The translations under genes were made by a program, and so were the position numbers. The notes under the pieces are model-generated. The model saw only the letters and a list, made by a program, of their open reading frames with translations. It searched no databases and was not told the DNA's origin. Of a stretch of 64,000 nucleotides of DNA, positions 1 to 64,000 are shown one piece after another. The stretch comes from a virus (Duplodnaviria; Heunggongvirae; Uroviricota; Caudoviricetes). Position 1 is the stretch's first letter. Each line of letters begins with the position of its first letter. The stretch spans positions 6,073 to 70,072 of the IMG/VR virus record IMGVR_UViG_3300035682_000012. One strand, written 5' to 3'.

Positions 1-352
1 TTAGTGGTAATCTTAGTAGAATATACCGCAATCTCTCTATCTACCTGTTGTAATTTTAAGTTCTGTTGTTGGAACGCATTTGAAAGATAACCAAATATAC
101 CCGCCGATGTAATTACCATCAATAATGCAACTGCCGATACCAAATACCACTTATTAAATCCACCTATATCATTCCACTTTTGTTTTAGATAAGTTGCTGC
201 TACTAATTTGGCAAATTCCAATGAACCTGCCATTACCATTACAGATAAAGCTGCTCCACTAAATAGAACACCCAATCCCGTTACTGAAAAGTACGCAGCA
301 CACCCAGCAATGATTAATGCGGATATTCCTACTAACCATTTTAACCAATTCA
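1..352 (-). CDS. membrane protein, 3' end outside window (start ATG at 352; MNWLKWLVGISALIIAGCAAYFSV...)
   Basis: Open minus-strand frame running off the window start; several hydrophobic helices; not in the ORF table because it has no in-window stop. Confidence 0.45.
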
Positions 353-535
353 TTATCCCTCTCTTTCTAAGTCAATTAAATCATTAACCTTGCCTAATGC
401 AAACAATACTTCATCAAACATTTTGACTGCATCTATGTTTGTGATTTGTTTACTACCTTCTGCTGCTTGTTTTAAGAAGTTTGTTCTAATTTCAATTGCT
501 TCTAAACTTTTTCTGATTTGTTCTTTGTATCTCAT
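353..535 (-). CDS. hypothetical protein (60 aa)
   Basis: Minus-strand ORF packed between neighbours; charged, helical sequence. Confidence 0.4.
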   Translation of the reverse strand: MRYKEQIRKSLEAIEIRTNFLKQAAEGSKQITNIDAVKMFDEVLFALGKVNDLIDLEREG

Positions 536-547
536 ACACTTTATTTT

Positions 548-1384
548 TTATAAATATTTGTTATTTAGAAATCCAACTATACCATTCGCCCATAGTTGGT
601 GAGCTTGAAAGCCAGGATGTCCATCATTTATTACATCAACCCCAATTTCATCGAATATTCTTGTTTTAGTTTTTTCACTTAATGTAACGATATTATTTTC
701 AATTTCACCATTAATTTGTAATTTTAAAATTCTATTATTACGAAAATTTGGAATAAATTTATTAAAATCAATTTGGCTAATAAAATAAGTGTAATTACCC
801 GATATGTAATATTCTATATTATGTAATTCAAAAAATGAACATAATCCTAAATATTTTTTAGCAGTTTCTAACTCCCATTGAATTGGATTTATAAAATTAT
901 TTGAATATTGTTTAATTATAGGAGTAATAGTATCTTTGTAGAATTCATCTTTTATTTGACCCTCATTAATCCAATTGAATGCAGTGTGTACACCTTCTAC
1001 TTTTCCATTACTATCATAATTAGTATTTGCAATTAAATATTTATTGTATTTGTTTGAAAACACATCTAATCTATTTATCGCATCAGGTAATTCTAATATG
1101 AATAGGGTTTTTTTAACTTCATCTAATGTATTTTTTAGAATGTAATCATATACTTTTCTAATAATTCTATCCGTACCACTACCACACTTTGCATCATTTA
1201 TTATTTTAATCGCCAATTGCTTTCCAACTAATGTAGGATAACAAACATCTACTTGTGATTCATATTCGAATCCGTATTGTTCTTTATATGCTGCTCTAAC
1301 GTGTTCTTTCTTTGCTTCAAATCCACCACCTTCGGTAAACGAGCAACCATTAAAATATATTTGATTAAATTTATCTTGTATCAT
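548..1384 (-). CDS. SGNH/GDSL-like hydrolase, paralog 1
   Basis: N-terminal block I 'IYFNGCSFTEGGGF'; C-terminal block V 'NDGHPG' (DxxH); same architecture as 7 other ORFs in the window. Confidence 0.6.
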   Translation of the reverse strand: MIQDKFNQIYFNGCSFTEGGGFEAKKEHVRAAYKEQYGFEYESQVDVCYPTLVGKQLAIKIINDAKCGSGTDRIIRKVYDYILKNTLDEVKKTLFILELPDAINRLDVFSNKYNKYLIANTNYDSNGKVEGVHTAFNWINEGQIKDEFYKDTITPIIKQYSNNFINPIQWELETAKKYLGLCSFFELHNIEYYISGNYTYFISQIDFNKFIPNFRNNRILKLQINGEIENNIVTLSEKTKTRIFDEIGVDVINDGHPGFQAHQLWANGIVGFLNNKYL

Positions 1385-1436
1385 AAAAAAAGGTAGTCTT
1401 TGTGACTACCTTTCAAATATACGAAATATAACTGAG

Positions 1437-1844
1437 TTATCCAACTTTAATGGATACTTTTTTTGGCTTCTTTTCTTCTATCTTAGGTAAAGAGATATGT
1501 AATATACCATCTTTTACCGTTGCTAATGTAGCACTAAGGTCCCAATTAGTTCCAATATTTAACATTTCATCAACAGGAAGTGCAATTGCATTCCAAATTT
1601 TATCATCGGTTTCTTTTTCTATTGATTTTACTTTAATAAAGTTTTGCTCAATTGTAATTTCTAATGTTTCCTTTGTTTGGCCAGGAACTGCTAATCCAAT
1701 TCGTAAGATATCTTCGTTTATATCAACTACTACTTGTTTGTGATTTGAAGTAGCTGTTCTTGTTTTTCTGGCCGCTGTCCAGTTTTGGTATGCATCATCT
1801 ACAAACCAATCGTTTAATAATCTGTCAAATTCATTAATAATCAT
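1437..1844 (-). CDS. Hsp20/alpha-crystallin small heat-shock protein
   Basis: C-terminal 'VKDGILHISLPKIEEKKPKKVSIKV' matches the sHSP 'G-V-L-x-[IV]-x-LPK ... I-x-I' signature; 135 aa. Confidence 0.7.
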   Translation of the reverse strand: MIINEFDRLLNDWFVDDAYQNWTAARKTRTATSNHKQVVVDINEDILRIGLAVPGQTKETLEITIEQNFIKVKSIEKETDDKIWNAIALPVDEMLNIGTNWDLSATLATVKDGILHISLPKIEEKKPKKVSIKVG

Positions 1845-1918
1845 AATTTAATTTTTTTTTGTTAATAATATTCTATATAGTTCAAATACTATACCATTGG
1901 GTTTAATCTGACAATTTG

Positions 1919-2593
1919 TTAGAATTTACCAACATTAAATGAAAATTTGTCATCTTTTACCGACTGTCTTTCAATTACCGTACTCATATGGTCTGCCCAA
2001 TGCATAATGTATTGAATATTTGATTTAAGATATTTTGATGTATCATATACTTTATAATATTTTTCATTGTCCTCATCGTATAGACCATCCGTAAGTTTTA
2101 TACCAAAATATTCGTTCTCATTAATTACAATACCATATTTGGATAATGTAAATAATGTTCTATCAGTTATTGCCATAAAAGAGTTTTTTTCATTTCTTTT
2201 GTATAACTCACCTCTATTTTCAATATGCCATTTAGAATCATTTGGTGCATAATGTAGTTCTTCTTTAGTACCCAATTTACCCAAATCATGATGTATTGCA
2301 ACAAATAGTAATTCTTCTTCGGTGAAATCACATACTCCACCCGCTTCTTCAAATGTTTTTTTCATTTTTAATGCGTTCTTACATACATTAAAGATATGGT
2401 CAATATACCCACCCTCATATGCATTGTGATAGTTTTTATTACCACTTGCAGGTGATACCATTAAGTTTCCACCTAATTCATCATCCGAGTACATAAACAA
2501 AAGTTTTTCTAATCTTTCGCCTGTAAAATATTTGTTAACGATGGCTAGAAACTTATCGTAGTTTGCTTTTAATTCTGCTTCTGTTTTTTTCAT
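1919..2593 (-). CDS. HD-domain phosphohydrolase-like protein
   Basis: 'GGYIDHIFNV' ... 'LLFVAIHHDLGKLG' fits the H...HD metal-binding motifs. Confidence 0.55.
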   Translation of the reverse strand: MKKTEAELKANYDKFLAIVNKYFTGERLEKLLFMYSDDELGGNLMVSPASGNKNYHNAYEGGYIDHIFNVCKNALKMKKTFEEAGGVCDFTEEELLFVAIHHDLGKLGTKEELHYAPNDSKWHIENRGELYKRNEKNSFMAITDRTLFTLSKYGIVINENEYFGIKLTDGLYDEDNEKYYKVYDTSKYLKSNIQYIMHWADHMSTVIERQSVKDDKFSFNVGKF

Positions 2594-2895
2594 TTTGTTA
2601 AATTTTCTTTTGTTAAGATTTTATATAAAAGTTCAATTTCTTCTTCGGTTTCTAACATTGGTAAATTATCAAATAGGGTTATTAAATATTCACCTTCATT
2701 TATTTCCATAGCTTTCCACTCGTCACTTGCGATAGATATCATTGTAGGTCTATTAATAGTTTTAAGCTCATCACCATTGGGTAGTGGTATAATCCAATAA
2801 TAATAATTATTTTCACCATCACTTTCTTCTATTTTAATTGCATTCCATCTTTTAAAAGAATGGTCGGTAATTGGTGTTTGTGGCATTGTTATCAT
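2590..2895 (-). CDS. hypothetical protein (101 aa)
   Basis: Minus-strand ORF, 4 bp overlap (ATGA) with its upstream neighbour. Confidence 0.5.
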   Translation of the reverse strand: MITMPQTPITDHSFKRWNAIKIEESDGENNYYYWIIPLPNGDELKTINRPTMISIASDEWKAMEINEGEYLITLFDNLPMLETEEEIELLYKILTKENLTK

Positions 2896-2919
2896 AAATC
2901 AAATATACAACTTTTTTTC

Positions 2920-3528
2920 CTAATCACAAATTATTCTAATAGATTTTTGTATTGAATCTATTTTTACATCTGAAAATAATTTTGAGTTTGGTATTTCAAT
3001 TGTGAATTTTGCTTTTCCTATAATTGTAATCGTATCACCTTTCATTTTATATATTGGTGCACCCATTGTATTTACCTCACCTGAAAAATATCCTAATTGT
3101 GATGTACCATTTACAATAGGAATTAATTCATCTTTTTGATTAATTAATGTCGGCAATTGTGATATTTGTAATTGACCGGTGTATGGATTAAAATAGGTTT
3201 TAACGATACTACCAACCGAATCACCGGCTTTTAAAAGCCAATAGTGAGAACTACTCCATTCTATTCTACCTGTAACAGGTGAAGGTATTTGATTAGGTTT
3301 ACCATCTACTAAAAATTTACCAGTAATTCTACTTAACGTTTGATTTGTTGTTGTAGATAATACTAAATGATAAAATCCATTATTATCCAATAATAAACTT
3401 TGTTTACCATTTGAATTTAATGCTGAATCAATTGTAAATGAAATAGTGTGTTGTGGTGGAATAGGTGTAACAATATCTTTATTACACGAACATAGTAAAA
3501 CTATGCCAATTAAGGATAAAATCTTCAT
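2920..3528 (-). CDS. predicted lipoprotein (signal peptide + lipobox 'LLCSCNKD')
   Basis: N-terminus MKILSLIGIVLLCSC; promoter-like motif AAAGATACGA 27 nt upstream. Confidence 0.55.
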   Translation of the reverse strand: MKILSLIGIVLLCSCNKDIVTPIPPQHTISFTIDSALNSNGKQSLLLDNNGFYHLVLSTTTNQTLSRITGKFLVDGKPNQIPSPVTGRIEWSSSHYWLLKAGDSVGSIVKTYFNPYTGQLQISQLPTLINQKDELIPIVNGTSQLGYFSGEVNTMGAPIYKMKGDTITIIGKAKFTIEIPNSKLFSDVKIDSIQKSIRIICD

Positions 3529-3553
3529 ATCTTAGGGTTTAATGTTTATACTT

Positions 3554-3563
3554 AAAGATACGA
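3554..3563 (-). promoter_or_regulatory. promoter-like motif AAAGATACGA (TCGTATCTTT on the coding strand)
   Basis: 27 nt upstream of the ATG at 3528; same motif at 25716, 29257, 32276, 45554, 53937, 62027 and variants at 1415, 19131, 19864, 60004. Confidence 0.5.
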
Positions 3564-3583
3564 AATTATTAGGACTTTACCAA

Positions 3584-4360
3584 TTATTTTAGAATATTTG
3601 TTGTAATTAATTGATTATTAACAAGATATGTATATAATTTTTTTGAATATTCTTTATTATGTATGTATCCTGGATGTGCACCATCAATACCATAATCTAT
3701 AAATGGATAAAATTCACCATCAAATCTATTATTATCATTATAATCATTAGTTGCATACCATCCATTCCAAACCCAATTACATTGTTTTGATTCTAAAAAT
3801 AATTTTATTAATTGATGGTTTTTATACCAATTGATAAAATTGTTTGATTTATTTAATAAAGTAAGATGTGCATTATGTTCATTTACACCATTTTCGGTTT
3901 CTTTAAAATACCCCCAACTTTTATGGTGGAATGGTTCTATACCACCTTCATTGGTATAAAATTCTCGTCTATGTGATTCGGTATACATAATTAAAACTAA
4001 ATCAGGTTTTACTAAATCGTAATATGTCATCAAACAACGGGTGATATAATCATTACTTCTACCACCACATCCGAAATTTAAATCAACTCCATTTGGTATT
4101 AATTTACACAATTGATGTGACCATGTTTCGTTATCATTTACACCAACTCCCTCAGTAATAGAACAACCTAATGACATTACCTTAAACCCTTCTTTTTTTA
4201 TACTAGCTCCTCTAAACCCCAATTCATTATAAGTGTAAGTGCAATTTCCTGTAATATCTGAACCCGAATCTTTATATGTTTGATTAACTCTTTCACTTAA
4301 ATTGTTTCTAAACGATGATATTTCAAATCCTTCAGGATTCCAATATTCTAATGGTTTCAT
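3584..4360 (-). CDS. SGNH-like hydrolase, paralog 2
   Basis: 'VMSLGCSITEGVGV' (block I), 'GCGGRSNDY', C-terminal 'DGAHPGYIH' (DxxH). Confidence 0.5.
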   Translation of the reverse strand: MKPLEYWNPEGFEISSFRNNLSERVNQTYKDSGSDITGNCTYTYNELGFRGASIKKEGFKVMSLGCSITEGVGVNDNETWSHQLCKLIPNGVDLNFGCGGRSNDYITRCLMTYYDLVKPDLVLIMYTESHRREFYTNEGGIEPFHHKSWGYFKETENGVNEHNAHLTLLNKSNNFINWYKNHQLIKLFLESKQCNWVWNGWYATNDYNDNNRFDGEFYPFIDYGIDGAHPGYIHNKEYSKKLYTYLVNNQLITTNILK

Positions 4361-4914
4361 ATTAATTTATCTATTTTAAATTCTTTCTCTAATGTTGTAC
4401 AATATATACTCATTTCTCTAATTTCAATTTCCTGAGGTTGTTTTATTAACCAATTTATCATTTTTGCAAGATTTTCAGTATCTAATTTATTTAAACTTTC
4501 AAACCCCGTATGTGTTGATAGTGTAGATGGATATAAATTTATAACTCTAACTTTTTTATTTTTATAATTTGTAATGGTATTTAAAGATACTTTTTTTAAT
4601 TCTTTTTTATTATTTGCATATTCAGGAGACCAATCGGATGAATGATAAACACAACTACTATTCATATTAATAATTGTTTTTGGTAAAAATTTCCATTTGT
4701 CAAAAATTAATTCAAATAATATTGTTTGATAATTTTTTTCATATGCGTTGTTTATAAAAACATCACAATTTTCTAATTGTTCAATAATTTTATTTGGGGT
4801 TTTTATATTAAAACCATTACTTCTACTAAATCCTATAACATCGTATTCTTTTATTAAATTTAAATAAATATCATTTCCAATTCCCTCTGAGTGGCCTGTG
4901 ATTGCAATTTTCAT
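4357..4914 (-). CDS. short-chain dehydrogenase/reductase-like NAD(P)-binding protein
   Basis: N-terminal Rossmann motif 'MKIAITGHSEGIGNDI' (TGxxxGIG); 185 aa. Confidence 0.5.
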   Translation of the reverse strand: MKIAITGHSEGIGNDIYLNLIKEYDVIGFSRSNGFNIKTPNKIIEQLENCDVFINNAYEKNYQTILFELIFDKWKFLPKTIINMNSSCVYHSSDWSPEYANNKKELKKVSLNTITNYKNKKVRVINLYPSTLSTHTGFESLNKLDTENLAKMINWLIKQPQEIEIREMSIYCTTLEKEFKIDKLI

Positions 4915-5432
4915 ATTAGTGACGTTTTTGGGAAATCTAAATTATTAATATGTAAAAATCCAATTATACTCCATCTTTCACCTTTTATTATTTTTTTTAC
5001 TTCATGCATTCTTTGACTAGGAAAAGTATATATGTTACCTGTTTCTTTTGGTAATTGTTCTTTTGGATTATATAAAACAAATTCTCCTCCATCATAATCA
5101 TTGTTTAAACATACTCCCACATTGTGTATTTGTGTTTTATAATATGTGTCGGTGTGTTTTTCAAATTGTTGGCCTTCAATATATTTGTGTATGTATATTT
5201 TATCTAATTCTTTTTTTATTTTTAAATTAGTTTTATTTGTAAAATACATGTGAATTTTATCAAATACCCATTGAGTTTTTTCGTTTCTATTAATTAACCA
5301 CACATCATAGTTTACCTTAAAAGTTTTATCATTATTGGAATATTCATGTTTACCAAAAGAATCTAATTGTTCTAATTCCTTTGATAAATTGATTATGTAA
5401 GTACATTCCTCTTTACTAAATACGATTTTCAT
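4911..5432 (-). CDS. 2OG-Fe(II) oxygenase superfamily protein
   Basis: 'FEKHTDTYY' (HxD) ... 'RMHEVKKIIKGERWSIIGF' (distal His plus 2OG-binding Arg). Confidence 0.55.
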   Translation of the reverse strand: MKIVFSKEECTYIINLSKELEQLDSFGKHEYSNNDKTFKVNYDVWLINRNEKTQWVFDKIHMYFTNKTNLKIKKELDKIYIHKYIEGQQFEKHTDTYYKTQIHNVGVCLNNDYDGGEFVLYNPKEQLPKETGNIYTFPSQRMHEVKKIIKGERWSIIGFLHINNLDFPKTSLI

Positions 5433-6607
5433 TAAATTAAAGTTTTAGGAATTGTTAAATTTTGAACATCACATATTTTATTTAAAAAAAGTTCTTTATA
5501 TATTTGTTTTCTATATTGAAAATCAAAATATAATTTTTGATTAAATTTACATATATCCAAAACCTCTTTACTATTATAAACATTTGATAATTCTAATGCA
5601 CTATCTATAATTTTTTTTATTTTATCTTTACCATTCATTTCATCATAATCCTCGTTGATTACTGAATTAAATGTTTTAAATCCCATATCTCTTAATGTTT
5701 TAAGATAGTGTTTTGATGGCGCATATATAACAAAGGGAACGCCTAAATAAATTGGTTTCCATGTTTTTTCCGTAATATGAATTCTATTGTCATATAACAT
5801 CGTTTCACTTATAATATTAACTTTACTTTGATAATACCAGTTTGGATTTATTATATGTAAATTCTCTTCCTGCATAATTACATCAGTAGTGTATGATACA
5901 TCATCTTCCAATTGAATTGATTTAAAAGCATTTACGTCTATATTGTATTCTAATATCAATTCTTTATTTATATTATTGATGGATACGAAATTCTTTATCC
6001 AAGTAAATCTGGTATCATTTAGTAATCCCCTATTATACAATTCTTCAATAATTTTATATTTTTTATCAGTCATTCTTCTATTTAAACATAAGAATTTTTT
6101 ATTAGGTATTGTTTTATTATTGGTTACAATATCTTTAATATATTTGTTTAGGTTATCATATGTTGCTAAGAAAAAATGTGGAAAAAATAAAGTATTCAAT
6201 ACAAATTTATCATATTTTATTTTGTGAAACCCAACTTTAGAAAAATCATTGTTTATAACAATTAATTTATTAATATCAAATTTATTATTGTTTAATATAT
6301 TAAGAAACTTTGAAAATACTTCATCTTTAAAAAGCTCGGCCTCGCCTCCATCTGCAATAAAATAAAAATTTTTACTTTGTAATTTAGTTAACAATGCTAT
6401 AAATTCAATAGAATGTGTATGTGCTGTGTTTTTATTATGTGGAACCGTCCATTCGTTTTCTAATAAAAAAACTAAAAAATTTAATTTTGTAGTGTCTATG
6501 GTATTGGTATCAATATTATTGAATAAGATACTATTATCTATTTTTTCAATTGAATTTCTAATGTTTGTATTTGGTAGAATATCACTATACCAAAATTGAA
6601 TTTTCAT
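5432..6607 (-). CDS. GT10-family (alpha-1,3-fucosyltransferase-like) glycosyltransferase, paralog
   Basis: 'VNIISETMLYDNRIHITEKTWKPIYLGVPFVIYAP' matches the FucT motif 'FENS..DY[IV]TEK.W....G.VPVV'. Confidence 0.55.
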   Translation of the reverse strand: MKIQFWYSDILPNTNIRNSIEKIDNSILFNNIDTNTIDTTKLNFLVFLLENEWTVPHNKNTAHTHSIEFIALLTKLQSKNFYFIADGGEAELFKDEVFSKFLNILNNNKFDINKLIVINNDFSKVGFHKIKYDKFVLNTLFFPHFFLATYDNLNKYIKDIVTNNKTIPNKKFLCLNRRMTDKKYKIIEELYNRGLLNDTRFTWIKNFVSINNINKELILEYNIDVNAFKSIQLEDDVSYTTDVIMQEENLHIINPNWYYQSKVNIISETMLYDNRIHITEKTWKPIYLGVPFVIYAPSKHYLKTLRDMGFKTFNSVINEDYDEMNGKDKIKKIIDSALELSNVYNSKEVLDICKFNQKLYFDFQYRKQIYKELFLNKICDVQNLTIPKTLI

Positions 6608-7651
6608 TTATATTAAAGTTTTATTTGTAGTATCAATAAACTCATATAAATTATGGAATAGATTTTGATTTTTCCATATTTTATTAAATTCTTTTTTAAA
6701 TAATTCATGTTCCGGATGTTCCGTATCCCATACCTGTTTTAATTTGAATTCACCCTCAGAAAATGTTCCCCAATTAGTTATCTTACCAAAAAACACATTT
6801 ACTTTTTTACCAAAAATAGAATACATTAAATTATAAAATGTTTCCATCTCCATATAGTTACTATCTTGTACAACAAAAGATGTCTTTACACTTATTTTTG
6901 GTAAGGTATTAATGAATTTTAAATTGTTCATTAAGTTTTCCCAATTACCACCTATCCTTGTTTTATTTTCATATGTGTCTTTAGTCCCAGCATCTATACT
7001 AATTTCACAACTTGTTACATATTTGTGCACATTTGGCATACTATCCCACATTTCTTTATTCCACATAGATGCGTTTGTATGTAAATGTATTCTTACTAAT
7101 TGAGGATATTTTTTAGGATTAAAATTTCTTAAATAGTTTCTAAATCCAACTGAAACAAATGGGTCTCCTGAACCTGTAATGTATAAAGTTTTCACGTGTT
7201 TTGAATAATATGTATCAATATCTTCAATCGTTTTTTCAACTCGCTTTATACCTTCACTATTTTCAACAATCAAATCAACTCTACATGATGGACATTTGTA
7301 ATTACAAGTTCTATCGAAATTCATTACCAAATATTCAGGTGTATTATTTTTTATAATTGGACTATTAATGTTTGAATTTGATTTTAAAATAACTGGGCCT
7401 GATGTCACTCCAAAATTTACTAATTTATTTAAATAAGGACAAAGCTCTTTACTACAATATTTAAACGAACCGTCTAAAATAGAATTTCTAATATCTACAA
7501 CCGGTTTACTATTATAAACATCTTTTAGTGGTATTTCACTAAGTTCTACTTTGTTTGATAACCAAGATGGACAACAAACAAAACAAACATTATTATGTAT
7601 TTCTAATGAGGTGAATGGTACGTTACATGTATAATTTTTTAAATCTACCAT
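6608..7651 (-). CDS. radical SAM enzyme
   Basis: 'CNYKCPSC' (CX3CX2C) followed by 'YITGSGDPF' glycine-rich SAM motif; extra N-terminal Cys cluster. Confidence 0.7.
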   Translation of the reverse strand: MVDLKNYTCNVPFTSLEIHNNVCFVCCPSWLSNKVELSEIPLKDVYNSKPVVDIRNSILDGSFKYCSKELCPYLNKLVNFGVTSGPVILKSNSNINSPIIKNNTPEYLVMNFDRTCNYKCPSCRVDLIVENSEGIKRVEKTIEDIDTYYSKHVKTLYITGSGDPFVSVGFRNYLRNFNPKKYPQLVRIHLHTNASMWNKEMWDSMPNVHKYVTSCEISIDAGTKDTYENKTRIGGNWENLMNNLKFINTLPKISVKTSFVVQDSNYMEMETFYNLMYSIFGKKVNVFFGKITNWGTFSEGEFKLKQVWDTEHPEHELFKKEFNKIWKNQNLFHNLYEFIDTTNKTLI

Positions 7652-7704
7652 AATATAGTATCACAAAAATCATTTGTTAATATCTTTTTATATATTGTCA
7701 TATA

Positions 7705-8397
7705 CTATATTAATTGGTTTCTTTTCTCAAATGGTTTTTCAAATTTTTCCCAAACAAACGATTTTAATTCATCATTTATTATTAATTTATTTGTTCTTTT
7801 TGTTGATTTGTTTTTATTTTCTAATATCAATCTTTCACCAAATTTATTTTCAATAAAATCTACAAATTTATCTATGTCTTTAATATCAAACTCATATGTA
7901 CATTTTTTATTACTTTTCCAATATTGTTCAGAAATCAATGTGGTACTAATTAATAAGTTAGGCATATTGTTAATTTCTACTAATTTCTCTTGTCCCGGTT
8001 TTAAAAAATTGTTAATACATTTTAAAGTTCCGGTTTCTGTTGCTAAATGTAAATTATTAATAAAATTATTGTCAAATATGGTATAAATAATTTCGTTAGT
8101 TAAATCTTCCCATTTACATATTGGTTCAAATGGAAGTTCATATTCAATTATATCCCAAATATGGTTTATTGAACTCAACCATTTATCAAACCAATCTCTA
8201 GTAATACACACACTTTCTTTATTTCCAAAATATTTTAAAGATGCATCTAACGATACGTGAATATGTTTATTATGTGTTGATTCTCTATGGTATTTTTCTG
8301 ATTTTATTTTAGAATCTAATATTGCGTTTTCTATTGAAACACTAGCACACTTAGGTGTAATTATCCATATAATATTATCATTTATTAAATAAGACAT
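7705..8397 (-). CDS. sulfotransferase-like protein (tentative)
   Basis: 'IITPKCASVSI' resembles the 5'-PSB P-loop (PK.G[ST]T); 'ITRDWFDKWLSS' resembles the 3'-PB RDP.xR..S motif. Confidence 0.4.
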   Translation of the reverse strand: MSYLINDNIIWIITPKCASVSIENAILDSKIKSEKYHRESTHNKHIHVSLDASLKYFGNKESVCITRDWFDKWLSSINHIWDIIEYELPFEPICKWEDLTNEIIYTIFDNNFINNLHLATETGTLKCINNFLKPGQEKLVEINNMPNLLISTTLISEQYWKSNKKCTYEFDIKDIDKFVDFIENKFGERLILENKNKSTKRTNKLIINDELKSFVWEKFEKPFEKRNQLI

Positions 8398-8399
8398 TA

Positions 8400-8717
8400 T
8401 TATAACATTGTTTTATTGTTTTTAGAATTAGTGATATATCCATATTTAATAAAATGTTCTGTTTCTACATCCTTCCACTTATGTAATGGACATGAACCTT
8501 TTTTATCTAAATGTGTTTTTTTAGTATATACTTTTGCGGATAGTGGACATCCACATTGACCACATTTTAATGACCACTCTTTTCCATTTAAAATTTCCTG
8601 TTTATGTGGACACGTTATACATATTGCAAATCTATTATCTGCTAATTCCTTTTGTTCTGGTGTATGATTTATTTTACTATACCACGCACCTATAATTTCT
8701 TTAAAATCTAATTTCAT
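8400..8717 (-). CDS. Cys-rich zinc-binding protein (105 aa)
   Basis: 'CITCPHK ... CGQCGCPL ... CPLH' cysteine clusters. Confidence 0.5.
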   Translation of the reverse strand: MKLDFKEIIGAWYSKINHTPEQKELADNRFAICITCPHKQEILNGKEWSLKCGQCGCPLSAKVYTKKTHLDKKGSCPLHKWKDVETEHFIKYGYITNSKNNKTML

Positions 8718-8718
8718 A

Positions 8719-9300
8719 TTATAATAATGTTTTTTTGTAATCTTTTTTTTCTATCAATTTTACCCAATTAACTAAAGTATAACGAGTGCCACTTTTTATC
8801 ATCTGTACCCTATGTTCAATATTAGATAAAAATAGTATTAAATTACCCGTACCCTTTTCAATTGTTAATATTTCATTTTTTTCATCTTTTATTTGTAAAT
8901 CACCTTCTTTATAATCATCATTTAATTGTATTACTAATGAACAATATCTATCATAATCTGATACCTTATCTTCAATCACATCTTTGTGCCAATTAAAATG
9001 TCCACCCGGATGATATTCAGTAAACTGAAATTGACTTTCTTCAAAATCTAAATCAAACCCCTTAACAAAAATATGTTTATTTAATAATTTACTCATTTTT
9101 TCTAATAAAAATGGAAATTTTTTATAGTATGGGTAAAATACTTGATTTGATTTTCTAACATCTGTGTTAATATTATCGTCCATATAATCGGTAACAATTT
9201 TTGATGGGACTAATTCTAATTCTTTTAATGAAAAATCTAATATCTGATTACATTCTTCTTTTGTTAAGAAGGTGGGTTCTATTGTATATGTAAATGCCAT
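8719..9300 (-). CDS. 2OG-Fe(II) oxygenase (prolyl 4-hydroxylase-like)
   Basis: 'YHPGGHFNWHKDV' (HxD) ... 'IEHRV' second His. Confidence 0.6.
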   Translation of the reverse strand: MAFTYTIEPTFLTKEECNQILDFSLKELELVPSKIVTDYMDDNINTDVRKSNQVFYPYYKKFPFLLEKMSKLLNKHIFVKGFDLDFEESQFQFTEYHPGGHFNWHKDVIEDKVSDYDRYCSLVIQLNDDYKEGDLQIKDEKNEILTIEKGTGNLILFLSNIEHRVQMIKSGTRYTLVNWVKLIEKKDYKKTLL

Positions 9301-9312
9301 AACTTATTTATA

Positions 9313-9843
9313 TTATAATAATGATTTTGTTTTTTTGGTGTTATAGTTAACCGGCATCCAATGTAAAAAAAATTGTAACACTCTTTCATTTTCATTACAA
9401 ATTAATATGTCTCTCCAATGTATTGTTTTATCCGCATCAAATAATAGGATACCATCGCCTGCATTTATATTAAAACAATGTGGTTGGTTATTAATTTCCG
9501 CACAAATGGGCCATTCTTTATCAATAGTGGATTCTAAACATATAGACATTGTAACACTAATATCCGTTCTATCTATGTGTTTTTCTAAATAAGAATTATT
9601 TTTATATTGTCTAACATATGTGTTAACATTTGTTAAATCATCTATATTACAATTAATTTCTAAAATTTTTGATTTTAACGTATCCAAATATGTGTTGAAT
9701 ATGTACGAAGGTTCGAATCCATACGAATAACCAGTATCTTTTGGTATATCAAAAGAAGCGTTAATCTTTTTTTCAATATCGAATTGGTTTGTAAGATTAA
9801 TACATTCTTCTTTTGTTAATATACCTTTTATAAGGTGTATCAT
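9313..9843 (-). CDS. probable 2OG-Fe(II) oxygenase-like protein
   Basis: 'LEKHIDRTD' (HxD) and a later 'IHWRD'; adjacent to another oxygenase. Confidence 0.4.
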   Translation of the reverse strand: MIHLIKGILTKEECINLTNQFDIEKKINASFDIPKDTGYSYGFEPSYIFNTYLDTLKSKILEINCNIDDLTNVNTYVRQYKNNSYLEKHIDRTDISVTMSICLESTIDKEWPICAEINNQPHCFNINAGDGILLFDADKTIHWRDILICNENERVLQFFLHWMPVNYNTKKTKSLL

Positions 9844-10014
9844 ATAACTAATTATTAGATGATTATTAAATCACTATGAGTTTGCGATTACTATTAAATT
9901 ACCAATTGTTGTCATTGTGGTATTTAAAGTATTGATGTCTGTATTTGATATTATGTTTGCCATTTTATTTTATTTTATACTATATTAATATATTTTTTTA
10001 GTTGATTCTTTTTA

Positions 10015-11505
10015 TTAGCAGGTGAATGAAACACACGTGCTGTAATAACAATACGGGTCATTTTTAGGACACGATTCACATGCGCTATAACAGGAACTAC
10101 ACGCCGCCCCCGGACAAGATACTGAATTATGTTCTATTGAAACGTATGATTGGTTATTGGTTGAACCCGTTGTTTTTGTTAGAAATAACATAGCCTTATC
10201 AACCGAAATAAACCATCCTGAAAATACTCGTTTGGATTGTATATTAGATACTATCGTTTTTCTTACAAACGAAATATTACCATCAGTTGTATCTAATAAT
10301 AATACCACATCACCCGCTATTAAATTAAATAAAGCGTGAAACACAACTATACCTTCTCTTTCTATTAAATATCTTGAACCCATAGTATCTTCCCAAGTAC
10401 TATTATCTTCAAATGTTAGTGTATTTAAAAAAGTTAAAACATTTACTTTTTGTTTATTAGTAACAATATTATTAGAATAAATTGCGGTTGATGCTAATGT
10501 ATTATAGTCTAATGAACCAAATGTATTTGTTATATACCTATCAATGTTAAGTCCATTTTCATTTGGTATCTCTATTGTTTTAATAACGTCACCAATCTGC
10601 AATTCTAATGCGGTTTTAAATGTACCATCGGATAGTTCAACTTCATCGGTATCTACTAATTTAGGTAACCATGGTGTATTTGCCACTGTGTTATAGCTTG
10701 ATTTAAAGTTTGTATCTACTTCAAATGTAGTTGAATTATATGTTACATTATCTAATAACATATTTTGATTTAATTTTGTATATTGTCCTATTTGAATTGA
10801 CTCTAATGTTGCTGGATATAAAATATTTAAACTTCTTAATACAAACGAATGTCCCTCCCATTTTTTAGTAGGGTTATATAGATATTCCATTAAAAAATAA
10901 TCAGATGTTACGTTTTCTAATACTACATCTAATTCTGTTTGATTTGATACTTTATAAAATTTAGGATATTGTTCTTTATCATATCCCGGATATCTAGCTT
11001 TTAAAATAAAATTAGGATGCTCTCCATTATCATTAATATTTGTAATATTATTAACTAATGTGTTTGATTCATTCATATATGCAAATTGTGAACCAAAGGT
11101 TGAATCCTTTATTAAATTCATAAAGTTCACTTTATCTCTACAATATGTATCATCTACTAATGCGGTTGTATCATATGCACTTCTAATAATTAAAGTTTCT
11201 GCATTATCATCAATATATGGAATAGTAATTGCCGATTCACCAACTATATGAAATGCGTATATTATACTATTATTATCACAATACGTTTTTAGTTTTGCAT
11301 CCAATTTTTCTAACTGTCCGATGTAATGAATAGATGTAAAATTATTGGCTTTAATAAACGCGTCAAGTGCTGTTAAATCTAAACAATCGATATCTTCTTC
11401 TACTTTTTCAGGGCCATCCCAACCTACCGCTGTATTGATTTCAATTGGTTTTAAATTACCATCTTTGTCGTACATAAAGTCCGAACCTATTAATACTGTT
11501 CTCAT
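10015..11505 (-). CDS. hypothetical protein with Cys-rich C-terminus (496 aa)
   Basis: Long clean ORF; C-terminal 'SCPGAACSSCYSACESCPKNDPYCYYSTCVSFTC'. Confidence 0.55.
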   Translation of the reverse strand: MRTVLIGSDFMYDKDGNLKPIEINTAVGWDGPEKVEEDIDCLDLTALDAFIKANNFTSIHYIGQLEKLDAKLKTYCDNNSIIYAFHIVGESAITIPYIDDNAETLIIRSAYDTTALVDDTYCRDKVNFMNLIKDSTFGSQFAYMNESNTLVNNITNINDNGEHPNFILKARYPGYDKEQYPKFYKVSNQTELDVVLENVTSDYFLMEYLYNPTKKWEGHSFVLRSLNILYPATLESIQIGQYTKLNQNMLLDNVTYNSTTFEVDTNFKSSYNTVANTPWLPKLVDTDEVELSDGTFKTALELQIGDVIKTIEIPNENGLNIDRYITNTFGSLDYNTLASTAIYSNNIVTNKQKVNVLTFLNTLTFEDNSTWEDTMGSRYLIEREGIVVFHALFNLIAGDVVLLLDTTDGNISFVRKTIVSNIQSKRVFSGWFISVDKAMLFLTKTTGSTNNQSYVSIEHNSVSCPGAACSSCYSACESCPKNDPYCYYSTCVSFTC

Positions 11506-11541
11506 AATTTTATTTTTTCCTTATTATTTCTTATAAATATA

Positions 11542-11934
11542 CTAACTTTGTAATTTAGTAGTTCTTTTAGTATATTTTCTTTTTGGTTTTGGTAGCGATG
11601 AATTATCAATAGATGTGATTAAATCCCTTATTGCACCACATTGTTCGTATTGCTCTTTAGATACAAAGTAATCCATCATTTTATTTAGAAGGTCCTTATA
11701 TTCACTCTTATCGATAGTAGCAAACATTTTACTATCGGTGAACTTAATGATAGCAACTTCTTCTAAATTTTCTTCAATTGCACCTTTTAATATTTGTAAA
11801 ATCCAGGGATATAAGGTATCACCATTCATAGAAATATAGTTAGAAACAGCGGGAGATGCATCTTCATCAAAGTATTTTCTCCAATTAGTTTTTGCGTACA
11901 TATCGGTAATTTTTAATAATTTGTTAATATCCAT
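11542..11934 (-). CDS. hypothetical protein (130 aa)
   Basis: Minus-strand ORF. Confidence 0.5.
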   Translation of the reverse strand: MDINKLLKITDMYAKTNWRKYFDEDASPAVSNYISMNGDTLYPWILQILKGAIEENLEEVAIIKFTDSKMFATIDKSEYKDLLNKMMDYFVSKEQYEQCGAIRDLITSIDNSSLPKPKRKYTKRTTKLQS

Positions 11935-11944
11935 GTATAACTAT

Positions 11945-12673
11945 TTAATTTGTACGAACTACATCTTTTAAATAATCATCCATACTCGTAACTCTAGTTG
12001 TTACCGGCTTTACTACATCGGTTGAAGCTGGTAAATTTTCTACTATTACACTACCATCTTTGTTTTGATAAGTTTGTATTTTTGAAATTCCAGTAACTCT
12101 TGTAGTAGTATCTTCGAATAGAAATCTAATTTGATTTATAATAGCTTCATCATTTAAAATTGTTGAATCATTATTAATGTAAAATTGATATTCTACACTT
12201 TGTACACCCGCTTGAGTAAATCTACTACCCACCCCTGCTTTACTAACTGAATTGACTTGAATTGTTGATACTGAACCACTAACTGAACCCGATGGATTGG
12301 CGGCGGTAACAATACTACCACTATACGAAATTGTATTTGTTTCTACATCAGATGCAAACTTATTTTTATTATATGCTATAGCTCTAGATATATCTAATTG
12401 GACTGAAATTATATCTTTAATAGTATAATATGGATTGCCTTCATCATACGCTTTCTTTAATGCGGAAAATATATGAGATGGTATGTAAATTGAATTACCT
12501 ACACTTATAGTAAAATTAATATTATTAGAATCAAACACTTTATAGGTAATAGTATTAGGGTCTATGGTCGGTAATTCAATAAAGTTTTTGTCAAACACAC
12601 CCGTTAAAAGTGCAGTTGATTTATTCTTTATTGAATAACTACCATAATCATTTACTATTTCTCTACTAAACAT
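11945..12673 (-). CDS. hypothetical protein (start at internal ATG, MFSREIV...)
   Basis: The ORF-table N-terminal extension overlaps a small basic ORF in another frame; ATG at 12673 sits 2 nt after that ORF's stop. Confidence 0.5.
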   Translation of the reverse strand: MFSREIVNDYGSYSIKNKSTALLTGVFDKNFIELPTIDPNTITYKVFDSNNINFTISVGNSIYIPSHIFSALKKAYDEGNPYYTIKDIISVQLDISRAIAYNKNKFASDVETNTISYSGSIVTAANPSGSVSGSVSTIQVNSVSKAGVGSRFTQAGVQSVEYQFYINNDSTILNDEAIINQIRFLFEDTTTRVTGISKIQTYQNKDGSVIVENLPASTDVVKPVTTRVTSMDDYLKDVVRTN

Positions 12674-12674
12674 T

Positions 12675-12800
12675 TTATCTTCCTTGTCCTTTGTACGCCT
12701 TTGGACGTGGACTGTGTTTGTTATAAGATTTCTTTGCCGAACCGGATTTACGAGAACCAAATGAAACCTTTGATGATGTTAATGAACCTTTCTTTGCCAT
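12675..12800 (-). CDS. small basic protein (41 aa, MAKKGSLTSSKVSFGSRKSGSAKKSYNKHSPRPKAYKGQGR)
   Basis: Short ORF below the table cutoff; Lys/Arg/Ser-rich; tightly coupled to the downstream gene. Confidence 0.35.
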   Translation of the reverse strand: MAKKGSLTSSKVSFGSRKSGSAKKSYNKHSPRPKAYKGQGR

Positions 12801-12842
12801 AAATTGTTACTCCTTTGTTTAGGAATAAATATATGGAAATAA

Positions 12843-13088
12843 TTAATTCGTTGTATAAGCTACTTCATCTTTAAGGTATTTCTTAAGTGTATCGAACTCC
12901 TCTGCTTTTTCTGATACTGTCATTCTCAAACTACTAAAGATAACTTTTAAATCATCTATTGTTTGAATTTTGTTATCCCAATCAAACTCATACCAGTTAA
13001 TAGGTTGAGGTGTCGGTTGTGGTTCTTGTACCTGTGTTTCTTCAATTGGAAACAACTCTAATTGTTCTAATTCTTTTTTCTTTGCCAT
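12843..13088 (-). CDS. hypothetical protein (81 aa)
   Basis: Minus-strand ORF. Confidence 0.5.
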   Translation of the reverse strand: MAKKKELEQLELFPIEETQVQEPQPTPQPINWYEFDWDNKIQTIDDLKVIFSSLRMTVSEKAEEFDTLKKYLKDEVAYTTN

Positions 13089-13090
13089 TT

Positions 13091-13363
13091 TTATTTTATT
13101 TTATTAATGATTGTATTAAATTCTTGTCTTTCTATCTTATCTGCGTTATACATTTCAAATTCATCCTTATCCTTATCGTTTCTTAAACAAATGATATGAT
13201 ATTCATTATTCATATCCGATTTGTATATTACATCTTTAACATATCCAAATTCAGCATCATCCATTGAAGCTCTAAACCTCATTACGAATATTGGTTTAGG
13301 TTTATGGACGATATTTGGATTCACACTCATTGGTGGCGGGATTGGTATTGAATTTCCGAACAT
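13091..13363 (-). CDS. hypothetical protein (90 aa)
   Basis: ATG at 13363, immediately preceded by a CCCCCAACCCCC tract. Confidence 0.5.
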   Translation of the reverse strand: MFGNSIPIPPPMSVNPNIVHKPKPIFVMRFRASMDDAEFGYVKDVIYKSDMNNEYHIICLRNDKDKDEFEMYNADKIERQEFNTIINKIK

Positions 13364-13434
13364 AGGATTGAGAGAGGGGGTTGGGGGTGAGAGTAGTCGT
13401 TTTTAGCTTTTTTCGTAAATCGTATTTGTATATA

Positions 13435-14496
13435 TTATTTCTTTAGGTCTTTAATCTTTCCTTTACGCACTTTTGTTTTATCTAACTTAACTACCTCTTT
13501 AGTTTTATTATCAATTTGCCATTTACCCATTACCTTTTCGGTTACCTTTTGGTTTGGTTTCTTTGCATATGGTGCAAAAATTGCTTTACCATCAAATCCA
13601 CCATCATTAGATACCTCACCACTTTCCATATCTACTACATCATTAGCAAACTTAACGGGTTGGTGTTTCTCTTTTACTTCTTCATTATATCTCGCTACCG
13701 CTTTGATTAACTTTTCTTTGATTGGATTTTCGATATTGAATTCTATATTTGCTACATCGGCGTTTAAGATACCTAATTGCTCATCGATGTTATCCATTTT
13801 TAAATCAATATCTACCATTCGGTCTTTGATAAGTGCAATGGAATCATTGATACTATTAAGGATTGTATTCGATTCATAATCATATCCTTTAATGTTATCA
13901 TCCCAATCGTAAGTGTAGTGTGTACCTTCGTTACCATTTTGACCAATGATATCCATTCTTCGTTCCGCTTCCCTTTCCATTTCGTCTTCGGCATACTTTC
14001 TCATTTCTTCAACGGCATCTATATTACGTTCTTCTTCTATTGGTGTTTCACTTTCCCAATCTTTAAATTGACCTTCGTAATCTTCTTTATCATTTTCATC
14101 TATCATTTCATCATCTTCATCACCCCATTCTTTAAATTCGTGTCCTTCACTATCGGCGGTCCAACTACCAAAACCATTTTTAGCTTTCCATTCATCTAAT
14201 CTATCTTTAGGGGTACTATGACGAAGGTCCGTATATGTATCCTCATCATCAAACTTCCATTCCTCTAATTTTTCTTTTAGGTCTTCTCTTTCGTTGTCGT
14301 GAATATCGGCGGAAAGTTGTTTGATTACATCATTCCAAGAACTCATTTCAAAGCCGGAAGCAATGGTGAGACCTTTAAAAATTTCCATTAATTCACTTAA
14401 ATCAAAATCGGAGTGGTCTAATTCAATAGTTACAGTTTTACCATACATAGAAGCGGTAAACTTAGCGGGTGGGTTGGGTGTGTTAGAATATATCAT
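13435..14496 (-). CDS. highly acidic (D/E-rich) protein, 353 aa
   Basis: Long ORF, low-complexity acidic middle, C-terminal lysine-rich tail. Confidence 0.55.
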   Translation of the reverse strand: MIYSNTPNPPAKFTASMYGKTVTIELDHSDFDLSELMEIFKGLTIASGFEMSSWNDVIKQLSADIHDNEREDLKEKLEEWKFDDEDTYTDLRHSTPKDRLDEWKAKNGFGSWTADSEGHEFKEWGDEDDEMIDENDKEDYEGQFKDWESETPIEEERNIDAVEEMRKYAEDEMEREAERRMDIIGQNGNEGTHYTYDWDDNIKGYDYESNTILNSINDSIALIKDRMVDIDLKMDNIDEQLGILNADVANIEFNIENPIKEKLIKAVARYNEEVKEKHQPVKFANDVVDMESGEVSNDGGFDGKAIFAPYAKKPNQKVTEKVMGKWQIDNKTKEVVKLDKTKVRKGKIKDLKK

Positions 14497-14558
14497 TATA
14501 GTATTTTTATGTTACTATAAAGATAGTGAAAAGAAATGGAATAAAAAAATAAAATACT

Positions 14559-15752
14559 CTAAAACTTTAAGTGTTCTCGTAAGTGTGTATCAAATATAAG
14601 CCCATTACAATACTCTCTATTCTCATCCGCGATACCCATAGCAACCTCAATACGTTCTTTCCACTCACTATCACTCATATCCCTTAGCCACTCTATATTA
14701 CGGATTAAAGCGGGAATCCAACTACTATCGTATTGTTCAATCCGTTTTGAAATATCCCAATTAAAGTATATATCCCATAACTCATCCGTATATAGAGAAC
14801 GATAGGGAGTAAGTAAATTGCTTTCCATTAACTTATGTGCTAGAGGGTCAGTATGTATAAAGGGTTTACCTAAGTATAATAGCTTAATAGTTTTCTCATT
14901 GAACTTAATAAGATGTAAATGGGGAGATATAATAGGGAATGTTTCATACACTACTTCCATCTGAGAGTGTATAGTATGTTCTAAAAATTGATGTGTATAT
15001 GTGTTTCCATTCACTCCATTGTTTTGATTAGGATTAGCTAACTGAGGATTAAAATGGGGAGAAGTGTAGTTTAATAACGGCAAGTGTACTTTATTATATG
15101 TAGGTATAGTATTCGTTGTAAACTTTAATTCTACCTTATCATTTTGGAGAAAGTGTTTTGCTAATCCTATCCTTACCCTATCCGTCAACTTATTAATATG
15201 TAGACCTACTCTATGCTTTTTAGGATGATGTTTAAATACCTCACTACCATAGAAAAATATCTCACCCGGAAATTGGCCATTGTTATAATAGCTTTGTAAT
15301 GCTACCTTATTAGAAAAGATAAAATTATTGTATTTGATTAGGGGTATATCCCAAATTATCTTTACACCCTTCATTTTCTCTATTCGTTCTAATAAAGTAG
15401 TTGATGTTCTTGTTTCATTCAACATAAAATAATCTTCGGTATGTTTTGCTACAACAATTAGGACCTTTGTAGTTTCATCTAAACCCTCTAACCTATCTAA
15501 TAGAGGAAGGTAATCCGATTCCATTACACCGATAGATATGAGTAATACATTAACCCAACCCGGTCTAAATGTGCTTGTAGTGATATGTGTTAGATTATTA
15601 TATTCCCATAAGAAGTTATACCCATCTAATCTAAAATTACGGGTAGTATGGTTAGAGGACCCGAGACGGGATATATTTTTTATCTCATCCTTTGTCCAAA
15701 AATAGGGTTCTATTGATTGCCAATCCGCAATGAAGTTTACATTTATATCCAT
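14559..15752 (-). CDS. GT10-family fucosyltransferase-like glycosyltransferase, paralog
   Basis: 'EVVYETFPI ... FNEKTIKLLYLGKPFIHTDP' FucT-like motif; clear paralog of 15743..17029. Confidence 0.55.
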   Translation of the reverse strand: MDINVNFIADWQSIEPYFWTKDEIKNISRLGSSNHTTRNFRLDGYNFLWEYNNLTHITTSTFRPGWVNVLLISIGVMESDYLPLLDRLEGLDETTKVLIVVAKHTEDYFMLNETRTSTTLLERIEKMKGVKIIWDIPLIKYNNFIFSNKVALQSYYNNGQFPGEIFFYGSEVFKHHPKKHRVGLHINKLTDRVRIGLAKHFLQNDKVELKFTTNTIPTYNKVHLPLLNYTSPHFNPQLANPNQNNGVNGNTYTHQFLEHTIHSQMEVVYETFPIISPHLHLIKFNEKTIKLLYLGKPFIHTDPLAHKLMESNLLTPYRSLYTDELWDIYFNWDISKRIEQYDSSWIPALIRNIEWLRDMSDSEWKERIEVAMGIADENREYCNGLIFDTHLREHLKF

Positions 15753-17029
15753 CCTAATTCTTTTATCCTACCAAATATTGAGGTGTTATAATATACATCT
15801 TCGAAGTGTTTAATATTTTCTTTAGCGATAAGGTTTGCCTCATTTATCAAATCGTTATATTCCATTTCATCCATATCTAACAATTGTTGGATTCTCTCAA
15901 ACAATAAATCTAACCACATTGTGTTACCTACCTCTATGTAAGTATCTTTATTGAAATAACTAGCATTATACATTTGTAATAACTCCGGTCCTAATAAGCA
16001 ATCATATTGTTTAAACCCATACTCTTTTACTAAATGATACATAACAGGATCAGTATTAATAAAAGGTTTACCTAATAAAATATTCTTTAATATTTTTTCA
16101 GTAGGTTTTCTATGTGCCTTTGATGTTTCTTTGGTATTAGTTTCATATACTATATCGATATCTGAATTGATAAATAGTTTAGCTAACCCTAAGAAATAAT
16201 TTGGTGGGTGATACCCATGCTCTGCGTTTTTGTTTGGATTGTACCTTAGTGTACTACTTCGTTCTATAAAGTAAGAATCATGCTCCATATACTTTTCTAA
16301 TGGATAATTAGTTTCACTTAATAATCTATTATGATGTACGAACTGATGTTTATAGTTAATAGTTAAAAACATTTTAGGATGTGATATATAATCCGTAGTA
16401 ACAAATAGTTTAACCAGTCTATACCTTTCACCGATACCATTACCGATTGTACCCATATGAAACCCAATTCGTTTATCTTTTTTTAATCTACTGAATACAT
16501 CTTTGTTATAATAGAAATTAGTAATACCATCCCCACTCATTTCTTTTTGTAAATTAATATAATCGTAGAAATATATTTTAGGTTCAAACACTGCCGTCTC
16601 TGTATTAATCAATGGTGCGTTATGTATAACCTTTATATTATTACATTTAGAAATTTTATCAAACATTATATCCTCAATCTCACCTCTAATACTAAATATG
16701 TTTTGTTCTAAATTACCCCCAATGATTATAATTTTTACGTCCGTATTGATATATTTGTTTACTAAATCACATAATGGTTGATAATCCTCTGCAAACATTC
16801 CTATCTTTATAATATGAATTGTGTCACTACATAAATCCGTATCAGGTATAGGTTTACCTACAACGTGCTCAATGGTATATCCACCCCACTCACATTTTTG
16901 TTCCATAAAATTTTTGGTAAGGTCTTTGATTTCATCCAATTCTGCGTATGTGAAAAGTAACCCATTATCCTGCCGTTGATAGAAATTTATTTTCTTCATT
17001 GTAACATATTTAGTTTGTGTACTACACAT
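15743..17029 (-). CDS. GT10-family fucosyltransferase-like glycosyltransferase, paralog
   Basis: 'DIVYETNTKE ... PTEKILKNILLGKPFINTDP ... EYGFKQY'. Confidence 0.55.
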   Translation of the reverse strand: MCSTQTKYVTMKKINFYQRQDNGLLFTYAELDEIKDLTKNFMEQKCEWGGYTIEHVVGKPIPDTDLCSDTIHIIKIGMFAEDYQPLCDLVNKYINTDVKIIIIGGNLEQNIFSIRGEIEDIMFDKISKCNNIKVIHNAPLINTETAVFEPKIYFYDYINLQKEMSGDGITNFYYNKDVFSRLKKDKRIGFHMGTIGNGIGERYRLVKLFVTTDYISHPKMFLTINYKHQFVHHNRLLSETNYPLEKYMEHDSYFIERSSTLRYNPNKNAEHGYHPPNYFLGLAKLFINSDIDIVYETNTKETSKAHRKPTEKILKNILLGKPFINTDPVMYHLVKEYGFKQYDCLLGPELLQMYNASYFNKDTYIEVGNTMWLDLLFERIQQLLDMDEMEYNDLINEANLIAKENIKHFEDVYYNTSIFGRIKELGWI

Positions 17030-17183
17030 ATAAGTATATGATTTTCCTATACGTGAAAATTTTAACCTTACAATATTTGTGTACTAGGCTCACATATAAA
17101 AAAAATTTAATTTGTCGCATTACAAGAAATGGAGAAGTCGTATTTTTGATATCACATTTTGTGACATCAAAATTTTGGGCATG

Positions 17184-17211
17184 AAAAAACCGGATAGATT
17201 TCTCTACCCGG
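17184..17211 (-). terminator. rho-independent terminator downstream of the histone-like gene
   Basis: Minus-strand RNA CCGGGUAGA-GAAA-UCUAUCCGG (9 bp stem with one G-U pair, GNRA loop) followed by UUUUUU. Confidence 0.6.
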
Positions 17212-17245
17212 CCCTTACACTATGAAAAACTAACCAATAAAATTT

Positions 17246-17701
17246 CTATTCAAACTCTGCTTCTATTTCCTTAGCTACTGCTCTGCTCTTTTTAGCAGTT
17301 GTTATAGCGTGTTCGTTAGTTCTTAGTAAAATCTCTTGTCCTATGTACCTATTGGCTAGATTCTCGTTTACAAATCTCTTTAGTGTTCTACTCTTATATA
17401 CTACACTATATACGTCTTGCATTAAGTTTTCTGAGTAGTTACTTACTATCTTATATAGTTTTTCGTACTTTTGTCTTATTGTCTCTCTCTTTGTTAGTTT
17501 CTTAGCTATTTGTTTTTTAGCTACCGCCTTTGTTTGTTTCTTAGCTACTACTTTTTTAGCTACAACTTTTTTCTTAGGTACTGCTTTCTTTACTACCTTC
17601 TTAGCTACTACTTTCTTTGCTACTACCTTCTTTTTAGGTGTTGCTTTCTTTGTTACTGACTTAGTTACTTTCTTTGCTTTCATTGTTACTTTCTTACTCA
17701 T
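17246..17701 (-). CDS. histone H1-like lysine-rich DNA-binding protein
   Basis: Reiterated 'KKVVAKKVVAKKVVKKAVPKKKVVAKKVVAKK' in the N-terminal half, helical C-terminal half. Confidence 0.65.
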   Translation of the reverse strand: MSKKVTMKAKKVTKSVTKKATPKKKVVAKKVVAKKVVKKAVPKKKVVAKKVVAKKQTKAVAKKQIAKKLTKRETIRQKYEKLYKIVSNYSENLMQDVYSVVYKSRTLKRFVNENLANRYIGQEILLRTNEHAITTAKKSRAVAKEIEAEFE

Positions 17702-17757
17702 AATGTTATTGTTTATATGTTATTGTTTTAAAGAATTTATTTTTGTTACCGGTCCTA

Positions 17758-18048
17758 TTAGTTAAGTCCGTATTGTGTTAATATGTTATTGCCTTCAGCT
17801 ACCCGCTCTATTTTTTTGTTACGTTGCTTTACTACATCATTCATTGCCTCACCCATTGCCATAGTCATACCCATCATTTCGGGAGTCGATTGAAAGGGAC
17901 CATTTTCATCATTGAATAATTTTTCAAGTGTTTGTATCGTAGCTTCGGCGGTATGTTTAGGTGTCCTGTCACTATGTACTATTGCTACTAATACTGAATA
18001 CAATTGGCTTATTGCATTTTGTTCGTTTGTTAGTTCTCTTTTACTCAT
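17758..18048 (-). CDS. hypothetical protein (96 aa)
   Basis: Minus-strand ORF. Confidence 0.5.
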   Translation of the reverse strand: MSKRELTNEQNAISQLYSVLVAIVHSDRTPKHTAEATIQTLEKLFNDENGPFQSTPEMMGMTMAMGEAMNDVVKQRNKKIERVAEGNNILTQYGLN

Positions 18049-18239
18049 ATGTTATTATTTTATAGTTTTACTCATTGTTTGTAATGCAGTGTATAAGTTT
18101 AATAGCTTATCCAATTGCTCATTGCTCAAATTGTTCATTGCTTTACAATCTGATTCTAATGCTATACCCATTGTTAATACTACCATTTTCAATTGCTTCT
18201 TACTCATTGTAATTGTGATGTCGCTTCTTTTCATGTTGA

Positions 18240-18569
18240 TTATTTATGTGTTGAATTTAATTTATAAGATTTTTGTTGTAAGAACTCAGTCTCTATTGTA
18301 TGTGCTAGTTTCTTACCTTTGACTACATCCAGTATCCATACATTGTAAACATCAGCACCATACTTACGCATGTCCTTATGTAATAACCAAGTACATTCAC
18401 CGGTCCTAGCTTTACTCATATGTTTTTGAAATCTACGATTAGCTGCATATCGGACCGACTTAGTATGATAAAATTGTGATAAACTAGTAACACCTATATA
18501 ACACGCACCAGTGATAGTGTTTTCTATTTCGTATATTAAGTGCTTGCTATCCTTTCTTGTCTTAACCAT
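18240..18569 (-). CDS. GIY-YIG domain protein (109 aa)
   Basis: 'HLIYEIENTITGACYIGVTS' (GIY..YIG) plus downstream Arg/Glu/Asn consistent with the GIY-YIG nuclease core. Confidence 0.6.
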   Translation of the reverse strand: MVKTRKDSKHLIYEIENTITGACYIGVTSLSQFYHTKSVRYAANRRFQKHMSKARTGECTWLLHKDMRKYGADVYNVWILDVVKGKKLAHTIETEFLQQKSYKLNSTHK

Positions 18570-18707
18570 ATTACTTGCTTTTAATTGTTTGAATAATTGT
18601 TTTGATTAATACCGACCCGAATAAACAAAGTGCGGTGATAATGATAAACTCTAAAATTGAAATTGATTGACCCATAGTTGATAAAAATTGATTGATTAAA
18701 AAATTGA

Positions 18708-19112
18708 TTAAGCCCAGTACATTATAAGGATATTCTCGACCTGCTTATTACCTAATCCCATCGCCTTCAATTCACGTTTAACCGATGGTATAAATTTCTT
18801 ATCAATCTGCCCGTAGCTCATAGGGTAGTCAGAAATGATACGAGTAATTTGAGCAGACTCTTTTTTCAACATACTAAAAAACGCACACGCCTTTAAAATT
18901 TCGGGTTTGTTTCTACATACTACCTTATGCATACGACCCATAAAATCCTTAAACATTACTATTGAATTAGGTTTTACCGCGTTACTCATTTTAGTAGCAG
19001 AAAAATTAACATAAACAGGTCTCTCGTTACGAGCAGTACTATAAGCTTTGTCAGTAAATTCATTTGTCATTTTGTTATTCATATATAAAATTTTTGTTAT
19101 GTGAGGAGTCAA
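18708..19112 (-). CDS. hypothetical protein (134 aa)
   Basis: Minus-strand ORF, preceded by repeated intergenic element C. Confidence 0.5.
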   Translation of the reverse strand: MTPHITKILYMNNKMTNEFTDKAYSTARNERPVYVNFSATKMSNAVKPNSIVMFKDFMGRMHKVVCRNKPEILKACAFFSMLKKESAQITRIISDYPMSYGQIDKKFIPSVKRELKAMGLGNKQVENILIMYWA

Positions 19113-19378
19113 ACCTTCGACTCAATACATAAAGATAACCCTTTTTCGTGGACTTTTAACACGTTTTAGGTACTATTTTAAAAATTCTTTATTGACTATC
19201 AACGAGTTACGTCACCAAATATGTGGGACCGGCATAAGTCATTGACGCTGAACCACTTACATATGCTACTGAAAATCAATGACTTATGTATTTCACCCCT
19301 TCATATTAGAAAAAATCTAAATATATTCAATTTTATTAGATAATTTTCATTTCAAAGCGGTGCTATTTTAAATAATAT

Positions 19379-19744
19379 CTAACGAAACAAATCTCGTTTA
19401 CATTTCCATTTCAATTTATCCGCGAGTTCATTGGCTTGAATCTCAAATGGATTTTCATGGTAATCAAATTTTTCATCGTATTCGTAGTATTTCTTTGTAC
19501 TTTGTTTGTAGTGTGCCCATTCATGTATAATAGTATGAATGATATCAATTACAGATTTATGATTGCTTTTATAAACTGAAATTATATTATCTTCGAAATC
19601 ATAATCACCACTACTATCGTCCTCTGCAATCGTTGCCCACTCTAATGCCGGCAAAGTGTGTCTTCTATAATTCAGACCAGCATTACGTTTGCACCAATTC
19701 ATAACTCTTAGAGCATCCTTTCTTTTGAATTGTTTTATTGTCAT
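19379..19744 (-). CDS. HExxH-motif protein (putative zinc metallopeptidase-like)
   Basis: 'IIHTIIHEWAHYKQ'. Confidence 0.45.
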   Translation of the reverse strand: MTIKQFKRKDALRVMNWCKRNAGLNYRRHTLPALEWATIAEDDSSGDYDFEDNIISVYKSNHKSVIDIIHTIIHEWAHYKQSTKKYYEYDEKFDYHENPFEIQANELADKLKWKCKRDLFR

Positions 19745-20346
19745 TTCGGTCAGTTTTAAAATAAACGGGTTAGGTGGTCGCTATTTTGAAGGGGTAAGTA
19801 TAAAGGGAGTAACCAAGCAACCATTTGAGAATAGTATTTATTCTGTCCTAACCCGTTATAACTAAGATACGATAATTTATTTAATCTACCAAATTATATT
19901 GAATCTTTTTGTGTGGGGTATGTGTGTAAAAATAGTCTCTAAAAAATTTTGCGGTCCGACTGAATGGATGGATAAGGTCTAAATGCCGTTGTGATACCTA
20001 TTGTTTCCTTTCCATTCTCTTTGTAACCCTTATTAGTGTTATATTGTGGGGGTTTGTGGGTATAAGTGGGAAATTATTGTACGATGGACCTTATTATTGC
20101 GTTATTTGGTATCAATATACATAAATAGGGATATGATACACTTATACCCGTTATTTGATACCATCTAATAAATGATACTATCTAATTCTTTTACTTCGCT
20201 CCTTATCCCATTGGTAAGTAAAGAAAGCTATGAATAGGGGTGTTATAATCCATTGATACCATTCTACCTTTGTTAATTGTGTAAAGTACAAAAGGAACAT
20301 AATTGTATTTAGTATTGCGAGTGTGAGTGATATGTTTTTATTCATA

Positions 20347-20673
20347 TTAATTATTCATTTGTAGTATTAACTCTATATTGTGTAGAAACATATCTTTCCA
20401 ACGGATTTGTGCAATTGTTAATTGTTTTCTACGTTGTGGCTCTAACATATTGTATAAGGTATAGTAATTATAAGTGTCCATACCTTTACCTTTTACTTTA
20501 TTCCTTTGTAGTATTAAGATTTCATCCCCTTTTGTAAATGTGTTATTAGTAGAATGGATATTGATTTGATAATAGTCTTCGTATTCATATACACCTTCTA
20601 TATTATACCCATCAGTTGTACGATGTAATACCCTTTCACCTTTCAGTTTACTTCTATTGTGTATTGTTAGCAT
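20347..20673 (-). CDS. MLTIKN-family small protein
   Basis: N-terminus MLTIHNRSKLKG; ~105 aa like its paralogs. Confidence 0.6.
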   Translation of the reverse strand: MLTIHNRSKLKGERVLHRTTDGYNIEGVYEYEDYYQINIHSTNNTFTKGDEILILQRNKVKGKGMDTYNYYTLYNMLEPQRRKQLTIAQIRWKDMFLHNIELILQMNN

Positions 20674-20775
20674 ATCCTTTACTTTATTAGTTTTATTATT
20701 TCTATATACACTACTATCATTATTAGTGTTATTATCATTACGCTTATAGTTAGTGTTAGTAGTGACATAGTATTC

Positions 20776-21024
20776 TTATACATTCCTTAGTTCCATACAT
20801 ACACTACATACATTATCTGAATCCTTTTTTATATTATGTATATTACAATATTGGGTTTCTTTACTATGTGTATTATATGTATTGTTATCTGAACTACCGC
20901 TACTATTTCCTTTGCCACTTTTTTCTCTTATCCAATTATACATCCAATCGTTTTGATTACTCATATCGATTATTTTTATATCTTTTTCCGTGTATCTATA
21001 ATTCATATCAATTATTTTTTCCAC
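20776..21024 (-). CDS. hypothetical protein (82 aa), C-terminal CxxC
   Basis: Minus-strand ORF. Confidence 0.45.
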   Translation of the reverse strand: MEKIIDMNYRYTEKDIKIIDMSNQNDWMYNWIREKSGKGNSSGSSDNNTYNTHSKETQYCNIHNIKKDSDNVCSVCMELRNV

Positions 21025-21311
21025 TCACCACTCTTTAATAAGTTTGTTATATAATCCATACTTTGTAATGTAGTAAGGTATACGGGTGCATCATACGTTT
21101 TACCTTTGTATATTACACACGTTGGATGCCATACCATACTACCATTATCTAATTCTAACTTATTCATATTATCTACGTTTGATTTGTTTATTGATTATCT
21201 TATTAAGGTATATAGTTGATACCCTACTTGCCTTACCCCTTTGCCTTATACCCCATATTAAATTATTGATTAAGAATATACTCTTTATACTATGTGCTCT
21301 ATTCATATTAA

Positions 21312-21641
21312 TTACATTTCAATTATTGTTTTCAATTCATACATCATACTATCCATCGTATCAATATTTTCTATTCTTATTATACATCTATTCAATACAC
21401 CTATTACGATATCAATAGAAGTTATCATATATTCATACTCACTCGCTCCATCCGGCCTTTCACGTCCTATCTTCATTGTCAATTCATTATTATGATTTTT
21501 TGAGAATGCATCGCTGGTCCCTATAATTATTTCATATGCCGATTTGTTTTCCCTTACATCTAATATCTTCCATGATTCGGTCATAGAATGTGTCATAATA
21601 TATTGACCTTTTAATTTCTTATAGTTTTGTATTGTTAGCAT
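21312..21641 (-). CDS. MLTIKN-family small protein (true start at internal MLTIQNYKKLKG)
   Basis: The ORF-table extension overlaps the next paralog; internal ATG gives a ~110 aa family-sized protein. Confidence 0.55.
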   Translation of the reverse strand: MLTIQNYKKLKGQYIMTHSMTESWKILDVRENKSAYEIIIGTSDAFSKNHNNELTMKIGRERPDGASEYEYMITSIDIVIGVLNRCIIRIENIDTMDSMMYELKTIIEM

Positions 21642-21646
21642 AAGGT

Positions 21647-21925
21647 TTATATTATATTTGCCATAAAATGTGTCATAGTTAGTAAAAACTTTTTGCAATC
21701 CAATACATCCTTTTTTTGTACCCACATTTGCTGCCCTTCATATGTCATACAATAGTAATCCTTATATGGATGATTGATTTGTGGTGGGTGTATACGGCTT
21801 AGAGTGACCTTATTTAGTGGGTATCCGTTATCAATCCAAAATACATACGCCCAATCAATTTCTTGCACTCTAACATTTACCTTTGTATAATTTCTTATCC
21901 TATCTATGTTATGTATTGTCAACAT
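21647..21925 (-). CDS. MLTIKN-family small protein
   Basis: MLTIHNIDRIRNY. Confidence 0.6.
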   Translation of the reverse strand: MLTIHNIDRIRNYTKVNVRVQEIDWAYVFWIDNGYPLNKVTLSRIHPPQINHPYKDYYCMTYEGQQMWVQKKDVLDCKKFLLTMTHFMANII

Positions 21926-22246
21926 TTATATTGCGTTTAATATTTGCTCAATTTCATTCCTAAATTTCTCGGGTGTGTTTAACCTTTCTTTTATATAATG
22001 AAATAGTAATCCATCAATTTCAATTCCATAAACATAACAATCTTTATTTTGGCTGTTATCAAACACTATACGTCCCTTTTTATGTAGGGTTATATTTTTT
22101 CTTACCAAATGTGGCGGTGATACCTCTCTTATTGAAAAATGTGTAACCTCACTCGTAGTATTATCCCAACCTTTGAAATACCATCCTTTGCCTTTTACAT
22201 TTAATGAATACCCATTTATTTTATGGATGTTTTTAAGTATTAGCAT
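21926..22246 (-). CDS. MLTIKN-family small protein
   Basis: MLILKNIHKINGY. Confidence 0.6.
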   Translation of the reverse strand: MLILKNIHKINGYSLNVKGKGWYFKGWDNTTSEVTHFSIREVSPPHLVRKNITLHKKGRIVFDNSQNKDCYVYGIEIDGLLFHYIKERLNTPEKFRNEIEQILNAI

Positions 22247-22550
22247 CTTCGTCTCTTTTTATATTTGCAATTATACAATTCATATAATAGATTAGCCCTA
22301 CGGGTGATATATCAATAGGGCGTATTAGGACCTCATATAATTTACCATTACGATTTGTTTTCATTCTATACATGCCCATTACTTCATCCTTATTCCTATC
22401 AAATGTAACGTACCATTGTGTTGATTTGTAATGGCCTACATTAGTTAGTACAAATTGATATTCGGTAGGGGCTTCAATTGCTTCATACACTTCCCACTTA
22501 TCCGTTATTTGTTTGCCGTTAATTTTTTCTATGTTTCTTATCTTTAGCAT
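22233..22550 (-). CDS. MLTIKN-family small protein
   Basis: MLKIRNIEKINGK. Confidence 0.6.
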   Translation of the reverse strand: MLKIRNIEKINGKQITDKWEVYEAIEAPTEYQFVLTNVGHYKSTQWYVTFDRNKDEVMGMYRMKTNRNGKLYEVLIRPIDISPVGLIYYMNCIIANIKRDEDANT

Positions 22551-22551
22551 A

Positions 22552-22851
22552 TTATTTCATTATCATTTCAACCGCTCTTATAAAAGTTTGTTTATTACTT
22601 ATTTGTTCTACCTTTAATAACATACTATTAATAGGAGTAGCTTCATTCCATATTATATAACCCTTATCCGTTTTAAATCTATTCAATACAATTTTAATAT
22701 CACTATACGTTTTATTTATATGTCTCAAATGAATATGATATTGTTCGTTACCCTCTTGATTCCAACTCCATGTGTTAAGTACATAATAAACTCCCGTACC
22801 ACCATCAATTCTTTGATTGATTAGTGTAAACATATTTTCTATTGTTAGCAT
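22552..22851 (-). CDS. MLTIKN-family small protein (start at internal MLTIENMF)
   Basis: Family N-terminus at an internal ATG; the conserved 'attgttagcat' on the + strand marks the start. Confidence 0.55.
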   Translation of the reverse strand: MLTIENMFTLINQRIDGGTGVYYVLNTWSWNQEGNEQYHIHLRHINKTYSDIKIVLNRFKTDKGYIIWNEATPINSMLLKVEQISNKQTFIRAVEMIMK

Positions 22852-22922
22852 TGTATATATAGTTTTTACTATCAAAAAAATTTAGGTAACGACACTTTTT
22901 TCCCCCAACCCCCGCCCGCCGT

Positions 22923-23099
22923 TATTTACTTATTCTTTTGTTTATTAAATTCTTCTATTAAACTTTCTATCATATCATCCCCTAAATGAATATTATGTAA
23001 GAATTTAATCATAGAATATTGTGCTAAATACATTGATGTGGATACTTTTTTATCCCCGTCTACTAATTCTATTCTAATTTGTGCTTCTGTATTTTCCAT
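22923..23099 (-). CDS. small hypothetical protein (58 aa, MENTEAQIRIELVDG...)
   Basis: ORF just below the table cutoff, filling the gap between two family members. Confidence 0.35.
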
Positions 23100-23110
23100 A
23101 TTATTTTGTT

Positions 23111-23434
23111 TTATTTACTGAAACTATCTAATTGTCCGCCTAACATACCAGGAAACATTTTGAAATCTAATAAACCTTTTGTTAGTGTTACACAATTACT
23201 ATTTTGGTCATTATACATTCGCCATTCGTTTGCTGTACTATCGAATTCATTATATCTTAATATTTTAAATTTTATATACTTTGGATGCTTTACTCCGAAT
23301 GATTTACCATAATCAAATCTAACTTTGATATTATAATCATATTTTAGTTCCTCTATACTCATTACTACCCAATGTGCATGCACTGTCTCTATTTTAGTTC
23401 CTTCTATCTTTTGTATATTACCTATTTTTAGCAT
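23111..23434 (-). CDS. MLTIKN-family small protein
   Basis: MLKIGNIQKIEGT. Confidence 0.6.
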   Translation of the reverse strand: MLKIGNIQKIEGTKIETVHAHWVVMSIEELKYDYNIKVRFDYGKSFGVKHPKYIKFKILRYNEFDSTANEWRMYNDQNSNCVTLTKGLLDFKMFPGMLGGQLDSFSK

Positions 23435-23435
23435 A

Positions 23436-23747
23436 CTATTCGTTTAACATTTTATCAATTGCTTGCTTTATAAAGTACGGGCTTATTTGATGTAAACTTA
23501 ACCACCTATTTATTTTAGTTTGGTCAAAATCTTTATACAATCTATAAACAGGTTCGTTTCTACCGCTTACATATTGGCTCTCTCTATTCAAATAAAATAT
23601 ATTTTGTATTTTACCATTTATAGAAACAGCAAATCCATATACATCTTTATAAGTATCAACTGCTTCAGTTGCCTTAATTATATGCCATTTGTAAGGTAGT
23701 GGTGATGTTATGTTTATTATCTTATCTATGTTTTGTATTTTTAGCAT
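23436..23747 (-). CDS. MLTIKN-family small protein
   Basis: MLKIQNIDKIINI. Confidence 0.6.
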   Translation of the reverse strand: MLKIQNIDKIINITSPLPYKWHIIKATEAVDTYKDVYGFAVSINGKIQNIFYLNRESQYVSGRNEPVYRLYKDFDQTKINRWLSLHQISPYFIKQAIDKMLNE

Positions 23748-23758
23748 ATCATTTTTAT

Positions 23759-24073
23759 TTAACCTAATGCAACTAATCTTAACTTGTCAATGAATATATC
23801 CATATTACCAATTTCTTTTGGTGTTATGTAGTATATGTGTCCCGTGCTACTATGTAATTTATAATCATAGTTACCATCACGTCCCACCTCATCCCTATCT
23901 AATGTGACCGTTATTGCCCATTTTCTATTAGTTAATTCAAATATGTATTTATGGTTTTTTGTAGTGAACATTGCTCCATCCATATCAAATTTTTCCTCAA
24001 CCCTTTCTACATAAAAGTTTTTCTTACCGAGTGTTTTATGCTGTATCTTATTTATGTTTTGTATTCGTAGCAT
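23759..24073 (-). CDS. MLTIKN-family small protein
   Basis: MLRIQNINKIQHK. Confidence 0.6.
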   Translation of the reverse strand: MLRIQNINKIQHKTLGKKNFYVERVEEKFDMDGAMFTTKNHKYIFELTNRKWAITVTLDRDEVGRDGNYDYKLHSSTGHIYYITPKEIGNMDIFIDKLRLVALG

Positions 24074-24074
24074 A

Positions 24075-24317
24075 CTATTTATTTAAAAACCATTTTCCAA
24101 ATTTGAATATCATTTTGAAAATACCAATTATTAAAATCATAGGTATTATCACCGGCCAAAATATAGAGAATGCAGTAAATGCTTGTTCATTACTATCCCA
24201 GTCATCCCATTCCATTTTACGATTATCATAATCAAATCCAATTTTCACTCCAAAGTATTTGAAAAATGTTAGTGTCAATAAAAATCCTATTATGTATATT
24301 GTTATTATTGTTATCAT
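24075..24317 (-). CDS. small membrane protein (80 aa, 2 TM)
   Basis: Hydrophobic segments IITIYIIGFLLTLTFF and WPVIIPMILIIGIF. Confidence 0.5.
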   Translation of the reverse strand: MITIITIYIIGFLLTLTFFKYFGVKIGFDYDNRKMEWDDWDSNEQAFTAFSIFWPVIIPMILIIGIFKMIFKFGKWFLNK

Positions 24318-24526
24318 ATGTTATTCCATTTATTTGCGAAGTTATTATCATTTTTAAGTAAATAATCAAACTCTTCTATTTTTAATATTCTAAATTTTCC
24401 GGTAGAGTCTTCCACTAACCAATTATCATAAAGCCAATCATCTAAATCACCTACATCTGATTTTCTCCATAGTTCGTCCATTCCGTTACCATAGTTATCA
24501 TATAGTGTTTCTAATGCTGTTTTCAT
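24314..24526 (-). CDS. hypothetical protein (70 aa)
   Basis: Minus-strand ORF, ATGA overlap with the next gene. Confidence 0.5.
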   Translation of the reverse strand: MKTALETLYDNYGNGMDELWRKSDVGDLDDWLYDNWLVEDSTGKFRILKIEEFDYLLKNDNNFANKWNNI

Positions 24527-24654
24527 TTTATTTCTTCGATTTTGATGCTTTAATCAATTTTGATGCTTTAATCAATAGTATTGTTATCCATACTACTGCC
24601 GTCAATACACATGCTATTTCTACTATCAATGCTATCGTTGCTATTGTTTTCATT

Positions 24655-25524
24655 CTATATAAATTTTATTATTGCTAAATCTTTTTGTTTTGCTTCTACC
24701 ATTATGTCCACTATGTTGCCGTATGTTTCAGGAATCCTTTCAATGAAATCACTATGTGCCTGTGGCTTACTACCCATCTTACTTTCAGAATAGTGAACTG
24801 CCGGTGTTATACCTTTCGGCCATGTACTCATAGCTAACTCTAATGCATCTTGCTCACTTAAATTTCCGGTATTGAATGTGTGATGATGATAATCAAATAC
24901 AATAGGTATCTTTATTGCATTGTGAATATACATTAAGTCTTTAACTGAATACATACTCGCCTTATCGTCATTCTCAATTGTTAATCTGCTCTTTACTGAA
25001 TCAGATAGTAGTTTAAAATTATCTATGAACCTATCCATCGCACTTTGCTTATCACCATACACTCCGTTACAATGTATATTGATTTTATTGTAAGGTGTTT
25101 TAGATAATCCTATCGCATCCATCAACCTACCATGCACTTCTAAATCATTTATTGTATTTTGTACTACCGCTTCTTTTGGTGAAACTAATACATTAAAAGG
25201 ACCTGGATGAAATGATAATCTTTGTCCATACTTTGTTGCTTTATCACCACATCTTTTTAGTATGATTGCAATTTCATTCCAATCTTTTAATTGTTCAAAT
25301 TGATATTCAGTAGCCCATGGCATCATATCGGAACTCATACGATACATCTTAATACCATTCTGCTCATTCCATTCTATAATCCGTTCTAAGTCCGCTACAT
25401 TTTGTATAACACAATCCGATACATAATCCAGTCCCTTTTCTAAAAAAGTTCTCTTAATCATTGTTCGGTTTGTAGTGACCTTTTTACCCAAACTCATATT
25501 AATACATGCATATCCTAAATTCAT
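24655..25524 (-). CDS. uvdE: UV DNA damage endonuclease (UvdE/Uve1 family)
   Basis: 'TIENDDK', 'VFDYHHH', 'MVEAKQKDLAI' and the overall TIM-barrel UVDE layout, co-linear with bacterial UvdE. Confidence 0.88.
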   Translation of the reverse strand: MNLGYACINMSLGKKVTTNRTMIKRTFLEKGLDYVSDCVIQNVADLERIIEWNEQNGIKMYRMSSDMMPWATEYQFEQLKDWNEIAIILKRCGDKATKYGQRLSFHPGPFNVLVSPKEAVVQNTINDLEVHGRLMDAIGLSKTPYNKINIHCNGVYGDKQSAMDRFIDNFKLLSDSVKSRLTIENDDKASMYSVKDLMYIHNAIKIPIVFDYHHHTFNTGNLSEQDALELAMSTWPKGITPAVHYSESKMGSKPQAHSDFIERIPETYGNIVDIMVEAKQKDLAIIKFI

Positions 25525-25694
25525 ACTTTCTTTGTTTTTCGTTTGAGTAATTCGGTTTCTATTTTAGATATTCTACCTTCCATAGAATGTATTTTAAATC
25601 TATGTATGAAATTACCTAATATTGTTTTAGGTATTCTAGCTTGCTCTGCAATCAATGATGCTTTCATTGCTCTTAGAATTTTTCTTAGTGCCAT
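25521..25694 (-). CDS. small protein (57 aa, MALRKILRAMKASLIAEQARIPK...)
   Basis: The ORF-table start is TTG-derived; the internal ATG at 25694 lies 24 nt downstream of the promoter-like motif. Confidence 0.45.
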   Translation of the reverse strand: MALRKILRAMKASLIAEQARIPKTILGNFIHRFKIHSMEGRISKIETELLKRKTKKV

Positions 25695-25715
25695 ACTATG
25701 AATTAGTTTATACTT

Positions 25716-25725
25716 AAAGATACGA
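25716..25725 (-). promoter_or_regulatory. promoter-like motif AAAGATACGA
   Basis: 24 nt upstream of the ATG at 25694. Confidence 0.5.
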
Positions 25726-25796
25726 AATATATATGAAACTATCAAAAAAAAATTAGGTTAAACGACCTTCGCTCAACCCCCGCCCCTTCCCGCTGA

Positions 25797-26180
25797 TTAT
25801 ATTGTTTGCATACAAATTATAATCTTATCCGTTGTGTCAAACTCATCTTTATTTAACCATAATGTGTGACCATTATATTCCAGTATATAACATCCATTTT
25901 CGGTTTGCTTTCTATGTAATAAGAAAGTTTCTATTTGGCTCATTTCTTTATTAGCCAATGTAAATTCATAATGATATTGATTCTCGTTTGCACCAATTAC
26001 TTTTAACCAATCACTATATTCTTGTCCGATTAATTGTTGCGGATTTTTTATTGTTAGCATATTATTTTGTTTTATCATTCGGTCATCAAACACACTCATA
26101 TCACATACATCGCACCAGTCAGTATCATCATAGTTAATTGGATTGTTGCATCTAATACAATCATGTACATTCATATCCAT
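25797..26180 (-). CDS. zinc-ribbon N-terminal extension fused to an MLTIKN-family domain
   Basis: 'CIRCNN ... CDVCDMS' (2x CxxC) in frame upstream of 'MLTIKNPQQLIG'. Confidence 0.5.
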   Translation of the reverse strand: MDMNVHDCIRCNNPINYDDTDWCDVCDMSVFDDRMIKQNNMLTIKNPQQLIGQEYSDWLKVIGANENQYHYEFTLANKEMSQIETFLLHRKQTENGCYILEYNGHTLWLNKDEFDTTDKIIICMQTI

Positions 26181-26500
26181 TTCATTTTTGATATATCTTG
26201 AATAATTGCATTCATATCAGTTGCTACCCAATTCCAATTCTTTATTAATACCTTATCTATATAACGAGTTTCTGTTGTCCTATAAACGTAACTATTAATT
26301 ATACCCCACATACCATACTTACCCTCAGGATTAGCTTCTCTTGCTAAATAGATAGAACACAATGGTATGCAATCCTTATCCCTTATTCTAAATTCATATA
26401 CCAATTTTTTTTCCTCTACATCATATATGGTGCAACGTTCAAACAGGAAAAAATCACTTTCTGTCATTGGGTTACCTATATAATTCTTTATTGTTAGCAT
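26171..26500 (-). CDS. MLTIKN-family small protein
   Basis: MLTIKNYIGNP. Confidence 0.6.
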   Translation of the reverse strand: MLTIKNYIGNPMTESDFFLFERCTIYDVEEKKLVYEFRIRDKDCIPLCSIYLAREANPEGKYGMWGIINSYVYRTTETRYIDKVLIKNWNWVATDMNAIIQDISKMKWI

Positions 26501-26501
26501 A

Positions 26502-26798
26502 CTATTTAATTATAAGTTCGGTAATTCGTTTTATCATTTTCCGCTTTGTATCGATTTTATTCTTTGCTAATAAACTTCGTTGAACATTTCCATTCTTATC
26601 CCAATACCATAATTCATATAATGCCGTGTCACCTCGTCCAATTGGTGTCCGCTCTAAACTCATTTCAAATCCAATGTTATGGTTATTAGCCACTACTATT
26701 CTATATTGAGTTTCAGTTTCCTCAACATTATGGATAAATACAGTCGTATCTCTAATCTTTGTATTTACAATTTCAATATAATTCTTAATTGTTAGCAT
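26502..26798 (-). CDS. MLTIKN-family small protein (start at internal MLTIKNYIEI)
   Basis: Internal ATG gives the family N-terminus. Confidence 0.55.
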   Translation of the reverse strand: MLTIKNYIEIVNTKIRDTTVFIHNVEETETQYRIVVANNHNIGFEMSLERTPIGRGDTALYELWYWDKNGNVQRSLLAKNKIDTKRKMIKRITELIIK

Positions 26799-27085
26799 AT
26801 CAATCCGTTTATACACCTAACTACATATCGCATATTTTTTAGTTGGTCTTTTGTTATTGCCATATACTCCGTACCATATGTTAGTATGAACAATCCAATA
26901 GGTGTAGGTTTGCGGCTTATAGTACAATATATAAAATAGTTATAACCACGATTATTTATACTGATATGATAATGATTGAGTGAACTTCTAATTTTATTTA
27001 TAGACCAACCATTCCCTACATCTGATAATACAATGTTCTCACTATTTTTTATCGTTATCCGATTTTGTTTCAATGTTGGCTGCAT
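26792..27085 (-). CDS. divergent MLTIKN-family member (..NRITIKNSENI..)
   Basis: Family-like length and 'ITIKN' near the N-terminus. Confidence 0.45.
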   Translation of the reverse strand: MQPTLKQNRITIKNSENIVLSDVGNGWSINKIRSSLNHYHISINNRGYNYFIYCTISRKPTPIGLFILTYGTEYMAITKDQLKNMRYVVRCINGLIC

Positions 27086-27329
27086 TTAAAAGTTCAGTTA
27101 GTAATTTATTACCATTAACATCTTTTTTCTTACTAAGATTAGTATTAATTTCTGATAAAATTTCTACACCCTTTGTGCTATCATGTTCTTTGATACCCGC
27201 TAACTTTTGTAAATGTTCTACAACTTCCGGTTCAGGTGCATACACTTTTGGATTCAATAAACGTTTTTGTTCTTGCTTTGCACCTACTAACCAACCGATA
27301 ATAAATGCCATAATTAATAATACTATCAT
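27042..27329 (-). CDS. small single-pass membrane protein
   Basis: N-terminal TM MIVLLIMAFIIGWLVGA. Confidence 0.5.
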   Translation of the reverse strand: MIVLLIMAFIIGWLVGAKQEQKRLLNPKVYAPEPEVVEHLQKLAGIKEHDSTKGVEILSEINTNLSKKKDVNGNKLLTELLNAANIETKSDNDKK

Positions 27330-27332
27330 AAT

Positions 27333-27638
27333 TTATTTCTTTTTATGTTTTTCTTTTAATGTTGTTATAATCACATTACGAACTTCTGCTTCAAATTCCT
27401 TACTATGTTCTCTCGCATAATCCGTTTGTGTTTTTGGTTTACTACCAATTGAGCCCATTGTGTCATCATTTAGTGAACTAGTTTTATACGGGTAAACTGC
27501 TCCTGTAATTTCCATATCAAAATACCCACCATCTTTTTTAATTTGATTGGTTAATTGTTTTGTACCTTGTTTTATTCCTACCATAAATGCAACACACCAT
27601 ACAATAATCAATACAATTAGTGTTATTATAATTTCCAT
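27333..27638 (-). CDS. small single-pass membrane protein
   Basis: N-terminal TM MEIIITLIVLIIVWCVAFMVGI. Confidence 0.5.
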   Translation of the reverse strand: MEIIITLIVLIIVWCVAFMVGIKQGTKQLTNQIKKDGGYFDMEITGAVYPYKTSSLNDDTMGSIGSKPKTQTDYAREHSKEFEAEVRNVIITTLKEKHKKK

Positions 27639-27979
27639 AACTTAGTTTTTTTCTTTTTTGGTTTAACAAATAAATTTATACCAATACCATGTTCATCACC
27701 CGATACTAAATCGTATGAACTATAAAGATATATTTTTTTATTCTTTTTATCAATGATTGCCCTATCAATATAAATCATTTGATATTGTTCATTCGTTTCC
27801 TTTTCAATTCTATTTTTCCAATGTTCTCTTTGCCATTCAACCAAATCTCTAAATTGATTGTAATGTATTGTGTCTCTATTTGGATACTGTGCATTTACTA
27901 AGCATACCCACAATAACGATACTAATAAAATTGCTATTACTTTTTTCATATTACTTTGTTTTACTTTTTTTGTTCTCAC
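27626..27979 (-). CDS. secreted/periplasmic small protein with signal peptide
   Basis: 'MKKVIAILLVSLLWVCLVNAQ' signal-peptide-like N-terminus. Confidence 0.5.
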   Translation of the reverse strand: MRTKKVKQSNMKKVIAILLVSLLWVCLVNAQYPNRDTIHYNQFRDLVEWQREHWKNRIEKETNEQYQMIYIDRAIIDKKNKKIYLYSSYDLVSGDEHGIGINLFVKPKKKKTKLWKL

Positions 27980-28060
27980 TTATTTTTTCATCTAATATTG
28001 TTATGCCAAATATAAGAATTGTCATTCCGCAAAATACAATCATTGAGTAATCCATATCAT

Positions 28061-28381
28061 TTAGTTTTTATGTGCTATACCTTTTTTATTAAATAAGTCA
28101 TCGTAGCTACCACTTTCGTTTTCAATAACTTCATCTTGTTCTAGTGAACCCATAACCCTTACTGCTTCTACAAATCCTTCGGTGAATATTAACTTTTCAT
28201 TTTCATCGCTACCACTATAAAATTGTGCAGCAAATCCAGTTAATGTTTCTAAGTTTTCGATTTGTTCTTTTAACTTATCCACACGTACTTGCTTAGACCA
28301 TTTACCCATATTGTTTACTGATTCATAGTATTTCCAATATTCTAATTCCTCTTTTAGTTTTTTTAATGCTTTTGTTTCCAT
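28061..28381 (-). CDS. hypothetical coiled-coil protein (106 aa)
   Basis: Minus-strand ORF. Confidence 0.5.
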   Translation of the reverse strand: METKALKKLKEELEYWKYYESVNNMGKWSKQVRVDKLKEQIENLETLTGFAAQFYSGSDENEKLIFTEGFVEAVRVMGSLEQDEVIENESGSYDDLFNKKGIAHKN

Positions 28382-28397
28382 TGTATTTTTATTAATG

Positions 28398-29039
28398 TTA
28401 AAAAGGATTTGATGGTGTATGTAATTTTAATTCATCAATTTGTCTTTGTAACTCTTTTATTGTATCTACTATTGAACCATGTGTATATGTTGTATTACCA
28501 TTAGTGTAAACAATATTAGTTCCATTTGTAGTTATACCGGGTGAATGAACACCATGTGTTGGTGCTGATGTTAATTGTCTACTTAACATTTCATCAATTA
28601 TTTCCTCATACCTTACTCTAAATAAAGCAATAGTTCTAATATCAACTAATTCTATTTTGTGTTTTATATTCAAGCCGTTGCCATCCAATAATTTAAGTAT
28701 GTGTTCACCATACGCAGGTGTTATGCCCCCACACCCCAATAATAATTCTAAATGCCATTTTGGTTTTTGTGGTAAGTTTAAATTTAATACATCTGCATAA
28801 TAACATTCACCTGTTGCATTATGTATTGGATTAACTATCGTATAACCTTTGTATGTAAACCCACTAGTCTTATCCCAATTCTTAATTTTCATAGGTTTCT
28901 TTAATTTACTTTTATTTGTTGGTACATCTTTGCCACCCCATACTCCTAATAAACAACTGATATGGTCATAATTAACTAAGTAATCATAATCCGTATTAGA
29001 TGTATCATTGCCACATATACTACATACCCATTGATTCAT
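28398..29039 (-). CDS. hypothetical protein (213 aa), N-terminal CxxC
   Basis: Minus-strand ORF. Confidence 0.5.
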   Translation of the reverse strand: MNQWVCSICGNDTSNTDYDYLVNYDHISCLLGVWGGKDVPTNKSKLKKPMKIKNWDKTSGFTYKGYTIVNPIHNATGECYYADVLNLNLPQKPKWHLELLLGCGGITPAYGEHILKLLDGNGLNIKHKIELVDIRTIALFRVRYEEIIDEMLSRQLTSAPTHGVHSPGITTNGTNIVYTNGNTTYTHGSIVDTIKELQRQIDELKLHTPSNPF

Positions 29040-29250
29040 TTCGTTTTGTTTTATACAAAGATACTAAATGAATTATCAATATTGTACTATTCACCACTAT
29101 AACCGGATTATCATTTCGTATAATTCCGTATGACATCCATAATACGCAACCAATTGAGTTTAATATTCTCAATAGTTTCATATTCTTAGCCATCATTGAT
29201 ATTAATGTAACTATTGTAGCCACATATCCTAGTATTTCTATTGTATTCAT
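29020..29250 (-). CDS. small membrane protein (start at internal MNTIEILGYVATIV)
   Basis: 2-3 hydrophobic helices; ATG at 29250 immediately downstream of the AAAGATACGA motif. Confidence 0.5.
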   Translation of the reverse strand: MNTIEILGYVATIVTLISMMAKNMKLLRILNSIGCVLWMSYGIIRNDNPVIVVNSTILIIHLVSLYKTKRNESMGM

Positions 29251-29284
29251 ATACTTAAAGATACGAAAAATTACCCATTTTACC

Positions 29285-29313
29285 AAAGAAAAAGGGTACT
29301 TTTTATGTACCCC
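29285..29313 (-). terminator. rho-independent terminator
   Basis: Minus-strand GGGUAC-AUAAAAA-GUACCC followed by UUUUUCUUU, just downstream of the stop of 29380..30177. Confidence 0.5.
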
Positions 29314-29379
29314 TTACTGCTATTGACTTGCATGACATGCAACATATTAAATATTTTTGTTATATGAGACTTTTACGGA

Positions 29380-30177
29380 CTATAAAGAATATCCATATAA
29401 TTGTGTTTCTATTTTAATAATAGGTATTTTTCCTATAATTGCACGGAGTTTTGGAGTATCTAATTCAATTCTGCTATTAGTATGATGATGACCTTTGTCT
29501 AAAATTGATTTAATTGCCAAATATAAAAAATTAAAATGTTTTTTTGATTCTATATCCATAGATACAAATTCTGGTATTAAATCTAATATTAGTTTGCATT
29601 CGTAATCCGTTTTAGGTAACGATAAATCTAAAAGATTACCATGCGAATATTGATATGTATTTGTAAAATTTTCTAAAAATGTTGAAATCATTTCCATATT
29701 TAGAAATGTATAATTAGTATTATATCCTTTAAAAAGAGAATCTTTTATTGATTTTGAATCAAAATTAAACTTATTTCGTTCAAACGCTAAAATTTCAAAT
29801 ATTTGTGGTTGATAATGTGTATCATCTATTTCGTACATTATCTTAGTATAGTTATTGATATATGATTCTATATCAGGTATGTTATATTTCTTTTTTAAAT
29901 TTAAAACATTTTCCGGTCCATCAATTGAATTCATAAACCAATTATACGTTGTAATAAATCTATCTATTGGATTTCTTGTAAAAATATAAAATTGCGTTTT
30001 TTCATCAAATGGATTAGGTGAATTATATAATATAGTAGCCTCCTCATATTTTATATTATTGTAATTAAAAAATAACATAAAGGTATTTATCATTTGTAAA
30101 CTACCTGTTTTATTAGTAAATTGTAGTGCAATATTATAATCTGGTAAAAAATATCCTTTCATTATAATATATCCCAA
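29380..30177 (-). CDS. sulfotransferase-like protein (carbohydrate-sulfotransferase-type motifs)
   Basis: 'FTNKTGSLQ' (5'-PSB-like) and 'IFTRNPIDRFITTYNWF' matching the 3'-PB 'RNPxDRxxSxY' signature. Confidence 0.5.
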   Translation of the reverse strand: MGYIIMKGYFLPDYNIALQFTNKTGSLQMINTFMLFFNYNNIKYEEATILYNSPNPFDEKTQFYIFTRNPIDRFITTYNWFMNSIDGPENVLNLKKKYNIPDIESYINNYTKIMYEIDDTHYQPQIFEILAFERNKFNFDSKSIKDSLFKGYNTNYTFLNMEMISTFLENFTNTYQYSHGNLLDLSLPKTDYECKLILDLIPEFVSMDIESKKHFNFLYLAIKSILDKGHHHTNSRIELDTPKLRAIIGKIPIIKIETQLYGYSL

Positions 30178-30989
30178 TTTTCATTTACATATCCATATAA
30201 AAACTCAGCAAACTTTATGTTGCCGAAATAACCAGGATGTAAATCGTTTAATATATCAGCACCTAATTCATCCTTTATAGTATATCCGTTTTTCATTATC
30301 CAATGATGAAAATCAGTATGCCCTTCTATATTTAATTCGTTTGATAATAATGATTTATCCAAAACACCTTTTAGTTTTTGACCACCTTCAAAATATATAA
30401 ATTTAATTTTATGGTATTTTAAAAATGTCAATAACATCTCTGCCTCTCTATTCATTTTAGCAACTTCAATATCATAATCTATAAAGTTATCTAAGTATTT
30501 TTCTAATGCACCATCTTTATTTGTATTTTTAAAATCACCATGGTGCCCATCCATATAATACCCACGTGTTGCGTATATATGGTCTCTTACACCATTCTCA
30601 TTAACTGAATGATTTACTACTACCCAACTATTTAGATTGGTTGAATACATATCTAATCTATGAAAGTATGCGGGTAATTCTAATAACAATAGTAACTTAT
30701 CTTTTTTATCCCAATTTCTTTTTACAAAATCAAATGCCTCTCTAACTGCTCTACCAGTTCCACCACCACTTGCTGCTTTGTTTTCTACCTTACATCCTAG
30801 CATATCTGCTAATCTACTAGCATATGTAACTTCTAATTGATTATCCCACCATACATTGTATTTTTCTTTGTAGATATCACGTACTAATGTTACCTTATCG
30901 TCTGCATACTTAATAGTTTCTAATCCGCCACCTGCACTATGTGAACATCCGGTTGCAAATACGATTTCTATATTATGTTTGTTTGTCAT
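30162..30989 (-). CDS. SGNH/GDSL-like hydrolase, paralog 3
   Basis: 'FATGCSHSAGGGLE' block I; C-terminal 'NDLHPGYFG' (DxxH). Confidence 0.6.
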   Translation of the reverse strand: MTNKHNIEIVFATGCSHSAGGGLETIKYADDKVTLVRDIYKEKYNVWWDNQLEVTYASRLADMLGCKVENKAASGGGTGRAVREAFDFVKRNWDKKDKLLLLLELPAYFHRLDMYSTNLNSWVVVNHSVNENGVRDHIYATRGYYMDGHHGDFKNTNKDGALEKYLDNFIDYDIEVAKMNREAEMLLTFLKYHKIKFIYFEGGQKLKGVLDKSLLSNELNIEGHTDFHHWIMKNGYTIKDELGADILNDLHPGYFGNIKFAEFLYGYVNENWDIL

Positions 30990-31198
30990 ATAAATTTTTT
31001 ACATCTTTCAATTGAATCATTTTCTGCTCTTACTTTTGCACGATACATTATTCTAACAATAGCACCTAATTGTTCATCGGTTAAATCATCATCTAATATT
31101 ATTTCTTTACGAATTAATAATGTTTCTTTAGCTTCCTCTGCCCATGCTATTATTTCTTTTGCGTAATGTTTTTCCATATTAATTAAACCATTTATCAA
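30986..31198 (-). CDS. hypothetical protein (70 aa)
   Basis: Minus-strand ORF with ATGA overlap. Confidence 0.45.
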   Translation of the reverse strand: MINGLINMEKHYAKEIIAWAEEAKETLLIRKEIILDDDLTDEQLGAIVRIMYRAKVRAENDSIERCKKFI

Positions 31199-31439
31199 AT
31201 TCAGTTGGCTCTGGTCTGTCTACTTTCTTTGTTATCTTTCTTGTTTTTACAAAAGGTTCATCACTCTTAACACCATCCATTTGTTTAGGGTTTGATTTCT
31301 TTACCTTTACCTTTTCTGGATTCAATTCTGCTCTTAATTGAATTTTCTCTCGCATAGTTAAATCTGTCATTCTATGGTATTGTTTTAAATCCAATGCCGA
31401 TTCAACTATATAATATCCTTCCTTATCTTGCTTCAACAT
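31179..31439 (-). CDS. hypothetical protein (86 aa)
   Basis: Minus-strand ORF. Confidence 0.45.
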   Translation of the reverse strand: MLKQDKEGYYIVESALDLKQYHRMTDLTMREKIQLRAELNPEKVKVKKSNPKQMDGVKSDEPFVKTRKITKKVDRPEPTEFDKWFN

Positions 31440-31704
31440 TTGTTTCGGTTTTAGTCATTTGTTTATGTATTCTCGCTGCGATTTCATATTGCTCATTCTC
31501 TACACATACCGCTAACATATCAGGTAACATACTTTCATCAAATTCTAATTGGTTTTGTTCATCTGTATTTTGATTATATAATGCAATCAATTCATTCATT
31601 ACTCCTTCCATAAACTCACTATCCTTTAATGTGTTTATAAGTTGCTGCATAAATACTTTTCTTATTTCACCATCCCCTTTGTGTTTGTTACGTCTACTTT
31701 TCAT
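31423..31704 (-). CDS. hypothetical protein (93 aa)
   Basis: Minus-strand ORF. Confidence 0.45.
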   Translation of the reverse strand: MKSRRNKHKGDGEIRKVFMQQLINTLKDSEFMEGVMNELIALYNQNTDEQNQLEFDESMLPDMLAVCVENEQYEIAARIHKQMTKTETNVEAR

Positions 31705-31705
31705 A

Positions 31706-32260
31706 TTAGCTATTGGTTGTATCGGTTAATGGAACTATTGATTGTCTATTGTTATCACCATCGGTTATAACTCTGATTGAATTGATTTCAGCTAAATCGG
31801 TTAAAGTGACCTTTTCTATATTAATACCCCACTCTTTAACTTTAGCACCAATTGTTTTGGTTAATTCAACTTCTATATCAATCAAGTCTTCCCAATTTCG
31901 TTCCTCAATAATTTCTCTAATCATTGCACCCGTTGTGTCTACCAATACATCAGTCGGGTGTGCTAACTTAGTTAAAAACAAATATGCATCTGCAATATCA
32001 TACCTAACAATTGCTCTTACTACTATATTTCTATAATCTAATGATGTGATTGATTGTGGATGCAAATGTATTGATTGTGTTACAATGGTTTGATGCCATA
32101 CTGAATCTACAAATGGTATTTTCCAATGTAAACCCGGATCTTTTATATCATTAAACTTACCGAATCTTAATACCAATGCCTTTTCCCACATATCCACTAC
32201 GAATACGGGCATTATTGAATGTCCAAATTGTTGTATTACTGCTATTAATTTATCAAACAT
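31706..32260 (-). CDS. SPFH/band-7 (stomatin/prohibitin-like) domain protein
   Basis: 'EKALVLRFGKF' near the N-terminus and 'GINIEKVTLTDL' resemble HflK/C-stomatin core motifs; promoter-like motif 20 nt upstream. Confidence 0.6.
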   Translation of the reverse strand: MFDKLIAVIQQFGHSIMPVFVVDMWEKALVLRFGKFNDIKDPGLHWKIPFVDSVWHQTIVTQSIHLHPQSITSLDYRNIVVRAIVRYDIADAYLFLTKLAHPTDVLVDTTGAMIREIIEERNWEDLIDIEVELTKTIGAKVKEWGINIEKVTLTDLAEINSIRVITDGDNNRQSIVPLTDTTNS

Positions 32261-32275
32261 AACCTTTATTTTTAT

Positions 32276-32285
32276 AAAGATACGA
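32276..32285 (-). promoter_or_regulatory. promoter-like motif AAAGATACGA
   Basis: About 18 nt upstream of the ATG at 32260. Confidence 0.5.
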
Positions 32286-32378
32286 TAAATTATTCAAACT
32301 ACCAAATGTTATTGTGATTTTCTATTCTTAGCCTTTACATCTATTGTACCTTTGGTATTAGTTTTACCAACTGAATTG

Positions 32379-32648
32379 TTAGATACTATCTTGTTCTGCT
32401 TCTTCTTGTCGGACTTCATTATGTTCTGCAATAGGATGTCCTTTTGACTCATTGATTTGCTCATATTCTAAATCTTGTATTGTTTCTAAAAATATATAAT
32501 CGTTGGATGTTTTGGGTCTTAATATGTAATCAGCTTCGTAATATTCTTTGGCTAATTCTAAATCATTTATGCGTTCACCATCGATTGTTTTTTTAACGAT
32601 ATATAGTTTATCATTAAACTTCATCAATTGTCTATTTAATTGAAACAT
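32379..32648 (-). CDS. hypothetical protein (89 aa)
   Basis: Minus-strand ORF. Confidence 0.45.
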   Translation of the reverse strand: MFQLNRQLMKFNDKLYIVKKTIDGERINDLELAKEYYEADYILRPKTSNDYIFLETIQDLEYEQINESKGHPIAEHNEVRQEEAEQDSI

Positions 32649-32649
32649 A

Positions 32650-32892
32650 TTATTTAGATTTTGTTTCTTTTGCTTTTTGTTCTGCTAAATAATCACCTAA
32701 TACTTTACTGCCTCTTTTAGTAGTCATTAATTCTTTTTGTGAAACTCTTATACCATTACGATATACTCTTAGTTCTAGCTCCTCGCCATTTTTTAACATA
32801 AAGAAATGATATTCAGGCTTAAAGAATTGCTTTATTTTTCTAAATATATTCATAATGTAAATATACAATAAGTTATCCATTATACCAAACAA
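32650..32892 (-). CDS. hypothetical protein (80 aa)
   Basis: Minus-strand ORF. Confidence 0.45.
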   Translation of the reverse strand: MFGIMDNLLYIYIMNIFRKIKQFFKPEYHFFMLKNGEELELRVYRNGIRVSQKELMTTKRGSKVLGDYLAEQKAKETKSK

Positions 32893-32942
32893 AAATAGGG
32901 GTATTTTTTAATTACCCCTATTGTTAATATAAATATATAATA

Positions 32943-33281
32943 TTATTCAGTTACTTCTTCTACTGGAATTTCTACAACTGGTCCAACACCTGTCTCATGT
33001 ACATCATCTGCATGCACACCATTCACATCTTTATCCCAAACAAAACAATATCCAGGGTTTGCTACTGATGCTGCTGATGCTTTTACTTTATCATTTGGAG
33101 TGATAACTAAGTATCTGTCGGTTTCAAACTCATCCATACTTAACACAGCTGCTGTGAATATAGTTCCATCTTCATTTACTAATGTAACACCAACTTGTCC
33201 AGCTTGATACAATGCTTCATTTGCATCTGATAATTCTCTGAATCCAGCGTATTTAACTTCTCTTGTTATTAATTCTGACAT
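32943..33281 (-). CDS. hypothetical protein (112 aa)
   Basis: Minus-strand ORF; noticeably less AT-rich codon usage than its neighbours. Confidence 0.5.
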   Translation of the reverse strand: MSELITREVKYAGFRELSDANEALYQAGQVGVTLVNEDGTIFTAAVLSMDEFETDRYLVITPNDKVKASAASVANPGYCFVWDKDVNGVHADDVHETGVGPVVEIPVEEVTE

Positions 33282-33284
33282 TTT

Positions 33285-34079
33285 TTAATCTCCTTTTTCT
33301 TTTATATAAGTATTATGATTTATGTAATTAAGTATGTTTTTGGCTATAAATTTATGTCCAGTTTCTCCAAAATGTGAATCTTTTACTATTTTATTAGTTT
33401 CAAATTCAATAATCAAATCAGTATTCCAATCTATATGATTACTACATTCATATGCCGTTTCTACAATTCCTCTGTCACATTCAAATTTAATTAAATTAGG
33501 AAAATTTAATATAGATGTATTTTCTTTTATACACTGCTCTATATTTGGATAACTCCATAAAAATACATTTTTAGTTACATTACTTTTAATGTAATTTAAT
33601 AATGATAATATTATTACAACAGAATTTATCGATATCCAATCTTCAAAATCTAAATGTGCCATATAAAATTGACGATATTTATCATTATCATATTTTAAAC
33701 TACCGCCGGCTTGAAATGCAGTAGTTTCCCACTTTCCTTCATTGTTTTTATACGGAACTTCAAATCTATGATAATGTGTTAATTGAAATAATACAACATC
33801 ATTTTCTTTTATATTTGGTAGGTCTTTTAATAGCTTTTTAAATTGTTGTGAATTACTATCACCACCTTCTGCTCTTAATATCCAATCTAAGTTCAATTCA
33901 TTTGCTATTATTTCAAAAAATGGCATTCCCTTTCTACCTAACCATTTGGTATAGTCAGTTTCCATAAAATTAATATCATTCTTTATTCTAGGTAATCCTG
34001 GATCTTCAAAGTGTGAATATCCTAATAGATTGCCGGCACTATGTGAACATCCATATATGTATAACTTATCCATTTTCAT
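33285..34079 (-). CDS. SGNH/GDSL-like hydrolase, paralog 4
   Basis: 'YIYGCSHSAGN' block I; C-terminal 'DSHFGETGH'. Confidence 0.6.
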   Translation of the reverse strand: MKMDKLYIYGCSHSAGNLLGYSHFEDPGLPRIKNDINFMETDYTKWLGRKGMPFFEIIANELNLDWILRAEGGDSNSQQFKKLLKDLPNIKENDVVLFQLTHYHRFEVPYKNNEGKWETTAFQAGGSLKYDNDKYRQFYMAHLDFEDWISINSVVIILSLLNYIKSNVTKNVFLWSYPNIEQCIKENTSILNFPNLIKFECDRGIVETAYECSNHIDWNTDLIIEFETNKIVKDSHFGETGHKFIAKNILNYINHNTYIKEKGD

Positions 34080-34749
34080 TTATGTATTTGTGTATCATTT
34101 CTGCAACTCGTCTATGTGATTCCGTACTCATATGACCATCTTGCATTTCACCACTTTCCGCCAAAGTTGTTAATTTATAATGCTTAGTGTATCTACCCAA
34201 TGTATTAAATTGTTCATCACCAAATTTTATTGTAACTTTTGAATTTACATCCTCTCTAAAAAAGTATTCGTAATCTTTACACATCCAATCTTCATAGAAA
34301 AACACATAATATTTAAATCCAATCAATTTACTTAATTCTTTTAAGAAAATATGTGTTTGTATTATTGGATGTTGTGATTTTAGGTCTGTAATTTTATACC
34401 AACTTTCATTATTAATATCATTTGGATTTGGATTAATTCCTTTACGTTCTGCCCATGCACCGTTGTATATTTCTTTTTGCTGTGTATCATACCAAACGGA
34501 CCTACTAAAATGTGTAAATTGTACTATTAGTAAATCATCTTTTTTTATGTTATTGATATTTTTAAAGATTTCGGTAACAATACTATCATTACCTTGTCCA
34601 CTCTTATCCGGTTGATTATATTTTAAATCAAACCATTCACTTAAATATTTTCCATATGGTTTTATACCATCGGTTTTTGCTTCATCTTTCCAAATAGTAG
34701 TAGAATGTGAACATCCAAATATCCAAATATTATTTTGTTCCATTTTCAA
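34066..34749 (-). CDS. SGNH/GDSL-like hydrolase, paralog 5
   Basis: 'WIFGCSHSTT' block I; C-terminal 'DGHMSTESH'. Confidence 0.6.
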   Translation of the reverse strand: MKMEQNNIWIFGCSHSTTIWKDEAKTDGIKPYGKYLSEWFDLKYNQPDKSGQGNDSIVTEIFKNINNIKKDDLLIVQFTHFSRSVWYDTQQKEIYNGAWAERKGINPNPNDINNESWYKITDLKSQHPIIQTHIFLKELSKLIGFKYYVFFYEDWMCKDYEYFFREDVNSKVTIKFGDEQFNTLGRYTKHYKLTTLAESGEMQDGHMSTESHRRVAEMIHKYINENG

Positions 34750-35461
34750 AATATTTTATTATAATATCTGCCCAAAGTTTGTGACCGGGTGCACCAAAAT
34801 GTCCATCGGGAACCTCACCATTTGTTTCTTGTGCTAATGCCATTTTATTATCATATACAAATGAACTAAATTTTTTATATTTATCTGGTATTAAAAATAC
34901 GTCGGTATCTACACCATCTAATATATCATTATCATGTGTCCATATACATACATTATCACATATCGAATTTAATAAATATTTTACTGCTTTGATTTGTCGA
35001 ATCAATCTATCTTTAAATACTTTATTATTTCTATTGTTTACAATTTCTAATAATCCTTGTCTACTTAAAGCATTATTTTGAAATACAATATCCGATGTTG
35101 TTGATATACTATTTATGTTAGTTGGTGATAATATATTATTTATGAAAACATCAAATCTTTCAAAATAAGATATTCCAATTATAATATAATCATCTTTCTT
35201 TATATCTTTTATATGTGTAAATACATTATCAAATATCATTTCATTTGATGCACCACCACTAGCTGTATTGATTAATTCTAAATTGAAATGGTTAGACACA
35301 TAATCAGGATAGATTAGAATTTCCTCTCCATCCTGTTTGTTTAAATATTTTCTATACGAAATCGTAGTTGGTGAATATGGGTTTTCTTTAGGTGACCGAA
35401 TACACCCATCACCTGCGGTAAACGAATCACCGAAGCACCATAATTTATTTTGTGTAACCAT
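34730..35461 (-). CDS. SGNH/GDSL-like hydrolase, paralog 6
   Basis: 'WCFGDSFTAGDG' (canonical GDS block); C-terminal 'DGHFGAPGH'. Confidence 0.65.
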   Translation of the reverse strand: MVTQNKLWCFGDSFTAGDGCIRSPKENPYSPTTISYRKYLNKQDGEEILIYPDYVSNHFNLELINTASGGASNEMIFDNVFTHIKDIKKDDYIIIGISYFERFDVFINNILSPTNINSISTTSDIVFQNNALSRQGLLEIVNNRNNKVFKDRLIRQIKAVKYLLNSICDNVCIWTHDNDILDGVDTDVFLIPDKYKKFSSFVYDNKMALAQETNGEVPDGHFGAPGHKLWADIIIKYFENGTK

Positions 35462-35478
35462 TATTTAGTATTAATATA

Positions 35479-35745
35479 CTACCATTCAATCAACTTAGCA
35501 ATAGGCCATGCTGGATTTGAAATACTTACTAAATGTGCTTCTTCTACTAATCTTTCTTTTAATTCATCATCTTCGATGTCTAAAAAATTAACATGTTCGT
35601 ATTTCACTAATTCGTCTTCAGCAATTGTTATTGTTGAAAATGTATTATCTTTATTTAATACAATAAGTCCAAATAATTTTGCTTCTACTAATTCTACATT
35701 TCCAGCGTGCTCTAAAAATGGTCCAAATGCTTCTAAATTTATCAT
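35479..35745 (-). CDS. hypothetical protein (start at internal MINLEAFG)
   Basis: The ORF-table extension overlaps the kinase gene; the internal ATG removes the overlap. Confidence 0.45.
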   Translation of the reverse strand: MINLEAFGPFLEHAGNVELVEAKLFGLIVLNKDNTFSTITIAEDELVKYEHVNFLDIEDDELKERLVEEAHLVSISNPAWPIAKLIEW

Positions 35746-35780
35746 TTTGTTTTGTTTTATATAAATATATGTTTTTATTA

Positions 35781-36512
35781 TTACAATGTAACTACACCAC
35801 GTTTTTGTACAACTTTTGTTGCACAATCATTTGCGTATTCAATACTAACTTCTATACTTTTTGTTTTTAAATAACTAACTACTAATGAAGCCATAAAGGT
35901 ATCACCTGCACCACTCAAATCTCTAACCTCAATATCGTTGTTAACCGGATATGTAATACCATCATACATTGCACCTCGTTCACTCATTGTTATAATTAAT
36001 CTTTCTCGCCACATTTCGTATTCCTGTCCTTTACAATTTTCCCACTCAACTTCATTTATCTTAATGAATGTATAATTACGCATTTCTGCTGATAATGGTT
36101 TCTTTGTATCTATAAAAGTTAATGGATGTGAATCACTAATCAATTTCAAATCTGATAATGATAGAAATCCTTTGTCATAATCACTTACAATAACTGCATC
36201 ATAATCATTGAATGGAACTCTTTTTACATCAAATGAATTACTAACCTTATCATTACTATCAATTCTGATAATCATATGATTTGCTTTTTCCTCTACATAT
36301 CTAGTCTTTGTAATTTGTTCTTTGTTAGTAACCAACTCAACTTTCTCAGCTCCCAACGATTTAAGATTAGCTACTACATTACCACTCATACCCATATTGG
36401 TAATTGTTCTACTCGGTTCAAATATTGGCACAGGTCCTTCGGGACATAATCTTTTACAATAACCATATACAAATACATCAGTACAACTATCACCGATAAC
36501 TAAAACTTTCAT
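35781..36512 (-). CDS. pfkB-family carbohydrate kinase (HldE/RfaE kinase-domain-like)
   Basis: N-terminal 'KVLVIGDSCTDVF ... PEGPVPI' and C-terminal 'DLSGAGDTFMASLV' pfkB signature. Confidence 0.65.
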   Translation of the reverse strand: MKVLVIGDSCTDVFVYGYCKRLCPEGPVPIFEPSRTITNMGMSGNVVANLKSLGAEKVELVTNKEQITKTRYVEEKANHMIIRIDSNDKVSNSFDVKRVPFNDYDAVIVSDYDKGFLSLSDLKLISDSHPLTFIDTKKPLSAEMRNYTFIKINEVEWENCKGQEYEMWRERLIITMSERGAMYDGITYPVNNDIEVRDLSGAGDTFMASLVVSYLKTKSIEVSIEYANDCATKVVQKRGVVTL

Positions 36513-36568
36513 AATAACGATTTCCTATAAGTATTAATATGTTCAAAAAAATGATTAGCCATTCGTTG
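36508..36568. repeat. 61 bp direct repeat (copy 1), spanning the end and junction of SGNH paralogs
   Basis: 'ttcataataacgatttcctataagtattaatatGttcaaaaaaatgattagccattcgttg', identical except for one base to 37271..37331. Confidence 0.7.
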
Positions 36569-37282
36569 GTTAAACTTTTTTAGTATTTCTACTGACATGA
36601 TTTGTTGTCCTTTTACACCAATATGTCCATCTTGCATCTTACCATTACTTTCATCGGAAATAGTTGCTTTGTGTTCTTTGAAACAATCCTCTCCACCTAT
36701 ATATTTGTTCTCAAATTTAAGAAAGTATGGTTTTTTTAGAATTTCAATTTCATGTATATTTGGAGAATCTGGAGATTCTAAACACCAAAATACAACATTT
36801 TTTGTTTTTAGTAAATTTATTAATTTTTCAAATCTATTAAGTTGTCTGTGTTTGTATGCCGGTAATCCTGCAAAATAAACTGCAAAATCTACTAATGTTT
36901 CGTGTTTATGGTCAGTCATATCATCATCACCTATTAAGTTTACGTTAATATGTCTACTATCATCATATCTAACAATTGTATGTAAAAAACTAAATGAGCT
37001 TTTGTGTGGAACATCAAATCTACTATAATATGTAGCTTGGATTACAACATAATCGTTTTCTCCAATCTTATCTGCGTTATTTAAAATGTTGTCCAATATA
37101 TAGTCATTGGATGCACCTACTCTAGCGTGATTATGTAGTTCCAAATTTAATTCATGTGCTACTATTTCACACCAATATCTTTTATCAATATCATCGGATA
37201 AAGTAACTTCATAGAATGGGTCAGAATTATTAAAGCCGTGCCCATGTGAAAAACTATCACCGAAAATCCATAACTTATTCAT
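36509..37282 (-). CDS. SGNH/GDSL-like hydrolase, paralog 7
   Basis: 'WIFGDSFSHGHG' block I; 'DGHIGVKGQ'; C-terminal 'MANHFFEHINTYRKSLL' shared with paralog 8. Confidence 0.65.
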   Translation of the reverse strand: MNKLWIFGDSFSHGHGFNNSDPFYEVTLSDDIDKRYWCEIVAHELNLELHNHARVGASNDYILDNILNNADKIGENDYVVIQATYYSRFDVPHKSSFSFLHTIVRYDDSRHINVNLIGDDDMTDHKHETLVDFAVYFAGLPAYKHRQLNRFEKLINLLKTKNVVFWCLESPDSPNIHEIEILKKPYFLKFENKYIGGEDCFKEHKATISDESNGKMQDGHIGVKGQQIMSVEILKKFNQRMANHFFEHINTYRKSLL

Positions 37283-37331
37283 AATAACGATTTCCTATAA
37301 GTATTAATATATTCAAAAAAATGATTAGCCA
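37271..37331. repeat. 61 bp direct repeat (copy 2)
   Basis: See copy 1; encodes the shared C-terminus '...MANHFFE[HY]INTYRKSLL' plus the gene junction. Confidence 0.7.
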
Positions 37332-37950
37332 TTCGTTGATGTCCTAACTCATTAAAATGTTTATCAATATTACCATTCGGTTCTATAATATGTTGTTCCT
37401 CTAATTGGTCTTGCCACTTTGTATAAAACGAATAGTTTGTAAATTCGTTTGTTGAATTGGGTGCAGGTATAAAAGTAATAATCTCTTTGTATTTTTTAAA
37501 ATCTGAATGAACTTGTCCTTCTGCACTCCAATAGTAAATTGATATTTTTTTTTTAATACACCAATTGTTTACTTGTTTATTAAACCAATTATAATTAACC
37601 TTCCTCATTTCTACTAAATTATCTGCAAATGTTCCACCATTAGAATGTCTACTAAAATAAGCTTCTAAATCTATTAATTGTGCTTTTGTTGGATAAATAT
37701 TATACCTATCAAAGAATGTAAATTCAAATACAACCTTATCGCCTGGCTGAATTTCATCTCTCCTATCTATGAATTGCAATATAGATACCCAATTACATTG
37801 TCCAGGACGTGCACTATTTACTAATTCTAAATCTAATTTATCCGCCAATACATACGGCCAACTAATTCTTAATGTATCTTCATCAGTAGGTTGAATCAAA
37901 TTCATTCCGGTTGAAAACGAACAGCCAAATACCCAAAGTTTATTTTTCAT
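37279..37950 (-). CDS. SGNH/GDSL-like hydrolase, paralog 8
   Basis: 'WVFGCSFSTGMN'; C-terminal 'GHQRMANHFFEYINTYRKSLL'. Confidence 0.6.
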   Translation of the reverse strand: MKNKLWVFGCSFSTGMNLIQPTDEDTLRISWPYVLADKLDLELVNSARPGQCNWVSILQFIDRRDEIQPGDKVVFEFTFFDRYNIYPTKAQLIDLEAYFSRHSNGGTFADNLVEMRKVNYNWFNKQVNNWCIKKKISIYYWSAEGQVHSDFKKYKEIITFIPAPNSTNEFTNYSFYTKWQDQLEEQHIIEPNGNIDKHFNELGHQRMANHFFEYINTYRKSLL

Positions 37951-38092
37951 TATCGTTCCAATTTAAAAAATCTTCACCTTTGTAATCGGGATGATTTTCT
38001 TTCATATAATCAATTCCCCTTACCCAAAAAAATGAAACGATTGCAGCCATTATAAAGCTGCAACCGATTCCTATTACATAACTCATTATCAT
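37948..38092 (-). CDS. small membrane protein (48 aa)
   Basis: Short ORF below cutoff, MIMSYVIGIGCSFIMAAIVSFFWV; its stop overlaps the ATG of the next gene. Confidence 0.3.
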
Positions 38093-38095
38093 ATC

Positions 38096-38806
38096 TTATT
38101 CTTTTATTTCTATTGAATTCCAATCATTTGTTTCAGTGTCCCATATCCAAATAGGATTAGCTAATACATAACGAATGTTTAATAACGATGCATTCAAACT
38201 TATCATACCCTCTAACGGCACTTCGGTTTCCTCTTTAATCATTCCACCACATTCATGTATGTGTCCAAATACGTGGACCTTAGGGTGTATGTCATTGATT
38301 CTATACGCTAACATCTCACATCCTACATTATAGTTGCCTCTCACACTCACATCAAATCTACCATATCTAGGTGTATGTGTCACTAACAAATCTACACTTC
38401 CGTCAGTTGGTACTTTTTGCCATACCGAATCTAATTCTGCATTTCTTTGTTTCATAAATGCCCACATACCAAATACAGGAGACCATGGACTACCATAGAT
38501 ACCTAACCCATCGATGTTTATAAAACTATCTTCTAAATAGGTAACTCCATAATTATTTGCCAATAACCAATTACGCCTATCGGTTTGCTGTAATACAAAA
38601 TCATGATTGCCCGCTACTAATACTTTATGTTTTGCATTTTGTTTACTAAACCAATTCATAAATAAATCAGTTTCTTCAAATTCACCATAACGAGTACAAT
38701 CCCCACTATGTACAATAATATCTACATACGGCAATTCACCATATAATTCAGTAATCTCAAGGTGTCTACCATGAGTGTCACTTAGGAACATTATTTTCAT
38801 AACCAA
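38096..38806 (-). CDS. calcineurin-like metallophosphoesterase
   Basis: 'MFLSDTHG' (DxH), 'HSGDCT' (GD), 'VAGNHDF' (GNHD/E), 'GHIHE'. Confidence 0.75.
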   Translation of the reverse strand: MVMKIMFLSDTHGRHLEITELYGELPYVDIIVHSGDCTRYGEFEETDLFMNWFSKQNAKHKVLVAGNHDFVLQQTDRRNWLLANNYGVTYLEDSFINIDGLGIYGSPWSPVFGMWAFMKQRNAELDSVWQKVPTDGSVDLLVTHTPRYGRFDVSVRGNYNVGCEMLAYRINDIHPKVHVFGHIHECGGMIKEETEVPLEGMISLNASLLNIRYVLANPIWIWDTETNDWNSIEIKE

Positions 38807-39935
38807 TTAATTTTTCTATTTCTAATATTGTATTGGTAGGATTAAAGCCTTCCATTATAAATTTATAATTCTTTTCTAATCTTTGTTGAACATTATCCGA
38901 TTCATATATTGCTTTAACTTCATCAATTGATAATTCATTGATTCGTTTTAAAGCATCTACAAATATTTCTATTCTTTCAGTTTCCGTTTTATTATCATCC
39001 CATCCAATTTCTAATCCAAATACATCTTCAAATGTTTCGATTCCATATCCTCTTAATGCTGAGTTAAACCCATTACATTGTAAAGATAAGAATATATTTT
39101 TACATAACCAAGATCTAATTGTTTTTTCTGTCAACCTTAAATCATCACCACTATCACCACTACTTTCAATAGTAAATGAAATATATGAATCTAATGAGTT
39201 TGTATTAATAGTATTATACATATCATTTGTATCTGAGCTTTGTATCTGTCCTAATGCTACCGCATCTTTGTTCTCATATATAAAAAACTCATTTACAAAT
39301 TGATTTAAGTATTCGGTATCAATTATTAAATCATCATTACCACTACGTCCCCCACCCGGTCTATTTCTATAATTAATAAAATCTTGTATTGTAGAAAGAT
39401 TACCAAACGTATCTTTTTTTATTATATTACCAAATGTATAATAACATTGGCTTAATTGAATATCTGCTTTTTTTAGCAATTCAAATATTTTAAGTCTTCG
39501 TAAATTTATAGACCTATTAAAGAAATTAAACTTCTTTGTTCTATTATTGTTTGGTATATAGGCTACTTTTGAAAATAAGTTTGTAAATGGATAACATCTA
39601 TTTTTAAATGATAAATCATTTTCAATACTATACACATCTAAATGCGTTGTTAAGAAATATATAGTATGATTTGTATTTCTACTTTCTATAATTGCTTTAC
39701 GCCTATGTTCATTACAATATTCATGTTTAATAAACAAAAATATATTTAATTTTATATTTGGATTTACCGATTTGTTTATATTATCAATTGTATCTAATGT
39801 AGTAAATAATACATCATTATCTTTAAGATTACCAATGTAACTAAAATCATTATGTTGTAATTCTATAAGATTATATCCAATTGATTCAAAATATTTAAAA
39901 TCTAAACCATAAATAGAATCGTAATAAAATGTCAT
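38778..39935 (-). CDS. GT10-family fucosyltransferase-like glycosyltransferase, divergent paralog
   Basis: 'FTIESSGDSGDDLRLTEKTIRSWLCKNIFLSLQ ... GYGIETF'. Confidence 0.45.
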   Translation of the reverse strand: MTFYYDSIYGLDFKYFESIGYNLIELQHNDFSYIGNLKDNDVLFTTLDTIDNINKSVNPNIKLNIFLFIKHEYCNEHRRKAIIESRNTNHTIYFLTTHLDVYSIENDLSFKNRCYPFTNLFSKVAYIPNNNRTKKFNFFNRSINLRRLKIFELLKKADIQLSQCYYTFGNIIKKDTFGNLSTIQDFINYRNRPGGGRSGNDDLIIDTEYLNQFVNEFFIYENKDAVALGQIQSSDTNDMYNTINTNSLDSYISFTIESSGDSGDDLRLTEKTIRSWLCKNIFLSLQCNGFNSALRGYGIETFEDVFGLEIGWDDNKTETERIEIFVDALKRINELSIDEVKAIYESDNVQQRLEKNYKFIMEGFNPTNTILEIEKLIGYENNVPK

Positions 39936-39936
39936 T

Positions 39937-40134
39937 TTATATTTTTAAATCTTTAATCGTATCAACTATATCTGCTTCATCTTTATAAATTTCATATACC
40001 TTATCCAATGCTTCATTATAGGCTGCTTCTGCTATTTTGTGTGCATCATCTAATTTAATATATGAAAATGTATCACCATCTTTGTTTTTAAGCGAAAGGA
40101 AGCCAGTTGCTTTTAATTTGTTTTCCCATTTCAT
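39937..40134 (-). CDS. hypothetical protein (65 aa)
   Basis: Minus-strand ORF. Confidence 0.45.
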   Translation of the reverse strand: MKWENKLKATGFLSLKNKDGDTFSYIKLDDAHKIAEAAYNEALDKVYEIYKDEADIVDTIKDLKI

Positions 40135-40309
40135 ATGTACTACTTTTTTGAATAAGTATCATCCTTTGTAAGTTTCCGTAATAAATCTTGCTGACCTTTT
40201 GTAAAGTTTCCTTTATCCGTCAGATGTTTATCTAATGATTCTAATAATTTAAGTTTACGGGTAAAGTAATCTCTCGCTTGCTCTAATAATAATCTATCAT
40301 ATCTGCTCA

Positions 40310-41521
40310 TTAATTAAATGTTTTAGTTATAGGGTCTTGTTTCCAATGATATATTTTTCCATTTATAGTAATACCATCTAAATAATAAACATTATCTTTC
40401 TGATATAAATTTAATTTGGACATCCATGCTTTTGAATTAGTTTGATATGTTATAATATTGTTTTCTTTAAACGTTTTATAATTATCAGTTGTTTTATACA
40501 CACTTAATTGAAATCCATTATACCAATTAGTACCACTATCGATTGTTCTATTTAATATTATTTCAGTTGTACCATCATTATCGATGTCGGCTGCTACAAT
40601 ATCCAATACCAATGCCCATCCATTTATATTTGGTTCACATATAATTGTATTGTTACTAAATTCATTATTATTATTCCAAAATATAGTAGATTTAGAATAC
40701 CTATCTGAATTTGGGAATCCTTCAAACCCAGTCATTATAATATCCAATTGATTATCTTCATTTACATCTAATATTTCAATTGTTAAATAACCGGATGCTC
40801 CTTTATATTTCCAATCGGTTGCATTAAAACTACCATTGCCACTACCATATAAAACTTTAATGCTATTTCCGGCAGTTACAACGATATCAATATTACCATC
40901 TTTATTTAAGTCACCACTTGCTCCCCCATGCCAAAAGGATTTACCAATATCAGGTAATGTTCCTATTTTATATTTGCCTGTTTTTTTGTCACTTAATAAC
41001 AATGTGTTGTTTTCGCCTGGCCAATAGTTATTACTTTCATATCCATGATTACATAAAAACAAATCCGGTAAACTATCATTATTAAAATCACCAACAATTG
41101 TTTTTCTTGTTGTTTGATTACCGGTGTAGTCACTCGGTAACATACTATTATCACTAATATATGTTTTACCTTTATTTATAAACACATCTGGTTTTGAATT
41201 AAATTCGCCATCCGATGTGTATGGATAAAAAATATCTTCTAATCCATCGTTATTCATATCTACATATACCCAACCATTATTACTATTACCATTGTATTTT
41301 CCAATATTCCTAATACCAAGGTTTGTTCTAAGTGAATCAATATTGATAAAGTTTTTTGTATTTTTTAATTCATATGATGTCTTACCATAATATATAATTT
41401 TTGGTAATTCAGTCGGTGTTAATACAATCGGTGTTACTACAATTGGTGGTATCACACTCGGTATAGTTTTATTACAACTAACCGCTATAACTAATATAAT
41501 TCCTAATACTATATTTTTCAT
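40310..41521 (-). CDS. exported FG-GAP/VCBS-repeat (integrin-alpha-like beta-propeller) lipoprotein
   Basis: Signal peptide plus 'AVSCNKT' lipobox; repeated 'DxNxDGxxD' blades (DMNNDGLEDIF, DFNNDSLPDLF, DLNKDGNIDIV, DVNEDNQLDII, DIDNDGTTEII). Confidence 0.6.
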   Translation of the reverse strand: MKNIVLGIILVIAVSCNKTIPSVIPPIVVTPIVLTPTELPKIIYYGKTSYELKNTKNFINIDSLRTNLGIRNIGKYNGNSNNGWVYVDMNNDGLEDIFYPYTSDGEFNSKPDVFINKGKTYISDNSMLPSDYTGNQTTRKTIVGDFNNDSLPDLFLCNHGYESNNYWPGENNTLLLSDKKTGKYKIGTLPDIGKSFWHGGASGDLNKDGNIDIVVTAGNSIKVLYGSGNGSFNATDWKYKGASGYLTIEILDVNEDNQLDIIMTGFEGFPNSDRYSKSTIFWNNNNEFSNNTIICEPNINGWALVLDIVAADIDNDGTTEIILNRTIDSGTNWYNGFQLSVYKTTDNYKTFKENNIITYQTNSKAWMSKLNLYQKDNVYYLDGITINGKIYHWKQDPITKTFN

Positions 41522-42078
41522 ATCATTTTATTATTATTACGATACCTGTTATTATTATTTAACAATTCACTTGCTTTTAAATTATTAACATCTATATTTA
41601 GATATTCACATAATTTTTTAAGTTCGGTTTTTGTTTTAAAAATGCCTTCATATGTTATATGAAATGCATCTATACTAACGATATCTTTATTTTGTTTAAT
41701 AAATTCTCTTTCTATTCTATGTATTTCATATATTCTGTCTGAAATCCATTTATCATTTATTTTATATTTTGAATGATAATCATAATTTGGTTTTTCATCA
41801 CAATATAATAAACTAACTGCACTATCAAATGTATCAGTACGTGTTAGTGTTATTACTTTATCAAACTTTGATATATAATTTGGTATATCTTTAATATGAT
41901 GATGTATTTCTTTAACAATAAAGTTATTACTATTTAACTCAAACTCAACCGGAAATAGTGGATTATGTAATTCGTTTATTGTTTTGTACCCCAACTCTAT
42001 TCCCAACCATTTTAATAAAGTTGTAGAACCACTCCTCATATTAGCAATAATTAATATTCTCATACTAATTTTTAACAA
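41518..42078 (-). CDS. sulfotransferase-family protein
   Basis: 'ILIIANMRSGSTTLLKWL' matches the PAPS 5'-phosphosulfate-binding P-loop ([PR]SGST.L). Confidence 0.5.
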   Translation of the reverse strand: MLKISMRILIIANMRSGSTTLLKWLGIELGYKTINELHNPLFPVEFELNSNNFIVKEIHHHIKDIPNYISKFDKVITLTRTDTFDSAVSLLYCDEKPNYDYHSKYKINDKWISDRIYEIHRIEREFIKQNKDIVSIDAFHITYEGIFKTKTELKKLCEYLNIDVNNLKASELLNNNNRYRNNNKMI

Positions 42079-42415
42079 ATAATTGAATACCTACTATTAC
42101 AAATCCCAATCCTAAACATAATGCATTCTTTAAACTTAATGGCTCTTTGAATAAAAAGTGTGACATCAAGGTAAATATAATTACACCGATACCAAATCCT
42201 AACAAACGAGAAGGCCATATCTGCCCACCAAACCCAGCTATGAATGAGTTTACACTTTGTATGTAAACCCATCCTAGTGGTAATGATGCTAATATAACCA
42301 ACCATTGATACTTCTCATACCAACCATACTTGTAACTACCTTGTAATTGTAAGAATGTACCAATCTGTCCTAAGATACCAAATAAGATACCTATGATTAT
42401 TTTATTATAATTCAT
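42065..42415 (-). CDS. 4-TM small membrane transporter-like protein (SMR/EamA-like)
   Basis: 116 aa, four hydrophobic helices, Gly-rich motifs similar to ArnE/EmrE-type proteins. Confidence 0.35.
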   Translation of the reverse strand: MNYNKIIIGILFGILGQIGTFLQLQGSYKYGWYEKYQWLVILASLPLGWVYIQSVNSFIAGFGGQIWPSRLLGFGIGVIIFTLMSHFLFKEPLSLKNALCLGLGFVIVGIQLFVKN

Positions 42416-43034
42416 TTGTTATATATTTTCTTTTCAAAATACATTCGTAATAATCCACAACCTCATCTTTGCCATCTTTACTACGAACCCATTTTTGTCC
42501 AAATTCTTTTTTACATTGCTCTATTCTCTCTCTCTTTGATTTAGTTTTATCGGTATGGTTTTTATAATATAACCAACTTGTCCAATAGTGGTCGTGGTAA
42601 GGACTATAAATTGTTATTGCTATTTGATAACCAAAGAACACAAACGAAAATACAGGGTTCCATTCAAATCTATAATCGGTATCAGTCCACTTTATTTTCC
42701 AACCCAACCCACAATAACTGAATCCTACTTTAAGTGGTACTGCAAAGTTATAGTTTTTCTTTTCTTCAAATAACTCCTCAAAAGATTTTATCTTACGAGC
42801 ATGCGTAGGATTTAATTCATTGTATTTCTTTTGTGTTGCTATTTCCGATGTAACCGCTGCAGTTATCAGTTTATTATTTCCTTTAACCCATTTTCTAGGA
42901 AAGAAATAAGGAACACCTATTGCTATTTTACCAGCATAGAAACCAACTTTAAATGGTTTGAATGGTGAGTTTAATATTCCCAACCAACTGAAACGATTTA
43001 TTAAGTATTTTAATTCAAATTTTAACTTATTCAT
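42405..43034 (-). CDS. hypothetical protein (209 aa)
   Basis: Minus-strand ORF. Confidence 0.5.
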   Translation of the reverse strand: MNKLKFELKYLINRFSWLGILNSPFKPFKVGFYAGKIAIGVPYFFPRKWVKGNNKLITAAVTSEIATQKKYNELNPTHARKIKSFEELFEEKKNYNFAVPLKVGFSYCGLGWKIKWTDTDYRFEWNPVFSFVFFGYQIAITIYSPYHDHYWTSWLYYKNHTDKTKSKRERIEQCKKEFGQKWVRSKDGKDEVVDYYECILKRKYITNEL

Positions 43035-43039
43035 ATTAC

Positions 43040-43270
43040 CTATTTTTTATTTTCAATGTTTTTATTATGGAGTTCAACAAAATACTCCGCAATATGTTTA
43101 TGCAACTCCCCAGATCCAACTATCCAATATTCATCTTGACTATCCCCATCATCAAAAAGTATAGGTTCAATAGGCTTTATAGTCCTACACCAACATCTTT
43201 CTCCTTGATTACAAGTGCCTATTTGCCATTTAATAGTAAGTGCTTTTTGTTCTGCTTCTTCAAATTTCAT
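43040..43270 (-). CDS. hypothetical protein (76 aa)
   Basis: Minus-strand ORF. Confidence 0.45.
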   Translation of the reverse strand: MKFEEAEQKALTIKWQIGTCNQGERCWCRTIKPIEPILFDDGDSQDEYWIVGSGELHKHIAEYFVELHNKNIENKK

Positions 43271-43292
43271 ACTATCTATTTAATTTTGTTAT

Positions 43293-43508
43293 TTAATATA
43301 CTTCAATATCATTTAGTTCAACTAATTCACCTTGAGTATGTCTATATACCCTATCAAAAAATTCTCCTAACAATTTATAATCCTCAGGAATCATATGACA
43401 AAAATCAAATGCGGGAATTGCATCATGAATTTTACCTTGAACCACTTTATCCCGTTTATCATCTGGTTTGTATTCAAACACAATATGACCTCTAAAAATA
43501 TATTTCAT
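43293..43508 (-). CDS. hypothetical protein (71 aa)
   Basis: Minus-strand ORF. Confidence 0.45.
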   Translation of the reverse strand: MKYIFRGHIVFEYKPDDKRDKVVQGKIHDAIPAFDFCHMIPEDYKLLGEFFDRVYRHTQGELVELNDIEVY

Positions 43509-43509
43509 A

Positions 43510-44034
43510 CTATCTATTTAATTTTGTTATACATTCATCAATCTTATTTCTTAACTTACCTTTGAATTGCATTTCACCATTTACTTTTACGTGTCTCCAT
43601 TGTGGGATATTCATAAACTTAAAGTGTAATGCTACATTCAAATCATCAATTGCTATCCAATTACTAATCTTATTATCTTTAACCCACTTTGCTATTTGTG
43701 CCGCTCTCATATAATCATTTGAACATCTACTCATCTTATCCCACAGGTATTGATATGTTGTTGTATCAATTAAATGTGAACGATGTATTCCATAGTGTTG
43801 AAATATTGCACGCATCTGGTCAAATGAAAAATGATTTCTCCAATCTGAGCTCAATACTAACTCAGCATTTGTTTCATCTAATATAGTTTTCAATGCTTCA
43901 CATTCAGGTATATCCCAAGCATATGGTATTGTAAATGGTGATACATTTCCTTCATCAATTATAACCTTTCCATCACCCCAATTTCCCCACGCTAAAGGCC
44001 CATCTACATCTATGAATATTATTTTCTTTCTCAT
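43510..44034 (-). CDS. HAD-superfamily phosphatase-like protein
   Basis: N-terminal 'KIIFIDVDGPL' (HAD motif I DxD) and later 'IAIDDL'. Confidence 0.45.
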   Translation of the reverse strand: MRKKIIFIDVDGPLAWGNWGDGKVIIDEGNVSPFTIPYAWDIPECEALKTILDETNAELVLSSDWRNHFSFDQMRAIFQHYGIHRSHLIDTTTYQYLWDKMSRCSNDYMRAAQIAKWVKDNKISNWIAIDDLNVALHFKFMNIPQWRHVKVNGEMQFKGKLRNKIDECITKLNR

Positions 44035-44037
44035 AAC

Positions 44038-45147
44038 TTATTCGTATTCGTTTCTATCAATATTAATTACATATGGAAAACGGGGAATACCATCAGGTGT
44101 TAAATTAAAATACTTAATCGTTGCTTGCTTACCGATTAGTTTCTTTTTACTCTTTAACATTTCAGCCGTTTCATCCCATGTTCCTTTTACATTTGATTTG
44201 AAAGGTTTTCCATCAATCGTTTCAAATACCATATAACCAGCAGTGCCGGTTCTATTACCCTCACCCTCTACAATATCTAAGATAGTATATTCATCATCAA
44301 CAAACGATTTGTGTTTTAATAAATTCTTACTTCGTTTGTTTTCATACTTACCATCTATTCTTAAGATTTGACCTTCATAACCTTGTTCTACATATCCACC
44401 ATATAATTCCTCAACCATATCTGCATTATCAACTTTATATGTTTGTACTATTCTACAATACTTACCTACTTGTGAAAATGTTTCAAATAGTATTCCTAAA
44501 TCATACATTCTTTTTACAAAGTTATTATCTGAACTAGGTAAATCGTATATGTGATACTCTATACTTTTTTCACTTTCAATTAAATCCTCTTTAGTTGGTT
44601 TTGTTTTTTTAACCAAAGATACAATCTTATTGAAATCATTAGCGAACTTATCGGCATATAACTCACCATCTAATATCAAATCAGGATTCATTACAAATAC
44701 ATGCCATAAGCTATACATGATATGTTGCGCTGAAAGAATAGGTTTACCATTTCTGCTAAACATACCATCTTTTGTCACTATACAACGAATACCATCTAAC
44801 TTAGCTTGCGAATAAATTGGATATGTAACTTTATCTTTACAATCCTCCCACTTTGCAGCTAACATTGGTTCAAAGTATTGTGTTTTGTTTATGTGTTTAA
44901 TATTCTCAAAGTAACCACTCTCTAATTTCTTAGTTCGTTTAGCTACCGCCTCTGCCATCGTTTGTTCTTTATCCGTAGTTTCATTTGCTCTACCAATATT
45001 CTTACCATAACAAATTGTCCACTCATTCGTAGTAATAGCACCGCCAACTTGTCCACTATGGGTTCGGTATTTATTACCTACTACTTCAATTGTCCATTCT
45101 TGCGTTGCACCGGTCTTTGTTTTTTTGTAAATTGTTTCTAATTTCAT
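44038..45147 (-). CDS. ATP-dependent DNA ligase
   Basis: Motif I 'AKLDGIR', motif III 'LILDGELY', motif IV 'EGQILR', motif V 'NLLKHK'. Confidence 0.85.
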   Translation of the reverse strand: MKLETIYKKTKTGATQEWTIEVVGNKYRTHSGQVGGAITTNEWTICYGKNIGRANETTDKEQTMAEAVAKRTKKLESGYFENIKHINKTQYFEPMLAAKWEDCKDKVTYPIYSQAKLDGIRCIVTKDGMFSRNGKPILSAQHIMYSLWHVFVMNPDLILDGELYADKFANDFNKIVSLVKKTKPTKEDLIESEKSIEYHIYDLPSSDNNFVKRMYDLGILFETFSQVGKYCRIVQTYKVDNADMVEELYGGYVEQGYEGQILRIDGKYENKRSKNLLKHKSFVDDEYTILDIVEGEGNRTGTAGYMVFETIDGKPFKSNVKGTWDETAEMLKSKKKLIGKQATIKYFNLTPDGIPRFPYVINIDRNEYE

Positions 45148-45164
45148 ATTTTAGGTTTTATATT

Positions 45165-45503
45165 TTATTTACGTTTATCATATTCGGCATCTAAAATCCC
45201 TTGCATTGAAGCTAAGAAATTCTTTTTATCTAGTAATCTATCTTTCGGCCATGCTGTAATTGAAATAAATTTATCATAGTGTTCATAACATACGCAAATA
45301 TTATAACCAAATTCCCCTGCTTTTCTTTCAATTTGAATAGCGGCACCAACACTATCTTTACTATTACTATTTCTACTTAAACGAATATTATAATGGTCTG
45401 CGTTTATGTGATGTTCACTAGCACCACATACTTCTACTCCCAAGACTTCCCATTTTCCAATGTATGTATTTTTTAATTTTTCTATATTATTTAGTGTTAG
45501 CAT
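45165..45503 (-). CDS. MLTIKN-family small protein
   Basis: MLTLNNIEKLKNTY. Confidence 0.55.
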   Translation of the reverse strand: MLTLNNIEKLKNTYIGKWEVLGVEVCGASEHHINADHYNIRLSRNSNSKDSVGAAIQIERKAGEFGYNICVCYEHYDKFISITAWPKDRLLDKKNFLASMQGILDAEYDKRK

Positions 45504-45530
45504 ATATTATGATTTTTTATTATATGAGTA

Positions 45531-45655
45531 GTCATTCTCTCAACTCAATACATAAAGATACGACTTTATATTGAATTGGCAATGCCCAAAGTGAACTAAT
45601 TTTAAAAGTTTTTATTGAGAATCAACTAGTTACGTCAATATAACCTTATCATATT
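45531..45655. repeat. ~120 bp repeated intergenic element, copy A
   Basis: 'cattctctcaactcaatacataaagatacgactttatattg...caaagtgaactaattttaa...ttacgtcaatat' aligns along its length with copies at 53911..54035 and (more loosely) 19111..19230. Confidence 0.55.
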
Positions 45656-45683
45656 AGTATTTTTTATTATATGATACCTAATA

Positions 45684-46007
45684 TTATTTAAAATTATAGT
45701 TATCCAATTTTGCTAAACATTTTGTTATCATAGTTGCCAAATCAGCTGCACTTCTAACATCTGAATTATCTATTTCGACTTCGGTAGCTGCTGCCCATCC
45801 CATAACATATAGTTTATAATTACCTTGTGGTTTTTTATCTCTGTCTAAATAAACTTCACAATCCGGTTTGCCCGCACCATCATCTTTAAATACAAATACA
45901 TAAGAATCATAATTCATTCTTTGATTATGTAGATTATAAAATTCTTTTATGGTTCGGCTATTACAAGTATAACCAACCATTTTTTCTATGTTTTTTATTG
46001 TAAGCAT
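45684..46007 (-). CDS. MLTIKN-family small protein (start at internal MLTIKNIEKM)
   Basis: Internal ATG. Confidence 0.55.
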   Translation of the reverse strand: MLTIKNIEKMVGYTCNSRTIKEFYNLHNQRMNYDSYVFVFKDDGAGKPDCEVYLDRDKKPQGNYKLYVMGWAAATEVEIDNSDVRSAADLATMITKCLAKLDNYNFK

Positions 46008-46008
46008 A

Positions 46009-46272
46009 TTATAATTTTTCAAGTTTAGCAATTACATCCATTACATCTTCGGGTCTTAAATAACCAAGTACATCATTCGTAATCGGCGTATCGTAACATA
46101 TTTCACCATCTTTGAAAATAGCTAATTCATACAATCCGATATCACCACCATACGAGTGCGGACTTTGTACTACTGATACTTCATATCCATTATCTAATTT
46201 AGTTCTACTTACAATACCAAACTCAGCACCCATAGGGTTTGTTTTAAATTCAATATCTTTAAATGTTTTCAT
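46009..46272 (-). CDS. hypothetical protein (87 aa)
   Basis: Minus-strand ORF. Confidence 0.45.
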   Translation of the reverse strand: MKTFKDIEFKTNPMGAEFGIVSRTKLDNGYEVSVVQSPHSYGGDIGLYELAIFKDGEICYDTPITNDVLGYLRPEDVMDVIAKLEKL

Positions 46273-46325
46273 AATTTGTTTTATTTAATCTATAAAGGTA
46301 GTTAATTTTTCTGATACTACCAAAT

Positions 46326-46676
46326 CTATTTATATGCTTTAATAGGTTTAATTTTCATTTGCCAATTATTGTTACCCGCCATTTGGCATATCATATAACC
46401 AAACCAATCTTTGTTTTTAATACAATTCAAAGTCACTTCGGTTCTTAAATGAGATGCGTGTGTTTGATACATAACATAGTTACCACTATATTTTGCACTG
46501 CTATCCCTTAATAGAGTAAATCCAATGTAATCTTGTATTGTTCCATTTTGTTTTATCAATGAAACTGTTATTGCATACTTTTCCGTACCTTCGTTTATAT
46601 CCTCAATGGATAATGTATAACCATCACATTCAATATAATTACCTTTAAGTTCATTAAAGTTTTTAATGGTTAGCAT
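46326..46676 (-). CDS. MLTIKN-family small protein
   Basis: MLTIKNFNELKGNY. Confidence 0.6.
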   Translation of the reverse strand: MLTIKNFNELKGNYIECDGYTLSIEDINEGTEKYAITVSLIKQNGTIQDYIGFTLLRDSSAKYSGNYVMYQTHASHLRTEVTLNCIKNKDWFGYMICQMAGNNNWQMKIKPIKAYK

Positions 46677-46679
46677 ACA

Positions 46680-47207
46680 CTATGGTTTAAGTTGTTTAAT
46701 ATGTTTACAAGTTTGTGGTGTTTCTTTACTATACTGATATGCAGGACAAGTACAACTCCAATCACTAGTTCCAAGTACATTTTCGGTCACTTCATATGTT
46801 GTATTAGGACCTGAACTACTCGCTACACTATGTTTAATTTCAGTTAACGTCATATCAGTCATACCCATTGTATCAGGTTGTACCACTTCTAAATTAACTT
46901 TATTTGCCACATCATACATACTATCGATAACAAATTCCTTAAATCGTTCTATCGTTAGAATTGAATCTTTTACGATAGGCATATCTTCATGTATATACCA
47001 ACCATCCATACCATCACCAATTGCACATATTTTAACATTGTATTGGTTTTTATCCCAATTCATTTCAAACAATACACAATTTTTCCAACTTCCATCGTAT
47101 CGTTGCTGAACAAAGAATCCCTCTTTACATACATCAATTTCAATTTCAGTATTTCCAAATTTAATTTTTTCGTTATCTACTTTGTGAAAGTTTTCTGGCT
47201 TTTTCAT
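46680..47207 (-). CDS. SWIM zinc-finger protein
   Basis: C-terminal 'CTCPAYQYSKETPQTCKHI' (CxCx(n)CxH). Confidence 0.55.
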   Translation of the reverse strand: MKKPENFHKVDNEKIKFGNTEIEIDVCKEGFFVQQRYDGSWKNCVLFEMNWDKNQYNVKICAIGDGMDGWYIHEDMPIVKDSILTIERFKEFVIDSMYDVANKVNLEVVQPDTMGMTDMTLTEIKHSVASSSGPNTTYEVTENVLGTSDWSCTCPAYQYSKETPQTCKHIKQLKP

Positions 47208-47608
47208 ATTTTATAAATTTTAATTTTTCTTAATTTAGTTTGTTTATCGTTTGCTCCAATTAATATATCAATTCGTTTCGTATATCGTTTGTTCATTACA
47301 TCGTGAACTCTATATGTACCATCATATTTGCCGGCACCAACAATTCTAATCTTTTGTCCAAACTTATATTTCTTTTTTAAATCTCTACTAACTGCAATAA
47401 TTCTATGTTTCTTTGGATTAGTAATCTTAAATCCACTCGCAGTTATATTTGGTGTACTATCCGTTTCGGCTGCATTTGCTTTATATGTGGTTAGTGTCAC
47501 TATTTCGGGAGTAATCGTTTCAATCATTGTGTTGATTCTTAATTCCTCTCGTTCCATTTCGTAAGGTAAACATACCATTGCGATTGCTAGTATTATATTG
47601 TAATTCAT
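47204..47608 (-). CDS. 3D-domain (MltA-like) protein with N-terminal membrane anchor
   Basis: N-terminal TM; 'ITASGF ... IIAVSRDL ... GQKIRIVGAGKYDGTYRVHDVMNKRYTKRIDILI' resembles the 3D-domain core. Confidence 0.4.
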   Translation of the reverse strand: MNYNIILAIAMVCLPYEMEREELRINTMIETITPEIVTLTTYKANAAETDSTPNITASGFKITNPKKHRIIAVSRDLKKKYKFGQKIRIVGAGKYDGTYRVHDVMNKRYTKRIDILIGANDKQTKLRKIKIYKI

Positions 47609-47611
47609 AAC

Positions 47612-47941
47612 TTATAATAATTTAGGTGTCCATTCATCCGTTAGTAATTTAAGTTTGTTCATTAGACTATTTATATTCACTATGTCCTCATGCTTTATCC
47701 AATAGGGATATCTTACACAATATGCTTCGTTACTCCATTTTCCAATTGTGTAATAACCATCCGATATAGCTGATGGGTTAAGTTCTACCGGCCTTCTATT
47801 TAATATAATGATATGTCTCATATTACCTCGCCATACATTAATTCTATATTCATCTCTCCTTTCATCAATATCTTCAATGTAGTTTTTATCATCCCATTGT
47901 TTACGGAATAGTTTTTCAAAGTTCTTAATTGTTAGTTTCAT
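47612..47941 (-). CDS. MLTIKN-family small protein (start at internal MKLTIKNFEKL)
   Basis: Internal ATG. Confidence 0.5.
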   Translation of the reverse strand: MKLTIKNFEKLFRKQWDDKNYIEDIDERRDEYRINVWRGNMRHIIILNRRPVELNPSAISDGYYTIGKWSNEAYCVRYPYWIKHEDIVNINSLMNKLKLLTDEWTPKLL

Positions 47942-48302
47942 AATATTTTCTTTTATGTCTTTCTTCAAATTTATCCTCTACTAATTGTGCTGCTTTCTTA
48001 TACCCTTTATCTAATAGTAATATGATTGAATACATATCAGCCGCAACTTCATCACTTTCGTTTCTATCCTTTGTGTGTTTCAACATTATGTGTGCTACTT
48101 CATGTGCTTCTACCCACCACAATTCATCTTTGGTCAATTTCACTTCACCATCTATGAATACACAACCCGAACTTGTCTCAGCGAAACCAAAACCACATTG
48201 TTCAAATAGTGGTTTCATTACTTCATATCGGTAGTCATCTTTGGTTAGTATTGCAACTGCAACATCACTTTTGAACTCACTAAAATATGTTTTTGTTTTC
48301 AT
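47925..48302 (-). CDS. HExxH-motif protein (ImmA/IrrE-like metallopeptidase, tentative)
   Basis: 'WWVEAHEVAHIMLKH'. Confidence 0.4.
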   Translation of the reverse strand: MKTKTYFSEFKSDVAVAILTKDDYRYEVMKPLFEQCGFGFAETSSGCVFIDGEVKLTKDELWWVEAHEVAHIMLKHTKDRNESDEVAADMYSIILLLDKGYKKAAQLVEDKFEERHKRKYYETNN

Positions 48303-48667
48303 TAACTTTTAATTAAATCGTTAAGCATACTTTGAATATTTACTACCGATGATATTCTTTCCTTATCATATCCTTTATGGAATAAAGGTAGATATGAACC
48401 ATTCGGTCGTTTTTCAAATAACTGAACTTCAATGTGATTACTTCCATTGTTTAATGTAATATCCATTCTCATTATTTCCGGTACTGCAAATGTTGTTGGT
48501 AACCAGTTGAAATGAACTCCATATTTTTTATATGTCCCATCATTTCCTAAATCGGTCACTTTGGTGCATACATATTGTTGTGTATTTGCGGAGAACACAC
48601 CAATAGTAAATACCTTATCCATTAGCATCATTGGTCCTCTTTCTTTCTTTGGAAATATTTTTTTCAT
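48302..48667 (-). CDS. hypothetical protein (121 aa)
   Basis: Minus-strand ORF. Confidence 0.5.
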   Translation of the reverse strand: MKKIFPKKERGPMMLMDKVFTIGVFSANTQQYVCTKVTDLGNDGTYKKYGVHFNWLPTTFAVPEIMRMDITLNNGSNHIEVQLFEKRPNGSYLPLFHKGYDKERISSVVNIQSMLNDLIKS

Positions 48668-48685
48668 AACTTATTGTTTTTAATG

Positions 48686-48901
48686 TTATCTATATAATGT
48701 TACAAACTCGCCGAACTCTCTATCAAACACTTCTAATAAATGTTCGTAATTACCTTTCATCATTTCTGCTTGAATAGCTTTACCATCTAATCCTAATTGC
48801 TTAGCTAATCTACTAGCCATACCAATCAATACAAACGCGTTACCATCAGGTCCCGTCAAATCAATTTCAATTCCCAATTTTTCATTTTTACTTTTTATCA
48901 T
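48686..48901 (-). CDS. hypothetical protein (71 aa)
   Basis: Minus-strand ORF. Confidence 0.45.
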   Translation of the reverse strand: MIKSKNEKLGIEIDLTGPDGNAFVLIGMASRLAKQLGLDGKAIQAEMMKGNYEHLLEVFDREFGEFVTLYR

Positions 48902-48996
48902 AACTTTTTATTTTATTTGTGACTCTTTCCATTTCATGATGTTGTTTTATCCACTCTCTAAGAATGAATAGAACTTTTGTTATTATTGTTTTCATA

Positions 48997-49374
48997 TTAC
49001 CACCAACTTGTGTAATATACTGTCTTACCATTTGCTATTGCTTCCCTTGCTTTAGTAACAAATAACAAATCGTTTTCATTTTCTTCATCACCATTAGAAC
49101 TCTCACCAAAAAAGAAACCGGATGTATCAGGCAAATTACCTTCTCTAATATCCGCTTCTAATGCATCTAAATCAAAAGTATCTAATACAACACAATCACC
49201 ATTAAAACTATCCGATGTTCCACCCTTTGTATCATATATAGATTGCATCCAACCATGTAAGTTAGGATGTTTACGCCAATAGAAAACTTCCTCTGGTTTA
49301 AAATTCTTAGTTTCAAAGTCTACATCCGTTTTCGGTTTTGCGTTAGTAGAAAACGCGTACATGTCTAATCCCAT
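48997..49374 (-). CDS. hypothetical protein (125 aa)
   Basis: Minus-strand ORF. Confidence 0.5.
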   Translation of the reverse strand: MGLDMYAFSTNAKPKTDVDFETKNFKPEEVFYWRKHPNLHGWMQSIYDTKGGTSDSFNGDCVVLDTFDLDALEADIREGNLPDTSGFFFGESSNGDEENENDLLFVTKAREAIANGKTVYYTSWW

Positions 49375-49378
49375 AATT

Positions 49379-49711
49379 TTACTTTTTATTTTTTATTGAT
49401 ATAATATGTTTACAATCTTTACCACGTCCGAAACCATGTGCCGGGCAACTACAAGTCCAAATACCTTCATCATTTACTACCTTATATACATTACCTTTAC
49501 TACCATTTACTTTAAACTCTTTTAGTTTTGTTTTTATTAGTTTAGGTTTTTTACCATACTCAATTTTATGCCATAATGTTTCTAACTCACTCCATTGATA
49601 ATTTCTATTTACTTTAACCCAGCCATCACCATCGGAACTACATATAACATACCATTGTTTATCAAAGATTCCTTGATATGAAACAGGTGGGAAATGTGAT
49701 TTAAATTTCAT
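49379..49711 (-). CDS. SWIM zinc-finger protein
   Basis: 'WTCSCPAHGFGRGKDCKHI'. Confidence 0.55.
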   Translation of the reverse strand: MKFKSHFPPVSYQGIFDKQWYVICSSDGDGWVKVNRNYQWSELETLWHKIEYGKKPKLIKTKLKEFKVNGSKGNVYKVVNDEGIWTCSCPAHGFGRGKDCKHIISIKNKK

Positions 49712-49721
49712 AACTTATTTT

Positions 49722-50057
49722 TTAATATTGATAATCTGCAATCTTTTCAACTGCGGTGTCAATCGTGTCAATCAAACTATCAATGTAAACCATATCAAAT
49801 GTTTTCTTAATTGAACTATCTGCATTAATTAAGTGTACCTCAAATGTATCACTCCAATCTAATGTAATTAATACCCATCCTTTGTGATGATGTCCACTAA
49901 CTTTAAATAATAAACCTTTATTATCTAAACTACTCATTTCACACATTCCCCAACTCCATACAACAGGACCAACGGAACGAATATTGGTTAATAACTCTGA
50001 TACATTAAACTCTCTTTTAAGTAAAGAGAATGAAACTGATTTGATTTTACTTGTCAT
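49722..50057 (-). CDS. hypothetical protein (111 aa)
   Basis: Minus-strand ORF. Confidence 0.5.
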   Translation of the reverse strand: MTSKIKSVSFSLLKREFNVSELLTNIRSVGPVVWSWGMCEMSSLDNKGLLFKVSGHHHKGWVLITLDWSDTFEVHLINADSSIKKTFDMVYIDSLIDTIDTAVEKIADYQY

Positions 50058-50212
50058 AACTTATTTTATTTTCTTTGAATACTCTTTGTTTATTATTATT
50101 GTTTCTATATCCGTATTAGTGGTCAATTGTGTAATATGTGAATAAGATAATTTGTTTATATTTACCCTATCACCTAACTTTGTCACTATGGTTATATCGT
50201 AATATGTTTTCA

Positions 50213-50617
50213 TTAGTCTAAATGATTTCTACCACCAGCTCCCATTGAACCAAATGTTGCCGTACTCATAAATGTTTCAATACCATGTTTCTTAAATGGT
50301 TTTTCTTTCTTTGGTTTGATACCCATCTTACGATTGTATCTTTGTGTGAATAACAATAACAAATCATAGAACCTATCTTTCCAAAACTCTATTGCTTTTG
50401 TTTCTACCTTATCGTACCTATCAACACGCTTTGCTCTACCATATTTAGTAACAATAGGCTCACCCCAAACAGGTGTATAACATTTCACTTTTGTTTCACC
50501 TTCCATATCCTTCTTTGTTAAGTATGTTAAGGCTTCATTACATAAGTCTAAGGCTTCTTTATGATAACCTGCTTTGCTCATCCATTTTGATTTCTCAATC
50601 GATTCTATTAAGTTCAT
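50213..50617 (-). CDS. hypothetical protein (134 aa)
   Basis: Minus-strand ORF. Confidence 0.5.
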   Translation of the reverse strand: MNLIESIEKSKWMSKAGYHKEALDLCNEALTYLTKKDMEGETKVKCYTPVWGEPIVTKYGRAKRVDRYDKVETKAIEFWKDRFYDLLLLFTQRYNRKMGIKPKKEKPFKKHGIETFMSTATFGSMGAGGRNHLD

Positions 50618-50618
50618 A

Positions 50619-50834
50619 TTAATTATTTTTAAAGTTTAAGTTAGAATATTTTTTCATATCGTATTGTCTCATTAAGTCACCAGCATTTAGTTTCAATGTT
50701 GGGTCCTCATATGATTGAGATATATTTAACTCCCGCATCCAATTCTGAAATTCTAAACTGCCCATTGTTTCTTCTCGTTGTTCTTCAATTTCTCTCATTT
50801 TAAGAAAGAATTTCATTTTAATTGTATCTAACAT
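50619..50834 (-). CDS. hypothetical protein (71 aa)
   Basis: Minus-strand ORF. Confidence 0.45.
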   Translation of the reverse strand: MLDTIKMKFFLKMREIEEQREETMGSLEFQNWMRELNISQSYEDPTLKLNAGDLMRQYDMKKYSNLNFKNN

Positions 50835-50835
50835 T

Positions 50836-51030
50836 TTATTTGTTTTTATTTTTAAAAATTGCTTCTGTAATTATTAAGTAATACCATCTCGGTAAGTAAA
50901 ATAAACATTTAATGAATACATAAAGATTGTATTTTACATCATGTTCTAATGCTCTACCTTTCATTTGTTTTTTGATTGTAAATAGCAACGGAAATAACGC
51001 TACTAAATACCATAATAAAAATGTTCTCAT
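50836..51030 (-). CDS. small membrane protein (64 aa)
   Basis: MRTFLLWYLVALFPLLFTI hydrophobic N-terminus. Confidence 0.45.
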   Translation of the reverse strand: MRTFLLWYLVALFPLLFTIKKQMKGRALEHDVKYNLYVFIKCLFYLPRWYYLIITEAIFKNKNK

Positions 51031-51031
51031 A

Positions 51032-51718
51032 TTAACATCCCCTCAATGCATACTTGCCGTTTAATTGTTTAGCTAAATACCAACCACGCTTTGCTGAATG
51101 TTTTGTTAATGATTGATGATGATGAATAAAACTGCCACCATTCAATATCGTTTTGTTACCCCTAATATCAACATCATAGTACGTTTTCAATTCAGTAAAA
51201 CTTGCATCAAATCTATTATTCATAAACTGCCATATTTGTTTTGTAATCTGCCCATATGGTTGATTAGAACGTGGATGCACTTTTGGTGTGTTTGTCACTA
51301 CGGCTTTTTGTTTGTTTTGATAATATAAATTCATTATTGTTTGATACACATTGCTACCTTTACCTTGTATCGTATTGTAATATCCATCTGCTAAACCCAA
51401 TTTCATATTACCTAACATACGAGCAATAACTACATTATTATCATTCAACTTCATATTCTGTCTATGAATACCTTTTGAACTATTGTAGTTTGGATTCTTA
51501 GGATGCAAATAGATGTCAATGTATGTTGCTTTACGCCAAGGTACATCATTTTGTTTACCAACACTCCAATTTGTTACTACTGATTTTCGGTTATTATGTC
51601 TACCTTTCAATACTACCCAACCAAAGATTTGCTCTAATACTTTTTTAATTTCGATAACTTGCTCCTCACTTTTCATTGGGATAGTTGCGATAAAGGTTTT
51701 TGTTCTATTGATACTCAT
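51032..51718 (-). CDS. hypothetical protein (228 aa)
   Basis: Minus-strand ORF. Confidence 0.5.
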   Translation of the reverse strand: MSINRTKTFIATIPMKSEEQVIEIKKVLEQIFGWVVLKGRHNNRKSVVTNWSVGKQNDVPWRKATYIDIYLHPKNPNYNSSKGIHRQNMKLNDNNVVIARMLGNMKLGLADGYYNTIQGKGSNVYQTIMNLYYQNKQKAVVTNTPKVHPRSNQPYGQITKQIWQFMNNRFDASFTELKTYYDVDIRGNKTILNGGSFIHHHQSLTKHSAKRGWYLAKQLNGKYALRGC

Positions 51719-51728
51719 GTTGTTTGTT

Positions 51729-52079
51729 TTATTTTATATAAGAAGGTCCGTACTCACCCCATTGTGCAGTTCCATCTATTATGTTACCACGTGCATGTTT
51801 TGCTGGTGCTTTCCAAGTTGCCGGTTTCAATAAGTCACCTTTCTTAATCGGTGCACCTTTCAAATCACCATCCACTCTACTAATGAAACCCCAACAAGTA
51901 GTTCCAGTCCATAAACGGATATACTTATTACCAATTTCAACTACTAACTCCTTATATTGTCTAACCATATCAGCAGTAGTATAATACTTTAATCGTTTTG
52001 CATTCACTTCATCAATAAATGTGGCAACAATAGGATTGCCTTTAAGATACTCTATTGCTTTTGCATCGGTTGTTCTCAT
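51729..52079 (-). CDS. hypothetical protein (116 aa)
   Basis: Minus-strand ORF. Confidence 0.5.
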   Translation of the reverse strand: MRTTDAKAIEYLKGNPIVATFIDEVNAKRLKYYTTADMVRQYKELVVEIGNKYIRLWTGTTCWGFISRVDGDLKGAPIKKGDLLKPATWKAPAKHARGNIIDGTAQWGEYGPSYIK

Positions 52080-52080
52080 A

Positions 52081-52569
52081 TTATCTATTTTGGTTTAATG
52101 TGAATAATTTTTTATTGTTATATCTTTGTTCATCTTGTTTTAGAGTATCTGCATAATTATTGAATGCACTATAATCTCTTTGTTTAGCATCTTCATCTGC
52201 ATCTTCGTTTGATATTACTCTATACTCACCATTTACTATTCTATCATCTTCGGTAAAACCCGCACCATCATATTCAGGTTCAATTTCCTCATCAATAGCA
52301 TTTTTAAGAATATCACGTTCTCTATCGTATTGTTCTGCATTAAACTTACTTACATATTCTAATGCTTCATCTAAACTTTTACACTCATCATATAAAGCAG
52401 TTTGTATTTTATCTCTCAATACTACTGATTTATTTAATTCATTAGTAAAGTATTCTATACTACTAATATTTGTACCCAACTCTTTTAAGTGAGATTCATT
52501 TTGTTCTACTAACTTACTAGTTGCATAATACAACTGATTCAATTCCAATAATGTTAATTCTAAATTCAT
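52081..52569 (-). CDS. acidic coiled-coil protein (162 aa)
   Basis: Minus-strand ORF. Confidence 0.5.
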   Translation of the reverse strand: MNLELTLLELNQLYYATSKLVEQNESHLKELGTNISSIEYFTNELNKSVVLRDKIQTALYDECKSLDEALEYVSKFNAEQYDRERDILKNAIDEEIEPEYDGAGFTEDDRIVNGEYRVISNEDADEDAKQRDYSAFNNYADTLKQDEQRYNNKKLFTLNQNR

Positions 52570-52827
52570 ATATTATAGTTTTTATTTATTTTTACGAGCC
52601 CAATTCTTTTGAGCTTTTTTCTTTTTGTTTGGTACAACTTTTGGTTTATACCTACCATCAAACACACCCGCTTCTTTTTGGTCACTTCGTTTGATAGTTC
52701 GTTCATACGCCGTTTTCATTATCTATCTTTTAATCTTACAAACACTTCTTTGATTTTTGGTGTTTCTAATCTTTTCAAAAATTTCTCTAATTTTTTATCT
52801 AAGAATTTCTTTTGTTTCTTTGTCATA

Positions 52828-53676
52828 CTATTTTACTTTTACTAATTTACTTTGAGCGGCTTTTGTTATCATTGGATTAACATCATACACACTAAACTTG
52901 CTATCCATAGGGATAATGAATTTGTTATGTGCAGTATCAATCTTAGTTCTAACAAACTTAAACTTCAATCCTACAATTACACCCGTCTCATCTAAGTGTC
53001 TCATATCGTATGCATCACCATCAATTACTTTATAACCCATAAATGATATTGGTAATTGTTTACCTTCAAATACCATAGCAACTCTACCTTTATTATTTTC
53101 TAATAACTCTAATGATTGTAACATATTGTAACCACTAAAAGAATAAGTCAAATCATAGTTAGAATACTTATCTAACAACTTAAAGCGATTAGCAACCTTA
53201 GTATAATCATAAAATGTCACTTCGTTGAATATATCGAAAATCACTTTACCATTGAATTTAAACAATGTTGGCTGAATATCGGATGTGCCATTTAATCTAA
53301 CTGAAAATGTAAAACCTTTAGCAATTGCATCAGCTTTAGCTTTACTAATCTCAGCTACTAACCAACCCATAAAGAACTCTCTCTGCTCAAAGAACAATTT
53401 AGTTTTTTTGATACGAGCTTTATTGATTGCGTTTTTCTTAACATCAATTCTATTGTGTCCACTTTCAGTTAAACAAGCTTCTCTACATTCAGCCGTAGAA
53501 CCCGGACAAACATTGTAACCACTTTGTTCAGCAGGAGCAAGATACAATATGTAAGTCATTTCATTGTACTTTAACCCTTTAGCGATTTTTGAACTGCTCG
53601 CTACACTACCTAAATAAGATAAACCCGTTTGCTTTTTAGCATTACCAATTGTTGTAAACTTCATTGTGTTATTCAT
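52828..53676 (-). CDS. conserved phage-type protein with N-terminal Cys cluster (CPGSTAECREACL), function unknown
   Basis: 282 aa; the pattern recalls a widespread phage protein family (GP88-like), but I cannot verify this. Confidence 0.45.
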   Translation of the reverse strand: MNNTMKFTTIGNAKKQTGLSYLGSVASSSKIAKGLKYNEMTYILYLAPAEQSGYNVCPGSTAECREACLTESGHNRIDVKKNAINKARIKKTKLFFEQREFFMGWLVAEISKAKADAIAKGFTFSVRLNGTSDIQPTLFKFNGKVIFDIFNEVTFYDYTKVANRFKLLDKYSNYDLTYSFSGYNMLQSLELLENNKGRVAMVFEGKQLPISFMGYKVIDGDAYDMRHLDETGVIVGLKFKFVRTKIDTAHNKFIIPMDSKFSVYDVNPMITKAAQSKLVKVK

Positions 53677-53729
53677 ATATTTGCTTTTAATTGTTATAGA
53701 AAAAAAATGTGGGATAAACCCACAATTTT

Positions 53730-53918
53730 TTATTTAGTTTCTTCATTATGTTTAAATACTATTTCAAACTTTCTATCTTCAATAGAAAAACTATCTAAGA
53801 CTGTTTGTAATTGTTTTGCCAGATTATCTAATTTAGATTCATCTTTAAATTCAAATTCAATGTTGAACTGAAATGTTACACTATTCATATTATAAAATTT
53901 TACTATGTGACTACCCAT
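53730..53918 (-). CDS. hypothetical protein (62 aa)
   Basis: Minus-strand ORF 21 nt downstream of the promoter-like motif in repeated element B. Confidence 0.45.
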   Translation of the reverse strand: MGSHIVKFYNMNSVTFQFNIEFEFKDESKLDNLAKQLQTVLDSFSIEDRKFEIVFKHNEETK

Positions 53919-54035
53919 TCTCTCGACTCAATACATAAAGATACGACTTTATATTGGACTTTGAACAGGCCAAAGTAACTATTTTTAGGTTTTTCAAAGA
54001 TTTTTGACTGACTATCAATGAGTTACATATATGAT
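53911..54035. repeat. ~120 bp repeated intergenic element, copy B
   Basis: Same conserved blocks as copy A. Confidence 0.55.
53937..53946 (-). promoter_or_regulatory. promoter-like motif AAAGATACGA within repeated element B
   Basis: 21 nt upstream of the ATG at 53918. Confidence 0.5.
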
Positions 54036-54178
54036 TTTTTTATATATGGGTAAAAAGTTATAGACATATATAACCCATTGAGAATCAATAAGTTATAACT
54101 CTTTGATAATCAATGGGTTAGGAATTTGAGTTATTATATTACATTTTTATATAATATCAACCCTTATTTTATGTATTA

Positions 54179-54583
54179 TTACCAGGAAATTTCCCAATCT
54201 TTAAACTCTGCCGCTAAACAATCTATTTTATAATCCATTCTGCCACCAACAACTTCCTGAATTTTATTTTTTGCTACATTTCTGATACCATTGATACCAT
54301 GTGTTAATTCTAAATTGTTTCCCTCTTTAATTCCTTTACGATAGTTCGATTCATTCTGCCAAATATGTGCATTGATTTGTGATAATACTACAATTGCTCT
54401 AATCGTTTCGCCACTAATTGGCTTGTCACTATTATCTAAACACAATTGAATATCATGTACGATATCCGCAATTTCCTGTGCGTATTCTGCTTTGTGTTCA
54501 GGAATCTTTACTTCTTTTAATTGAGCTATACTCAATCTGTCAATTAACTCCGCTAATGTTGGGAGATATTTTCTTTCACTCAT
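54179..54583 (-). CDS. hypothetical protein (134 aa)
   Basis: Minus-strand ORF, ATGA overlap with the next gene. Confidence 0.5.
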   Translation of the reverse strand: MSERKYLPTLAELIDRLSIAQLKEVKIPEHKAEYAQEIADIVHDIQLCLDNSDKPISGETIRAIVVLSQINAHIWQNESNYRKGIKEGNNLELTHGINGIRNVAKNKIQEVVGGRMDYKIDCLAAEFKDWEISW

Positions 54584-55677
54584 AGTTGTATGTTTTTTAA
54601 ATAACGAATTAATGTATTTCTATTGTGTTCAAATTCTTCAAAGTTATCATAATAAATACTATGTAAATCGGAGTATGATAAACTAGCAAATTCATTTACC
54701 TTAGTATTAAATGCATCTAAATCATATCCCATATTATTACAATGATACAAAGGACATTCAAATGAAAATCCTAAATGCTTACTAAATTGTTCCAATGTAT
54801 TTTCAGGCCCCCAAAAACTAAATGGATTCATAAACATTAATGGCTTATAAATCTTTTCTGAATAGTGTAGTATATTACTTCTATCTGCGTATGGATGTAC
54901 GGGTGTACGTGAACTAAATCCTTCCGTTATAATTTCAAAGTAAGTATTATGAAAATGCGTTACGTTTGTATTTTGTGGTTGAAAGTAAACAGGATTTGCT
55001 ATATGTTTAATATCATTTTCAAATACATAACTTGCATTGTTATCACCATCTAATTCTATTGGTAATACTTTATATGCATCTGATTTTAAAATGTATTCCA
55101 TATCCGAATTACTCACATCATACATTCTACTATCAAACTTGTCATTAGCCAATGTCCAATTAAAACTAACTAAACCATCATCTAAATTATTATTGTTGTA
55201 TAATGATTCAAATATTTTAAACCTTTCAGTTCTCATATGATGATTAAGAAACAAATATTTCTTTAATCGTTTCTTAGTTCTTAATACATCCCATTGTATA
55301 AATTTGTTTGATTGTATAAACCCATCTTTTGTAAAGTTGTCTGCTAATTGTAAGGCGTGTAATGGAAAAAATACATGCGATTTGAATTGACAATTGAGTA
55401 TGTTTACCGTCAGTATTTTAAGATTAAACCCACTCAACTCTGCTTCTAATCGTTTATAGGTATTTACATCAATATAACTTTCAGTAGAAATAAAATCTAA
55501 ATATACGTTTTCAATGTTTTGTTTTTTTATGAATAATTCAATACGTTCAATTTTAGGACGAGATGAATCTTCCATTATACTTAATACTAAACATTCTTTT
55601 GTAGGTTTTATATAACCACATGGTAAATGGTCATATTCTACAAACTCTTTATTCTCATATCTAAAATATTTATTCAA
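54580..55677 (-). CDS. GT10-family fucosyltransferase-like glycosyltransferase, paralog
   Basis: 'YFEIITEGFSS ... HYSEKIYKPLMFMNPFSF ... HLGFSF'. Confidence 0.5.
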   Translation of the reverse strand: MNKYFRYENKEFVEYDHLPCGYIKPTKECLVLSIMEDSSRPKIERIELFIKKQNIENVYLDFISTESYIDVNTYKRLEAELSGFNLKILTVNILNCQFKSHVFFPLHALQLADNFTKDGFIQSNKFIQWDVLRTKKRLKKYLFLNHHMRTERFKIFESLYNNNNLDDGLVSFNWTLANDKFDSRMYDVSNSDMEYILKSDAYKVLPIELDGDNNASYVFENDIKHIANPVYFQPQNTNVTHFHNTYFEIITEGFSSRTPVHPYADRSNILHYSEKIYKPLMFMNPFSFWGPENTLEQFSKHLGFSFECPLYHCNNMGYDLDAFNTKVNEFASLSYSDLHSIYYDNFEEFEHNRNTLIRYLKNIQL

Positions 55678-56926
55678 CTGAAAACAATTTTATAGTATTA
55701 ATCTTTTCTTTCTCTATTAGTTTAACTAAAACATGATAGTTGTACTCACAATTAAAATAAGTTTCATCAACCAGTTCTCTTAACGTTTCTATATCCATAC
55801 TTGCTAAGTTATCCAATATGGATAAAAATTTAGCAAACCTTCGTTTATAAAATATAGCTTTTGCGTTATCCTCATGTCTAACCTCGTCCATTATCTCATA
55901 AAATTCGGTAGTATCATCTAATATACTTGCATCATATAATTGTGGGAACAACTTAAATCCATATTCCTCTAATCCTTTATAGATACCCGCACTACCAAAT
56001 ATCAAAAATGGTTTCTTACATACGATAGGTCTAAATGCCTTCTCAGTTAGTGAACAAAAATCAACCGGGTCACTTAGTGTTTCTATTACCAAATCAATTA
56101 ATGCGTTATTATTCTTTTCAAAGTTTACCCACTTACAATTGTAATAGTGTCCACCTTCTAATTCATTTTGAAATACTCTAACAGGAAATTGAAATGAATC
56201 ATCTATATCATCCAATAGTTTTTTATTACCATCTCGTTCCCTTTCTGAATATGTGATATACTTTTTACCATCATCCCAATGTCTAAAAAAGAAAGTTGCT
56301 TCACACTTACTTAACATCCTATTATCTAATAAGTGTTTGTATAAGTGCATTCTTGCTTCTCTCGGTTGGTTGTTAGTAGTATAGAAATGTTTTTGTGCAT
56401 TTGAACTATTAACTACAATATTTTCTGCTTCTATTTTCTCTATATTGTTTTCCAAAAAGTAAGGTAAACATCCTAAGTTATAGATTACATTTATATTTTC
56501 CCAATCATGCGACCAATTCTTTGATGCGATACTAATAAATACCTTATCAATTTGGTCACCGAAAAAACGATTAAGGTGAAATACCAATTCAGGTACAGGA
56601 CCACCGACAGTAAGAAAGTCCATATCCTCACCATAGAATATCAACTTCTTTATAACACCAGTCCTAAGTTTGTCTAAAATTTCTTTTGATTTCTCTAATT
56701 GTAAGAAACCAGGTATTGCAGATGAAATTGATTCAGTATAGAACATACAATAAACTTCATCATCCTCTACAAATTTTATATCACCATACTTTTGTACGCT
56801 GAATATAAATTGCTTCATATGCCCTTGTCTAATATAATTGTTTTGACCTTCCTCTGAATAGAAGTCTAAATCAACGATACCCCAACTACTTTTATATTCT
56901 GTAAACTTAATTTTAATCTCTTGCAT
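55670..56926 (-). CDS. GT10-family fucosyltransferase-like glycosyltransferase, paralog
   Basis: 'IDLVIETLSD ... LTEKAFRPIVCKKPFLIFG ... EYGFKLF'. Confidence 0.55.
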   Translation of the reverse strand: MQEIKIKFTEYKSSWGIVDLDFYSEEGQNNYIRQGHMKQFIFSVQKYGDIKFVEDDEVYCMFYTESISSAIPGFLQLEKSKEILDKLRTGVIKKLIFYGEDMDFLTVGGPVPELVFHLNRFFGDQIDKVFISIASKNWSHDWENINVIYNLGCLPYFLENNIEKIEAENIVVNSSNAQKHFYTTNNQPREARMHLYKHLLDNRMLSKCEATFFFRHWDDGKKYITYSERERDGNKKLLDDIDDSFQFPVRVFQNELEGGHYYNCKWVNFEKNNNALIDLVIETLSDPVDFCSLTEKAFRPIVCKKPFLIFGSAGIYKGLEEYGFKLFPQLYDASILDDTTEFYEIMDEVRHEDNAKAIFYKRRFAKFLSILDNLASMDIETLRELVDETYFNCEYNYHVLVKLIEKEKINTIKLFSVE

Positions 56927-57329
56927 ATGTCTTATAATAACTATATAAACTCATTAAATCGCCACCACACTTTTCTACTGCTTCATCCCAAATATTCAAA
57001 CCAAAGACGGTTTTAAAATCATGTTCTAATTTATAAAGTATCTTTTGTTCGTCTTTATGTGCTTCTAATTCTAATTTAATAGCTTTTAATCGTTTCATTC
57101 TACTTGCTTCTAATGCTGCTTCTATACGATTCTTTTCATCGGTCCCACCATAGTTATCATATGTTTGTTGATATGCCTGTTTTGCGGTTGCTCGCATTTT
57201 ATCAGCTTCACCAAACATAAACGAATAATCATAATCACCATTTTGTATCTTATCAAATAAAGGTGCTCTATCTGAAAGGGGTTTCTTTCTTTTACCTGTT
57301 GCCCACCATCTGAATTTGTTGTATGCCAT
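56913..57329 (-). CDS. hypothetical protein (138 aa)
   Basis: Minus-strand ORF. Confidence 0.5.
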   Translation of the reverse strand: MAYNKFRWWATGKRKKPLSDRAPLFDKIQNGDYDYSFMFGEADKMRATAKQAYQQTYDNYGGTDEKNRIEAALEASRMKRLKAIKLELEAHKDEQKILYKLEHDFKTVFGLNIWDEAVEKCGGDLMSLYSYYKTYARD

Positions 57330-57331
57330 AA

Positions 57332-57649
57332 CTAACCATTTAATTGAATATTCATAACTTGTCTTCGTAAGTAGATTTCGTTTAATTTATGTGTAACCTC
57401 TGATACTATTCTTTCGTCCTTTATAACTTCTGCTACCGCACTTTCAACATCGGCGGTACAAAAACGAGTATCATAGTAGGCATTTATCCTATCCATTGTT
57501 TCCTCTACTTTAGCTTCCCAATATTGCTCGGTTAATGCTGATTGTGATTCAAATTGTTCATATAAATAATCTTCATCACCACTTTCATTAATTGGTGTGT
57601 TTGTTGGTAGTTGTTGTTTGCTCATAATATTCTTTAAATTTTGTTTCAA
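57332..57649 (-). CDS. hypothetical protein (105 aa)
   Basis: Minus-strand ORF. Confidence 0.5.
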   Translation of the reverse strand: MKQNLKNIMSKQQLPTNTPINESGDEDYLYEQFESQSALTEQYWEAKVEETMDRINAYYDTRFCTADVESAVAEVIKDERIVSEVTHKLNEIYLRRQVMNIQLNG

Positions 57650-57774
57650 TAAATTCTATTGCTTCACTATCACCACTATATGCATCGTATGATGAATAAT
57701 TTTTTATAAACTTTTCAATTCCATGTGTTTCTAATTCCCACATTACGGAACTAAGGTTTGATATGTGGCAATGA

Positions 57775-58110
57775 TTAAATCCCATCTTTTAATCCTCTCT
57801 TTTTAATAAGTATATCAATAGATGCACTTTCGTTTTGTTTTATAATTGGTTTTAAACTATCATACAACCCATCTGAGAACACTTCATCCGTTCCCTTATC
57901 ACTATTTGCTACTGCCGTAGAAATGTGTGCAAATCGTTTTAATTTGTACGGAGAGAGTGGTACAATATGTTGTTTGAGACTTAGGGCTTTAGCATCCAGG
58001 TACTCGAATAATTCCGAGTCGGTCATTTGTTTTAGTTCCTCGTCTGTCTTATTAAATTCCATACTCAAATATACTAATAAATAATGAATTAAAAAAATAA
58101 AGGGGAACAT
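57775..58110 (-). CDS. hypothetical protein (111 aa)
   Basis: Minus-strand ORF. Confidence 0.5.
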   Translation of the reverse strand: MFPFIFLIHYLLVYLSMEFNKTDEELKQMTDSELFEYLDAKALSLKQHIVPLSPYKLKRFAHISTAVANSDKGTDEVFSDGLYDSLKPIIKQNESASIDILIKKRGLKDGI

Positions 58111-58132
58111 TTCTGCTCCCCGTTTGTATGTT

Positions 58133-59980
58133 TTAAACTACATTTTGTGTAGATATATTCATTAATGGATTTTCCAAATCTAAATTATCAATTGTGTTAG
58201 TACCACGTTTTGATTTAGATTTAATATGTCCTTTATGTTTAGTATTCCCAAATAATTCTGCTTTTCTCTTTGAAGCATTTCCAAATGATGGTAAAAACGA
58301 TGTGTATGAAGGCATAGTAGTTGCATCAGTCCAATTAATGTCACTAAAGTAACCATCCTCTTGCTTATTTTCCATTTTAGAAATAAAAGCACTTTTCAAA
58401 TTTTCATTAACTACATTAACAATTGTATCGTGTTTATCATGCCATCCGGTTACAAAACTATCTCCAATATGTTTGCGAAATGCTTTGTCTATATTATTCT
58501 TATCATATTGTGATTCCTTACATTTTGTTTCAATTGATTTGAAGCTTTTCAAAAAGTTAGAATCATCCATTTCTTCTTTAGAGGTAAAATATCTTCGACT
58601 AGATTGGTTTACCTTATCAAGTGTTTGTTTACCATCTTCTGTTTCCCAATAATATGTATTGATTGGATGCATTGGATTGTTATAATACTCACATATTGCA
58701 ATAAAATCAGTAATAACGTTTTCTAAATTACTTAATTCTATCTTTGGTTTCCATATTCTACCAGACGAATCCATATATTGAAATACTTTAGTTATATAGT
58801 TATATAAAAATATAGATAAAATAAACATTGATGGTTTTGATATTATCGCAGTTAACGCTTCATTATTATTTTCGTTACTTCCAATTTTGTTAAAAACTTT
58901 AGCAACTTTTAATAAATCTGATTTCATACTCTTTAAATCCGATTCGCTTATTTCACAATCTTTGCTTAAGATAGATGATAACATTTGTTGTTCATTCTTA
59001 AATCCAAATCTTTGTAATTGCTTTATATCATAATAACATGTATCTGCTATAACTGATATGAGATATTCAAATCCACCATCTTTCTTTTGAAACTTACCTG
59101 TTCCAAATTTTACTGGATTTGCTTTACCATATAACATCTCCAATATCCCACCTACTGAACTATCAGTTGTTTCTGATGCAATATTATCTCTAACAAAAAT
59201 TGTAAATGGATTCTTTGTTAACTTAAACTTATGTAGAAATTCTGACCAACTAGTGGATGAATTACTATACCATATAAATTTGGCTATATCTTCAAATGAA
59301 TCTGCTTCAGTAATTTCAATTATATTGATAGGGCATTCACTTAAATATTTTAAATATATATTCGTTGTTTCTTCAACTGAAAGTCCTTTGAATTCTTTAA
59401 TTTGTTTTGAAGGATTTGTTGAGGTACATTTTGTTTCTAAATCTTTTAAAGATTCAAATTTTATTTCCTTATCATTAACTATAAATGGTGCAAATTGAAT
59501 TTCAGCATTTGTTTTTGGTAATTTACCAGTCAAATCACTTATATATTGTGTCATTCTATGTTGCCCATTAACTGAAAAATATTTATCTTTAAATCTCTTT
59601 TCAGAAAAATAGTTAATATCATCTTTCAAATAAGCAATAGATGTATCATATATTGCCTTTTGCGATAATTCTGCATTTAATTTTGAAATTTCTTTAGTAG
59701 CTAATTCACTTTTCAATACTTTGATAATTGTTTTCGCTGAAATATAATATACCGGCGATGATGTACCAAATCCATTGGTAGCCGCCGTAACCATATTTTT
59801 ACGAACTGCTTTCTTTAGTTCTTTAATATATCTATTGATTCTAGTTGAATTAATAAATTTATCTTTATTTTCAAATATATATCTTAAATCACTACCCAAT
59901 GCTTCAACTGCAATTCTTAATGATTTTTTGATTTCTATTTTCTTTTTTCCATTTGAAATGGTAAAAATTGTTTTTAACAT
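58133..59980 (-). CDS. large hypothetical protein (615 aa) with a possible DGQHR/ParB-like 'NGQHR' motif
   Basis: 'YFSVNGQHRMTQY' at about residue 130; long clean ORF; promoter-like AAATATACGAAATATAA 28 nt upstream. Confidence 0.5.
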   Translation of the reverse strand: MLKTIFTISNGKKKIEIKKSLRIAVEALGSDLRYIFENKDKFINSTRINRYIKELKKAVRKNMVTAATNGFGTSSPVYYISAKTIIKVLKSELATKEISKLNAELSQKAIYDTSIAYLKDDINYFSEKRFKDKYFSVNGQHRMTQYISDLTGKLPKTNAEIQFAPFIVNDKEIKFESLKDLETKCTSTNPSKQIKEFKGLSVEETTNIYLKYLSECPINIIEITEADSFEDIAKFIWYSNSSTSWSEFLHKFKLTKNPFTIFVRDNIASETTDSSVGGILEMLYGKANPVKFGTGKFQKKDGGFEYLISVIADTCYYDIKQLQRFGFKNEQQMLSSILSKDCEISESDLKSMKSDLLKVAKVFNKIGSNENNNEALTAIISKPSMFILSIFLYNYITKVFQYMDSSGRIWKPKIELSNLENVITDFIAICEYYNNPMHPINTYYWETEDGKQTLDKVNQSSRRYFTSKEEMDDSNFLKSFKSIETKCKESQYDKNNIDKAFRKHIGDSFVTGWHDKHDTIVNVVNENLKSAFISKMENKQEDGYFSDINWTDATTMPSYTSFLPSFGNASKRKAELFGNTKHKGHIKSKSKRGTNTIDNLDLENPLMNISTQNVV

Positions 59981-60034
59981 ACTTTTAAATTTTAGTGTTT
60001 ATTAAATATACGAAATATAATTGGATTTACCAAA

Positions 60035-60637
60035 TTATATATTTTGTTCTTTGTATAATTTCATATACTTGTCACTCATTTTTTTGTAGTTCATTCTGAA
60101 ATTAGGGGGCATTGCTTCATAGATAGCTTTATTACTATATGGTGCGTTGCCTGGTCTACTCCATCTCTTTGAGTATCTCATATAATTGTAGAACTGAACA
60201 TATGCGTTTGCTTTTTTAATATAATCGTTAAGGTCAATTGGTAGTTTCCATTTCTTAATTAGCTTTACCGAGCGTTTCTCATTATCCAATTCTAAATCTC
60301 TACTCCATTCTATTGCTTTCTTAACACTACGAATTTTTTTACCACCCAACCAATCGTCTAAATGGGTCACTCCGGTCGAACCGGTTTTCCATATGTTAGT
60401 GCTCTTATCTTGCCATTGTGTTAAGTGTGCATATTCATGTGTTAATATACCTAACCAATCTTTACTTTTACCCGCTACTACTAATCTCATAGTTTCCTCA
60501 CAAAAGTAACCACTACATCTTATATTACCACTCAATACTAAATATTTTACAGGTCGTATTTGGCATCTAATCCCCACTTCCTTACAATGTCCTTTCACAT
60601 GATTAATGAAAGCTCTTACGTTTTTTGTTAATGCCAT
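60035..60637 (-). CDS. HExxH-motif protein (putative zinc metalloprotease, 200 aa)
   Basis: 'GILTHEYAHLTQW'. Confidence 0.45.
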   Translation of the reverse strand: MALTKNVRAFINHVKGHCKEVGIRCQIRPVKYLVLSGNIRCSGYFCEETMRLVVAGKSKDWLGILTHEYAHLTQWQDKSTNIWKTGSTGVTHLDDWLGGKKIRSVKKAIEWSRDLELDNEKRSVKLIKKWKLPIDLNDYIKKANAYVQFYNYMRYSKRWSRPGNAPYSNKAIYEAMPPNFRMNYKKMSDKYMKLYKEQNI

Positions 60638-60667
60638 TTTGTTTTATTATTAATTTAAAAAATAAAG

Positions 60668-60686
60668 GAGGGTACAAATTGTACCC
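60668..60686 (-). terminator. hairpin (GGGTAC-loop-GTACCC) followed by a T-run on the minus strand
   Basis: Near-perfect palindrome GGGTACAAATTGTACCC, then UUUAUUUUUU in minus-strand RNA; lies between the AAA gene and the HExxH gene. Confidence 0.45.
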
Positions 60687-60746
60687 CCCTTAGTTATTTA
60701 GGTATAGTCGTTATGAGTATGTATAAAACTATACCCTCATAACATA

Positions 60747-61979
60747 TTACCAAACAATAGTATCGTCATTCGCATCTTCCTCTTTCACTTCGTTGAATAA
60801 CTTTTCACCTTCATTCTCATCTACTACGAATTTTTGTATAAGTTGCTTAATGTAAGTACGCTCACTATCCATACCACCATCTTGTGAATAGAACGGGAAG
60901 ATTGCTACCTCAGCTGCTTCTAACAAACTGAAACCATCATACAACAAACCTGCCATCTCTACTGAAATACGAGTTGATACAGCAGTTGTCAATTTACCCG
61001 CCTCACCTTTGATTTGGTCTCTAGTGTGTGCCGCAATCTCTGCTACTGATTTCAAATTGTAATCATTCGTATCAGGATATAACATCTTTAACAATTCATA
61101 TTCCTGCTCAGCATTCAATACATCTACCTCAATTGTCACGAATCTATCTAACAATGCTCTATCCATTACACGCGTTGCAGTATATTCAGAACCGATGTTT
61201 GCAGTTGCAATAAAGGTAACACCTTCTGCCACCTTAACAATTGGTGAATTTTCTTGCTCATCTAATCGTAAGTATCTTTGTGTTTGGTCTAACACTGTCA
61301 TTAGGATATTAGCGGCTTCTGGATGAGCTCTACTTAATTCATCTAATAACACAACTGCGTAAGGTGTCTTAATAGCTTTAACGAATGCACTCTCACTAAA
61401 ATAAGTACCACTTGCTTTGTTAAAGTGTGTGTTACCAATTAATGCCGCCCTCGGGTCTTGCGTCGCACCTAAGTTAAAGTAATGAAACGGTCTTTTCAAT
61501 GCCGCAACTAATGCTTTAGCTGCCATTGTCTTACCACTACCCGCAGGTCCTGTCATCATAATATTTCGCGCTCGAACCGCTGAACGTAATAAATATTTCC
61601 ACTTCAACTCGTTCATAATTAAGTTAGCAGGTTTTAACGCCATACCCTCTTTATGAATGAAATCGATAACATCTTTATGCTCCGTTGGATTTTCTACGAT
61701 AGTTTCAGCGATATCCGTATTCATCGGCTTAACCAACATATCCGTATATTCTTGCATTTCTACCATACGATAGCTTTTAGCTCCGTTTTTGTTTACATGC
61801 GCACGAATTGCTTTATTTTGTGCTGATGCTTTTTTTCGTAAAGAACTACCTACTATTGTAGAATCTGAACTACTTAATACATCACCCGCAGTATTAACTA
61901 AGTTAAAACGGGATTTAAGATTTTCTACTTTGTACACTTCATTTGTGTAACCATACTCTTGTGTTGCTTTTTTACTCAT
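60747..61979 (-). CDS. MoxR/CobS-like AAA+ ATPase
   Basis: Walker A 'MMTGPAGSGKT', Walker B 'VVLLDELSRA', sensor/arginine-finger region; 410 aa. Confidence 0.8.
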   Translation of the reverse strand: MSKKATQEYGYTNEVYKVENLKSRFNLVNTAGDVLSSSDSTIVGSSLRKKASAQNKAIRAHVNKNGAKSYRMVEMQEYTDMLVKPMNTDIAETIVENPTEHKDVIDFIHKEGMALKPANLIMNELKWKYLLRSAVRARNIMMTGPAGSGKTMAAKALVAALKRPFHYFNLGATQDPRAALIGNTHFNKASGTYFSESAFVKAIKTPYAVVLLDELSRAHPEAANILMTVLDQTQRYLRLDEQENSPIVKVAEGVTFIATANIGSEYTATRVMDRALLDRFVTIEVDVLNAEQEYELLKMLYPDTNDYNLKSVAEIAAHTRDQIKGEAGKLTTAVSTRISVEMAGLLYDGFSLLEAAEVAIFPFYSQDGGMDSERTYIKQLIQKFVVDENEGEKLFNEVKEEDANDDTIVW

Positions 61980-62026
61980 AACTGAATTTTTAATGTTTAT
62001 TGTTTAATTATTGTTTGATATATCAT

Positions 62027-62036
62027 AAAGATACGA
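62027..62036 (-). promoter_or_regulatory. promoter-like motif AAAGATACGA upstream of the AAA+ ATPase gene
   Basis: 48 nt upstream of the ATG at 61979. Confidence 0.45.
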
Positions 62037-62154
62037 AATTCTGCCCACACTACCAAAACTATTTATAACCTATTGAATATCAACACATTATACACATCCA
62101 TTTAGGGTAATGTATAACACATTGATAATCAATTAGTTAAGTTTTAGTGTGTTT

Positions 62155-64000
62155 TTACGCTTTTTTCATAAAAAGCTCATTCATTGTTTTAATGATAGGA
62201 ACGATTTGTTTAACATCAATAAAACGGCTGTCACTTCCGTACATTGTTTTAAAGTTGTCAGATGAACTACTATATGAACTGCCACCAACAAAGTAACTCA
62301 TAACTTGTATACCCATATCTTTGATTTGTCCTACCATTTTCTTAGTGTGTAACAAAGCGTTTCTACCACTATAAGAACATTGTTGATTTGAGAATGTTGG
62401 CTCACCATCACATATGTTTAAGAAATAAGAATCCATATCTTTGTTGCTCTCTACAAAATGTTTAAGTATCGCTTGATAACATAAACCTTCAGGTGTTGTA
62501 CCATTGGCGTGTAATGCAGGAAACAATCTCTTAACTTTCTCAAACTTATCAAATCTACTATCATACGCAATACATATGTAAGGTTTATCACCCCACGTAC
62601 CTCTGATAGAAACTTGTACATTTAAGTTACTTACCATTGATGCTGCTTTACAAATAGCAATTGTTACGGCTAATGTATCATCCCACACACTACCACTCAT
62701 TGAACCACTACCATCAATAGTAACGTGCAACATTACTTTCTTAAACCTATCTACTTCTTTGGTACTGAATACATTTACATAATCATATCCTAATGCCGCT
62801 ACCATTCTCTTATCAATTCTACCATTCTTTTGGCGTGGATTGATTGTTTCTCTTTCCTCACTACGAACTGCAATACGCTTACCTAAAATAGTACCCATTA
62901 CGATACCTCTTTGTAAAGTATCAGCATTCCAGTTATTCCATTTATCATTCCAAAAACTAGCGAAAGGGAACGAACTATCTTGCATCAATCCTTCGGTCAT
63001 TTTCTTAGATACGATACATTGAACCGGTTGAATATATCCACCATTCTCTAATTTAGTATCACCTACGGATTGCATTTCAGTTCCACTCTCAGCCATTTGG
63101 TCTAAGGTTTCATCCTCTTTCTTAGTTAATCCTTTCTTTTTGATATTGTTATTAACGAAGTCCTTTTGCTTTTGGATTTGTTTATCCAATTGTTTCTTAG
63201 CAGTATCACTCATTAAATCTTTACCATTACCAGTTTGTGAAGCACCACTCGTAGAGTCACCTTTCTCACCCATCACAGGTGCATCACCACCACTACCACC
63301 CATTTCATCGTTTTGTTTATCACCTGCCTCTGCTCCAGTTTCATTACCTGCTTCGTTTACATCTGCAGGGTCACCATTACCCTTACCTTTACCATCTTTA
63401 CTTAAATCAACTAAGATATGTTGTAAGATAGTGTTGGTAATCTTTTCTGCTACCTCTAATGAATCGGTTGTATTTTTTAATCTACTAATATTCTTAAGGT
63501 CTAATGTTTCGTAGATTTCTTTCAAACCTTTCAATTTGTTAAGGTCAGTATTTTGATTTGTGATATTGATAATACGGAACATATACGATTGTAATGTTTC
63601 ATCCGTATATTCATCACTTATCAATCCTTTGTCAATAGTCTTATCATAGAAATACTCATCATACAATGCTCTATAATAGTCTCTATAACCTGGACAAGTA
63701 TTGTAGATATATTGGTCAATCCTTCTATCCTCTACAAAGTTTACCAATGATTTAACTACATCAAATAATTGTTCTTTGTTTCGATAATGTTGTGTACCAT
63801 CAAAAGAAGGGTCATTTACATCTAAACCCGCTGCTTTTGCAAAGTTATTAAACATTTCGGTTGGTGCAGAATAAGCAGGCATTAATTCAAAGTCCGTAAG
63901 AACAATGTGTGATGCTTCGTGCAATGCCAAACCTACCGCGATATCAAACTTTTCAGGTTTAACCTCAGCTGATAATACTACCGATTTACCATCAGTATAA
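62155..64000 (-). CDS. VWA-domain protein (CobT-like), 5' end beyond the window
   Basis: MIDAS 'VTIDGSGSMSGS'; low-complexity acidic/Gly linker; the reading frame stays open to position 64000 ('...LALHEASHIVL' contains HExxH). Confidence 0.75.
   Translation of the reverse strand, partial: YTDGKSVVLSAEVKPEKFDIAVGLALHEASHIVLTDFELMPAYSAPTEMFNNFAKAAGLDVNDPSFDGTQHYRNKEQLFDVVKSLVNFVEDRRIDQYIYNTCPGYRDYYRALYDEYFYDKTIDKGLISDEYTDETLQSYMFRIINITNQNTDLNKLKGLKEIYETLDLKNISRLKNTTDSLEVAEKITNTILQHILVDLSKDGKGKGNGDPADVNEAGNETGAEAGDKQNDEMGGSGGDAPVMGEKGDSTSGASQTGNGKDLMSDTAKKQLDKQIQKQKDFVNNNIKKKGLTKKEDETLDQMAESGTEMQSVGDTKLENGGYIQPVQCIVSKKMTEGLMQDSSFPFASFWNDKWNNWNADTLQRGIVMGTILGKRIAVRSEERETINPRQKNGRIDKRMVAALGYDYVNVFSTKEVDRFKKVMLHVTIDGSGSMSGSVWDDTLAVTIAICKAASMVSNLNVQVSIRGTWGDKPYICIAYDSRFDKFEKVKRLFPALHANGTTPEGLCYQAILKHFVESNKDMDSYFLNICDGEPTFSNQQCSYSGRNALLHTKKMVGQIKDMGIQVMSYFVGGSSYSSSSDNFKTMYGSDSRFIDVKQIVPIIKTMNELFMKKA

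Follow-up and report, generated by a model that had tools for sequence, protein, structure and literature searches.

The window, by which we mean the whole 64,000-nucleotide stretch of DNA analysed here, comes from an uncultured aquatic large phage of low GC content (~29%). All eight of the ORFs that an earlier sequence-only reading had picked out as SGNH/GDSL-type hydrolases are present, each on the minus strand (Table 1), and five of them fall within positions 33285–37950, where the run is broken by a PfkB-family ORF and one short ORF only. At least 19 independent metagenome contigs share the gene order of this array, together with an identical ORF 36509 protein; it is therefore not an assembly artefact.

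Table 1. Features of the SGNH-like loci, with E-values from leave-one-out HMM searches
Feature	Position	Strand	Motifs and remarks	E-value
SGNH-like paralog, subfamily A, 278 aa	548..1384	-	GCSFT ... R ... DGHPG	9e-21
Distant sister SGNH-fold protein, 258 aa	3584..4360	-	GCSIT ... R ... DGAHPG; ~58-aa N-terminal extension	0.011
Second ~390-aa partner family member	5432..6607	-	In ORF 3584 module	
SGNH-like paralog, subfamily A, 275 aa	30162..30989	-	GCSHS ... R ... DLHPG	2e-18
SGNH-like paralog, subfamily B, 264 aa	33285..34079	-	GCSHS ... R ... DSHFG	3e-25
SGNH-like paralog, subfamily B	34066..34749	-	227 aa from TTG; 225 aa from gene-caller ATG	4e-19
10-bp junction repeat TCCATTTTCA (+ strand)	34069..34078, also 34739-34748	.		
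SGNH-like paralog, subfamily B, 243 aa	34730..35461	-	GDSFT ... R ... DGHFG; modelled	
Short conserved ORF, 88 aa from ATG	35479..35745	-	Between kinase and ORF 34730	
Compact PfkB-family sugar kinase, HldE-domain-I-like, 243 aa	35781..36512	-	Within SGNH array	
SGNH-like paralog, subfamily B, 257 aa	36509..37282	-	GDSFS; lineage-specific inserted cassette	2e-27
60-bp direct repeat, copy 1	36509..36568	.	3' end of ORF 36509	
SGNH-like paralog, subfamily B, 223 aa	37279..37950	-	GCSFS ... R ... DKHFN	1e-14
60-bp direct repeat, copy 2	37279..37338	.	3' end of ORF 37279	
Calcineurin-like metallophosphoesterase	38096..38806	-	Directly upstream of array; Pfam Metallophos E 1.5e-15	
~390-aa partner family member	38778..39935	-	Upstream of metallophosphoesterase, position kept in relatives	

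A family HMM run over the 325 six-frame ORFs of the window returns exactly eight members, the next match lying at E 0.12. When each ORF is left out of the model in turn, seven are still detected, with E-values between 1e-14 and 6e-32, the best non-family matches being ~0.05 or worse; BLASTP also joins ORF 548 to ORF 30162 (E 2e-26 to 4e-32, varying with the choice of query). ORF 3584 is marginal in the leave-one-out search; set against a profile built without it (hhalign, profile–profile) it gives a probability of 97.2% and E 3e-11, every motif lining up, and we regard the homology of the whole set as established. Judged by sequence, seven of the ORFs are one family composed of two subfamilies (A and B), with ORF 3584 as their distant sister. 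The description ‘eight paralogs’ thus holds insofar as all belong to one SGNH-like group, but not as a uniform set; ORF 3584 is a separate and highly conserved family, located in a different gene module.

Proceeding along the proteins from their N-termini, we see that the nucleophile serine lies within the first 15 residues, in the G-[CD]-S block that had been described for them and that is kept in all eight—as GCS in six, the cysteine having been correctly read in place of the canonical Asp, and as GDS in two (34730 and 36509). Most relatives have Thr, Ser or Cys at this position. The three-layer α/β/α SGNH fold is present in the predicted structures, and in both models strand 1 stops two residues ahead of the serine. 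An invariant block II Gly follows, in the loop after strand 2. At block III there is no conserved oxyanion Asn (G-x-N-D) after strand 3, either in the eight ORFs or in 132 diverse homologs; the position is instead taken by [T/S/P]-x4-R, the Arg of which, 5–6 residues past the strand, is invariant in the eight, leaving the sought-after Ser-Gly-Asn-His tetrad incomplete. In block V the His is invariant, and the Asp sits at H-2 (D-x-H) in seven ORFs; D-x-x-H is confined to ORF 3584 (DGAH), making the label ‘DxxH’ wrong for seven of the eight, whilst the proposed ‘D[GS]H’ fits five ORFs and fails for 30162 (DLH), 37279 (DKH) and 3584. Across the 132 homologs G-x-S and the His are likewise invariant, and the Asp and two Arg residues are at least 90% conserved.

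The serine and histidine, on which the sequence-only reading had staked its case, are thus found in every alignment row. Assuming the proteins to be catalytically competent, the active site is predicted to take its nucleophile from the G-[CD]-S-x-[ST]-x-G motif directly following strand 1 and its histidine from a C-terminal D-x-H-x-G (D-x-x-H for 3584), along with the Gly of block II; the invariant Arg that stands in for Asn may bind an anionic group of the substrate, such as a phosphate, carboxylate or nucleotide. No signal peptide or hydrophobic segment was found in any of these ORFs (maximum 19-residue Kyte–Doolittle mean ≤1.43), and the proteins are cytoplasmic.

No Pfam, PHROG or NCBIfam model matches any of the eight over threshold. 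The Pfam GDSL scan that had been proposed as a check gives sub-threshold matches for two ORFs (Lipase_GDSL/Lipase_GDSL_2; 21.2 bits against a cutoff of 23.6 for ORF 34730, and 17.5 against 32.9 for ORF 3584) and none for the other six; sequence searches of the PDB with the ORFs, and a profile comparison with TesA, gave nothing significant. The commonest Pfam match of the wider family, itself comprising 5832 clusters (50% identity) at E ≤ 1e-3, is the uncharacterised DUF6071 (PF19547), matched by 34 of the 132 homologs at E < 0.01 (best 1.1e-6); ORF 548 reaches E 0.017 (15.2 bits, under the 27-bit gathering threshold), the Pfam scan gave no DUF6071 match for the other seven, and we found no publication on DUF6071 in the literature searched. 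A motif scan of 185,579 species genomes detected no family member in cellular genomes, and the same kind of scan in IMG/VR found 42 loci, about half of them holding two or more copies within ±10 kb; orthologs of ORF 548, present in 42 IMG/VR loci, show 47–88% identity in metagenomes. Apparently, then, this branch of the SGNH/GDSL esterase fold lacks annotation and is confined to viruses.

With characterised members of the superfamily (E. coli TesA, 1ivn; CE2/CE3 acetyl-xylan esterases; GDSL proteins 4rw0, 1vjg and 4rsh) the phage proteins share the nucleophile Ser in a G-x-S-x-x-x-G turn after strand 1, the block II Gly, and a C-terminal His preceding the final helix; ORF 3584 is moreover like TesA in block V (DGAHP, against DGIHP). 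They differ in having the invariant Arg rather than the block III Asn, D-x-H in seven ORFs, and a block I that is mostly G-C/T/S-S as opposed to G-D-S. The suggested comparison with phage tailspike deacetylases fits poorly: SGNH domains of tail fibres and tailspikes (G7C gp63.1, 4qnl; SFP21A Gp09, 9lna) are parts of 600–850-aa virion proteins that deacetylate a receptor extracellularly, whereas those of the window are stand-alone, single-domain, cytoplasmic proteins of 223–278 aa, lacking signal peptide, membrane segment or tail-fibre parts. We also rejected the AT3-SGNH type of O-acetyltransferase (OatA, OafA, PatB), there being no signal peptide or hydrophobic segment, and no AT3 match in the scanned ORFs. 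The NanS-p sialate O-acetylesterases of EHEC prophages provide a case of many phage-borne SGNH-type esterase copies per genome acting on an O-acetylated sugar; these occur one per prophage, combine DUF1737 with a SASA-type domain, and have sialic acid from the host as their substrate. Their copies are spread over prophages, whereas here divergent paralogs lie in one phage genome.

Comparison with related loci allows the history of the array to be followed. The SGNH-like genes have dN/dS values of 0.10–0.32, and by this measure the paralogs are under purifying selection, as functional genes. ORF 30162 has orthologs at 93–94% identity in two close relatives (L007 and L008; dN/dS 0.12), and in a distant relative (L013) ORF 33285 (dN/dS 0.10–0.16) has one at 50% and ORF 37279 (dN/dS 0.14) one at 42%, directly upstream of PfkB. 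Even in this relative, only 42–50% identical, the order metallophosphoesterase, SGNH, PfkB, two small ORFs and three SGNH genes is kept; there a small ORF lies between the metallophosphoesterase and SGNH genes, the position of the former being the same as here. Distant relatives thus share the succession of metallophosphoesterase, SGNH gene, HldE-like kinase and three further SGNH genes. The sequence comparisons indicate that the seven paralogs are old and each individually conserved; presumably, they differ in specificity.

Whole genes have nevertheless been gained and lost within the array between relatives of ~91–98% nucleotide identity. ORF 34066 is missing from both close relatives and, because it is present in the distant one at 47% identity, must have been lost in the former; the unit carrying ORF 34066, which those relatives lack, is bordered on both sides by the 10-bp repeat TCCATTTTCA, a motif that overlaps a gene's stop and its neighbour's start. 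ORF 36509 is absent from all three, the ORF 37279 ortholog there abutting PfkB. The last 17 aa of ORF 36509 are a copy of the ORF 37279 tail, and the two copies of the 60-bp repeat, identical at 59 of 60 positions, flank a 770-bp unit lacking in the relatives. Copy number in the tandem block would thus shift by recombination at repeated gene junctions.

The assignment of a pfkB gene to the array stands (Pfam PfkB 49.7 bits, cutoff 25.8, E 4e-13), with the GAGD ATP-binding motif (‘DLSGAGDTF’) visible in the translation. Its likeness to HldE is also borne out, the kinase domain model TIGR02198 (rfaE_dom_I) being the best-matching NCBIfam family at E 1e-33, but at 116.8 bits against a cutoff of 345; being under this equivalog cutoff, with no nucleotidyltransferase adjoining it among the scanned ORFs, it is better called HldE-like than an established member. 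The HldE kinase domain is a 315-position model, as opposed to the 243 aa found here. The kinase also matches phrog_8133 (E 5e-79), which represents a T4-like cyanophage protein annotated as ‘putative carbohydrate kinase’, and its identity to that protein is 37–45%. In cyanophage S-SM2 the homologous kinase sits among heptose and nucleotide-sugar genes, its neighbours not being SGNH family members; in this phage SGNH paralogs surround the kinase in place of an isomerase or nucleotidyltransferase. Next to the array as a whole, the window has no gene for a nucleotidyltransferase or sugar isomerase, and none that could be recognised as coding for a glycosyltransferase; DegT, GT25, epimerase and NTP-transferase genes do occur on related contigs. 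The short ORF next to the kinase has no Pfam or PHROG match, and an 88-aa gene is called at the same place in all relatives.

A second family accompanies the SGNH-like genes. The ~390-aa partner family has four paralogs in the window (ORFs 5432, 38778, 54580 and 55670), and in other phages the SGNH domain of this clade is fused to a C-terminal ~390-aa domain in proteins of 650–700 aa, with which ORF 38778 aligns at 95.8% probability (hhalign, E 7e-9); tandem double-SGNH fusions are also found. An ortholog of ORF 5432 (389 aa) adjoins radical SAM and SGNH genes at another locus (L009). A GT10-like fucosyltransferase, which we tried as the identity of this family, found no support: hhalign gave E 0.15 with an H. 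pylori FucT fragment (PDB-verified) and 0.06 with a four-sequence GT10 profile, at probabilities below 1%, a ‘(T/S)EK’ motif being the sole part that aligned.

In our preferred reading, to which we would give a probability of roughly 55%, the eight gene products are serine hydrolases or acyltransferases of SGNH fold, soluble and cytoplasmic with one domain each, from a virus-restricted clade, that act on acyl esters of sugar or glycan intermediates. That they are catalytic, what the Arg does, and that a sugar or glycan is the substrate are what we infer here. The proteins would attach acyl esters to, or strip them from, intermediates such as sugar phosphates, nucleotide sugars or glycans; the same intermediates would be processed by the HldE-like kinase inside the array, the metallophosphoesterase beside it and the ~390-aa partner family. 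ORF 3584 would carry out an equivalent hydrolytic step in its own conserved module, together with radical SAM and 2OG-Fe(II) enzymes. We favour O-acyl tailoring of a glycan because of the conserved link to the kinase and metallophosphoesterase, and the sugar-nucleotide genes in related phages; grounded as it is in gene context, the proposal is plausible but circumstantial.

For ORF 3584 a different role, that of a peptide hydrolase, is a live rival. This ORF closes a conserved radical-SAM/2OG-oxygenase module, and its closest structural match is CgnD (PDB 8a2n), an SGNH-type hydrolase by which the crocagin core is freed of its leader peptide (PMC10070186). By analogy, it would release or process the product of the neighbouring radical SAM and 2OG-Fe(II) enzymes, and some or all of the family might be peptide/amide hydrolases of phage RiPP-like pathways. 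The best NCBIfam match of the radical SAM protein is a twitch-domain rSAM, the oxygenase weakly matches the cyclophane-peptide oxygenase YhhC, and carbamoyltransferase genes lie nearby in relatives, the crocagin cluster having one too. Against this, the neighbour matches are all far under curated cutoffs, ORF 3584 has no detectable sequence similarity to CgnD, and the crocagin operon as described (PMC10070186) contains neither a radical SAM enzyme nor the ~390-aa family. For ORF 34730, moreover, CgnD ranks only 31st among the structural matches, and the other seven paralogs adjoin the sugar kinase, not peptide-modifying genes; as an account of the family we find it doubtful.

That these are TesA-like thioesterases or lysophospholipases, remodelling the lipids or the acyl-CoA/ACP pools of the infected host, strikes us as unlikely: two homologs of ORF 3584 bear the JGI label ‘lysophospholipase L1-like esterase’ and its block V resembles that of TesA, but such labels are automatic, lipid-metabolism genes are absent from the neighbourhood, and the genes that consistently accompany the family code for a sugar kinase and a phosphoesterase. 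A diversifying counter-defence or host-takeover family, destroying host signalling or defence molecules with copy number driven by an arms race, might be expected to be virus-restricted, multi-copy in many related phages, subject to the whole-gene turnover described above, and set amid numerous small uncharacterised ORFs, as this one is; the retention by each paralog of a recognisable ortholog in conserved order, under purifying selection, makes it distinctly improbable. Least of all do we expect catalytically dead SGNH-fold proteins serving as binding or scaffold modules. Whilst the missing block III Asn, the non-canonical Asp–His spacing in seven ORFs and the sub-threshold GDSL models could be read in this way, Ser, His and Asp are retained in all eight window proteins, and conservation of the same residues extends through the 132 divergent homologs.

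The fold of this phage family is therefore an ordinary one; the family itself is one that has gone without annotation. More tentatively, the SGNH paralogs, the fused partner family, the HldE-like kinase and the metallophosphoesterase might together make up an undescribed, phage-specific modular pathway that builds or edits an acylated small molecule or glycan in the infected cell, the Arg-for-Asn site being adapted to phosphorylated or nucleotide-linked substrates; in a variant of this possibility, the ORF 3584 module, with its radical SAM enzyme, 2OG oxygenases and CgnD-like hydrolase, would constitute a phage RiPP-type peptide pathway.

The eight ORFs (named by their start coordinates; all on the minus strand) that the sequence-only reading described as SGNH/GDSL-type hydrolases are all present in the window; aligned with one another they share an invariant G-x-S near the N-terminus, Gly after strand 2, Arg after strand 3 and His near the C-terminus. 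A family HMM run against 325 six-frame ORFs of the window returns exactly these eight, with the next ORF at E 0.12; because this model was built from the eight themselves, the test was repeated leaving out each ORF in turn, whereupon seven were recovered at E 1e-14 to 6e-32 (best unrelated ORF E ~0.05 or worse) and ORF 3584 reached E 0.011 only. BLASTP divides the seven into two groups, 548 and 30162 versus 33285, 34066, 34730, 36509 and 37279. The family of ORF 3584 comprises 982 homolog clusters, those listed being 59-95% identical, and a profile-profile comparison with ORF 3584 left out of the query links it to the seven-ORF family at 97.2% probability (E 3e-11, 190 columns) with all four motifs in register. 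The genes are thus homologous as claimed, but seven form one family and ORF 3584 belongs to a well-conserved sister family.

Annotation libraries give little purchase on these proteins. Pfam GDSL matches ORF 34730 (21.2 vs 23.6 bits) and ORF 3584 (17.5 vs 32.9 bits) below threshold and the other six ORFs not at all; PHROG and NCBIfam scans of the eight yield no usable match, profile searches of PDB sequences with both family profiles return nothing significant, and nor is hhalign against PDB-verified TesA significant. Support for the SGNH-fold interpretation comes from two predicted structures, AF2 models of ORF 34730 (34-sequence alignment, pLDDT 76.9, pTM 0.78) and ORF 3584 (32-sequence alignment, pLDDT 90.3, pTM 0.90), both of which place the G-x-S at the end of strand 1, the conserved Gly after strand 2 and the His in a loop before the last helix; at the level of structure prediction, the fold is settled. 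The proposed intact Ser-Gly-Asn-His tetrad is not seen: no conserved Asn follows strand 3, where we find instead [T/S/P]-x4-R with an invariant Arg. Likewise, the D-x-x-H block holds for ORF 3584, whose DGAHP matches block V of TesA (DGIHP), but the other seven have D-x-H. What stands of the earlier observation is therefore the eight SGNH-like genes, with its motif description and its 'one family' claim corrected. Among 132 diverse homologs the Ser and His never vary, and conservation of the Asp and of two Arg is at least 90%; a pattern that argues for a probably active enzyme and against a dead scaffold.

None of the eight proteins has a signal peptide or a hydrophobic segment, and in seven the nucleophile falls within the first 15 residues, features that together point to action in the cytoplasm. 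The same absence of signal peptide and hydrophobic segment rules out secreted or periplasmic enzymes, and the suggested analogy with tailspike deacetylases does not fit stand-alone cytoplasmic proteins.

Turning to the source of the DNA, the window is ~29% G+C, carries essentially all of its long ORFs on the minus strand and contains no tRNA genes. Recognisable genes encode an ATP-dependent DNA ligase, UvdE, an SPFH/Band 7 protein, several 2OG-Fe(II) oxygenases, a radical SAM enzyme, a metallophosphoesterase, and a MoxR/CobS-like ATPase beside a CobT-like protein. Searches of 50,697 GenBank phage records, by megablast with positions 30000-40000 and by tblastn with ORFs 34730 and 3584, gave no match; the DNA ligase and the CobS-like ATPase lead only to huge uncultured phages, to Caulobacter phage Cr30 and to Microcystis phage Mel-JY01, at ~44-51% identity. 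Two IMG/VR contigs, of 52 and 100 kb, are close relatives (~91-98% nucleotide identity), with more distant ones among metagenome contigs of up to ~300 kb from marine and apparently freshwater samples; taken together, these relatives and the weak named-phage matches place the source in an uncultured lineage of large aquatic phages. A weak Sulfotransfer_2 gene lies at one end of a related contig, L001. Small paralog sets found by all-against-all BLASTP, comprising two 2OG-Fe(II) oxygenases and several groups of ~110-140-aa proteins of no known function, indicate that gene duplication is widespread in the region.

Coordinates of the features discussed in the text (window positions unless stated)
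Feature	Position	Remark
SGNH-like ORFs, seven-member family	starts 548, 30162, 33285, 34066, 34730, 36509, 37279	minus strand
SGNH-like ORF, sister family	start 3584	minus strand
SGNH array	33285-37950	five SGNH ORFs, PfkB kinase ORF, one short ORF
PfkB kinase ORF	35781-36512	
60-bp direct repeat	36509-36568 and 37279-37338	59/60 identical
ORF absent from L007/L008	29380-30177	265 aa; whole gene, no family match; missing segment 29349-30161
Partner-family member (~365-420 aa)	5432-6607	hhalign/paralog clustering
Partner-family member (~365-420 aa)	38778-39935	hhalign/paralog clustering
Partner-family member (~365-420 aa)	54580-55677	hhalign/paralog clustering
Partner-family member (~365-420 aa)	55670-56926	hhalign/paralog clustering
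Weak fifth partner-family member	15743-17029	family HMM E 1.6e-5
Adjacent ~400-aa paralog pair	14559-15752 and 15743-17029	BLASTP E 3e-25; no family annotation
Conserved module	3584-11505; L009 1322-8807	module also present on 297-kb, apparently freshwater contig
Small paralog set	4911-5432 and 8719-9300	
Small paralog set	20347-21725 and 46326-46676	
Small paralog set	26171-26500 and 45684-46031	
UvdE UV-damage endonuclease	24655-25524	E 3e-64
88-aa membrane protein	29020-29286	YgjV (E 5e-9); weakly MtN3/SWEET sugar-transporter repeat; possibly a half-size sugar transporter between SGNH genes
FG-GAP repeat protein	40310-41521	
HAD_SAK_2 domain protein adjoining ATP-dependent DNA ligase	43510-45147	
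MoxR/CobS-like AAA ATPase adjoining 591-aa protein	60747-63930	ATPase: best phage matches a 484-kb uncultured phage and Mel-JY01, not T4-like cyanophage CobS; 591-aa protein: weak match to PHROG 'cobalamin biosynthesis protein' (CobT-like)

Comparison with related contigs gives some account of how the array has changed. Two close relatives, L007 and L008, hold orthologs of ORFs 37279, 34730, 33285 and 30162 and lack 36509, 34066 and the unrelated ORF 29380-30177. The direct repeat brackets a 770-bp unit missing from relatives and makes the last 17 residues of ORF 36509 a copy of the tail of ORF 37279; as the 37279 ortholog is followed directly by the kinase gene in L007, in L008 and in the distantly related contig L013, ORF 36509 is most simply regarded as an insertion in the window lineage. 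ORF 34066 is bracketed by a 10-bp repeat over the stop/start junction, and its 47%-identity ortholog in L013 indicates a loss in L007 and L008. L013 preserves the order 37279-like SGNH, PfkB, two small ORFs, then 34730-like, 34066-like and 33285-like SGNH genes, followed downstream by several small ORFs and Band 7, despite protein identity of only 42-50%. On a longer contig encoding the same metagenome protein (P0047), a 381-aa gene and a metallophosphoesterase lie upstream of the first SGNH gene. An array of this kind might be an artefact of assembly, but an identical ORF 36509 protein, in the same gene order, is encoded on at least 19 independent contigs, which rules this out; decaying pseudogenes are ruled out by dN/dS values of 0.10-0.32 between the window and its relatives. 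To judge from these comparisons, the paralogs are old, individually maintained and functional, with copy number changing by recombination at similar gene junctions.

Beyond the window, a search of 1.84 billion representatives with the family profile retrieves 5832 clusters (50% identity) at E <= 1e-3, 1113 of them at E <= 1e-10; block I of the top matches is mostly GTS, GSS or GCS, with GDS rare. The commonest Pfam match of the wider family is DUF6071 (34/132 at E < 0.01, best E 1.1e-6), with Lipase_GDSL second (12/132). Homologs with source information are all metagenomic 'hypothetical proteins', on contigs of up to 237 kb, and of the 41 matches at E <= 1e-3 that Foldseek gives among predicted viral structures, nearly all come from uncultured Caudovirales, some with the label of an SGNH-hydrolase domain protein. 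In pattern scans covering 185,579 bacterial and archaeal species, one genome each, neither SGNH family had a relative; applied to IMG/VR, the same kind of scan gave 42 loci, all of 26-33% G+C, and about half of these carry two or three copies within +/-10 kb. As far as scans by pattern can show, the family seems confined to viruses and typically multi-copy in the lineage. Literature searches on DUF6071 and on multi-copy SGNH genes in phages returned nothing relevant.

The top family matches also include tandem double-SGNH proteins, and proteins of 650-700 aa in which an SGNH domain is followed by a conserved domain of ~390 aa. Two tandem SGNH copies occur in single polypeptides of 455-596 aa (metagenome proteins P0062-P0069, P0131, P0328 and P0329), mirroring the overlapping tandem SGNH genes of the window. 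The ~390-aa domain has homologs in the window too (hhalign 95.8%, E 7e-9), where they make up a second paralog family, our 'partner family', with conserved residues that include E...N-x6-R...E-x12-(T/S)-E-K...G-F. Two members hold positions that are kept in relatives: ORF 38778, two genes upstream of the array, and ORF 5432, within the ORF 3584 module. No Pfam, PHROG, PDB or source annotation exists for the partner family, and a search of 5.8 billion proteins found only unnamed proteins, none with a Pfam domain. Its E...(T/S)EK motif resembles that of GT10 fucosyltransferases; comparison with verified PDB GT10 fragments was not significant, so a GT10-like glycosyltransferase is not supported.

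In the window, the ORF 3584 module opens with a ~496-aa protein, a 176-aa protein, a 2OG oxygenase, a ~105-aa protein and a ~230-aa protein, and ends with a radical SAM enzyme, a ~390-aa family member, a second 2OG oxygenase, an SDR-like protein and the SGNH protein; the second oxygenase and the SDR-like protein are extra members here. The predicted structure of ORF 3584 most resembles CgnD, an SGNH-type hydrolase that frees the crocagin core from its leader peptide (PMC10070186). The radical SAM enzyme bears a weak likeness to twitch-domain enzymes and one of the oxygenases to a cyclophane-peptide oxygenase, both far below cutoff. In relatives, a carbamoyltransferase gene and an APS-kinase-like gene lie near the module.

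For the substrate, the sequence-only reading proposed O-acyl tailoring or removal on a glycan. The kinase embedded in the array, a compact PfkB protein, falls in phrog_8133; among NCBIfam models it comes closest to the HldE kinase domain, though well under the cutoff, and it shares 37-45% identity with the 'putative carbohydrate kinase' of T4-like cyanophages. In cyanophage S-SM2 a related kinase sits among phosphoheptose isomerase, nucleotidyltransferase and epimerase genes; of its neighbours there, unannotated flanking genes included, none belongs to the SGNH family. Related contigs of the lineage carry DegT aminotransferase, GT25, epimerase, HAD and NTP-transferase genes. Glycan tailoring is a reasonable reading of this kinase and sugar-gene context, but a circumstantial one, and we regard a sugar or glycan substrate as somewhat doubtful. 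The conclusion we hold with a probability of roughly 0.85 is that these are active, cytoplasmic SGNH-fold acyl hydrolases or transferases of an old, virus-restricted, multi-copy family; the joint description, of an SGNH hydrolase/transferase family with an acyl role on sugars or glycans, we lean towards slightly.

The fold and general reaction type are ordinary, those of a divergent branch of a well-known superfamily; what makes the family interesting is how far it has expanded, its restriction to viruses, its altered active-site motifs and the fused partner family. This lineage, which is abundant in metagenomes from the sea and from fresh water, spends as many as eight genes in 64 kb on a single enzyme fold and a further four to six on the partner family; much conserved coding capacity thus goes into chemistry for which annotation libraries have as yet no name. 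Once the substrate is defined, thousands of viral 'hypothetical proteins' would gain a function, the effect of these phages on the sugars, lipids or peptides of an infected host would become visible, and it could be tested whether Arg can stand in for the oxyanion-hole Asn in an SGNH active site.

Follow-up and report, generated by a model that had tools for sequence, protein, structure and literature searches.

Promoters recognized by the primary sigma factor of Bacteroidota have the published consensus TTTG/TAHHTTTG with a transcription start 4-5 nt downstream, and in Flavobacterium johnsoniae the G at -5 is described as nearly invariant (PMC6847099). In phi14:2, a crAss-like Cellulophaga phage, the middle promoters have been mapped by primer extension and are used by the host RNA polymerase; their targets are middle and structural genes, the early genes being transcribed by a virion polymerase (bioRxiv 10.1101/2020.03.07.982082). 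In T4-type phages, early promoters and PeSL (promoter-early stem-loop) cassettes have been described (PMC2839356, PMC4122927).

We analyzed a 64-kb stretch of DNA (the window) from an uncultured phage and found a recurrent motif that is probably part of a set of strong promoters at which the host RNA polymerase initiates with the primary sigma factor of Bacteroidota (sigma-A, ABfr type; probability about 0.75). The motif would be the -7 element and immediate flanks of these promoters.

The motif was specific to one strand and to the DNA upstream of genes. The decamer AAAGATACGA occurs on the + strand at 3554, 25716, 29257, 32276, 45554, 53937, and 62027, the seven positions listed in the original prediction, and a scan of both strands found zero copies on the - strand of the window. 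All seven are in non-coding DNA. The predicted terminal A or T was present at five of the seven (expected 0.24; five or more were reached in 0 of 100 shuffles), but the next base is C at 45554 and 53937. The variants aaagataacc at 19131 and aagatacgat at 19864, and the identical 17-mers at 1415 and 60004, were also found where they had been placed; a second aaagataacc, at position 83, is a chance occurrence. All 11 of these copies (seven decamers and four variants) are non-coding and 5' of minus-strand genes. The predicted distance of 10-60 nt to the ATG holds for nine of them (16-51 nt), but the copy at 29257 is 7 nt from the ATG of an essentially leaderless gene, and that at 19864 is 120 nt away and is followed by a small RNA, not a gene. 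The copies at 25716 and 29257 overlap mechanically called ORFs solely because those calls were extended to an upstream TTG. In an unbiased k-mer test, CGTATCTT, the complement of AAAGATACGA, topped the ranking of 8-mers by intergenic enrichment: all eight copies on the coding strand are non-coding, in a window that is 6.8% non-coding (p = 2.8e-10), and the motif is thus not equally frequent in coding DNA.

Read on the coding strand, the motif is the centre of a 37-nt promoter consisting, in order, of TTTGGTA (-33), a 20-nt spacing, TTCG (-16 to -13, with TTC at -16 to -14 conserved) joined to TATCTTTA (-7), and wGTAT (start). The spacer is variable in sequence, the distance from TTTG to TA is 20 nt, and A-rich tracts are found at about -42 and -52. 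The 12 strong sites had PWM scores of 21.7-40.2; the highest score reached in shuffles was 17.3, and that on the other strand was 15.0. These 12 and four weaker copies all face genes; the strong copy at 32866 and the weaker ones at 58074, 46301, 14526, and 2908 had been overlooked. Five further copies, all on the gene strand, are in the next 8 kb beyond the window edge. The 12 strong promoters are:

62021..62057, minus strand: promoter, G-13 at 62034; TTTGGTA at -33, TTTCG, TATCTTTA at -7; PWM 35.4; ATG 61979 of a CobS-like AAA ATPase, leader about 42 nt
59998..60034, minus strand: promoter, G-13 at 60011; TTTGGTA, TTTCG, TATATTTA; PWM 35.5; ATG 59980 of a 615-aa ORF, leader about 18 nt
53931..53967, minus strand: promoter, G-13 at 53944, operator-associated subclass; AGTCG TATCTTTA TGTAT, no TTG at -33; PWM 33.5; shared leader downstream
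45548..45584, minus strand: promoter, G-13 at 45561, operator-associated subclass; TTG at 19-nt spacing; PWM 32.2; ATG 45503 of an MLTIKN family member
32853..32889, minus strand: promoter, G-13 at 32866; TTTGGTA, TATTG, TATATTTA; PWM 24.9; ATG 32853, leaderless; terminator hairpin immediately upstream
32270..32306, minus strand: promoter, G-13 at 32283; TTTGGTA, TATCG, TATCTTTA; PWM 37.1; ATG 32260
29251..29287, minus strand: promoter, G-13 at 29264; TTTGGTA, TTTCG, TATCTTTA AGTAT; PWM 40.2; ATG 29250, leader 0-2 nt; terminator 29315-29291 adjoins the -33 element
25710..25746, minus strand: promoter, G-13 at 25723; TTTGATA, TTTCG, TATCTTTA AGTAT; PWM 35.5; ATG 25694; T-run of terminator 25779-25755 continues into the -33 element
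19857..19893, minus strand: promoter, G-13 at 19870; TTTGGTA, TATCG, TATCTTAG (TATCTTTG in relatives); PWM 30.1
19125..19161, minus strand: promoter, anchor 19138, operator-associated subclass; TGTTAAA in place of the -33 element, GGGT TATCTTTA TGTAT; PWM 21.7; ATG 19082
3548..3584, minus strand: promoter, G-13 at 3561; ATTGGTA, TTTCG, TATCTTTA AGTAT; PWM 34.7; ATG 3528 of a lipoprotein-like ORF
1409..1445, minus strand: promoter, G-13 at 1422; GTTGGAT, TTTCG, TATATTTG, canonical G at -5; PWM 25.4; ATG 1384; hairpin and T-run 1414-1388 within the leader

The weaker candidates are:

58061..58097, minus strand: anchor 58074; TATATTTG AGTATG, no TTG; PWM 20.7; ATG 58062 is the A of GTAT, leaderless; terminator 58121-58102 immediately upstream
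46288..46324, minus strand: anchor 46301; TTTGGTA, 20-nt spacing, TACCTTTA; PWM 15.0; ATG 46272
14513..14549, minus strand: anchor 14526, weak; TATCTTTA TAG, no TTG -33 element; PWM 6.1; ATG 14496
2895..2931, minus strand: anchor 2908; ATTTG, 19-nt spacing, TATATTTG; PWM 12.6; ATG 2895, leaderless

The -7 element TATCTTTA has the form TAnnTTTr with A at -5. TAnnTTT is present in 11 of the 12 strong copies (the exception is 19870, with TATCTTAG), and A replaces G at -5 in nine. TTG is 19-20 nt 5' of TA in ten; the two without TTG at -33 are 53944 and 19138. No G was found at -10/-9 in any of the 12, and E. coli-type TTGACA/TATAAT sites were not enriched (134, 134, and 118 versus 148, 158, and 139 in shuffles). 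From the sequence, transcription would start at or beside the A/T of GTAT, and leaderless or almost leaderless mRNAs are predicted from four copies.

The key positions are conserved in relatives. In 10 orthologous promoters, located through the downstream protein (36-100% identity), TTGG, T-15/C-14, TA, TTTA, and GTATA are invariant and the spacer varies. The small-RNA promoter in nine relatives likewise has invariant key positions and a varying spacer. Based on the upstream TTG or TTTG, the gene-facing orientation throughout, and the invariance in orthologues, we conclude that the motif is a promoter. The -33/-7 geometry and the same invariance support the suggestion, made in the original prediction, that TATCTTTA is a -7 element of the Bacteroidota sigma-A type. 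It is extremely unlikely that the decamer, rather than being a promoter core, is mainly the operator of a regulatory protein or low-complexity sequence repeated by chance in an AT-rich genome. The genome is 29% G+C, and loose matches to TTG-N18-21-TAHHTTTr are common (27 on the non-coding strand alone), but the exact motif far exceeds the shuffle expectation and is strictly strand- and position-specific. Furthermore, the decamer is not palindromic and has a partner element at a fixed 20 nt, and a separate upstream palindrome, described below, is a better operator candidate.

The window promoters resemble those of sigma-ABfr (-33 TTTG / -7 TAnnTTTG; PMC6847099) in that TTG is 19-21 nt 5' of TA, in T-12, A-11, T-8, T-7, and T-6, in having no G at -10/-9, and in having the -7 element a few nt before the start, unlike TTGACA/TATAAT promoters. 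They differ in having A at -5, in place of the nearly invariant G, in nine of 12 copies, in the additional conserved T-16, T-15, and C-14 and the GTAT at the start, and in the strong conservation of the -33 element, which is barely visible in F. johnsoniae chromosomal promoters (PMC6847099). They share with phi14:2, whose host belongs to the Flavobacteriia, a tripartite arrangement of A-tract, TTG, and -7 element at 19-20 nt, and the location of some promoters directly before an ATG. However, the phi14:2 sites are TAnnTTTG-TA, having the canonical G at -5 and lacking a TTC(G) block, and a virion polymerase of that kind is not evident in the window. As a kind of element it is ordinary, and the variant is mildly new.

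Other viruses also carry the motif. The exact 18-mer is present at 60 viral loci that include several unrelated phage groups, and dozens of unrelated viral contigs, many with zero or almost zero proteins in common with the window phage, have the extended consensus in front of small genes. In unrelated viral loci, which were picked for one seed copy and are enriched for phages using this class, the conserved positions at 79 independent non-seed sites were T-16 (89%), T-15 (85%), C-14 (80%), A-5 (97%), T-2 (90%), and A-1 (82%).

The cultured Flavobacterium phage vB_FspM_immuto_2-6A (immuto; NC_055915; host Flavobacterium sp. LMO8) has AAAwAGTTGC-N15-TTCn-TATMTTTA-GGTAT, nearly the extended consensus of the window. 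There are 30 strict copies, 29 on the gene strand, and 22 precede small ORFs at 60.9-76.2 kb. This unannotated array has a copy before almost every small ORF of a 15-kb block. Copies cluster ahead of arrays of small genes of unknown function and are almost missing from structural genes, which have a T4-late-like motif instead. The immuto promoters differ from those of the window in the -33 flank (AGTTGC versus TTTGGTA) and in being followed by a stereotyped leader, CAATAATTAAAAC. A tblastn comparison of the window with 50-150 kb of immuto found one distant protein homologue in common, and we found no publications describing the immuto promoter sites.

Similar sequences are present in bacterial chromosomes. 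Matches in 185,579 species genomes were mostly in Bacteroidota (41 of 64), and TTG was present at 19-21 nt in 11 of these 41 versus one of 23 in other phyla. An ORF starts exactly at the A of GTATG in nine of the 41, transposase-like ORFs among them; other Bacteroidota matches have a 16-20-nt leader followed by an IS66-type transposase or integrase-like ORF. The copies before IS transposase/integrase genes are putative promoters. The set of chromosomal sites used for comparison with the phage sites is small (13 sites).

The original prediction also proposed that the motif may mark the virus's own middle/late promoter class. Such a class would need a phage-modified host polymerase or a phage-encoded sigma factor, and its distinguishing marks would be the TTC extension and the A at -5 that is typical of phage sites. 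We think this is unlikely. A-5 is found in 95-97% of phage sites elsewhere, in contrast to the nearly invariant G-5 of F. johnsoniae, and a modified polymerase or other sigma factor may therefore serve the class; the mapped middle promoters of phi14:2 have G-5. In addition, at 53944, 45561, and 19138 the -33 element is weak or displaced, the leader is common to all three, and an operator lies at -72/-82, a pattern that would suit activator-dependent middle promoters. However, most copies have the full -33 element, the orthologues of 19138 have TTG at 19 nt, and the extended sequence is used both by phage groups without shared proteins and by chromosomal IS transposase/integrase genes. Neither sigma factor nor RNA polymerase domains are among the Pfam families listed for the 116 window ORFs (25 of 36); at this coverage, and with 64 kb examined out of a genome that is at least 100 kb long, a divergent sigma factor of the phage might have escaped notice. 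Likewise, 150 kb of immuto annotation contains no sigma factor or polymerase except a 100-aa ORF labeled subunit N (RpoN/RPB10), a dubious assignment. The location of the immuto class before small unknown genes, with a T4-late-like motif on the structural genes, suggests early rather than late use.

The same extended sequence before IS transposase/integrase genes in Bacteroidota chromosomes points to unmodified host RNA polymerase. Its reuse there, in immuto, and in unrelated viral contigs therefore argues for strong host-polymerase promoters that are probably early. The host sigma-A holoenzyme would recognize them without a phage factor, and their timing is most likely early or constitutive, for accessory and host-takeover genes. 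The window phage most likely relies on the host's own RNA polymerase. The 12 strong and about four weaker promoters would split the 64-kb arm, whose genes run in one direction, into transcription units of ~1-13 kb.

Some promoters adjoin terminators. Terminators abut the -33 element at 29264, 25723, 58074, and 32866, and the copies might primarily be mobile regulatory cassettes that combine a terminator with a promoter, as do the PeSLs of T4-type phages. Their sequence identity would then be kept to provide patches of homology at which small genes are shuffled, with promoter activity making up just part of the function. Like T4-type early promoters, those in the window are unusually well-conserved host-sigma promoters with A-tracts upstream, and, as with PeSLs (PMC4122927, PMC2839356), there are terminator hairpin fusions and repeats before small variable unknown genes, with mosaic junctions nearby. 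Copies flank small ORFan and paralogous genes, three share ~110 nt of flank including operator and leader, and breakpoints relative to related contigs adjoin promoters at 1380-1384, 3621-3644, 25709/25791, and 29349-29366. Nonetheless, we consider the cassette explanation quite unlikely. Breakpoints are also found at many promoter-less gene boundaries, their enrichment near promoters is about twofold by a rough count, and most copies have in common just the ~37-nt promoter. Unlike PeSLs, only about four of 16 window copies have a terminator, a role in recombination is weakly indicated, and the T4-type systems belong to another host phylum with another sigma consensus. The cassette explanation would complement promoter function and not replace it.

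The promoter at 19870 is the source of a conserved, structured RNA:

19756..19857, minus strand: small RNA of about 95-100 nt

It has an 11-bp closing stem followed by UUUAUUUU and an invariant loop, GUUACUCCYUUU. The fold has z = -3.9, and an alignment of nine sequences has five covarying pairs and no broken pair. No Rfam family matched.

Five promoters have palindromes upstream:

62066..62139: two putative operators, TAAC-N3-TTGA-N3-TCAA-N3-GTTA palindromes, upstream of promoter 62034
54008..54120: three putative operators upstream of promoter 53944, proximal palindrome centre near -82
45615..45632: putative operator, palindrome centre near -72 of promoter 45561
19192..19209: putative operator, palindrome centre near -72 of promoter 19138, kept in relatives
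3611..3621: degenerate palindrome TTAATAATCAA (TTGATAATCAA in orthologues), about 68 nt 5' of the start of promoter 3561

Judging from these palindromes, the promoters at 62034, 53944, 45561, 19138, and 3561 are probably under the control of a DNA-binding protein that acts as a dimer. More operator half-sites are present at about 19230-19280.

The motif was overrepresented in the window, with all of its exact copies on one strand. The window has 29% G+C and about 116 open reading frames (ORFs), essentially all on the minus strand. The decamer AAAGATACGA was present on the plus strand at 3554, 25716, 29257, 32276, 45554, 53937 and 62027, and there were no copies on the minus strand. These are exactly the seven positions in the original prediction, and the four variant copies that it placed at 1415, 19131, 19864 and 60004 were also there. 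With A or T as the eleventh base there were 5 matches versus 0.24 expected (45554 and 53937 have C there), and with one mismatch allowed there were 20 matches versus 6.0 expected, 13 of them on the plus strand.

The position bias claimed for the motif, in spacers rather than inside coding regions, was found without using the motif. We ranked coding-strand 8-mers by their enrichment in the non-coding 6.8% of the window. The top 8-mer was CGTATCTT, with 8/8 copies intergenic (p = 2.8e-10), and those ranking after it were its overlapping neighbors. We also built a weight matrix from 12 clear sites, which scored 21.7-40.2, compared to a best score of 15.0 on the opposite strand and a maximum of 17.3 in 50 shuffles. 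A scan with the matrix, together with a plain regular-expression search, added one strong copy that had been overlooked (32866) and four weaker candidates. A matrix match at 39089 was not counted because it is inside a gene. Beyond the window, near-identical metagenomic contigs had five more copies within 8 kb of its edge; each was on the gene strand, just before an ATG. The copies are named by their anchor positions:

62034, 60011, 53944, 45561, 32866, 32283, 29264, 25723, 19870, 19138, 3561 and 1422, minus strand: the 12 strong copies
58074, 46301, 14526 and 2908: the weaker candidates

The copies have the layout of promoters for the Bacteroidota primary sigma factor (sigma-A). All 12 strong copies were on the gene strand, in non-coding DNA and pointing at genes; 11 were 0-45 nt before an ATG and one was before a small RNA. 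When the copies were aligned on their downstream (-7) block and read on the coding strand, the common sequence far exceeded the decamer: TTTGGTA, approximately 15 variable nt, TTTCG, TATCTTTA and (A/T)GTAT. The distance from the G of TTTG to the TA of the second block was 20 nt in nine copies and 19 nt in one. Among the 12, a -33 element (TTTG or TTG at 19-21 nt) was missing only at 53944 and 19138, and the orthologues of 19138 have TTG at 19 nt. The -7 core was TAnnTTT (T-12, A-11, T-8, T-7 and T-6, relative to the predicted start) with no G at -10 or -9, and it read TAT(C/A)TTT in 11/12 strong copies. The copy at 19870 reads TATCTTAG; in several relatives, its orthologues have the canonical TATCTTTG.

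The published consensus for the Bacteroidota primary sigma is TTTG at -33 and TAnnTTTG (TAHHTTTG) at -7 with the start 4-5 nt downstream, and G-5 is described as nearly invariant in F. johnsoniae promoters (PMC6847099). The window motif has the same block order and spacing, the same T-12, A-11 and T-8 to T-6, and likewise no G at -10 or -9. There were two systematic departures. The base at -5 was A in 9/12 strong copies, with G-5 confined to 1422, 19870 and the weaker candidates 58074 and 2908, and A-5 was found in about 95-97% of phage sites elsewhere. In addition, T-16, T-15 and C-14 were conserved where the host consensus shows nothing. Given the fit to the published consensus, our reading is that the host sigma-A holoenzyme uses the copies as promoters. 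Because strict membership in TAnnTTTG fails on one defining base, G-5, we file the motif as a variant that would work like a Bacteroidota sigma-A promoter. By the general model of such promoters, sigma region 4 would bind TTG and sigma region 2 the TATMTTT block, with the A-tracts near -42 and -52 serving as UP-like elements.

Other promoter models were considered and rejected. Promoters for ECF sigma factors combine a short CGT-type -10 element with an AAC-containing -35 element 16-17 nt before it, and conservation downstream is low. We ruled out this type (-35 AAC/-10 CGT, with TCGTA as the -10) because the upstream block is TTTGG and not AAC, and because G-13 is conserved in 26-52% across phages versus at least 90% for TATMTTTA. 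An E. coli-type TTGACA/TATAAT model was dropped, as its sites were fewer than in shuffles in every 20-kb segment scanned. The loose pattern TTG-N18-21-TAHHTTTr was too permissive in AT-rich DNA (27 matches on the non-coding strand) and is therefore insufficient alone to define the class.

Some of the transcripts are predicted to be leaderless. For leader prediction, we corrected start codons from upstream TTG to the first in-frame ATG. The resulting ATGs at 58062, 32853, 29250 and 2895 would have no leader or nearly none. At candidate 58074 and at 9 Bacteroidota chromosomal copies, the ORF starts exactly at the A of GTATG, which suggests that transcription begins at this A or one base later.

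The same extended motif was found in unrelated phages. The 18-mer TTTCGTATCTTTAWGTAT was in 60 IMG/VR loci with 26% to 44% G+C, many of which had several further copies. Eleven of the 60 were close relatives of the window. In tblastn searches with the window proteins, 28 of the 60 had no match and most others had one distant homologue. We collected independent viral sites as TTG-N20-TAHHTTTr with a nearby ATG, after removal of seed copies and of loci related to the window. In these 79 sites, T-16 was conserved in 89%, T-15 in 85%, C-14 in 80%, T-10 in 95% and A-5 in 97%, and in the start region T-2 in 90%, A-1 in 82% and T+1 in 75%. Position frequencies were the same in the cultured Flavobacterium phage vB_FspM_immuto_2-6A (NC_055915; immuto), in 150 kb of which there were 30 strict copies (29 on the gene strand). 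The papers mentioning immuto do not treat its promoters, and matches to the motif string in the literature were all unrelated primers or aptamers.

The motif was also found in bacterial chromosomes. In a survey of 185,579 bacterial and archaeal species (one genome per species), 41/64 matches to the 18-mer were in Bacteroidota, and TTG at 19-21 nt was present in 11/41 of these versus 1/23 in other phyla. The nine ORFs that begin at the A of GTATG were among these 41 and included transposase-like ORFs; other Bacteroidota matches had IS66-type transposase and integrase-like ORFs after a leader of 16-20 nt. In the Bacteroidota chromosomal loci that we compared (L061-L124), the 18-mer is directly before IS transposase (IS66-type, IS1182/IS5-like) and integrase genes. 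The ATG there is often inside GTATG, which implies that this promoter type may produce leaderless mRNAs. To our knowledge, the host polymerase is the only one that mobile elements resident in chromosomes can use.

A phage-specific promoter (T7-type or gp55-type late), which would need a polymerase or sigma factor encoded by the phage and a motif limited to its lineage, is unlikely because the motif is common to unrelated phages and chromosomal mobile elements. The Pfam families listed for the 116 ORFs of the window, which covers 64 kb of the genome (at least 100 kb), included no phage polymerase or sigma domain. Annotations across 150 kb of immuto name no sigma factor, and the sole polymerase-related label there is on a 100-aa ORF (subunit N, RpoN/RPB10) and was judged dubious. 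The middle promoters of Cellulophaga phage phi14:2 have been mapped experimentally; they are used by the host polymerase and have the canonical G-5 (bioRxiv 10.1101/2020.03.07.982082). They differ from the window copies in having no TTC block and G rather than A at -5, indicating that there are at least two flavors among Bacteroidota phages.

In kind, an array of strong host-type promoters is known, and it is as expected for a large phage without its own polymerase. What appears to be mildly new is the extended consensus (A-5, TTC at -16 to -14, GTAT at the start), common to a cultured Flavobacterium phage, many unrelated viral contigs and chromosomal mobile elements of Bacteroidota, and of which we found no description in the literature searched. 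For an uncultured freshwater phage with a genome of at least 100 kb, such promoters would reveal the host phylum with no information beyond the sequence. They also split its 64-kb arm, in which most genes are unknown, into transcription units that can be tested. Promoter models for Bacteroidota could be improved with the extended consensus, which could also provide strong promoters for genetics in Flavobacteriia and act as a host-prediction signature in viromes.

A broader and more speculative idea, which we consider rather unlikely, is that the window exposes a phylum-wide 'mobile-element' promoter grammar in Bacteroidota, TTG-N15-TTCn-TATMTTTA-rGTAT. This sequence is common to several unrelated phage lineages, IS elements and integrases, and as a grammar it would differ from chromosomal housekeeping promoters, which have G-5 and a weak -33 element. 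T-16, T-15 and C-14 could then be an unrecognized 'extended -7' contact that lets sigma-A accept A-5. Alternatively, a different host sigma factor, exploited by mobile elements, could read the grammar. If true, uncultured viruses with a Bacteroidota host could be recognized by sequence alone, and the promoters would form a strong and portable set.

We believe, with moderate confidence, that the sigma-A-type promoters are early or constitutive. The original prediction had proposed a middle or late class; the evidence leans to early, and sequence alone is not decisive. Counting against a middle or late class, the promoters carry both host-type blocks. The genes behind them are small ORFan, paralogous and accessory genes, the accessory set including a UvdE endonuclease, DNA ligase, 2OG-Fe(II) oxygenases, Hsp20, a radical-SAM enzyme and a CobS/MoxR-like ATPase. 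There were no structural genes in the window among the Pfam families listed. Counting towards early use, the promoter class avoids the structural modules of immuto: 22 of the copies there precede small unknown ORFs (60.9-76.2 kb), and the 50 kb with replication and structural genes contain only two. The immuto structural genes (terminase, portal, sheath, tube and others; 119-150 kb of the record) have (C/A)TATTTATAA in front of them, a motif similar to the T4 late promoter TATAAATA. A T4-late-like motif (TATTTATA or TATAAATA) was not enriched before the window genes, with three loose candidates only (11539, 9312 and 556).

Some of the promoters are fused to terminators. At 29264, 25723 and 58074, an intrinsic-terminator hairpin immediately precedes the -33 element, and one is also visible at 32866; the other copies have no upstream stem-loop. 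These four are therefore boundaries between transcription units. Two other structures are near promoters:

1388-1414, minus strand: 11-bp hairpin with a T-run, terminator-like, between the -7 element of 1422 and the ATG at 1384
22876-22925 and 25746-25796, minus strand: repeated G-rich element, GGCGGGGGTTG...GTCGTTTAACCTAATTTTTTTTTGATAG

The hairpin may be the terminator of the upstream gene, overlapping the promoter, or a leader attenuator. The 25.7-kb copy of the G-rich element runs on into promoter 25723. The 22.9-kb copy has kept the TTTGATAG block, is missing the TATCTTTA block, and may be a decayed or alternative promoter.

The fusions at these four copies recall the PeSL cassettes of T4-type phages, in which early promoters are fused to stem-loop terminators (PMC4122927, PMC2839356). 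The contigs related to the window (L012-L018, L053, L133-L142) are mosaics, with 70% to 100% identity between neighboring genes and whole genes gained or lost. Junctions between the window and these contigs adjoin promoter copies at 1380-1384, 3621-3644, 25709/25791 and 29349-29366 (29349-30161). Several are in the spacers that contain the promoters, as with the absence of 29350-30160 from L012 and L015, and this is suggestive of PeSL-mediated shuffling. Because many other junctions are at plain gene boundaries, a PeSL-like role of the promoter cassettes in recombination is only a lead.

Promoter sequences were conserved in relatives. We found relatives of 3561 through the downstream protein (36-100% identity), not the motif, and aligned the upstream regions. 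TTGG, T-15/C-14, TA, TTTA and GTATA were invariant in ten sequences, and the spacer between the blocks varied freely.

A subset of the promoters has an operator-like palindrome and a common leader. The palindrome TAAC-N3-TTGA-N3-TCAA(-N3-GTTA) had 11 strand-matches at 7 sites versus 1.25 expected, and there were none elsewhere in the window:

62066-62139: palindrome upstream of promoter 62034
54008-54120: palindrome upstream of promoter 53944
45615-45632: palindrome upstream of promoter 45561
19192-19279: palindrome upstream of promoter 19138
3611-3621: degenerate palindrome upstream of promoter 3561
53889-53930, 45504-45547 and 19083-19124, minus strand: common leader of approximately 45 nt (TGTATTGAGTCGAGAGAATGACTnCTCAcATAAnAAAAA...)

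The palindrome is conserved in relatives, and the degenerate one is better preserved in the orthologues of 3561. The center of the proximal palindrome is near -72 at 19138 and 45561 and near -82 at 53944, one helical turn further away. The palindrome is probably bound by a dimeric regulator; a Pfam search of the small proteins next to these promoters gave no candidate. The shorter palindrome TTGATnnTCAA was not enriched with one mismatch allowed (64 found versus 50 expected). The leader follows promoters 53944, 45561 and 19138, whose -33 element is weak or shifted in the window, and precedes three unrelated genes. Its predicted hairpin is weak, with no convincing RNA structure and no covariation.

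The promoter at 19870 precedes a structured RNA rather than a gene:

19756-19857, minus strand: RNA of approximately 100 nt (z = -3.9)

The RNA has an 11-bp closing stem followed by UUUAUUUU (U-run), an inner hairpin, and an invariant single-stranded GUUACUCCYUUU that is pyrimidine-rich and anti-Shine-Dalgarno-like. It was kept in eight relatives (nine sequences), with 5 covarying pairs and none broken. It had no Rfam family, with only sub-threshold noise at the locus. In its promoter, the key blocks were invariant in the nine sequences and the spacer was variable, as in the orthologues of 3561.

There were no nucleotide relatives by megablast (12 kb versus 50,697 phage records), and no tRNAs or Rfam families anywhere in the window. 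With respect to Pfam and PHROGs, most of the large ORFs are ORFans; the nearest tblastn matches of the CobS-like ATPase were in distant huge or uncultured phages. Several other features were observed:

20347-26816 and 45165-46676, minus strand: tandem arrays of small paralogous proteins, at least 13 in number and about 103-137 aa long, starting MLTIKN, MLKIQN or MLTLNN, with no Pfam or PHROG match seen
34066-37950, minus strand: tandem paralogues with an N-terminal FG(D/C)S(F/H)(S/T) motif, SGNH/GDSL hydrolase-like; the motif is possibly also at 551-1384, 3584-4360 and 30162-30989
17030-17245 and 19894-20177, minus strand: long non-coding spacers with symmetry

No SGNH/GDSL family matched the tandem paralogues at E <= 0.001 among the Pfam families listed. 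The first spacer has the palindrome TTGATGTCACAAAATGTGATATCAA at about 17.1 kb, and the second has a perfect 11-nt inverted repeat (20058-20068/20139-20149) with arms 70 nt apart. The spacers might contain a second RNA or a replication or regulatory site.

Follow-up and report, generated by a model that had tools for sequence, protein, structure and literature searches.

What would a phage do with a radical-SAM enzyme, three 2OG oxygenases, a glycosyltransferase and a sulfotransferase packed end to end in its genome? The question is raised by a stretch of Caudoviricetes DNA from record IMGVR_UViG_3300035682_000012 (positions 6,073-70,072), whose 64,000 nt are referred to here as the window. 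A preliminary description placed a single modification cluster at 3584-9843, and considered its chemistry compatible either with the hydroxylation and glycosylation of peptides or with nucleoside and DNA hypermodification. The sequence supports one cluster, with synteny kept in about 80 related phage loci and a C-terminal tail common to eight of the nine proteins. As for the chemistry, the peptide or protein side fits best and the DNA side is not supported. With a probability of roughly one half, the locus would be an island for the post-translational tailoring of a phage protein, the shared tail acting as a docking tag.

ORF inspection of 3584-9843 gives nine consecutive minus-strand genes with tight junctions, one fewer than previously counted (Table 1). 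The tight spacing said to couple them is real, but the "several" ATGA overlaps come down to two, at g1/g2 and g2/g3. Next along, g3 and g4 overlap by one base (TAATG), g4 and g5 abut, g5 and g6 are 53 nt apart, and gaps of 2, 1 and 12 nt separate g6/g7, g7/g8 and g8/g9. The shared direction of these genes is uninformative, since the minus strand carries every sizeable ORF of the window. Their clustering does exceed chance, because synteny is kept in 80 IMG/VR loci as well as in several metagenome contigs. The island also has the lowest G+C content in the window (24%, against 28-35% elsewhere). Its first limits were too short, as a conserved micro-ORF and g10 belong to the same unit. These two genes and the shared tail are the three most informative features of the locus, and all were absent from the preliminary description.

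Table 1. Genes of the island and related genes elsewhere in the window.
Gene	Coordinates	Strand	Length (aa)	Assignment	C-terminus
g1	3584..4360	-	258	SGNH/GDSL-type hydrolase or acyltransferase	NILK
g2	4357..4914	-	185	short classical SDR	DKLI
g3	4911..5432	-	173	2OG-Fe(II) oxygenase, P4H/PKHD type	TSLI
g4	5432..6607	-	391	GT-B fold glycosyltransferase	KTLI
g5	6608..7651	-	347	radical-SAM enzyme	KTLI
g6	7705..8397	-	230	PAPS-type sulfotransferase-like protein (fold and motifs)	NQLI
g7	8400..8717	-	105	Cys-rich Zn-ribbon-like protein (CxxC...CxxCxC...CxxH)	KTML
g8	8719..9300	-	193	2OG-Fe(II) oxygenase, P4H/PKHD type	KTLL
g9	9313..9843	-	176	divergent 2OG-oxygenase-fold protein (HID...H)	KSLL
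gS	9874..9963	-	29	micro-ORF conserved after g10, MANIISNTDINTLNTTMTTIGNLIVIANS	
g10	10015..11505	-	496	universal island anchor	no KTLI tail
two tail-bearing genes	36509..37950	-	257 and 223	SGNH protein and its paralogue	YRKSLL (both)
sulfotransferase	41518..42063	-	181	Stf0-like sulfotransferase homologue	NKMI

Eight of the family assignments first proposed for the nine proteins hold, namely the radical-SAM enzyme, three 2OG oxygenases, the SDR, the SGNH protein, the sulfotransferase and the Zn-protein. Both g3 and g8 exceed the PF13640 cut-off, with 44 and 54.6 bits; g3 also matches NCBIfam PKHD and YhhC-like models below cut-off, with PiuC/Sbal_3634 as its PDB matches, and g8 matches PiuC (E 1.4e-4). 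Taken together, the Pfam, NCBIfam and PDB matches place these oxygenases in the P4H/PKHD type, leaving out TET/JBP and AlkB. The third oxygenase, g9, has no match in a Pfam search, but it carries the HxD...H motif, and its family aligns with that of g3 and g8 at an hhalign probability of 95%; it also matches phrog_2954 and phrog_3531. The radical-SAM enzyme g5 is identified by its CNYKCPSC motif (CX3CX2C at C116/C120/C123) and by PF04055 at 33.4 bits (cut-off 29.5). It has five invariant N-terminal cysteines (C9, C26, C27, C66 and C71) as well as C215. Its subfamily matches all lie below cut-off among the NCBIfam models (N_Twi_rSAM reaches 60.5 bits, cut-off 170), with no known maturase subfamily detected and no relative of solved structure found. 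No other gene of the island is as conserved: identity is 79-88% over the 120 best clusters.

For g1, a weak Lipase_GDSL_2 match, the motifs GCSITEG and DGAHPG (the GCS...DxxH pattern) and an hhalign probability of 96.9% to SGNH paralogues agree on the SGNH family. The SDR g2 has the TGxxxGIG, NNA and YxxxK motifs, with adh_short just under cut-off (24.5 bits). The fold and motifs of g6 are those of PAPS-type sulfotransferases, and the best fold matches are carbohydrate enzymes, the heparan-sulfate sulfotransferases. Only g4 had been described too closely: it belongs to no Pfam family, and of the label "FucT-like" what stands is a generic GT-B glycosyltransferase fold and nothing more specific. 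Both g2 and g4 occur in a minority of related islands, g4 standing alone in one 320-kb contig, while g7 is found in most of them, often directly upstream of g10.

In the 80 IMG/VR loci, the typical order runs from g10 and the micro-ORF through a variable set of 2OG, Zn-ribbon, sulfotransferase and SGNH genes to the radical-SAM gene, an Stf0-like sulfotransferase, a 2OG oxygenase and an SGNH gene. The order g10...rSAM...2OG...SGNH is maintained across 51-92% rSAM identity. The islands of relatives add APS kinase, carbamoyltransferase and large glycosyltransferases; relatives further carry GT4+Methyltransf_21, GT9, DUF5672, an Asp/Arg-hydroxylase paralogue and a weak, below cut-off SET-domain match. 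Directly after the island in relatives come collagen-like, Ser/Thr-rich tail-fibre genes with 30-43 G-[TS]-[SN] triplets; the island of this window has no tail-fibre gene as a neighbour. The locus is best read as a reduced version of a conserved, compositionally variable island of tailoring enzymes that belongs to a lineage of large, uncultured freshwater myophages.

The proteins of the island are linked by their last residues. A K-[T/S]-L-[I/L]-COOH tail ends eight of the nine cluster proteins but only 3 of the 109 other ORFs of the window (Fisher p = 2e-9). The exception is g1, and even so 61% of its homologues in other loci have the tail. Across the 80 related loci, at least 19 unrelated enzyme families carry it, each at a frequency of about 60-100%, and over 423 distinct gene ends the motif reads K53%/N20%, T37%/S19%, L74% and I71%. 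Selection acts on the protein and not on the DNA, as codon usage shows: the tail leucine is encoded as leucine is in the gene bodies. The bearers are oxygenases, sulfotransferases, SGNH proteins, glycosyltransferases, SDRs and radical-SAM enzymes, and neighbouring housekeeping, structural and PAPS-supply genes have no tail. In both AF2 models the enzyme tails are disordered. Tail-bearing genes also occur 26-32 kb from the island. The YRKSLL pair adjoins a PfkB-family sugar kinase gene, and the Stf0-like homologue shares 35% identity with the family found after the radical-SAM gene in most related islands. In the literature on this type of gene cluster, no description of such an enzyme tail or of a Hint/Cys-rich partner was found.

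That partner is g10, located upstream of the radical-SAM gene in all 35 related loci with at least 9 kb of sequence upstream of that gene. In its N-terminal domain, D9, E22, N24, R108, D118 and R224 are invariant and K169 nearly so; at the motif level only, this domain may be ATP-grasp-like, a likeness that hhalign does not support statistically (probability <1%). From about residue 282 to 460 extends a putative Hint/BIL-like domain with an F/G-like block ("...FLT...IEHN") closing in the invariant H459-N460. Its profile matches to BIL/Hint and intein structures are weak (E 0.004-0.03), as is the PT-HINT match of a distant homologue, under the Pfam cut-off. Cleavage also stays putative, since this first Hint domain has no N-terminal Cys/Ser nucleophile; the TxxH block is absent too. 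The protein ends here in a hypervariable Cys-rich tail of 36 aa. Such tails have 25-50 aa and 5-8 Cys, with a recurrent C-P-K-x-x-P-x-C or CWCxWxYCGNWC, and in close pairs they are only 65% identical, against 89% for the body. In four loci, one to three canonical Hint domains (Cys1 to HN) take the place of the tail, and a distant homologue with BACON domains adjoins a tail sheath gene. The class of Cys-rich tail co-varies with enzyme set and gene order, g9 for instance co-occurring with the CPKxxPxC class. After g10, every related locus examined has a micro-ORF of 24-50 aa, in which differences fall mainly at third codon positions (291/257/1038) and synonymous codon differences outnumber non-synonymous ones (804 vs 440).

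Peptide or protein chemistry fits these data best because the oxygenases are of a P4H/PKHD type, because relatives have an Asp/Arg-hydroxylase paralogue, a possible SET domain, sulfotransferases and APS kinase, because the anchor of the island, g10, is a Hint-domain protein whose Cys-rich end is hypervariable, and because collagen-like fibres abut the island in relatives. The prime candidate substrate would be the hypervariable, Cys/Tyr/Pro-rich C-terminal module of g10. As this module comes directly after a Hint-type domain whose terminal His-Asn is invariant, Asn cyclisation could probably release or expose it. The collagen-like fibres of relatives would be the second candidate. The 2OG oxygenases would hydroxylate Pro, Lys, Asp or Asn side chains, the radical-SAM enzyme with its N-terminal auxiliary cluster might then introduce a cross-link or an epimerisation, the sulfotransferase would place sulfate on the new hydroxyls or on Tyr, the GT-B enzyme would add a sugar, and the SGNH and SDR enzymes would complete the decoration. 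The exposed tail would gather these interchangeable enzymes at one hub, most likely g10, as it is the only universal, tail-less partner. Against protein tailoring count the carbohydrate-like sulfotransferase folds, the weak Hint matches, the unsupported ATP-grasp likeness, the lack of an adjoining tail-fibre gene in this window and the fact that neither a RiPP recognition element (RRE) nor a known maturase subfamily was detected.

The same carbohydrate-like folds lend some weight to a pathway that would make an unusual sulfated, acylated or carbamoylated sugar or oligosaccharide for the virion (fibres or capsid) or the host envelope, with the 2OG, radical-SAM and SDR enzymes acting on sugar intermediates and the tail assembling a metabolon. 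The GT-B fold of g4, the Stf0 (trehalose sulfotransferase) family and the SGNH paralogues agree with it, as do the APS kinase and DUF5672 of relatives; their carbamoyltransferase, GT4+Methyltransf_21 and GT9, together with the PfkB kinase of the window, are no less compatible with glycan chemistry than with protein tailoring, and the adjoining Ser/Thr-rich fibres are plausible O-glycan acceptors. Yet the island yielded no nucleotide-sugar synthase, dehydratase, epimerase, aminotransferase, flippase or polymerase, its SDR is of the classical and not the extended NDP-sugar type, the glycosyltransferase is optional, and oxygenases of the P4H/PKHD and Asp/Arg-hydroxylase types typically act on peptides. 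As g10, its Hint domain and Cys-rich tail and the micro-ORF are also left unexplained, a glycan pathway is possible but doubtful. A diffusible small molecule, such as a hydroxylated or sulfated compound, is an unlikely product: enzyme content is indeed variable, and PMC2938197 gave this reading to the diverse 2OG oxygenases that cyanophages carry in tandem, but scaffold-forming enzymes (NRPS, PKS, terpene or amino-acid pathway genes) are absent, g10 and the micro-ORF are always linked to the island, and tail fibres adjoin the island in relatives.

Could the island have no common pathway at all? Its highly variable content, its low G+C and the distant tail-bearing genes would suit a hyperplastic collection of unrelated auxiliary genes. 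The tail would then be a regulatory signal, marking proteins for a protease of the host or phage (a C-terminal degron) or directing their targeting or packaging. With basic residues before a hydrophobic C-terminus, it is similar to the signals recognised by ClpX in MuA-type substrates and to class-I PDZ ligands, and a degron or targeting signal would explain the KTLI tail as well as docking does. Such a collection is nonetheless quite improbable, given that the tail marks coherent chemistries, sparing the neighbouring genes, and that the core gene order is so widely kept. Hypermodification of DNA, with oxygenases, radical-SAM enzyme and glycosyltransferase decorating phage bases and the tail drawing them to a hub of the replisome, for example the sliding clamp, is very improbable. 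Clamp clients do carry C-terminal hub-binding motifs, and the lone g4 homologue of the 320-kb contig lies near DNA-metabolism genes; otherwise the sole argument is the generic GT-B likeness of g4 to T4 BGT/AGT, which are missing from its viral fold matches. The oxygenases are of the wrong type, and the scanned subset of window ORFs contains no hydroxymethylase, hmC/hmU synthase, thymidylate-synthase homologue, DNA methyltransferase, kinase, DpdA-type or DNA-binding partner. To our knowledge, sulfotransferases, SGNH enzymes, SET domains and carbamoyltransferases have no precedent in DNA modification.

Protein tailoring of the kind proposed here has partial parallels. Like RiPP pathways (proteusins/polytheonamides, SCIFF/ranthipeptides), the island sets a gene-encoded, variable Cys-rich C-terminal segment next to a putative SPASM/twitch-group radical-SAM enzyme and 2OG hydroxylases, the putative core varying more than the remaining protein. 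Where a RiPP leader is a short peptide removed by a protease, that of g10 would comprise two domains over 460 aa, the last of them a Hint domain; moreover, the island has no detected RRE, its radical-SAM auxiliary cysteines are N-terminal, and the recognition tag would sit on the enzymes instead of the substrate. The BIL and pretoxin-HINT domains of polymorphic toxins and variable surface proteins likewise place a Hint-type domain with terminal His-Asn directly before a hypervariable module, and some g10 relatives have tandem canonical copies. In g10, by contrast, the first Hint domain lacks the nucleophile and TxxH block, the place of the toxin domain is taken by a short Cys-rich peptide (in distant homologues, by BACON domains), and the context is a phage enzyme island. 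Very short exposed C-terminal motifs on many unrelated proteins are known from PTS1 (SKL-COOH), beta-clamp-binding motifs, MuA-type ClpX signals and class-I PDZ ligands (S/T-x-hydrophobic-COOH, which K-T-L-I formally fits), but the present motif marks the tailoring enzymes of one phage island, with a putative docking role. Chlorovirus capsid glycans, the mimivirus collagen hydroxylase/glucosyltransferase L230 and the collagen-like O-glycosylation of Bacillus BclA recall the virus-encoded hydroxylases, glycosyltransferases and methyltransferases near collagen-like surface fibres. The phage G-[TS]-[SN] repeats differ in having no Pro or Lys, and those systems have nothing that corresponds to sulfation, radical-SAM chemistry, the Hint/Cys-rich protein or the enzyme tail.

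The general kind of system was already predicted in 2010, with co-encoded collagen-like or phage tail-collar proteins expected to be hydroxylated first and sulfated afterwards (Iyer, Abhiman, de Souza and Aravind, 2010, NAR; PMC2938197). The predicted dioxygenase-sulfotransferase-PAPS synthetase operons and the cyanophage tandem 2OG-dioxygenase arrays of that article similarly join several unrelated 2OG oxygenases in tandem with sulfotransferases, methyl- and acyl-transferases and PAPS supply (APS kinase in the relatives here), are linked to fibre or collagen-like proteins, and follow the same predicted logic of hydroxylating, then decorating. In term searches of the article, the radical-SAM enzymes mentioned all lie in different gene neighbourhoods, and nothing like the Hint/Cys-rich partner, the micro-ORF or a tail common to the enzymes came up; cyanophage homologues of g8 (28-32% identity) also lack the tail. 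What the island suggests beyond that prediction is a way, so far undescribed, in which many enzymes may be brought to one viral protein substrate.

The island enzymes are encoded by nine consecutive ORFs, g1 to g9, where the preliminary description had counted ten. The mostly very tight junctions that it took as signs of translational coupling are present, although just two of them are ATGA overlaps; one pair overlaps at TAATG, another abuts exactly, three are separated by 1, 2 and 12 nt, and g5 and g6 by 53 nt. The shared orientation of the nine genes is uninformative because essentially every ORF in the 64-kb window lies on the minus strand, and a promoter and terminator scan of 2500-12500, with the same counts as shuffled sequence and no minus-strand terminator, says nothing for co-transcription. 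The G+C minimum of the window coincides with the island (24.0-24.7% over 4001-10000 vs. 28-35% elsewhere), which is consistent with a hyperplastic or exchanged region.

Apart from the gene count and the specificity of one glycosyltransferase, the identities first proposed for these genes are essentially right. The radical SAM (rSAM) enzyme g5 does contain CNYKCPSC and matches PF04055 with 33.4 bits (cut-off 29.5). In the rSAM alignment its cluster motif C116-x3-C120-x2-C123 is invariant, as are five more cysteines within the N-terminal 71 residues, which suggest an auxiliary cluster. It is by far the best-conserved island member (79-88% identity in the best 120 90%-clusters of 1,665 matches), and it scores above the cut-off of no named SPASM, twitch or NCBIfam subfamily, the best being N_Twi_rSAM (NF033640) with 60.5 bits against 170. 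PDB searches gave no solved relative of g5, its profile matching only the CNYKC motif of viperin, and PDB sequence searches with g4, g5, g6, g9 and g10 (the 496-aa protein that anchors the island) returned no significant match.

The 2OG oxygenases g3 and g8 match PF13640 with 44 and 54.6 bits (cut-off 27), with visible HxD...H triads, and so belong to the P4H/PKHD-like class, one of those proposed at the outset; among solved structures, PKHD-type hydroxylases such as PiuC come nearest to them. Matches to the other proposed classes, TET/JBP or AlkB, were found neither in Pfam and NCBIfam nor in the PDB sequence search. The third oxygenase, g9, also has the HxD...H motif and is joined to the g3/g8 family by profile comparison alone (hhalign probability 95%). 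Some of the PHROG families matched are labelled “DNA endonuclease” or “ferrochelatase,” although the region matched is the same 2OG domain. In particular, the “ferrochelatase” families 2954 and 3531 match the 2OG-oxygenase fold of g8 and g9 (8719-9843), and this label is probably an annotation error that has spread into phage records such as S-SCSM1. The sulfotransferase-like g6 is of the PAPS-dependent type, with a P-loop-like fold together with 5'-PSB (PKxxS/T) and 3'-PB (R-x7-S) motifs. Of the “FucT-like” label of g4, a generic, putative GT-B glycosyltransferase fold remains. The putative SDR g2 carries TGxxxGxG, NNAG and S...YxxxK, its adh_short match (24.5 bits, under the cut-off of 26.6) covering residues 80-136 only. 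The SGNH-type protein g1 has GCSITEG and DGAHPG motifs and 17.5 bits in Pfam (cut-off 32.9), and hhalign links it to SGNH paralogues in these phages with 96.9% probability. The small protein g7 is rich in cysteine and Zn-ribbon-like.

The window stems from an uncultured freshwater phage. JGI and ENA lake metagenome contigs carry rSAM proteins identical to its own, in the same gene order, and related contigs reach 335 kb. Neither megablast of the region nor tblastn of the rSAM enzyme and g10 found a match in 50,697 phage records, and a pattern scan with the rSAM alignment detected no relatives in 185,579 GTDB species genomes. Phage genes in the relatives include tail-fibre genes and, in one distant relative, a tail-sheath gene. 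Eighty IMG/VR loci were collected through the rSAM protein and their ORFs labelled by family, and they follow a common plan. It starts with g10 and a micro-ORF, continues with the Zn-ribbon protein, g6-type sulfotransferases, SGNH proteins and up to six 2OG oxygenase paralogues in varying combination, and ends with the rSAM gene, a 165-186 aa Stf0-like sulfotransferase (24.7 bits, cut-off 22), and a 2OG oxygenase with an SGNH protein. In each of the 35 loci whose sequence reaches 9 kb or more upstream of the rSAM gene, g10 is present; the GT-B and SDR genes g4 and g2 are found in a minority of the 80.

Many relatives carry a further block upstream of g10 (carbamoyltransferase, APS kinase, a 127-aa HxGH protein and DUF2061) and downstream additions (a ~907-aa GT4+Methyltransf_21 protein, a 220-aa methyltransferase and a ~707-aa GT9 protein), none of which is present in the window. 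The trio of APS kinase, 127-aa protein and DUF2061 recurs in about 30 loci (L007:5309-6346 and equivalent sites) and might be a phage PAPS supply line; the GRWQNWHKGH motif of the 127-aa protein has what we take to be a nucleotidyltransferase- or ATP-sulfurylase-like look. In another relative, a NifU_N/IscU-like Fe-S scaffold gene (L003:13215-13616) lies a few genes downstream of the island, just past the point corresponding to the window's low-coordinate end, and could serve the radical SAM enzyme.

What these otherwise unrelated enzymes share is their last four residues. The C-termini of g2 to g9 read, in order, DKLI, TSLI, KTLI, KTLI, NQLI, KTML, KTLL and KSLL, and the pattern [polar]-x-[LIM]-[LI]-COOH is found in 8 of the 9 cluster ORFs vs. 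3 of the 109 other ORFs of the window (Fisher p = 2e-9), these three again encoding such enzymes (an Stf0-like sulfotransferase, an SGNH protein and the 223-aa paralogue of the latter). In the set of 80 loci, the tail is borne by 19 or more fold-unrelated families in about 60-100% of their members, including 2OG oxygenases, rSAM, two sulfotransferase families, GT-B, SDR, several SGNH families, Zn-ribbon, a SET-like family (weak match) and several unassigned ones. It is nearly lacking in the carbamoyltransferase (18% of members) and is missing from, among others, g10, APS kinase, the 127-aa protein, DUF2061, GT4-MT21, the 220-aa methyltransferase, the HD protein, Hsp20 and the fibre genes. The consensus drawn from 423 distinct gene ends is K (53%) or N (20%) at position -4 from the C-terminus, T (37%), S (19%) or K (17%) at -3, L (74%) or I (16%) at -2, and I (71%) or L (18%) at -1.

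A nucleotide-level origin of the tail, as a translational-coupling signal, a -10-like element or a recombination micro-homology of the T4-hyperplastic type, was considered and rejected. The Leu codons at position -2 (TTA 70%, TTG 12%, CTA 11%, CTT 5%) match those of the gene bodies (68%, 13%, 8% and 8%), the tail is present on g6 despite the 53-nt gap that follows this gene, and different codons encode it in distant relatives. Selection therefore acts on the amino acids rather than on a ribosome-binding, promoter or recombination sequence. The tail is retained in homologues as distant as about 46% identity, is without order in both AlphaFold models and is absent from the cyanophage 2OG homologues checked. 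Its behaviour is that of a short linear motif recognized by a shared partner; the first candidate is g10, since no other island protein is both universal and tail-less. The alternatives are a protease degron and a targeting signal.

As a single sequence, g10 has no match in Pfam, PHROGs, NCBIfam or the PDB. A full HMMER search gave 255 cluster representatives, and the alignment of 40 homologues (23-51% identity) divides the protein into an N-domain, a Hint-pattern domain and a Cys-rich tail. In the N-domain, M1, D9, E22, N24, T25, R108, D118, P181 and R224 are invariant and K169 nearly so; its D9-x12-E22-x-N24 motif and DK...K...E...R spacing recall ATP-grasp enzymes. Homology to these has no statistical support: the motif aligns with residues 244-269 of E. 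coli RimK, yet the hhalign probability stays under 1%, also when a circular permutation is allowed for, so that the likeness is kept as a motif-level lead only. Weak RimK matches were seen in 2 of the 40 family members.

The Hint-pattern domain (~282-460) shows DG...GD.V and “...FLT...IEHN” features and ends in H459-N460, invariant in all 40 homologues, with the C-terminal His-Asn and block F/G typical of the fold. The g10 profile matches BIL/Hint and intein chains of the PDB weakly (E 0.004-0.03), and Pfam Hint, Hom_end_hint and PT-HINT match a few family members, also weakly (E 3e-4 to 0.02). Within the 40-member alignment, the start of this domain has neither a conserved Cys/Ser nucleophile (the window protein has K282) nor a TxxH block, which rules out a splicing intein and leaves at most C-terminal cleavage; judged from these residues, Asn-cyclisation cleavage is plausible as the sole remaining Hint activity. 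In four related loci (L068, L069 and L071, with g10 homologues of ~800 aa, and L089), the Cys-rich tail is swapped for one to three tandem canonical Hint or mini-intein-like domains, running from CF(V/I)xGT to HNxF(A/Y)AN(G/D/K)IL(V/T)HN, each with Cys at its start and HN at its end. Elsewhere, His-Asn is followed by 25-50 residues with 5-8 Cys, rich in Tyr, Trp and Pro, and close relatives that share 89% identity in the body share 65% in this tail. Two tail classes recur, ...C-P-K-x-x-P-x-C... (SCPKNDPYC in the window) and xCWCxWxYCGNWCYxxYCPTC, and they co-vary with enzyme set and gene order, with phylogeny as an uncorrected confounder. For example, g9 goes with the CPK class, and the g10 gene of the CWC class lies immediately before that for rSAM. 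Distant g10 homologues have BACON domains after His-Asn, one of them adjoining the tail-sheath gene.

Every related locus has an ORF of 24-50 aa directly after g10. Its C-terminal half is conserved as ..IGxLIVxxNS or ..AFxAVVxAIKxKHL, and 14 distinct DNA versions of the 29-aa type differ 291, 257 and 1038 times at codon positions 1, 2 and 3, with 804 synonymous vs. 440 non-synonymous differences. The substitutions mark the micro-ORF as a genuine gene whose coding sequence is under purifying selection. Of the marks of RiPP biosynthetic clusters, the island shows a Cys-rich hypervariable segment and a micro-ORF; neither an RRE nor a known maturase family was detected.

Features of the window and of related loci, with coordinates
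Feature	Coordinates	Strand	Remarks
202-aa ORF	2920-3528	minus	just downstream of island; lipoprotein-like signal MKILSLIGIVLLCSC at start
g1 to g9	3584-9843	minus	consecutive ORFs of 258, 185, 173, 391, 347, 230, 105, 193 and 176 aa
Micro-ORF	9963-9874	minus	29 aa, between g10 and g9; encodes MANIISNTDINTLNTTMTTIGNLIVIANS
Adjacent paralogous ORFs, 397 and 428 aa	14559-17029	minus	one family by clustering
Second carbohydrate-type locus	33285-37950	minus	SGNH paralogues and PfkB sugar kinase
SGNH paralogues of second locus	34730-35461, 36509-37282	minus	
PfkB-family sugar kinase	35781-36512	minus	
223-aa paralogue of second locus	37279-37950	minus	
403-aa FG-GAP-repeat protein	40310-41521	minus	translationally coupled to Stf0-like sulfotransferase
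Stf0-like sulfotransferase	41518-42063	minus	ends NKMI
MoxR/CobS-like AAA ATPase beside CobT/VWA-like protein	60747-63930	minus	
Collagen-like fibre proteins of relatives	L019:18895-20922, L035:17297-19108, L045:9066-10547, L060:9971-11767		just downstream of island

In many relatives, tail-fibre genes come directly after the island; their PHROG matches include families of tail fibre, collagen-like minor tail and long-tail-fibre distal subunit proteins. In several of these fibres, 30-43 G-[TS]-[SN] triplets run without interruption and consist almost entirely of Gly, Thr, Ser and Asn (GTSGSNGSS...) without Pro or Lys. The window has no fibre genes beside its island, the downstream genes being the lipoprotein-like ORF, an HD phosphohydrolase and Hsp20; the position of the lipoprotein-like ORF is conserved in several relatives. 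Two genes of the second carbohydrate-type locus end in YRKSLL, a tail of the island-enzyme type, and the FG-GAP protein and its neighbouring sulfotransferase (40310-42063) could be another substrate-enzyme pair. The paralogues of 397 and 428 aa have no match in Pfam or PHROGs. The rest of the window includes, among others, a DNA ligase, an endonuclease, the MoxR/CobS-like ATPase, an SPFH protein and a GP88 protein. This ATPase is 51% identical to proteins of the cultured Microcystis phage Mel-JY01 and of a 484-kb uncultured, metagenomic phage, the nearest deposited phage genomes for any gene tested.

What, then, would such enzymes act on? At a probability of about 0.5, we read the island as a pathway for the post-translational tailoring of a phage protein. 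This reading is drawn from sequence comparison and favoured on two grounds: the island is obligatorily linked to a Hint-type protein whose end is Cys/Tyr/Pro-rich and hypervariable, and collagen-like fibres lie close by in relatives. The enzyme classes, namely P4H/PKHD and Asp/Arg-hydroxylase oxygenases, sulfotransferases with PAPS supply, methyl-, acyl- and glycosyl-transferases and rSAM enzymes of the SPASM/twitch group, are those by which peptide side chains, or the hydroxyls made on them, become decorated. The C-terminal module of g10 is the most specific candidate substrate and the fibres are the second. Of the chemistries entertained in the preliminary description, peptide or protein tailoring is thereby favoured, whereas DNA hypermodification, with no DNA-modification enzyme among the window ORFs scanned, is the least probable reading of all. 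A serious rival, if an unlikely one, is a pure glycan pathway, which fits the carbohydrate-type sulfotransferase matches, the carbamoyltransferase, GT4/GT9 and PfkB, but offers no explanation for g10 and the micro-ORF. It is improbable that the island makes a diffusible metabolite, and a shade more so that its genes are unrelated and carry a regulatory tail.

A more specific form of protein tailoring, which we hold doubtful, is a new ribosomal-product tailoring system with a new recruitment principle, the tag being on the enzymes. The self-processing Hint protein g10 would present or release a hypervariable Cys-rich peptide, and the common K-T-L-I-COOH tag would recruit to it a “toolbelt” of interchangeable enzymes from at least 19 unrelated families. 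The product would be a hydroxylated, sulfated, glycosylated and cross-linked phage peptide or receptor-binding tip, diversifying with host range; in a bolder variant, the ATP-grasp-like N-domain of g10 would act on the C-terminal carboxylates of the tagged enzymes. RiPPs follow a leader-peptide logic, which would here be reversed, the tag being carried by the enzymes.

Tandem 2OG-oxygenase arrays are among the commonest unexplained auxiliary genes of aquatic phages. In the passages found by term in their article, Iyer et al. described cyanophage arrays of up to ten tandem dioxygenases and predicted hydroxylation followed by sulfation of collagen-like or tail-collar proteins (Iyer et al., 2010, PMC2938197). 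The four components of the operons in those passages (2OG oxygenases, sulfotransferase, PAPS supply by APS kinase, and a fibre or collagen-like protein) are all present in island relatives, while the window itself has the oxygenases and sulfotransferases only. By that comparison, the present island is a phage version of the kind predicted, with additions that term searches of PMC2938197 did not turn up: an rSAM core enzyme, a Hint/Cys-rich anchor, a micro-ORF and a C-terminal tag. Literature searches on this cluster type in jumbo and freshwater phages and on phage RiPPs, not aimed at the tag, returned nothing specific, the island features being undescribed there.

The substrate question of the tandem arrays dates from 2010 or earlier, and the island makes it testable, since this lineage offers three handles: an obligatory partner with a concrete candidate substrate, its Cys-rich end; a conserved micro-ORF; and a C-terminal tag. 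The four-residue tag defines the pathway membership of genes wherever they are located in the genome; if it is a docking signal, it would be a simple and transferable principle for assembling multi-enzyme modification lines. If the g10 tail is the substrate, these phages would count among the makers of heavily modified ribosomal peptides, or would chemically diversify the tip of their virion.
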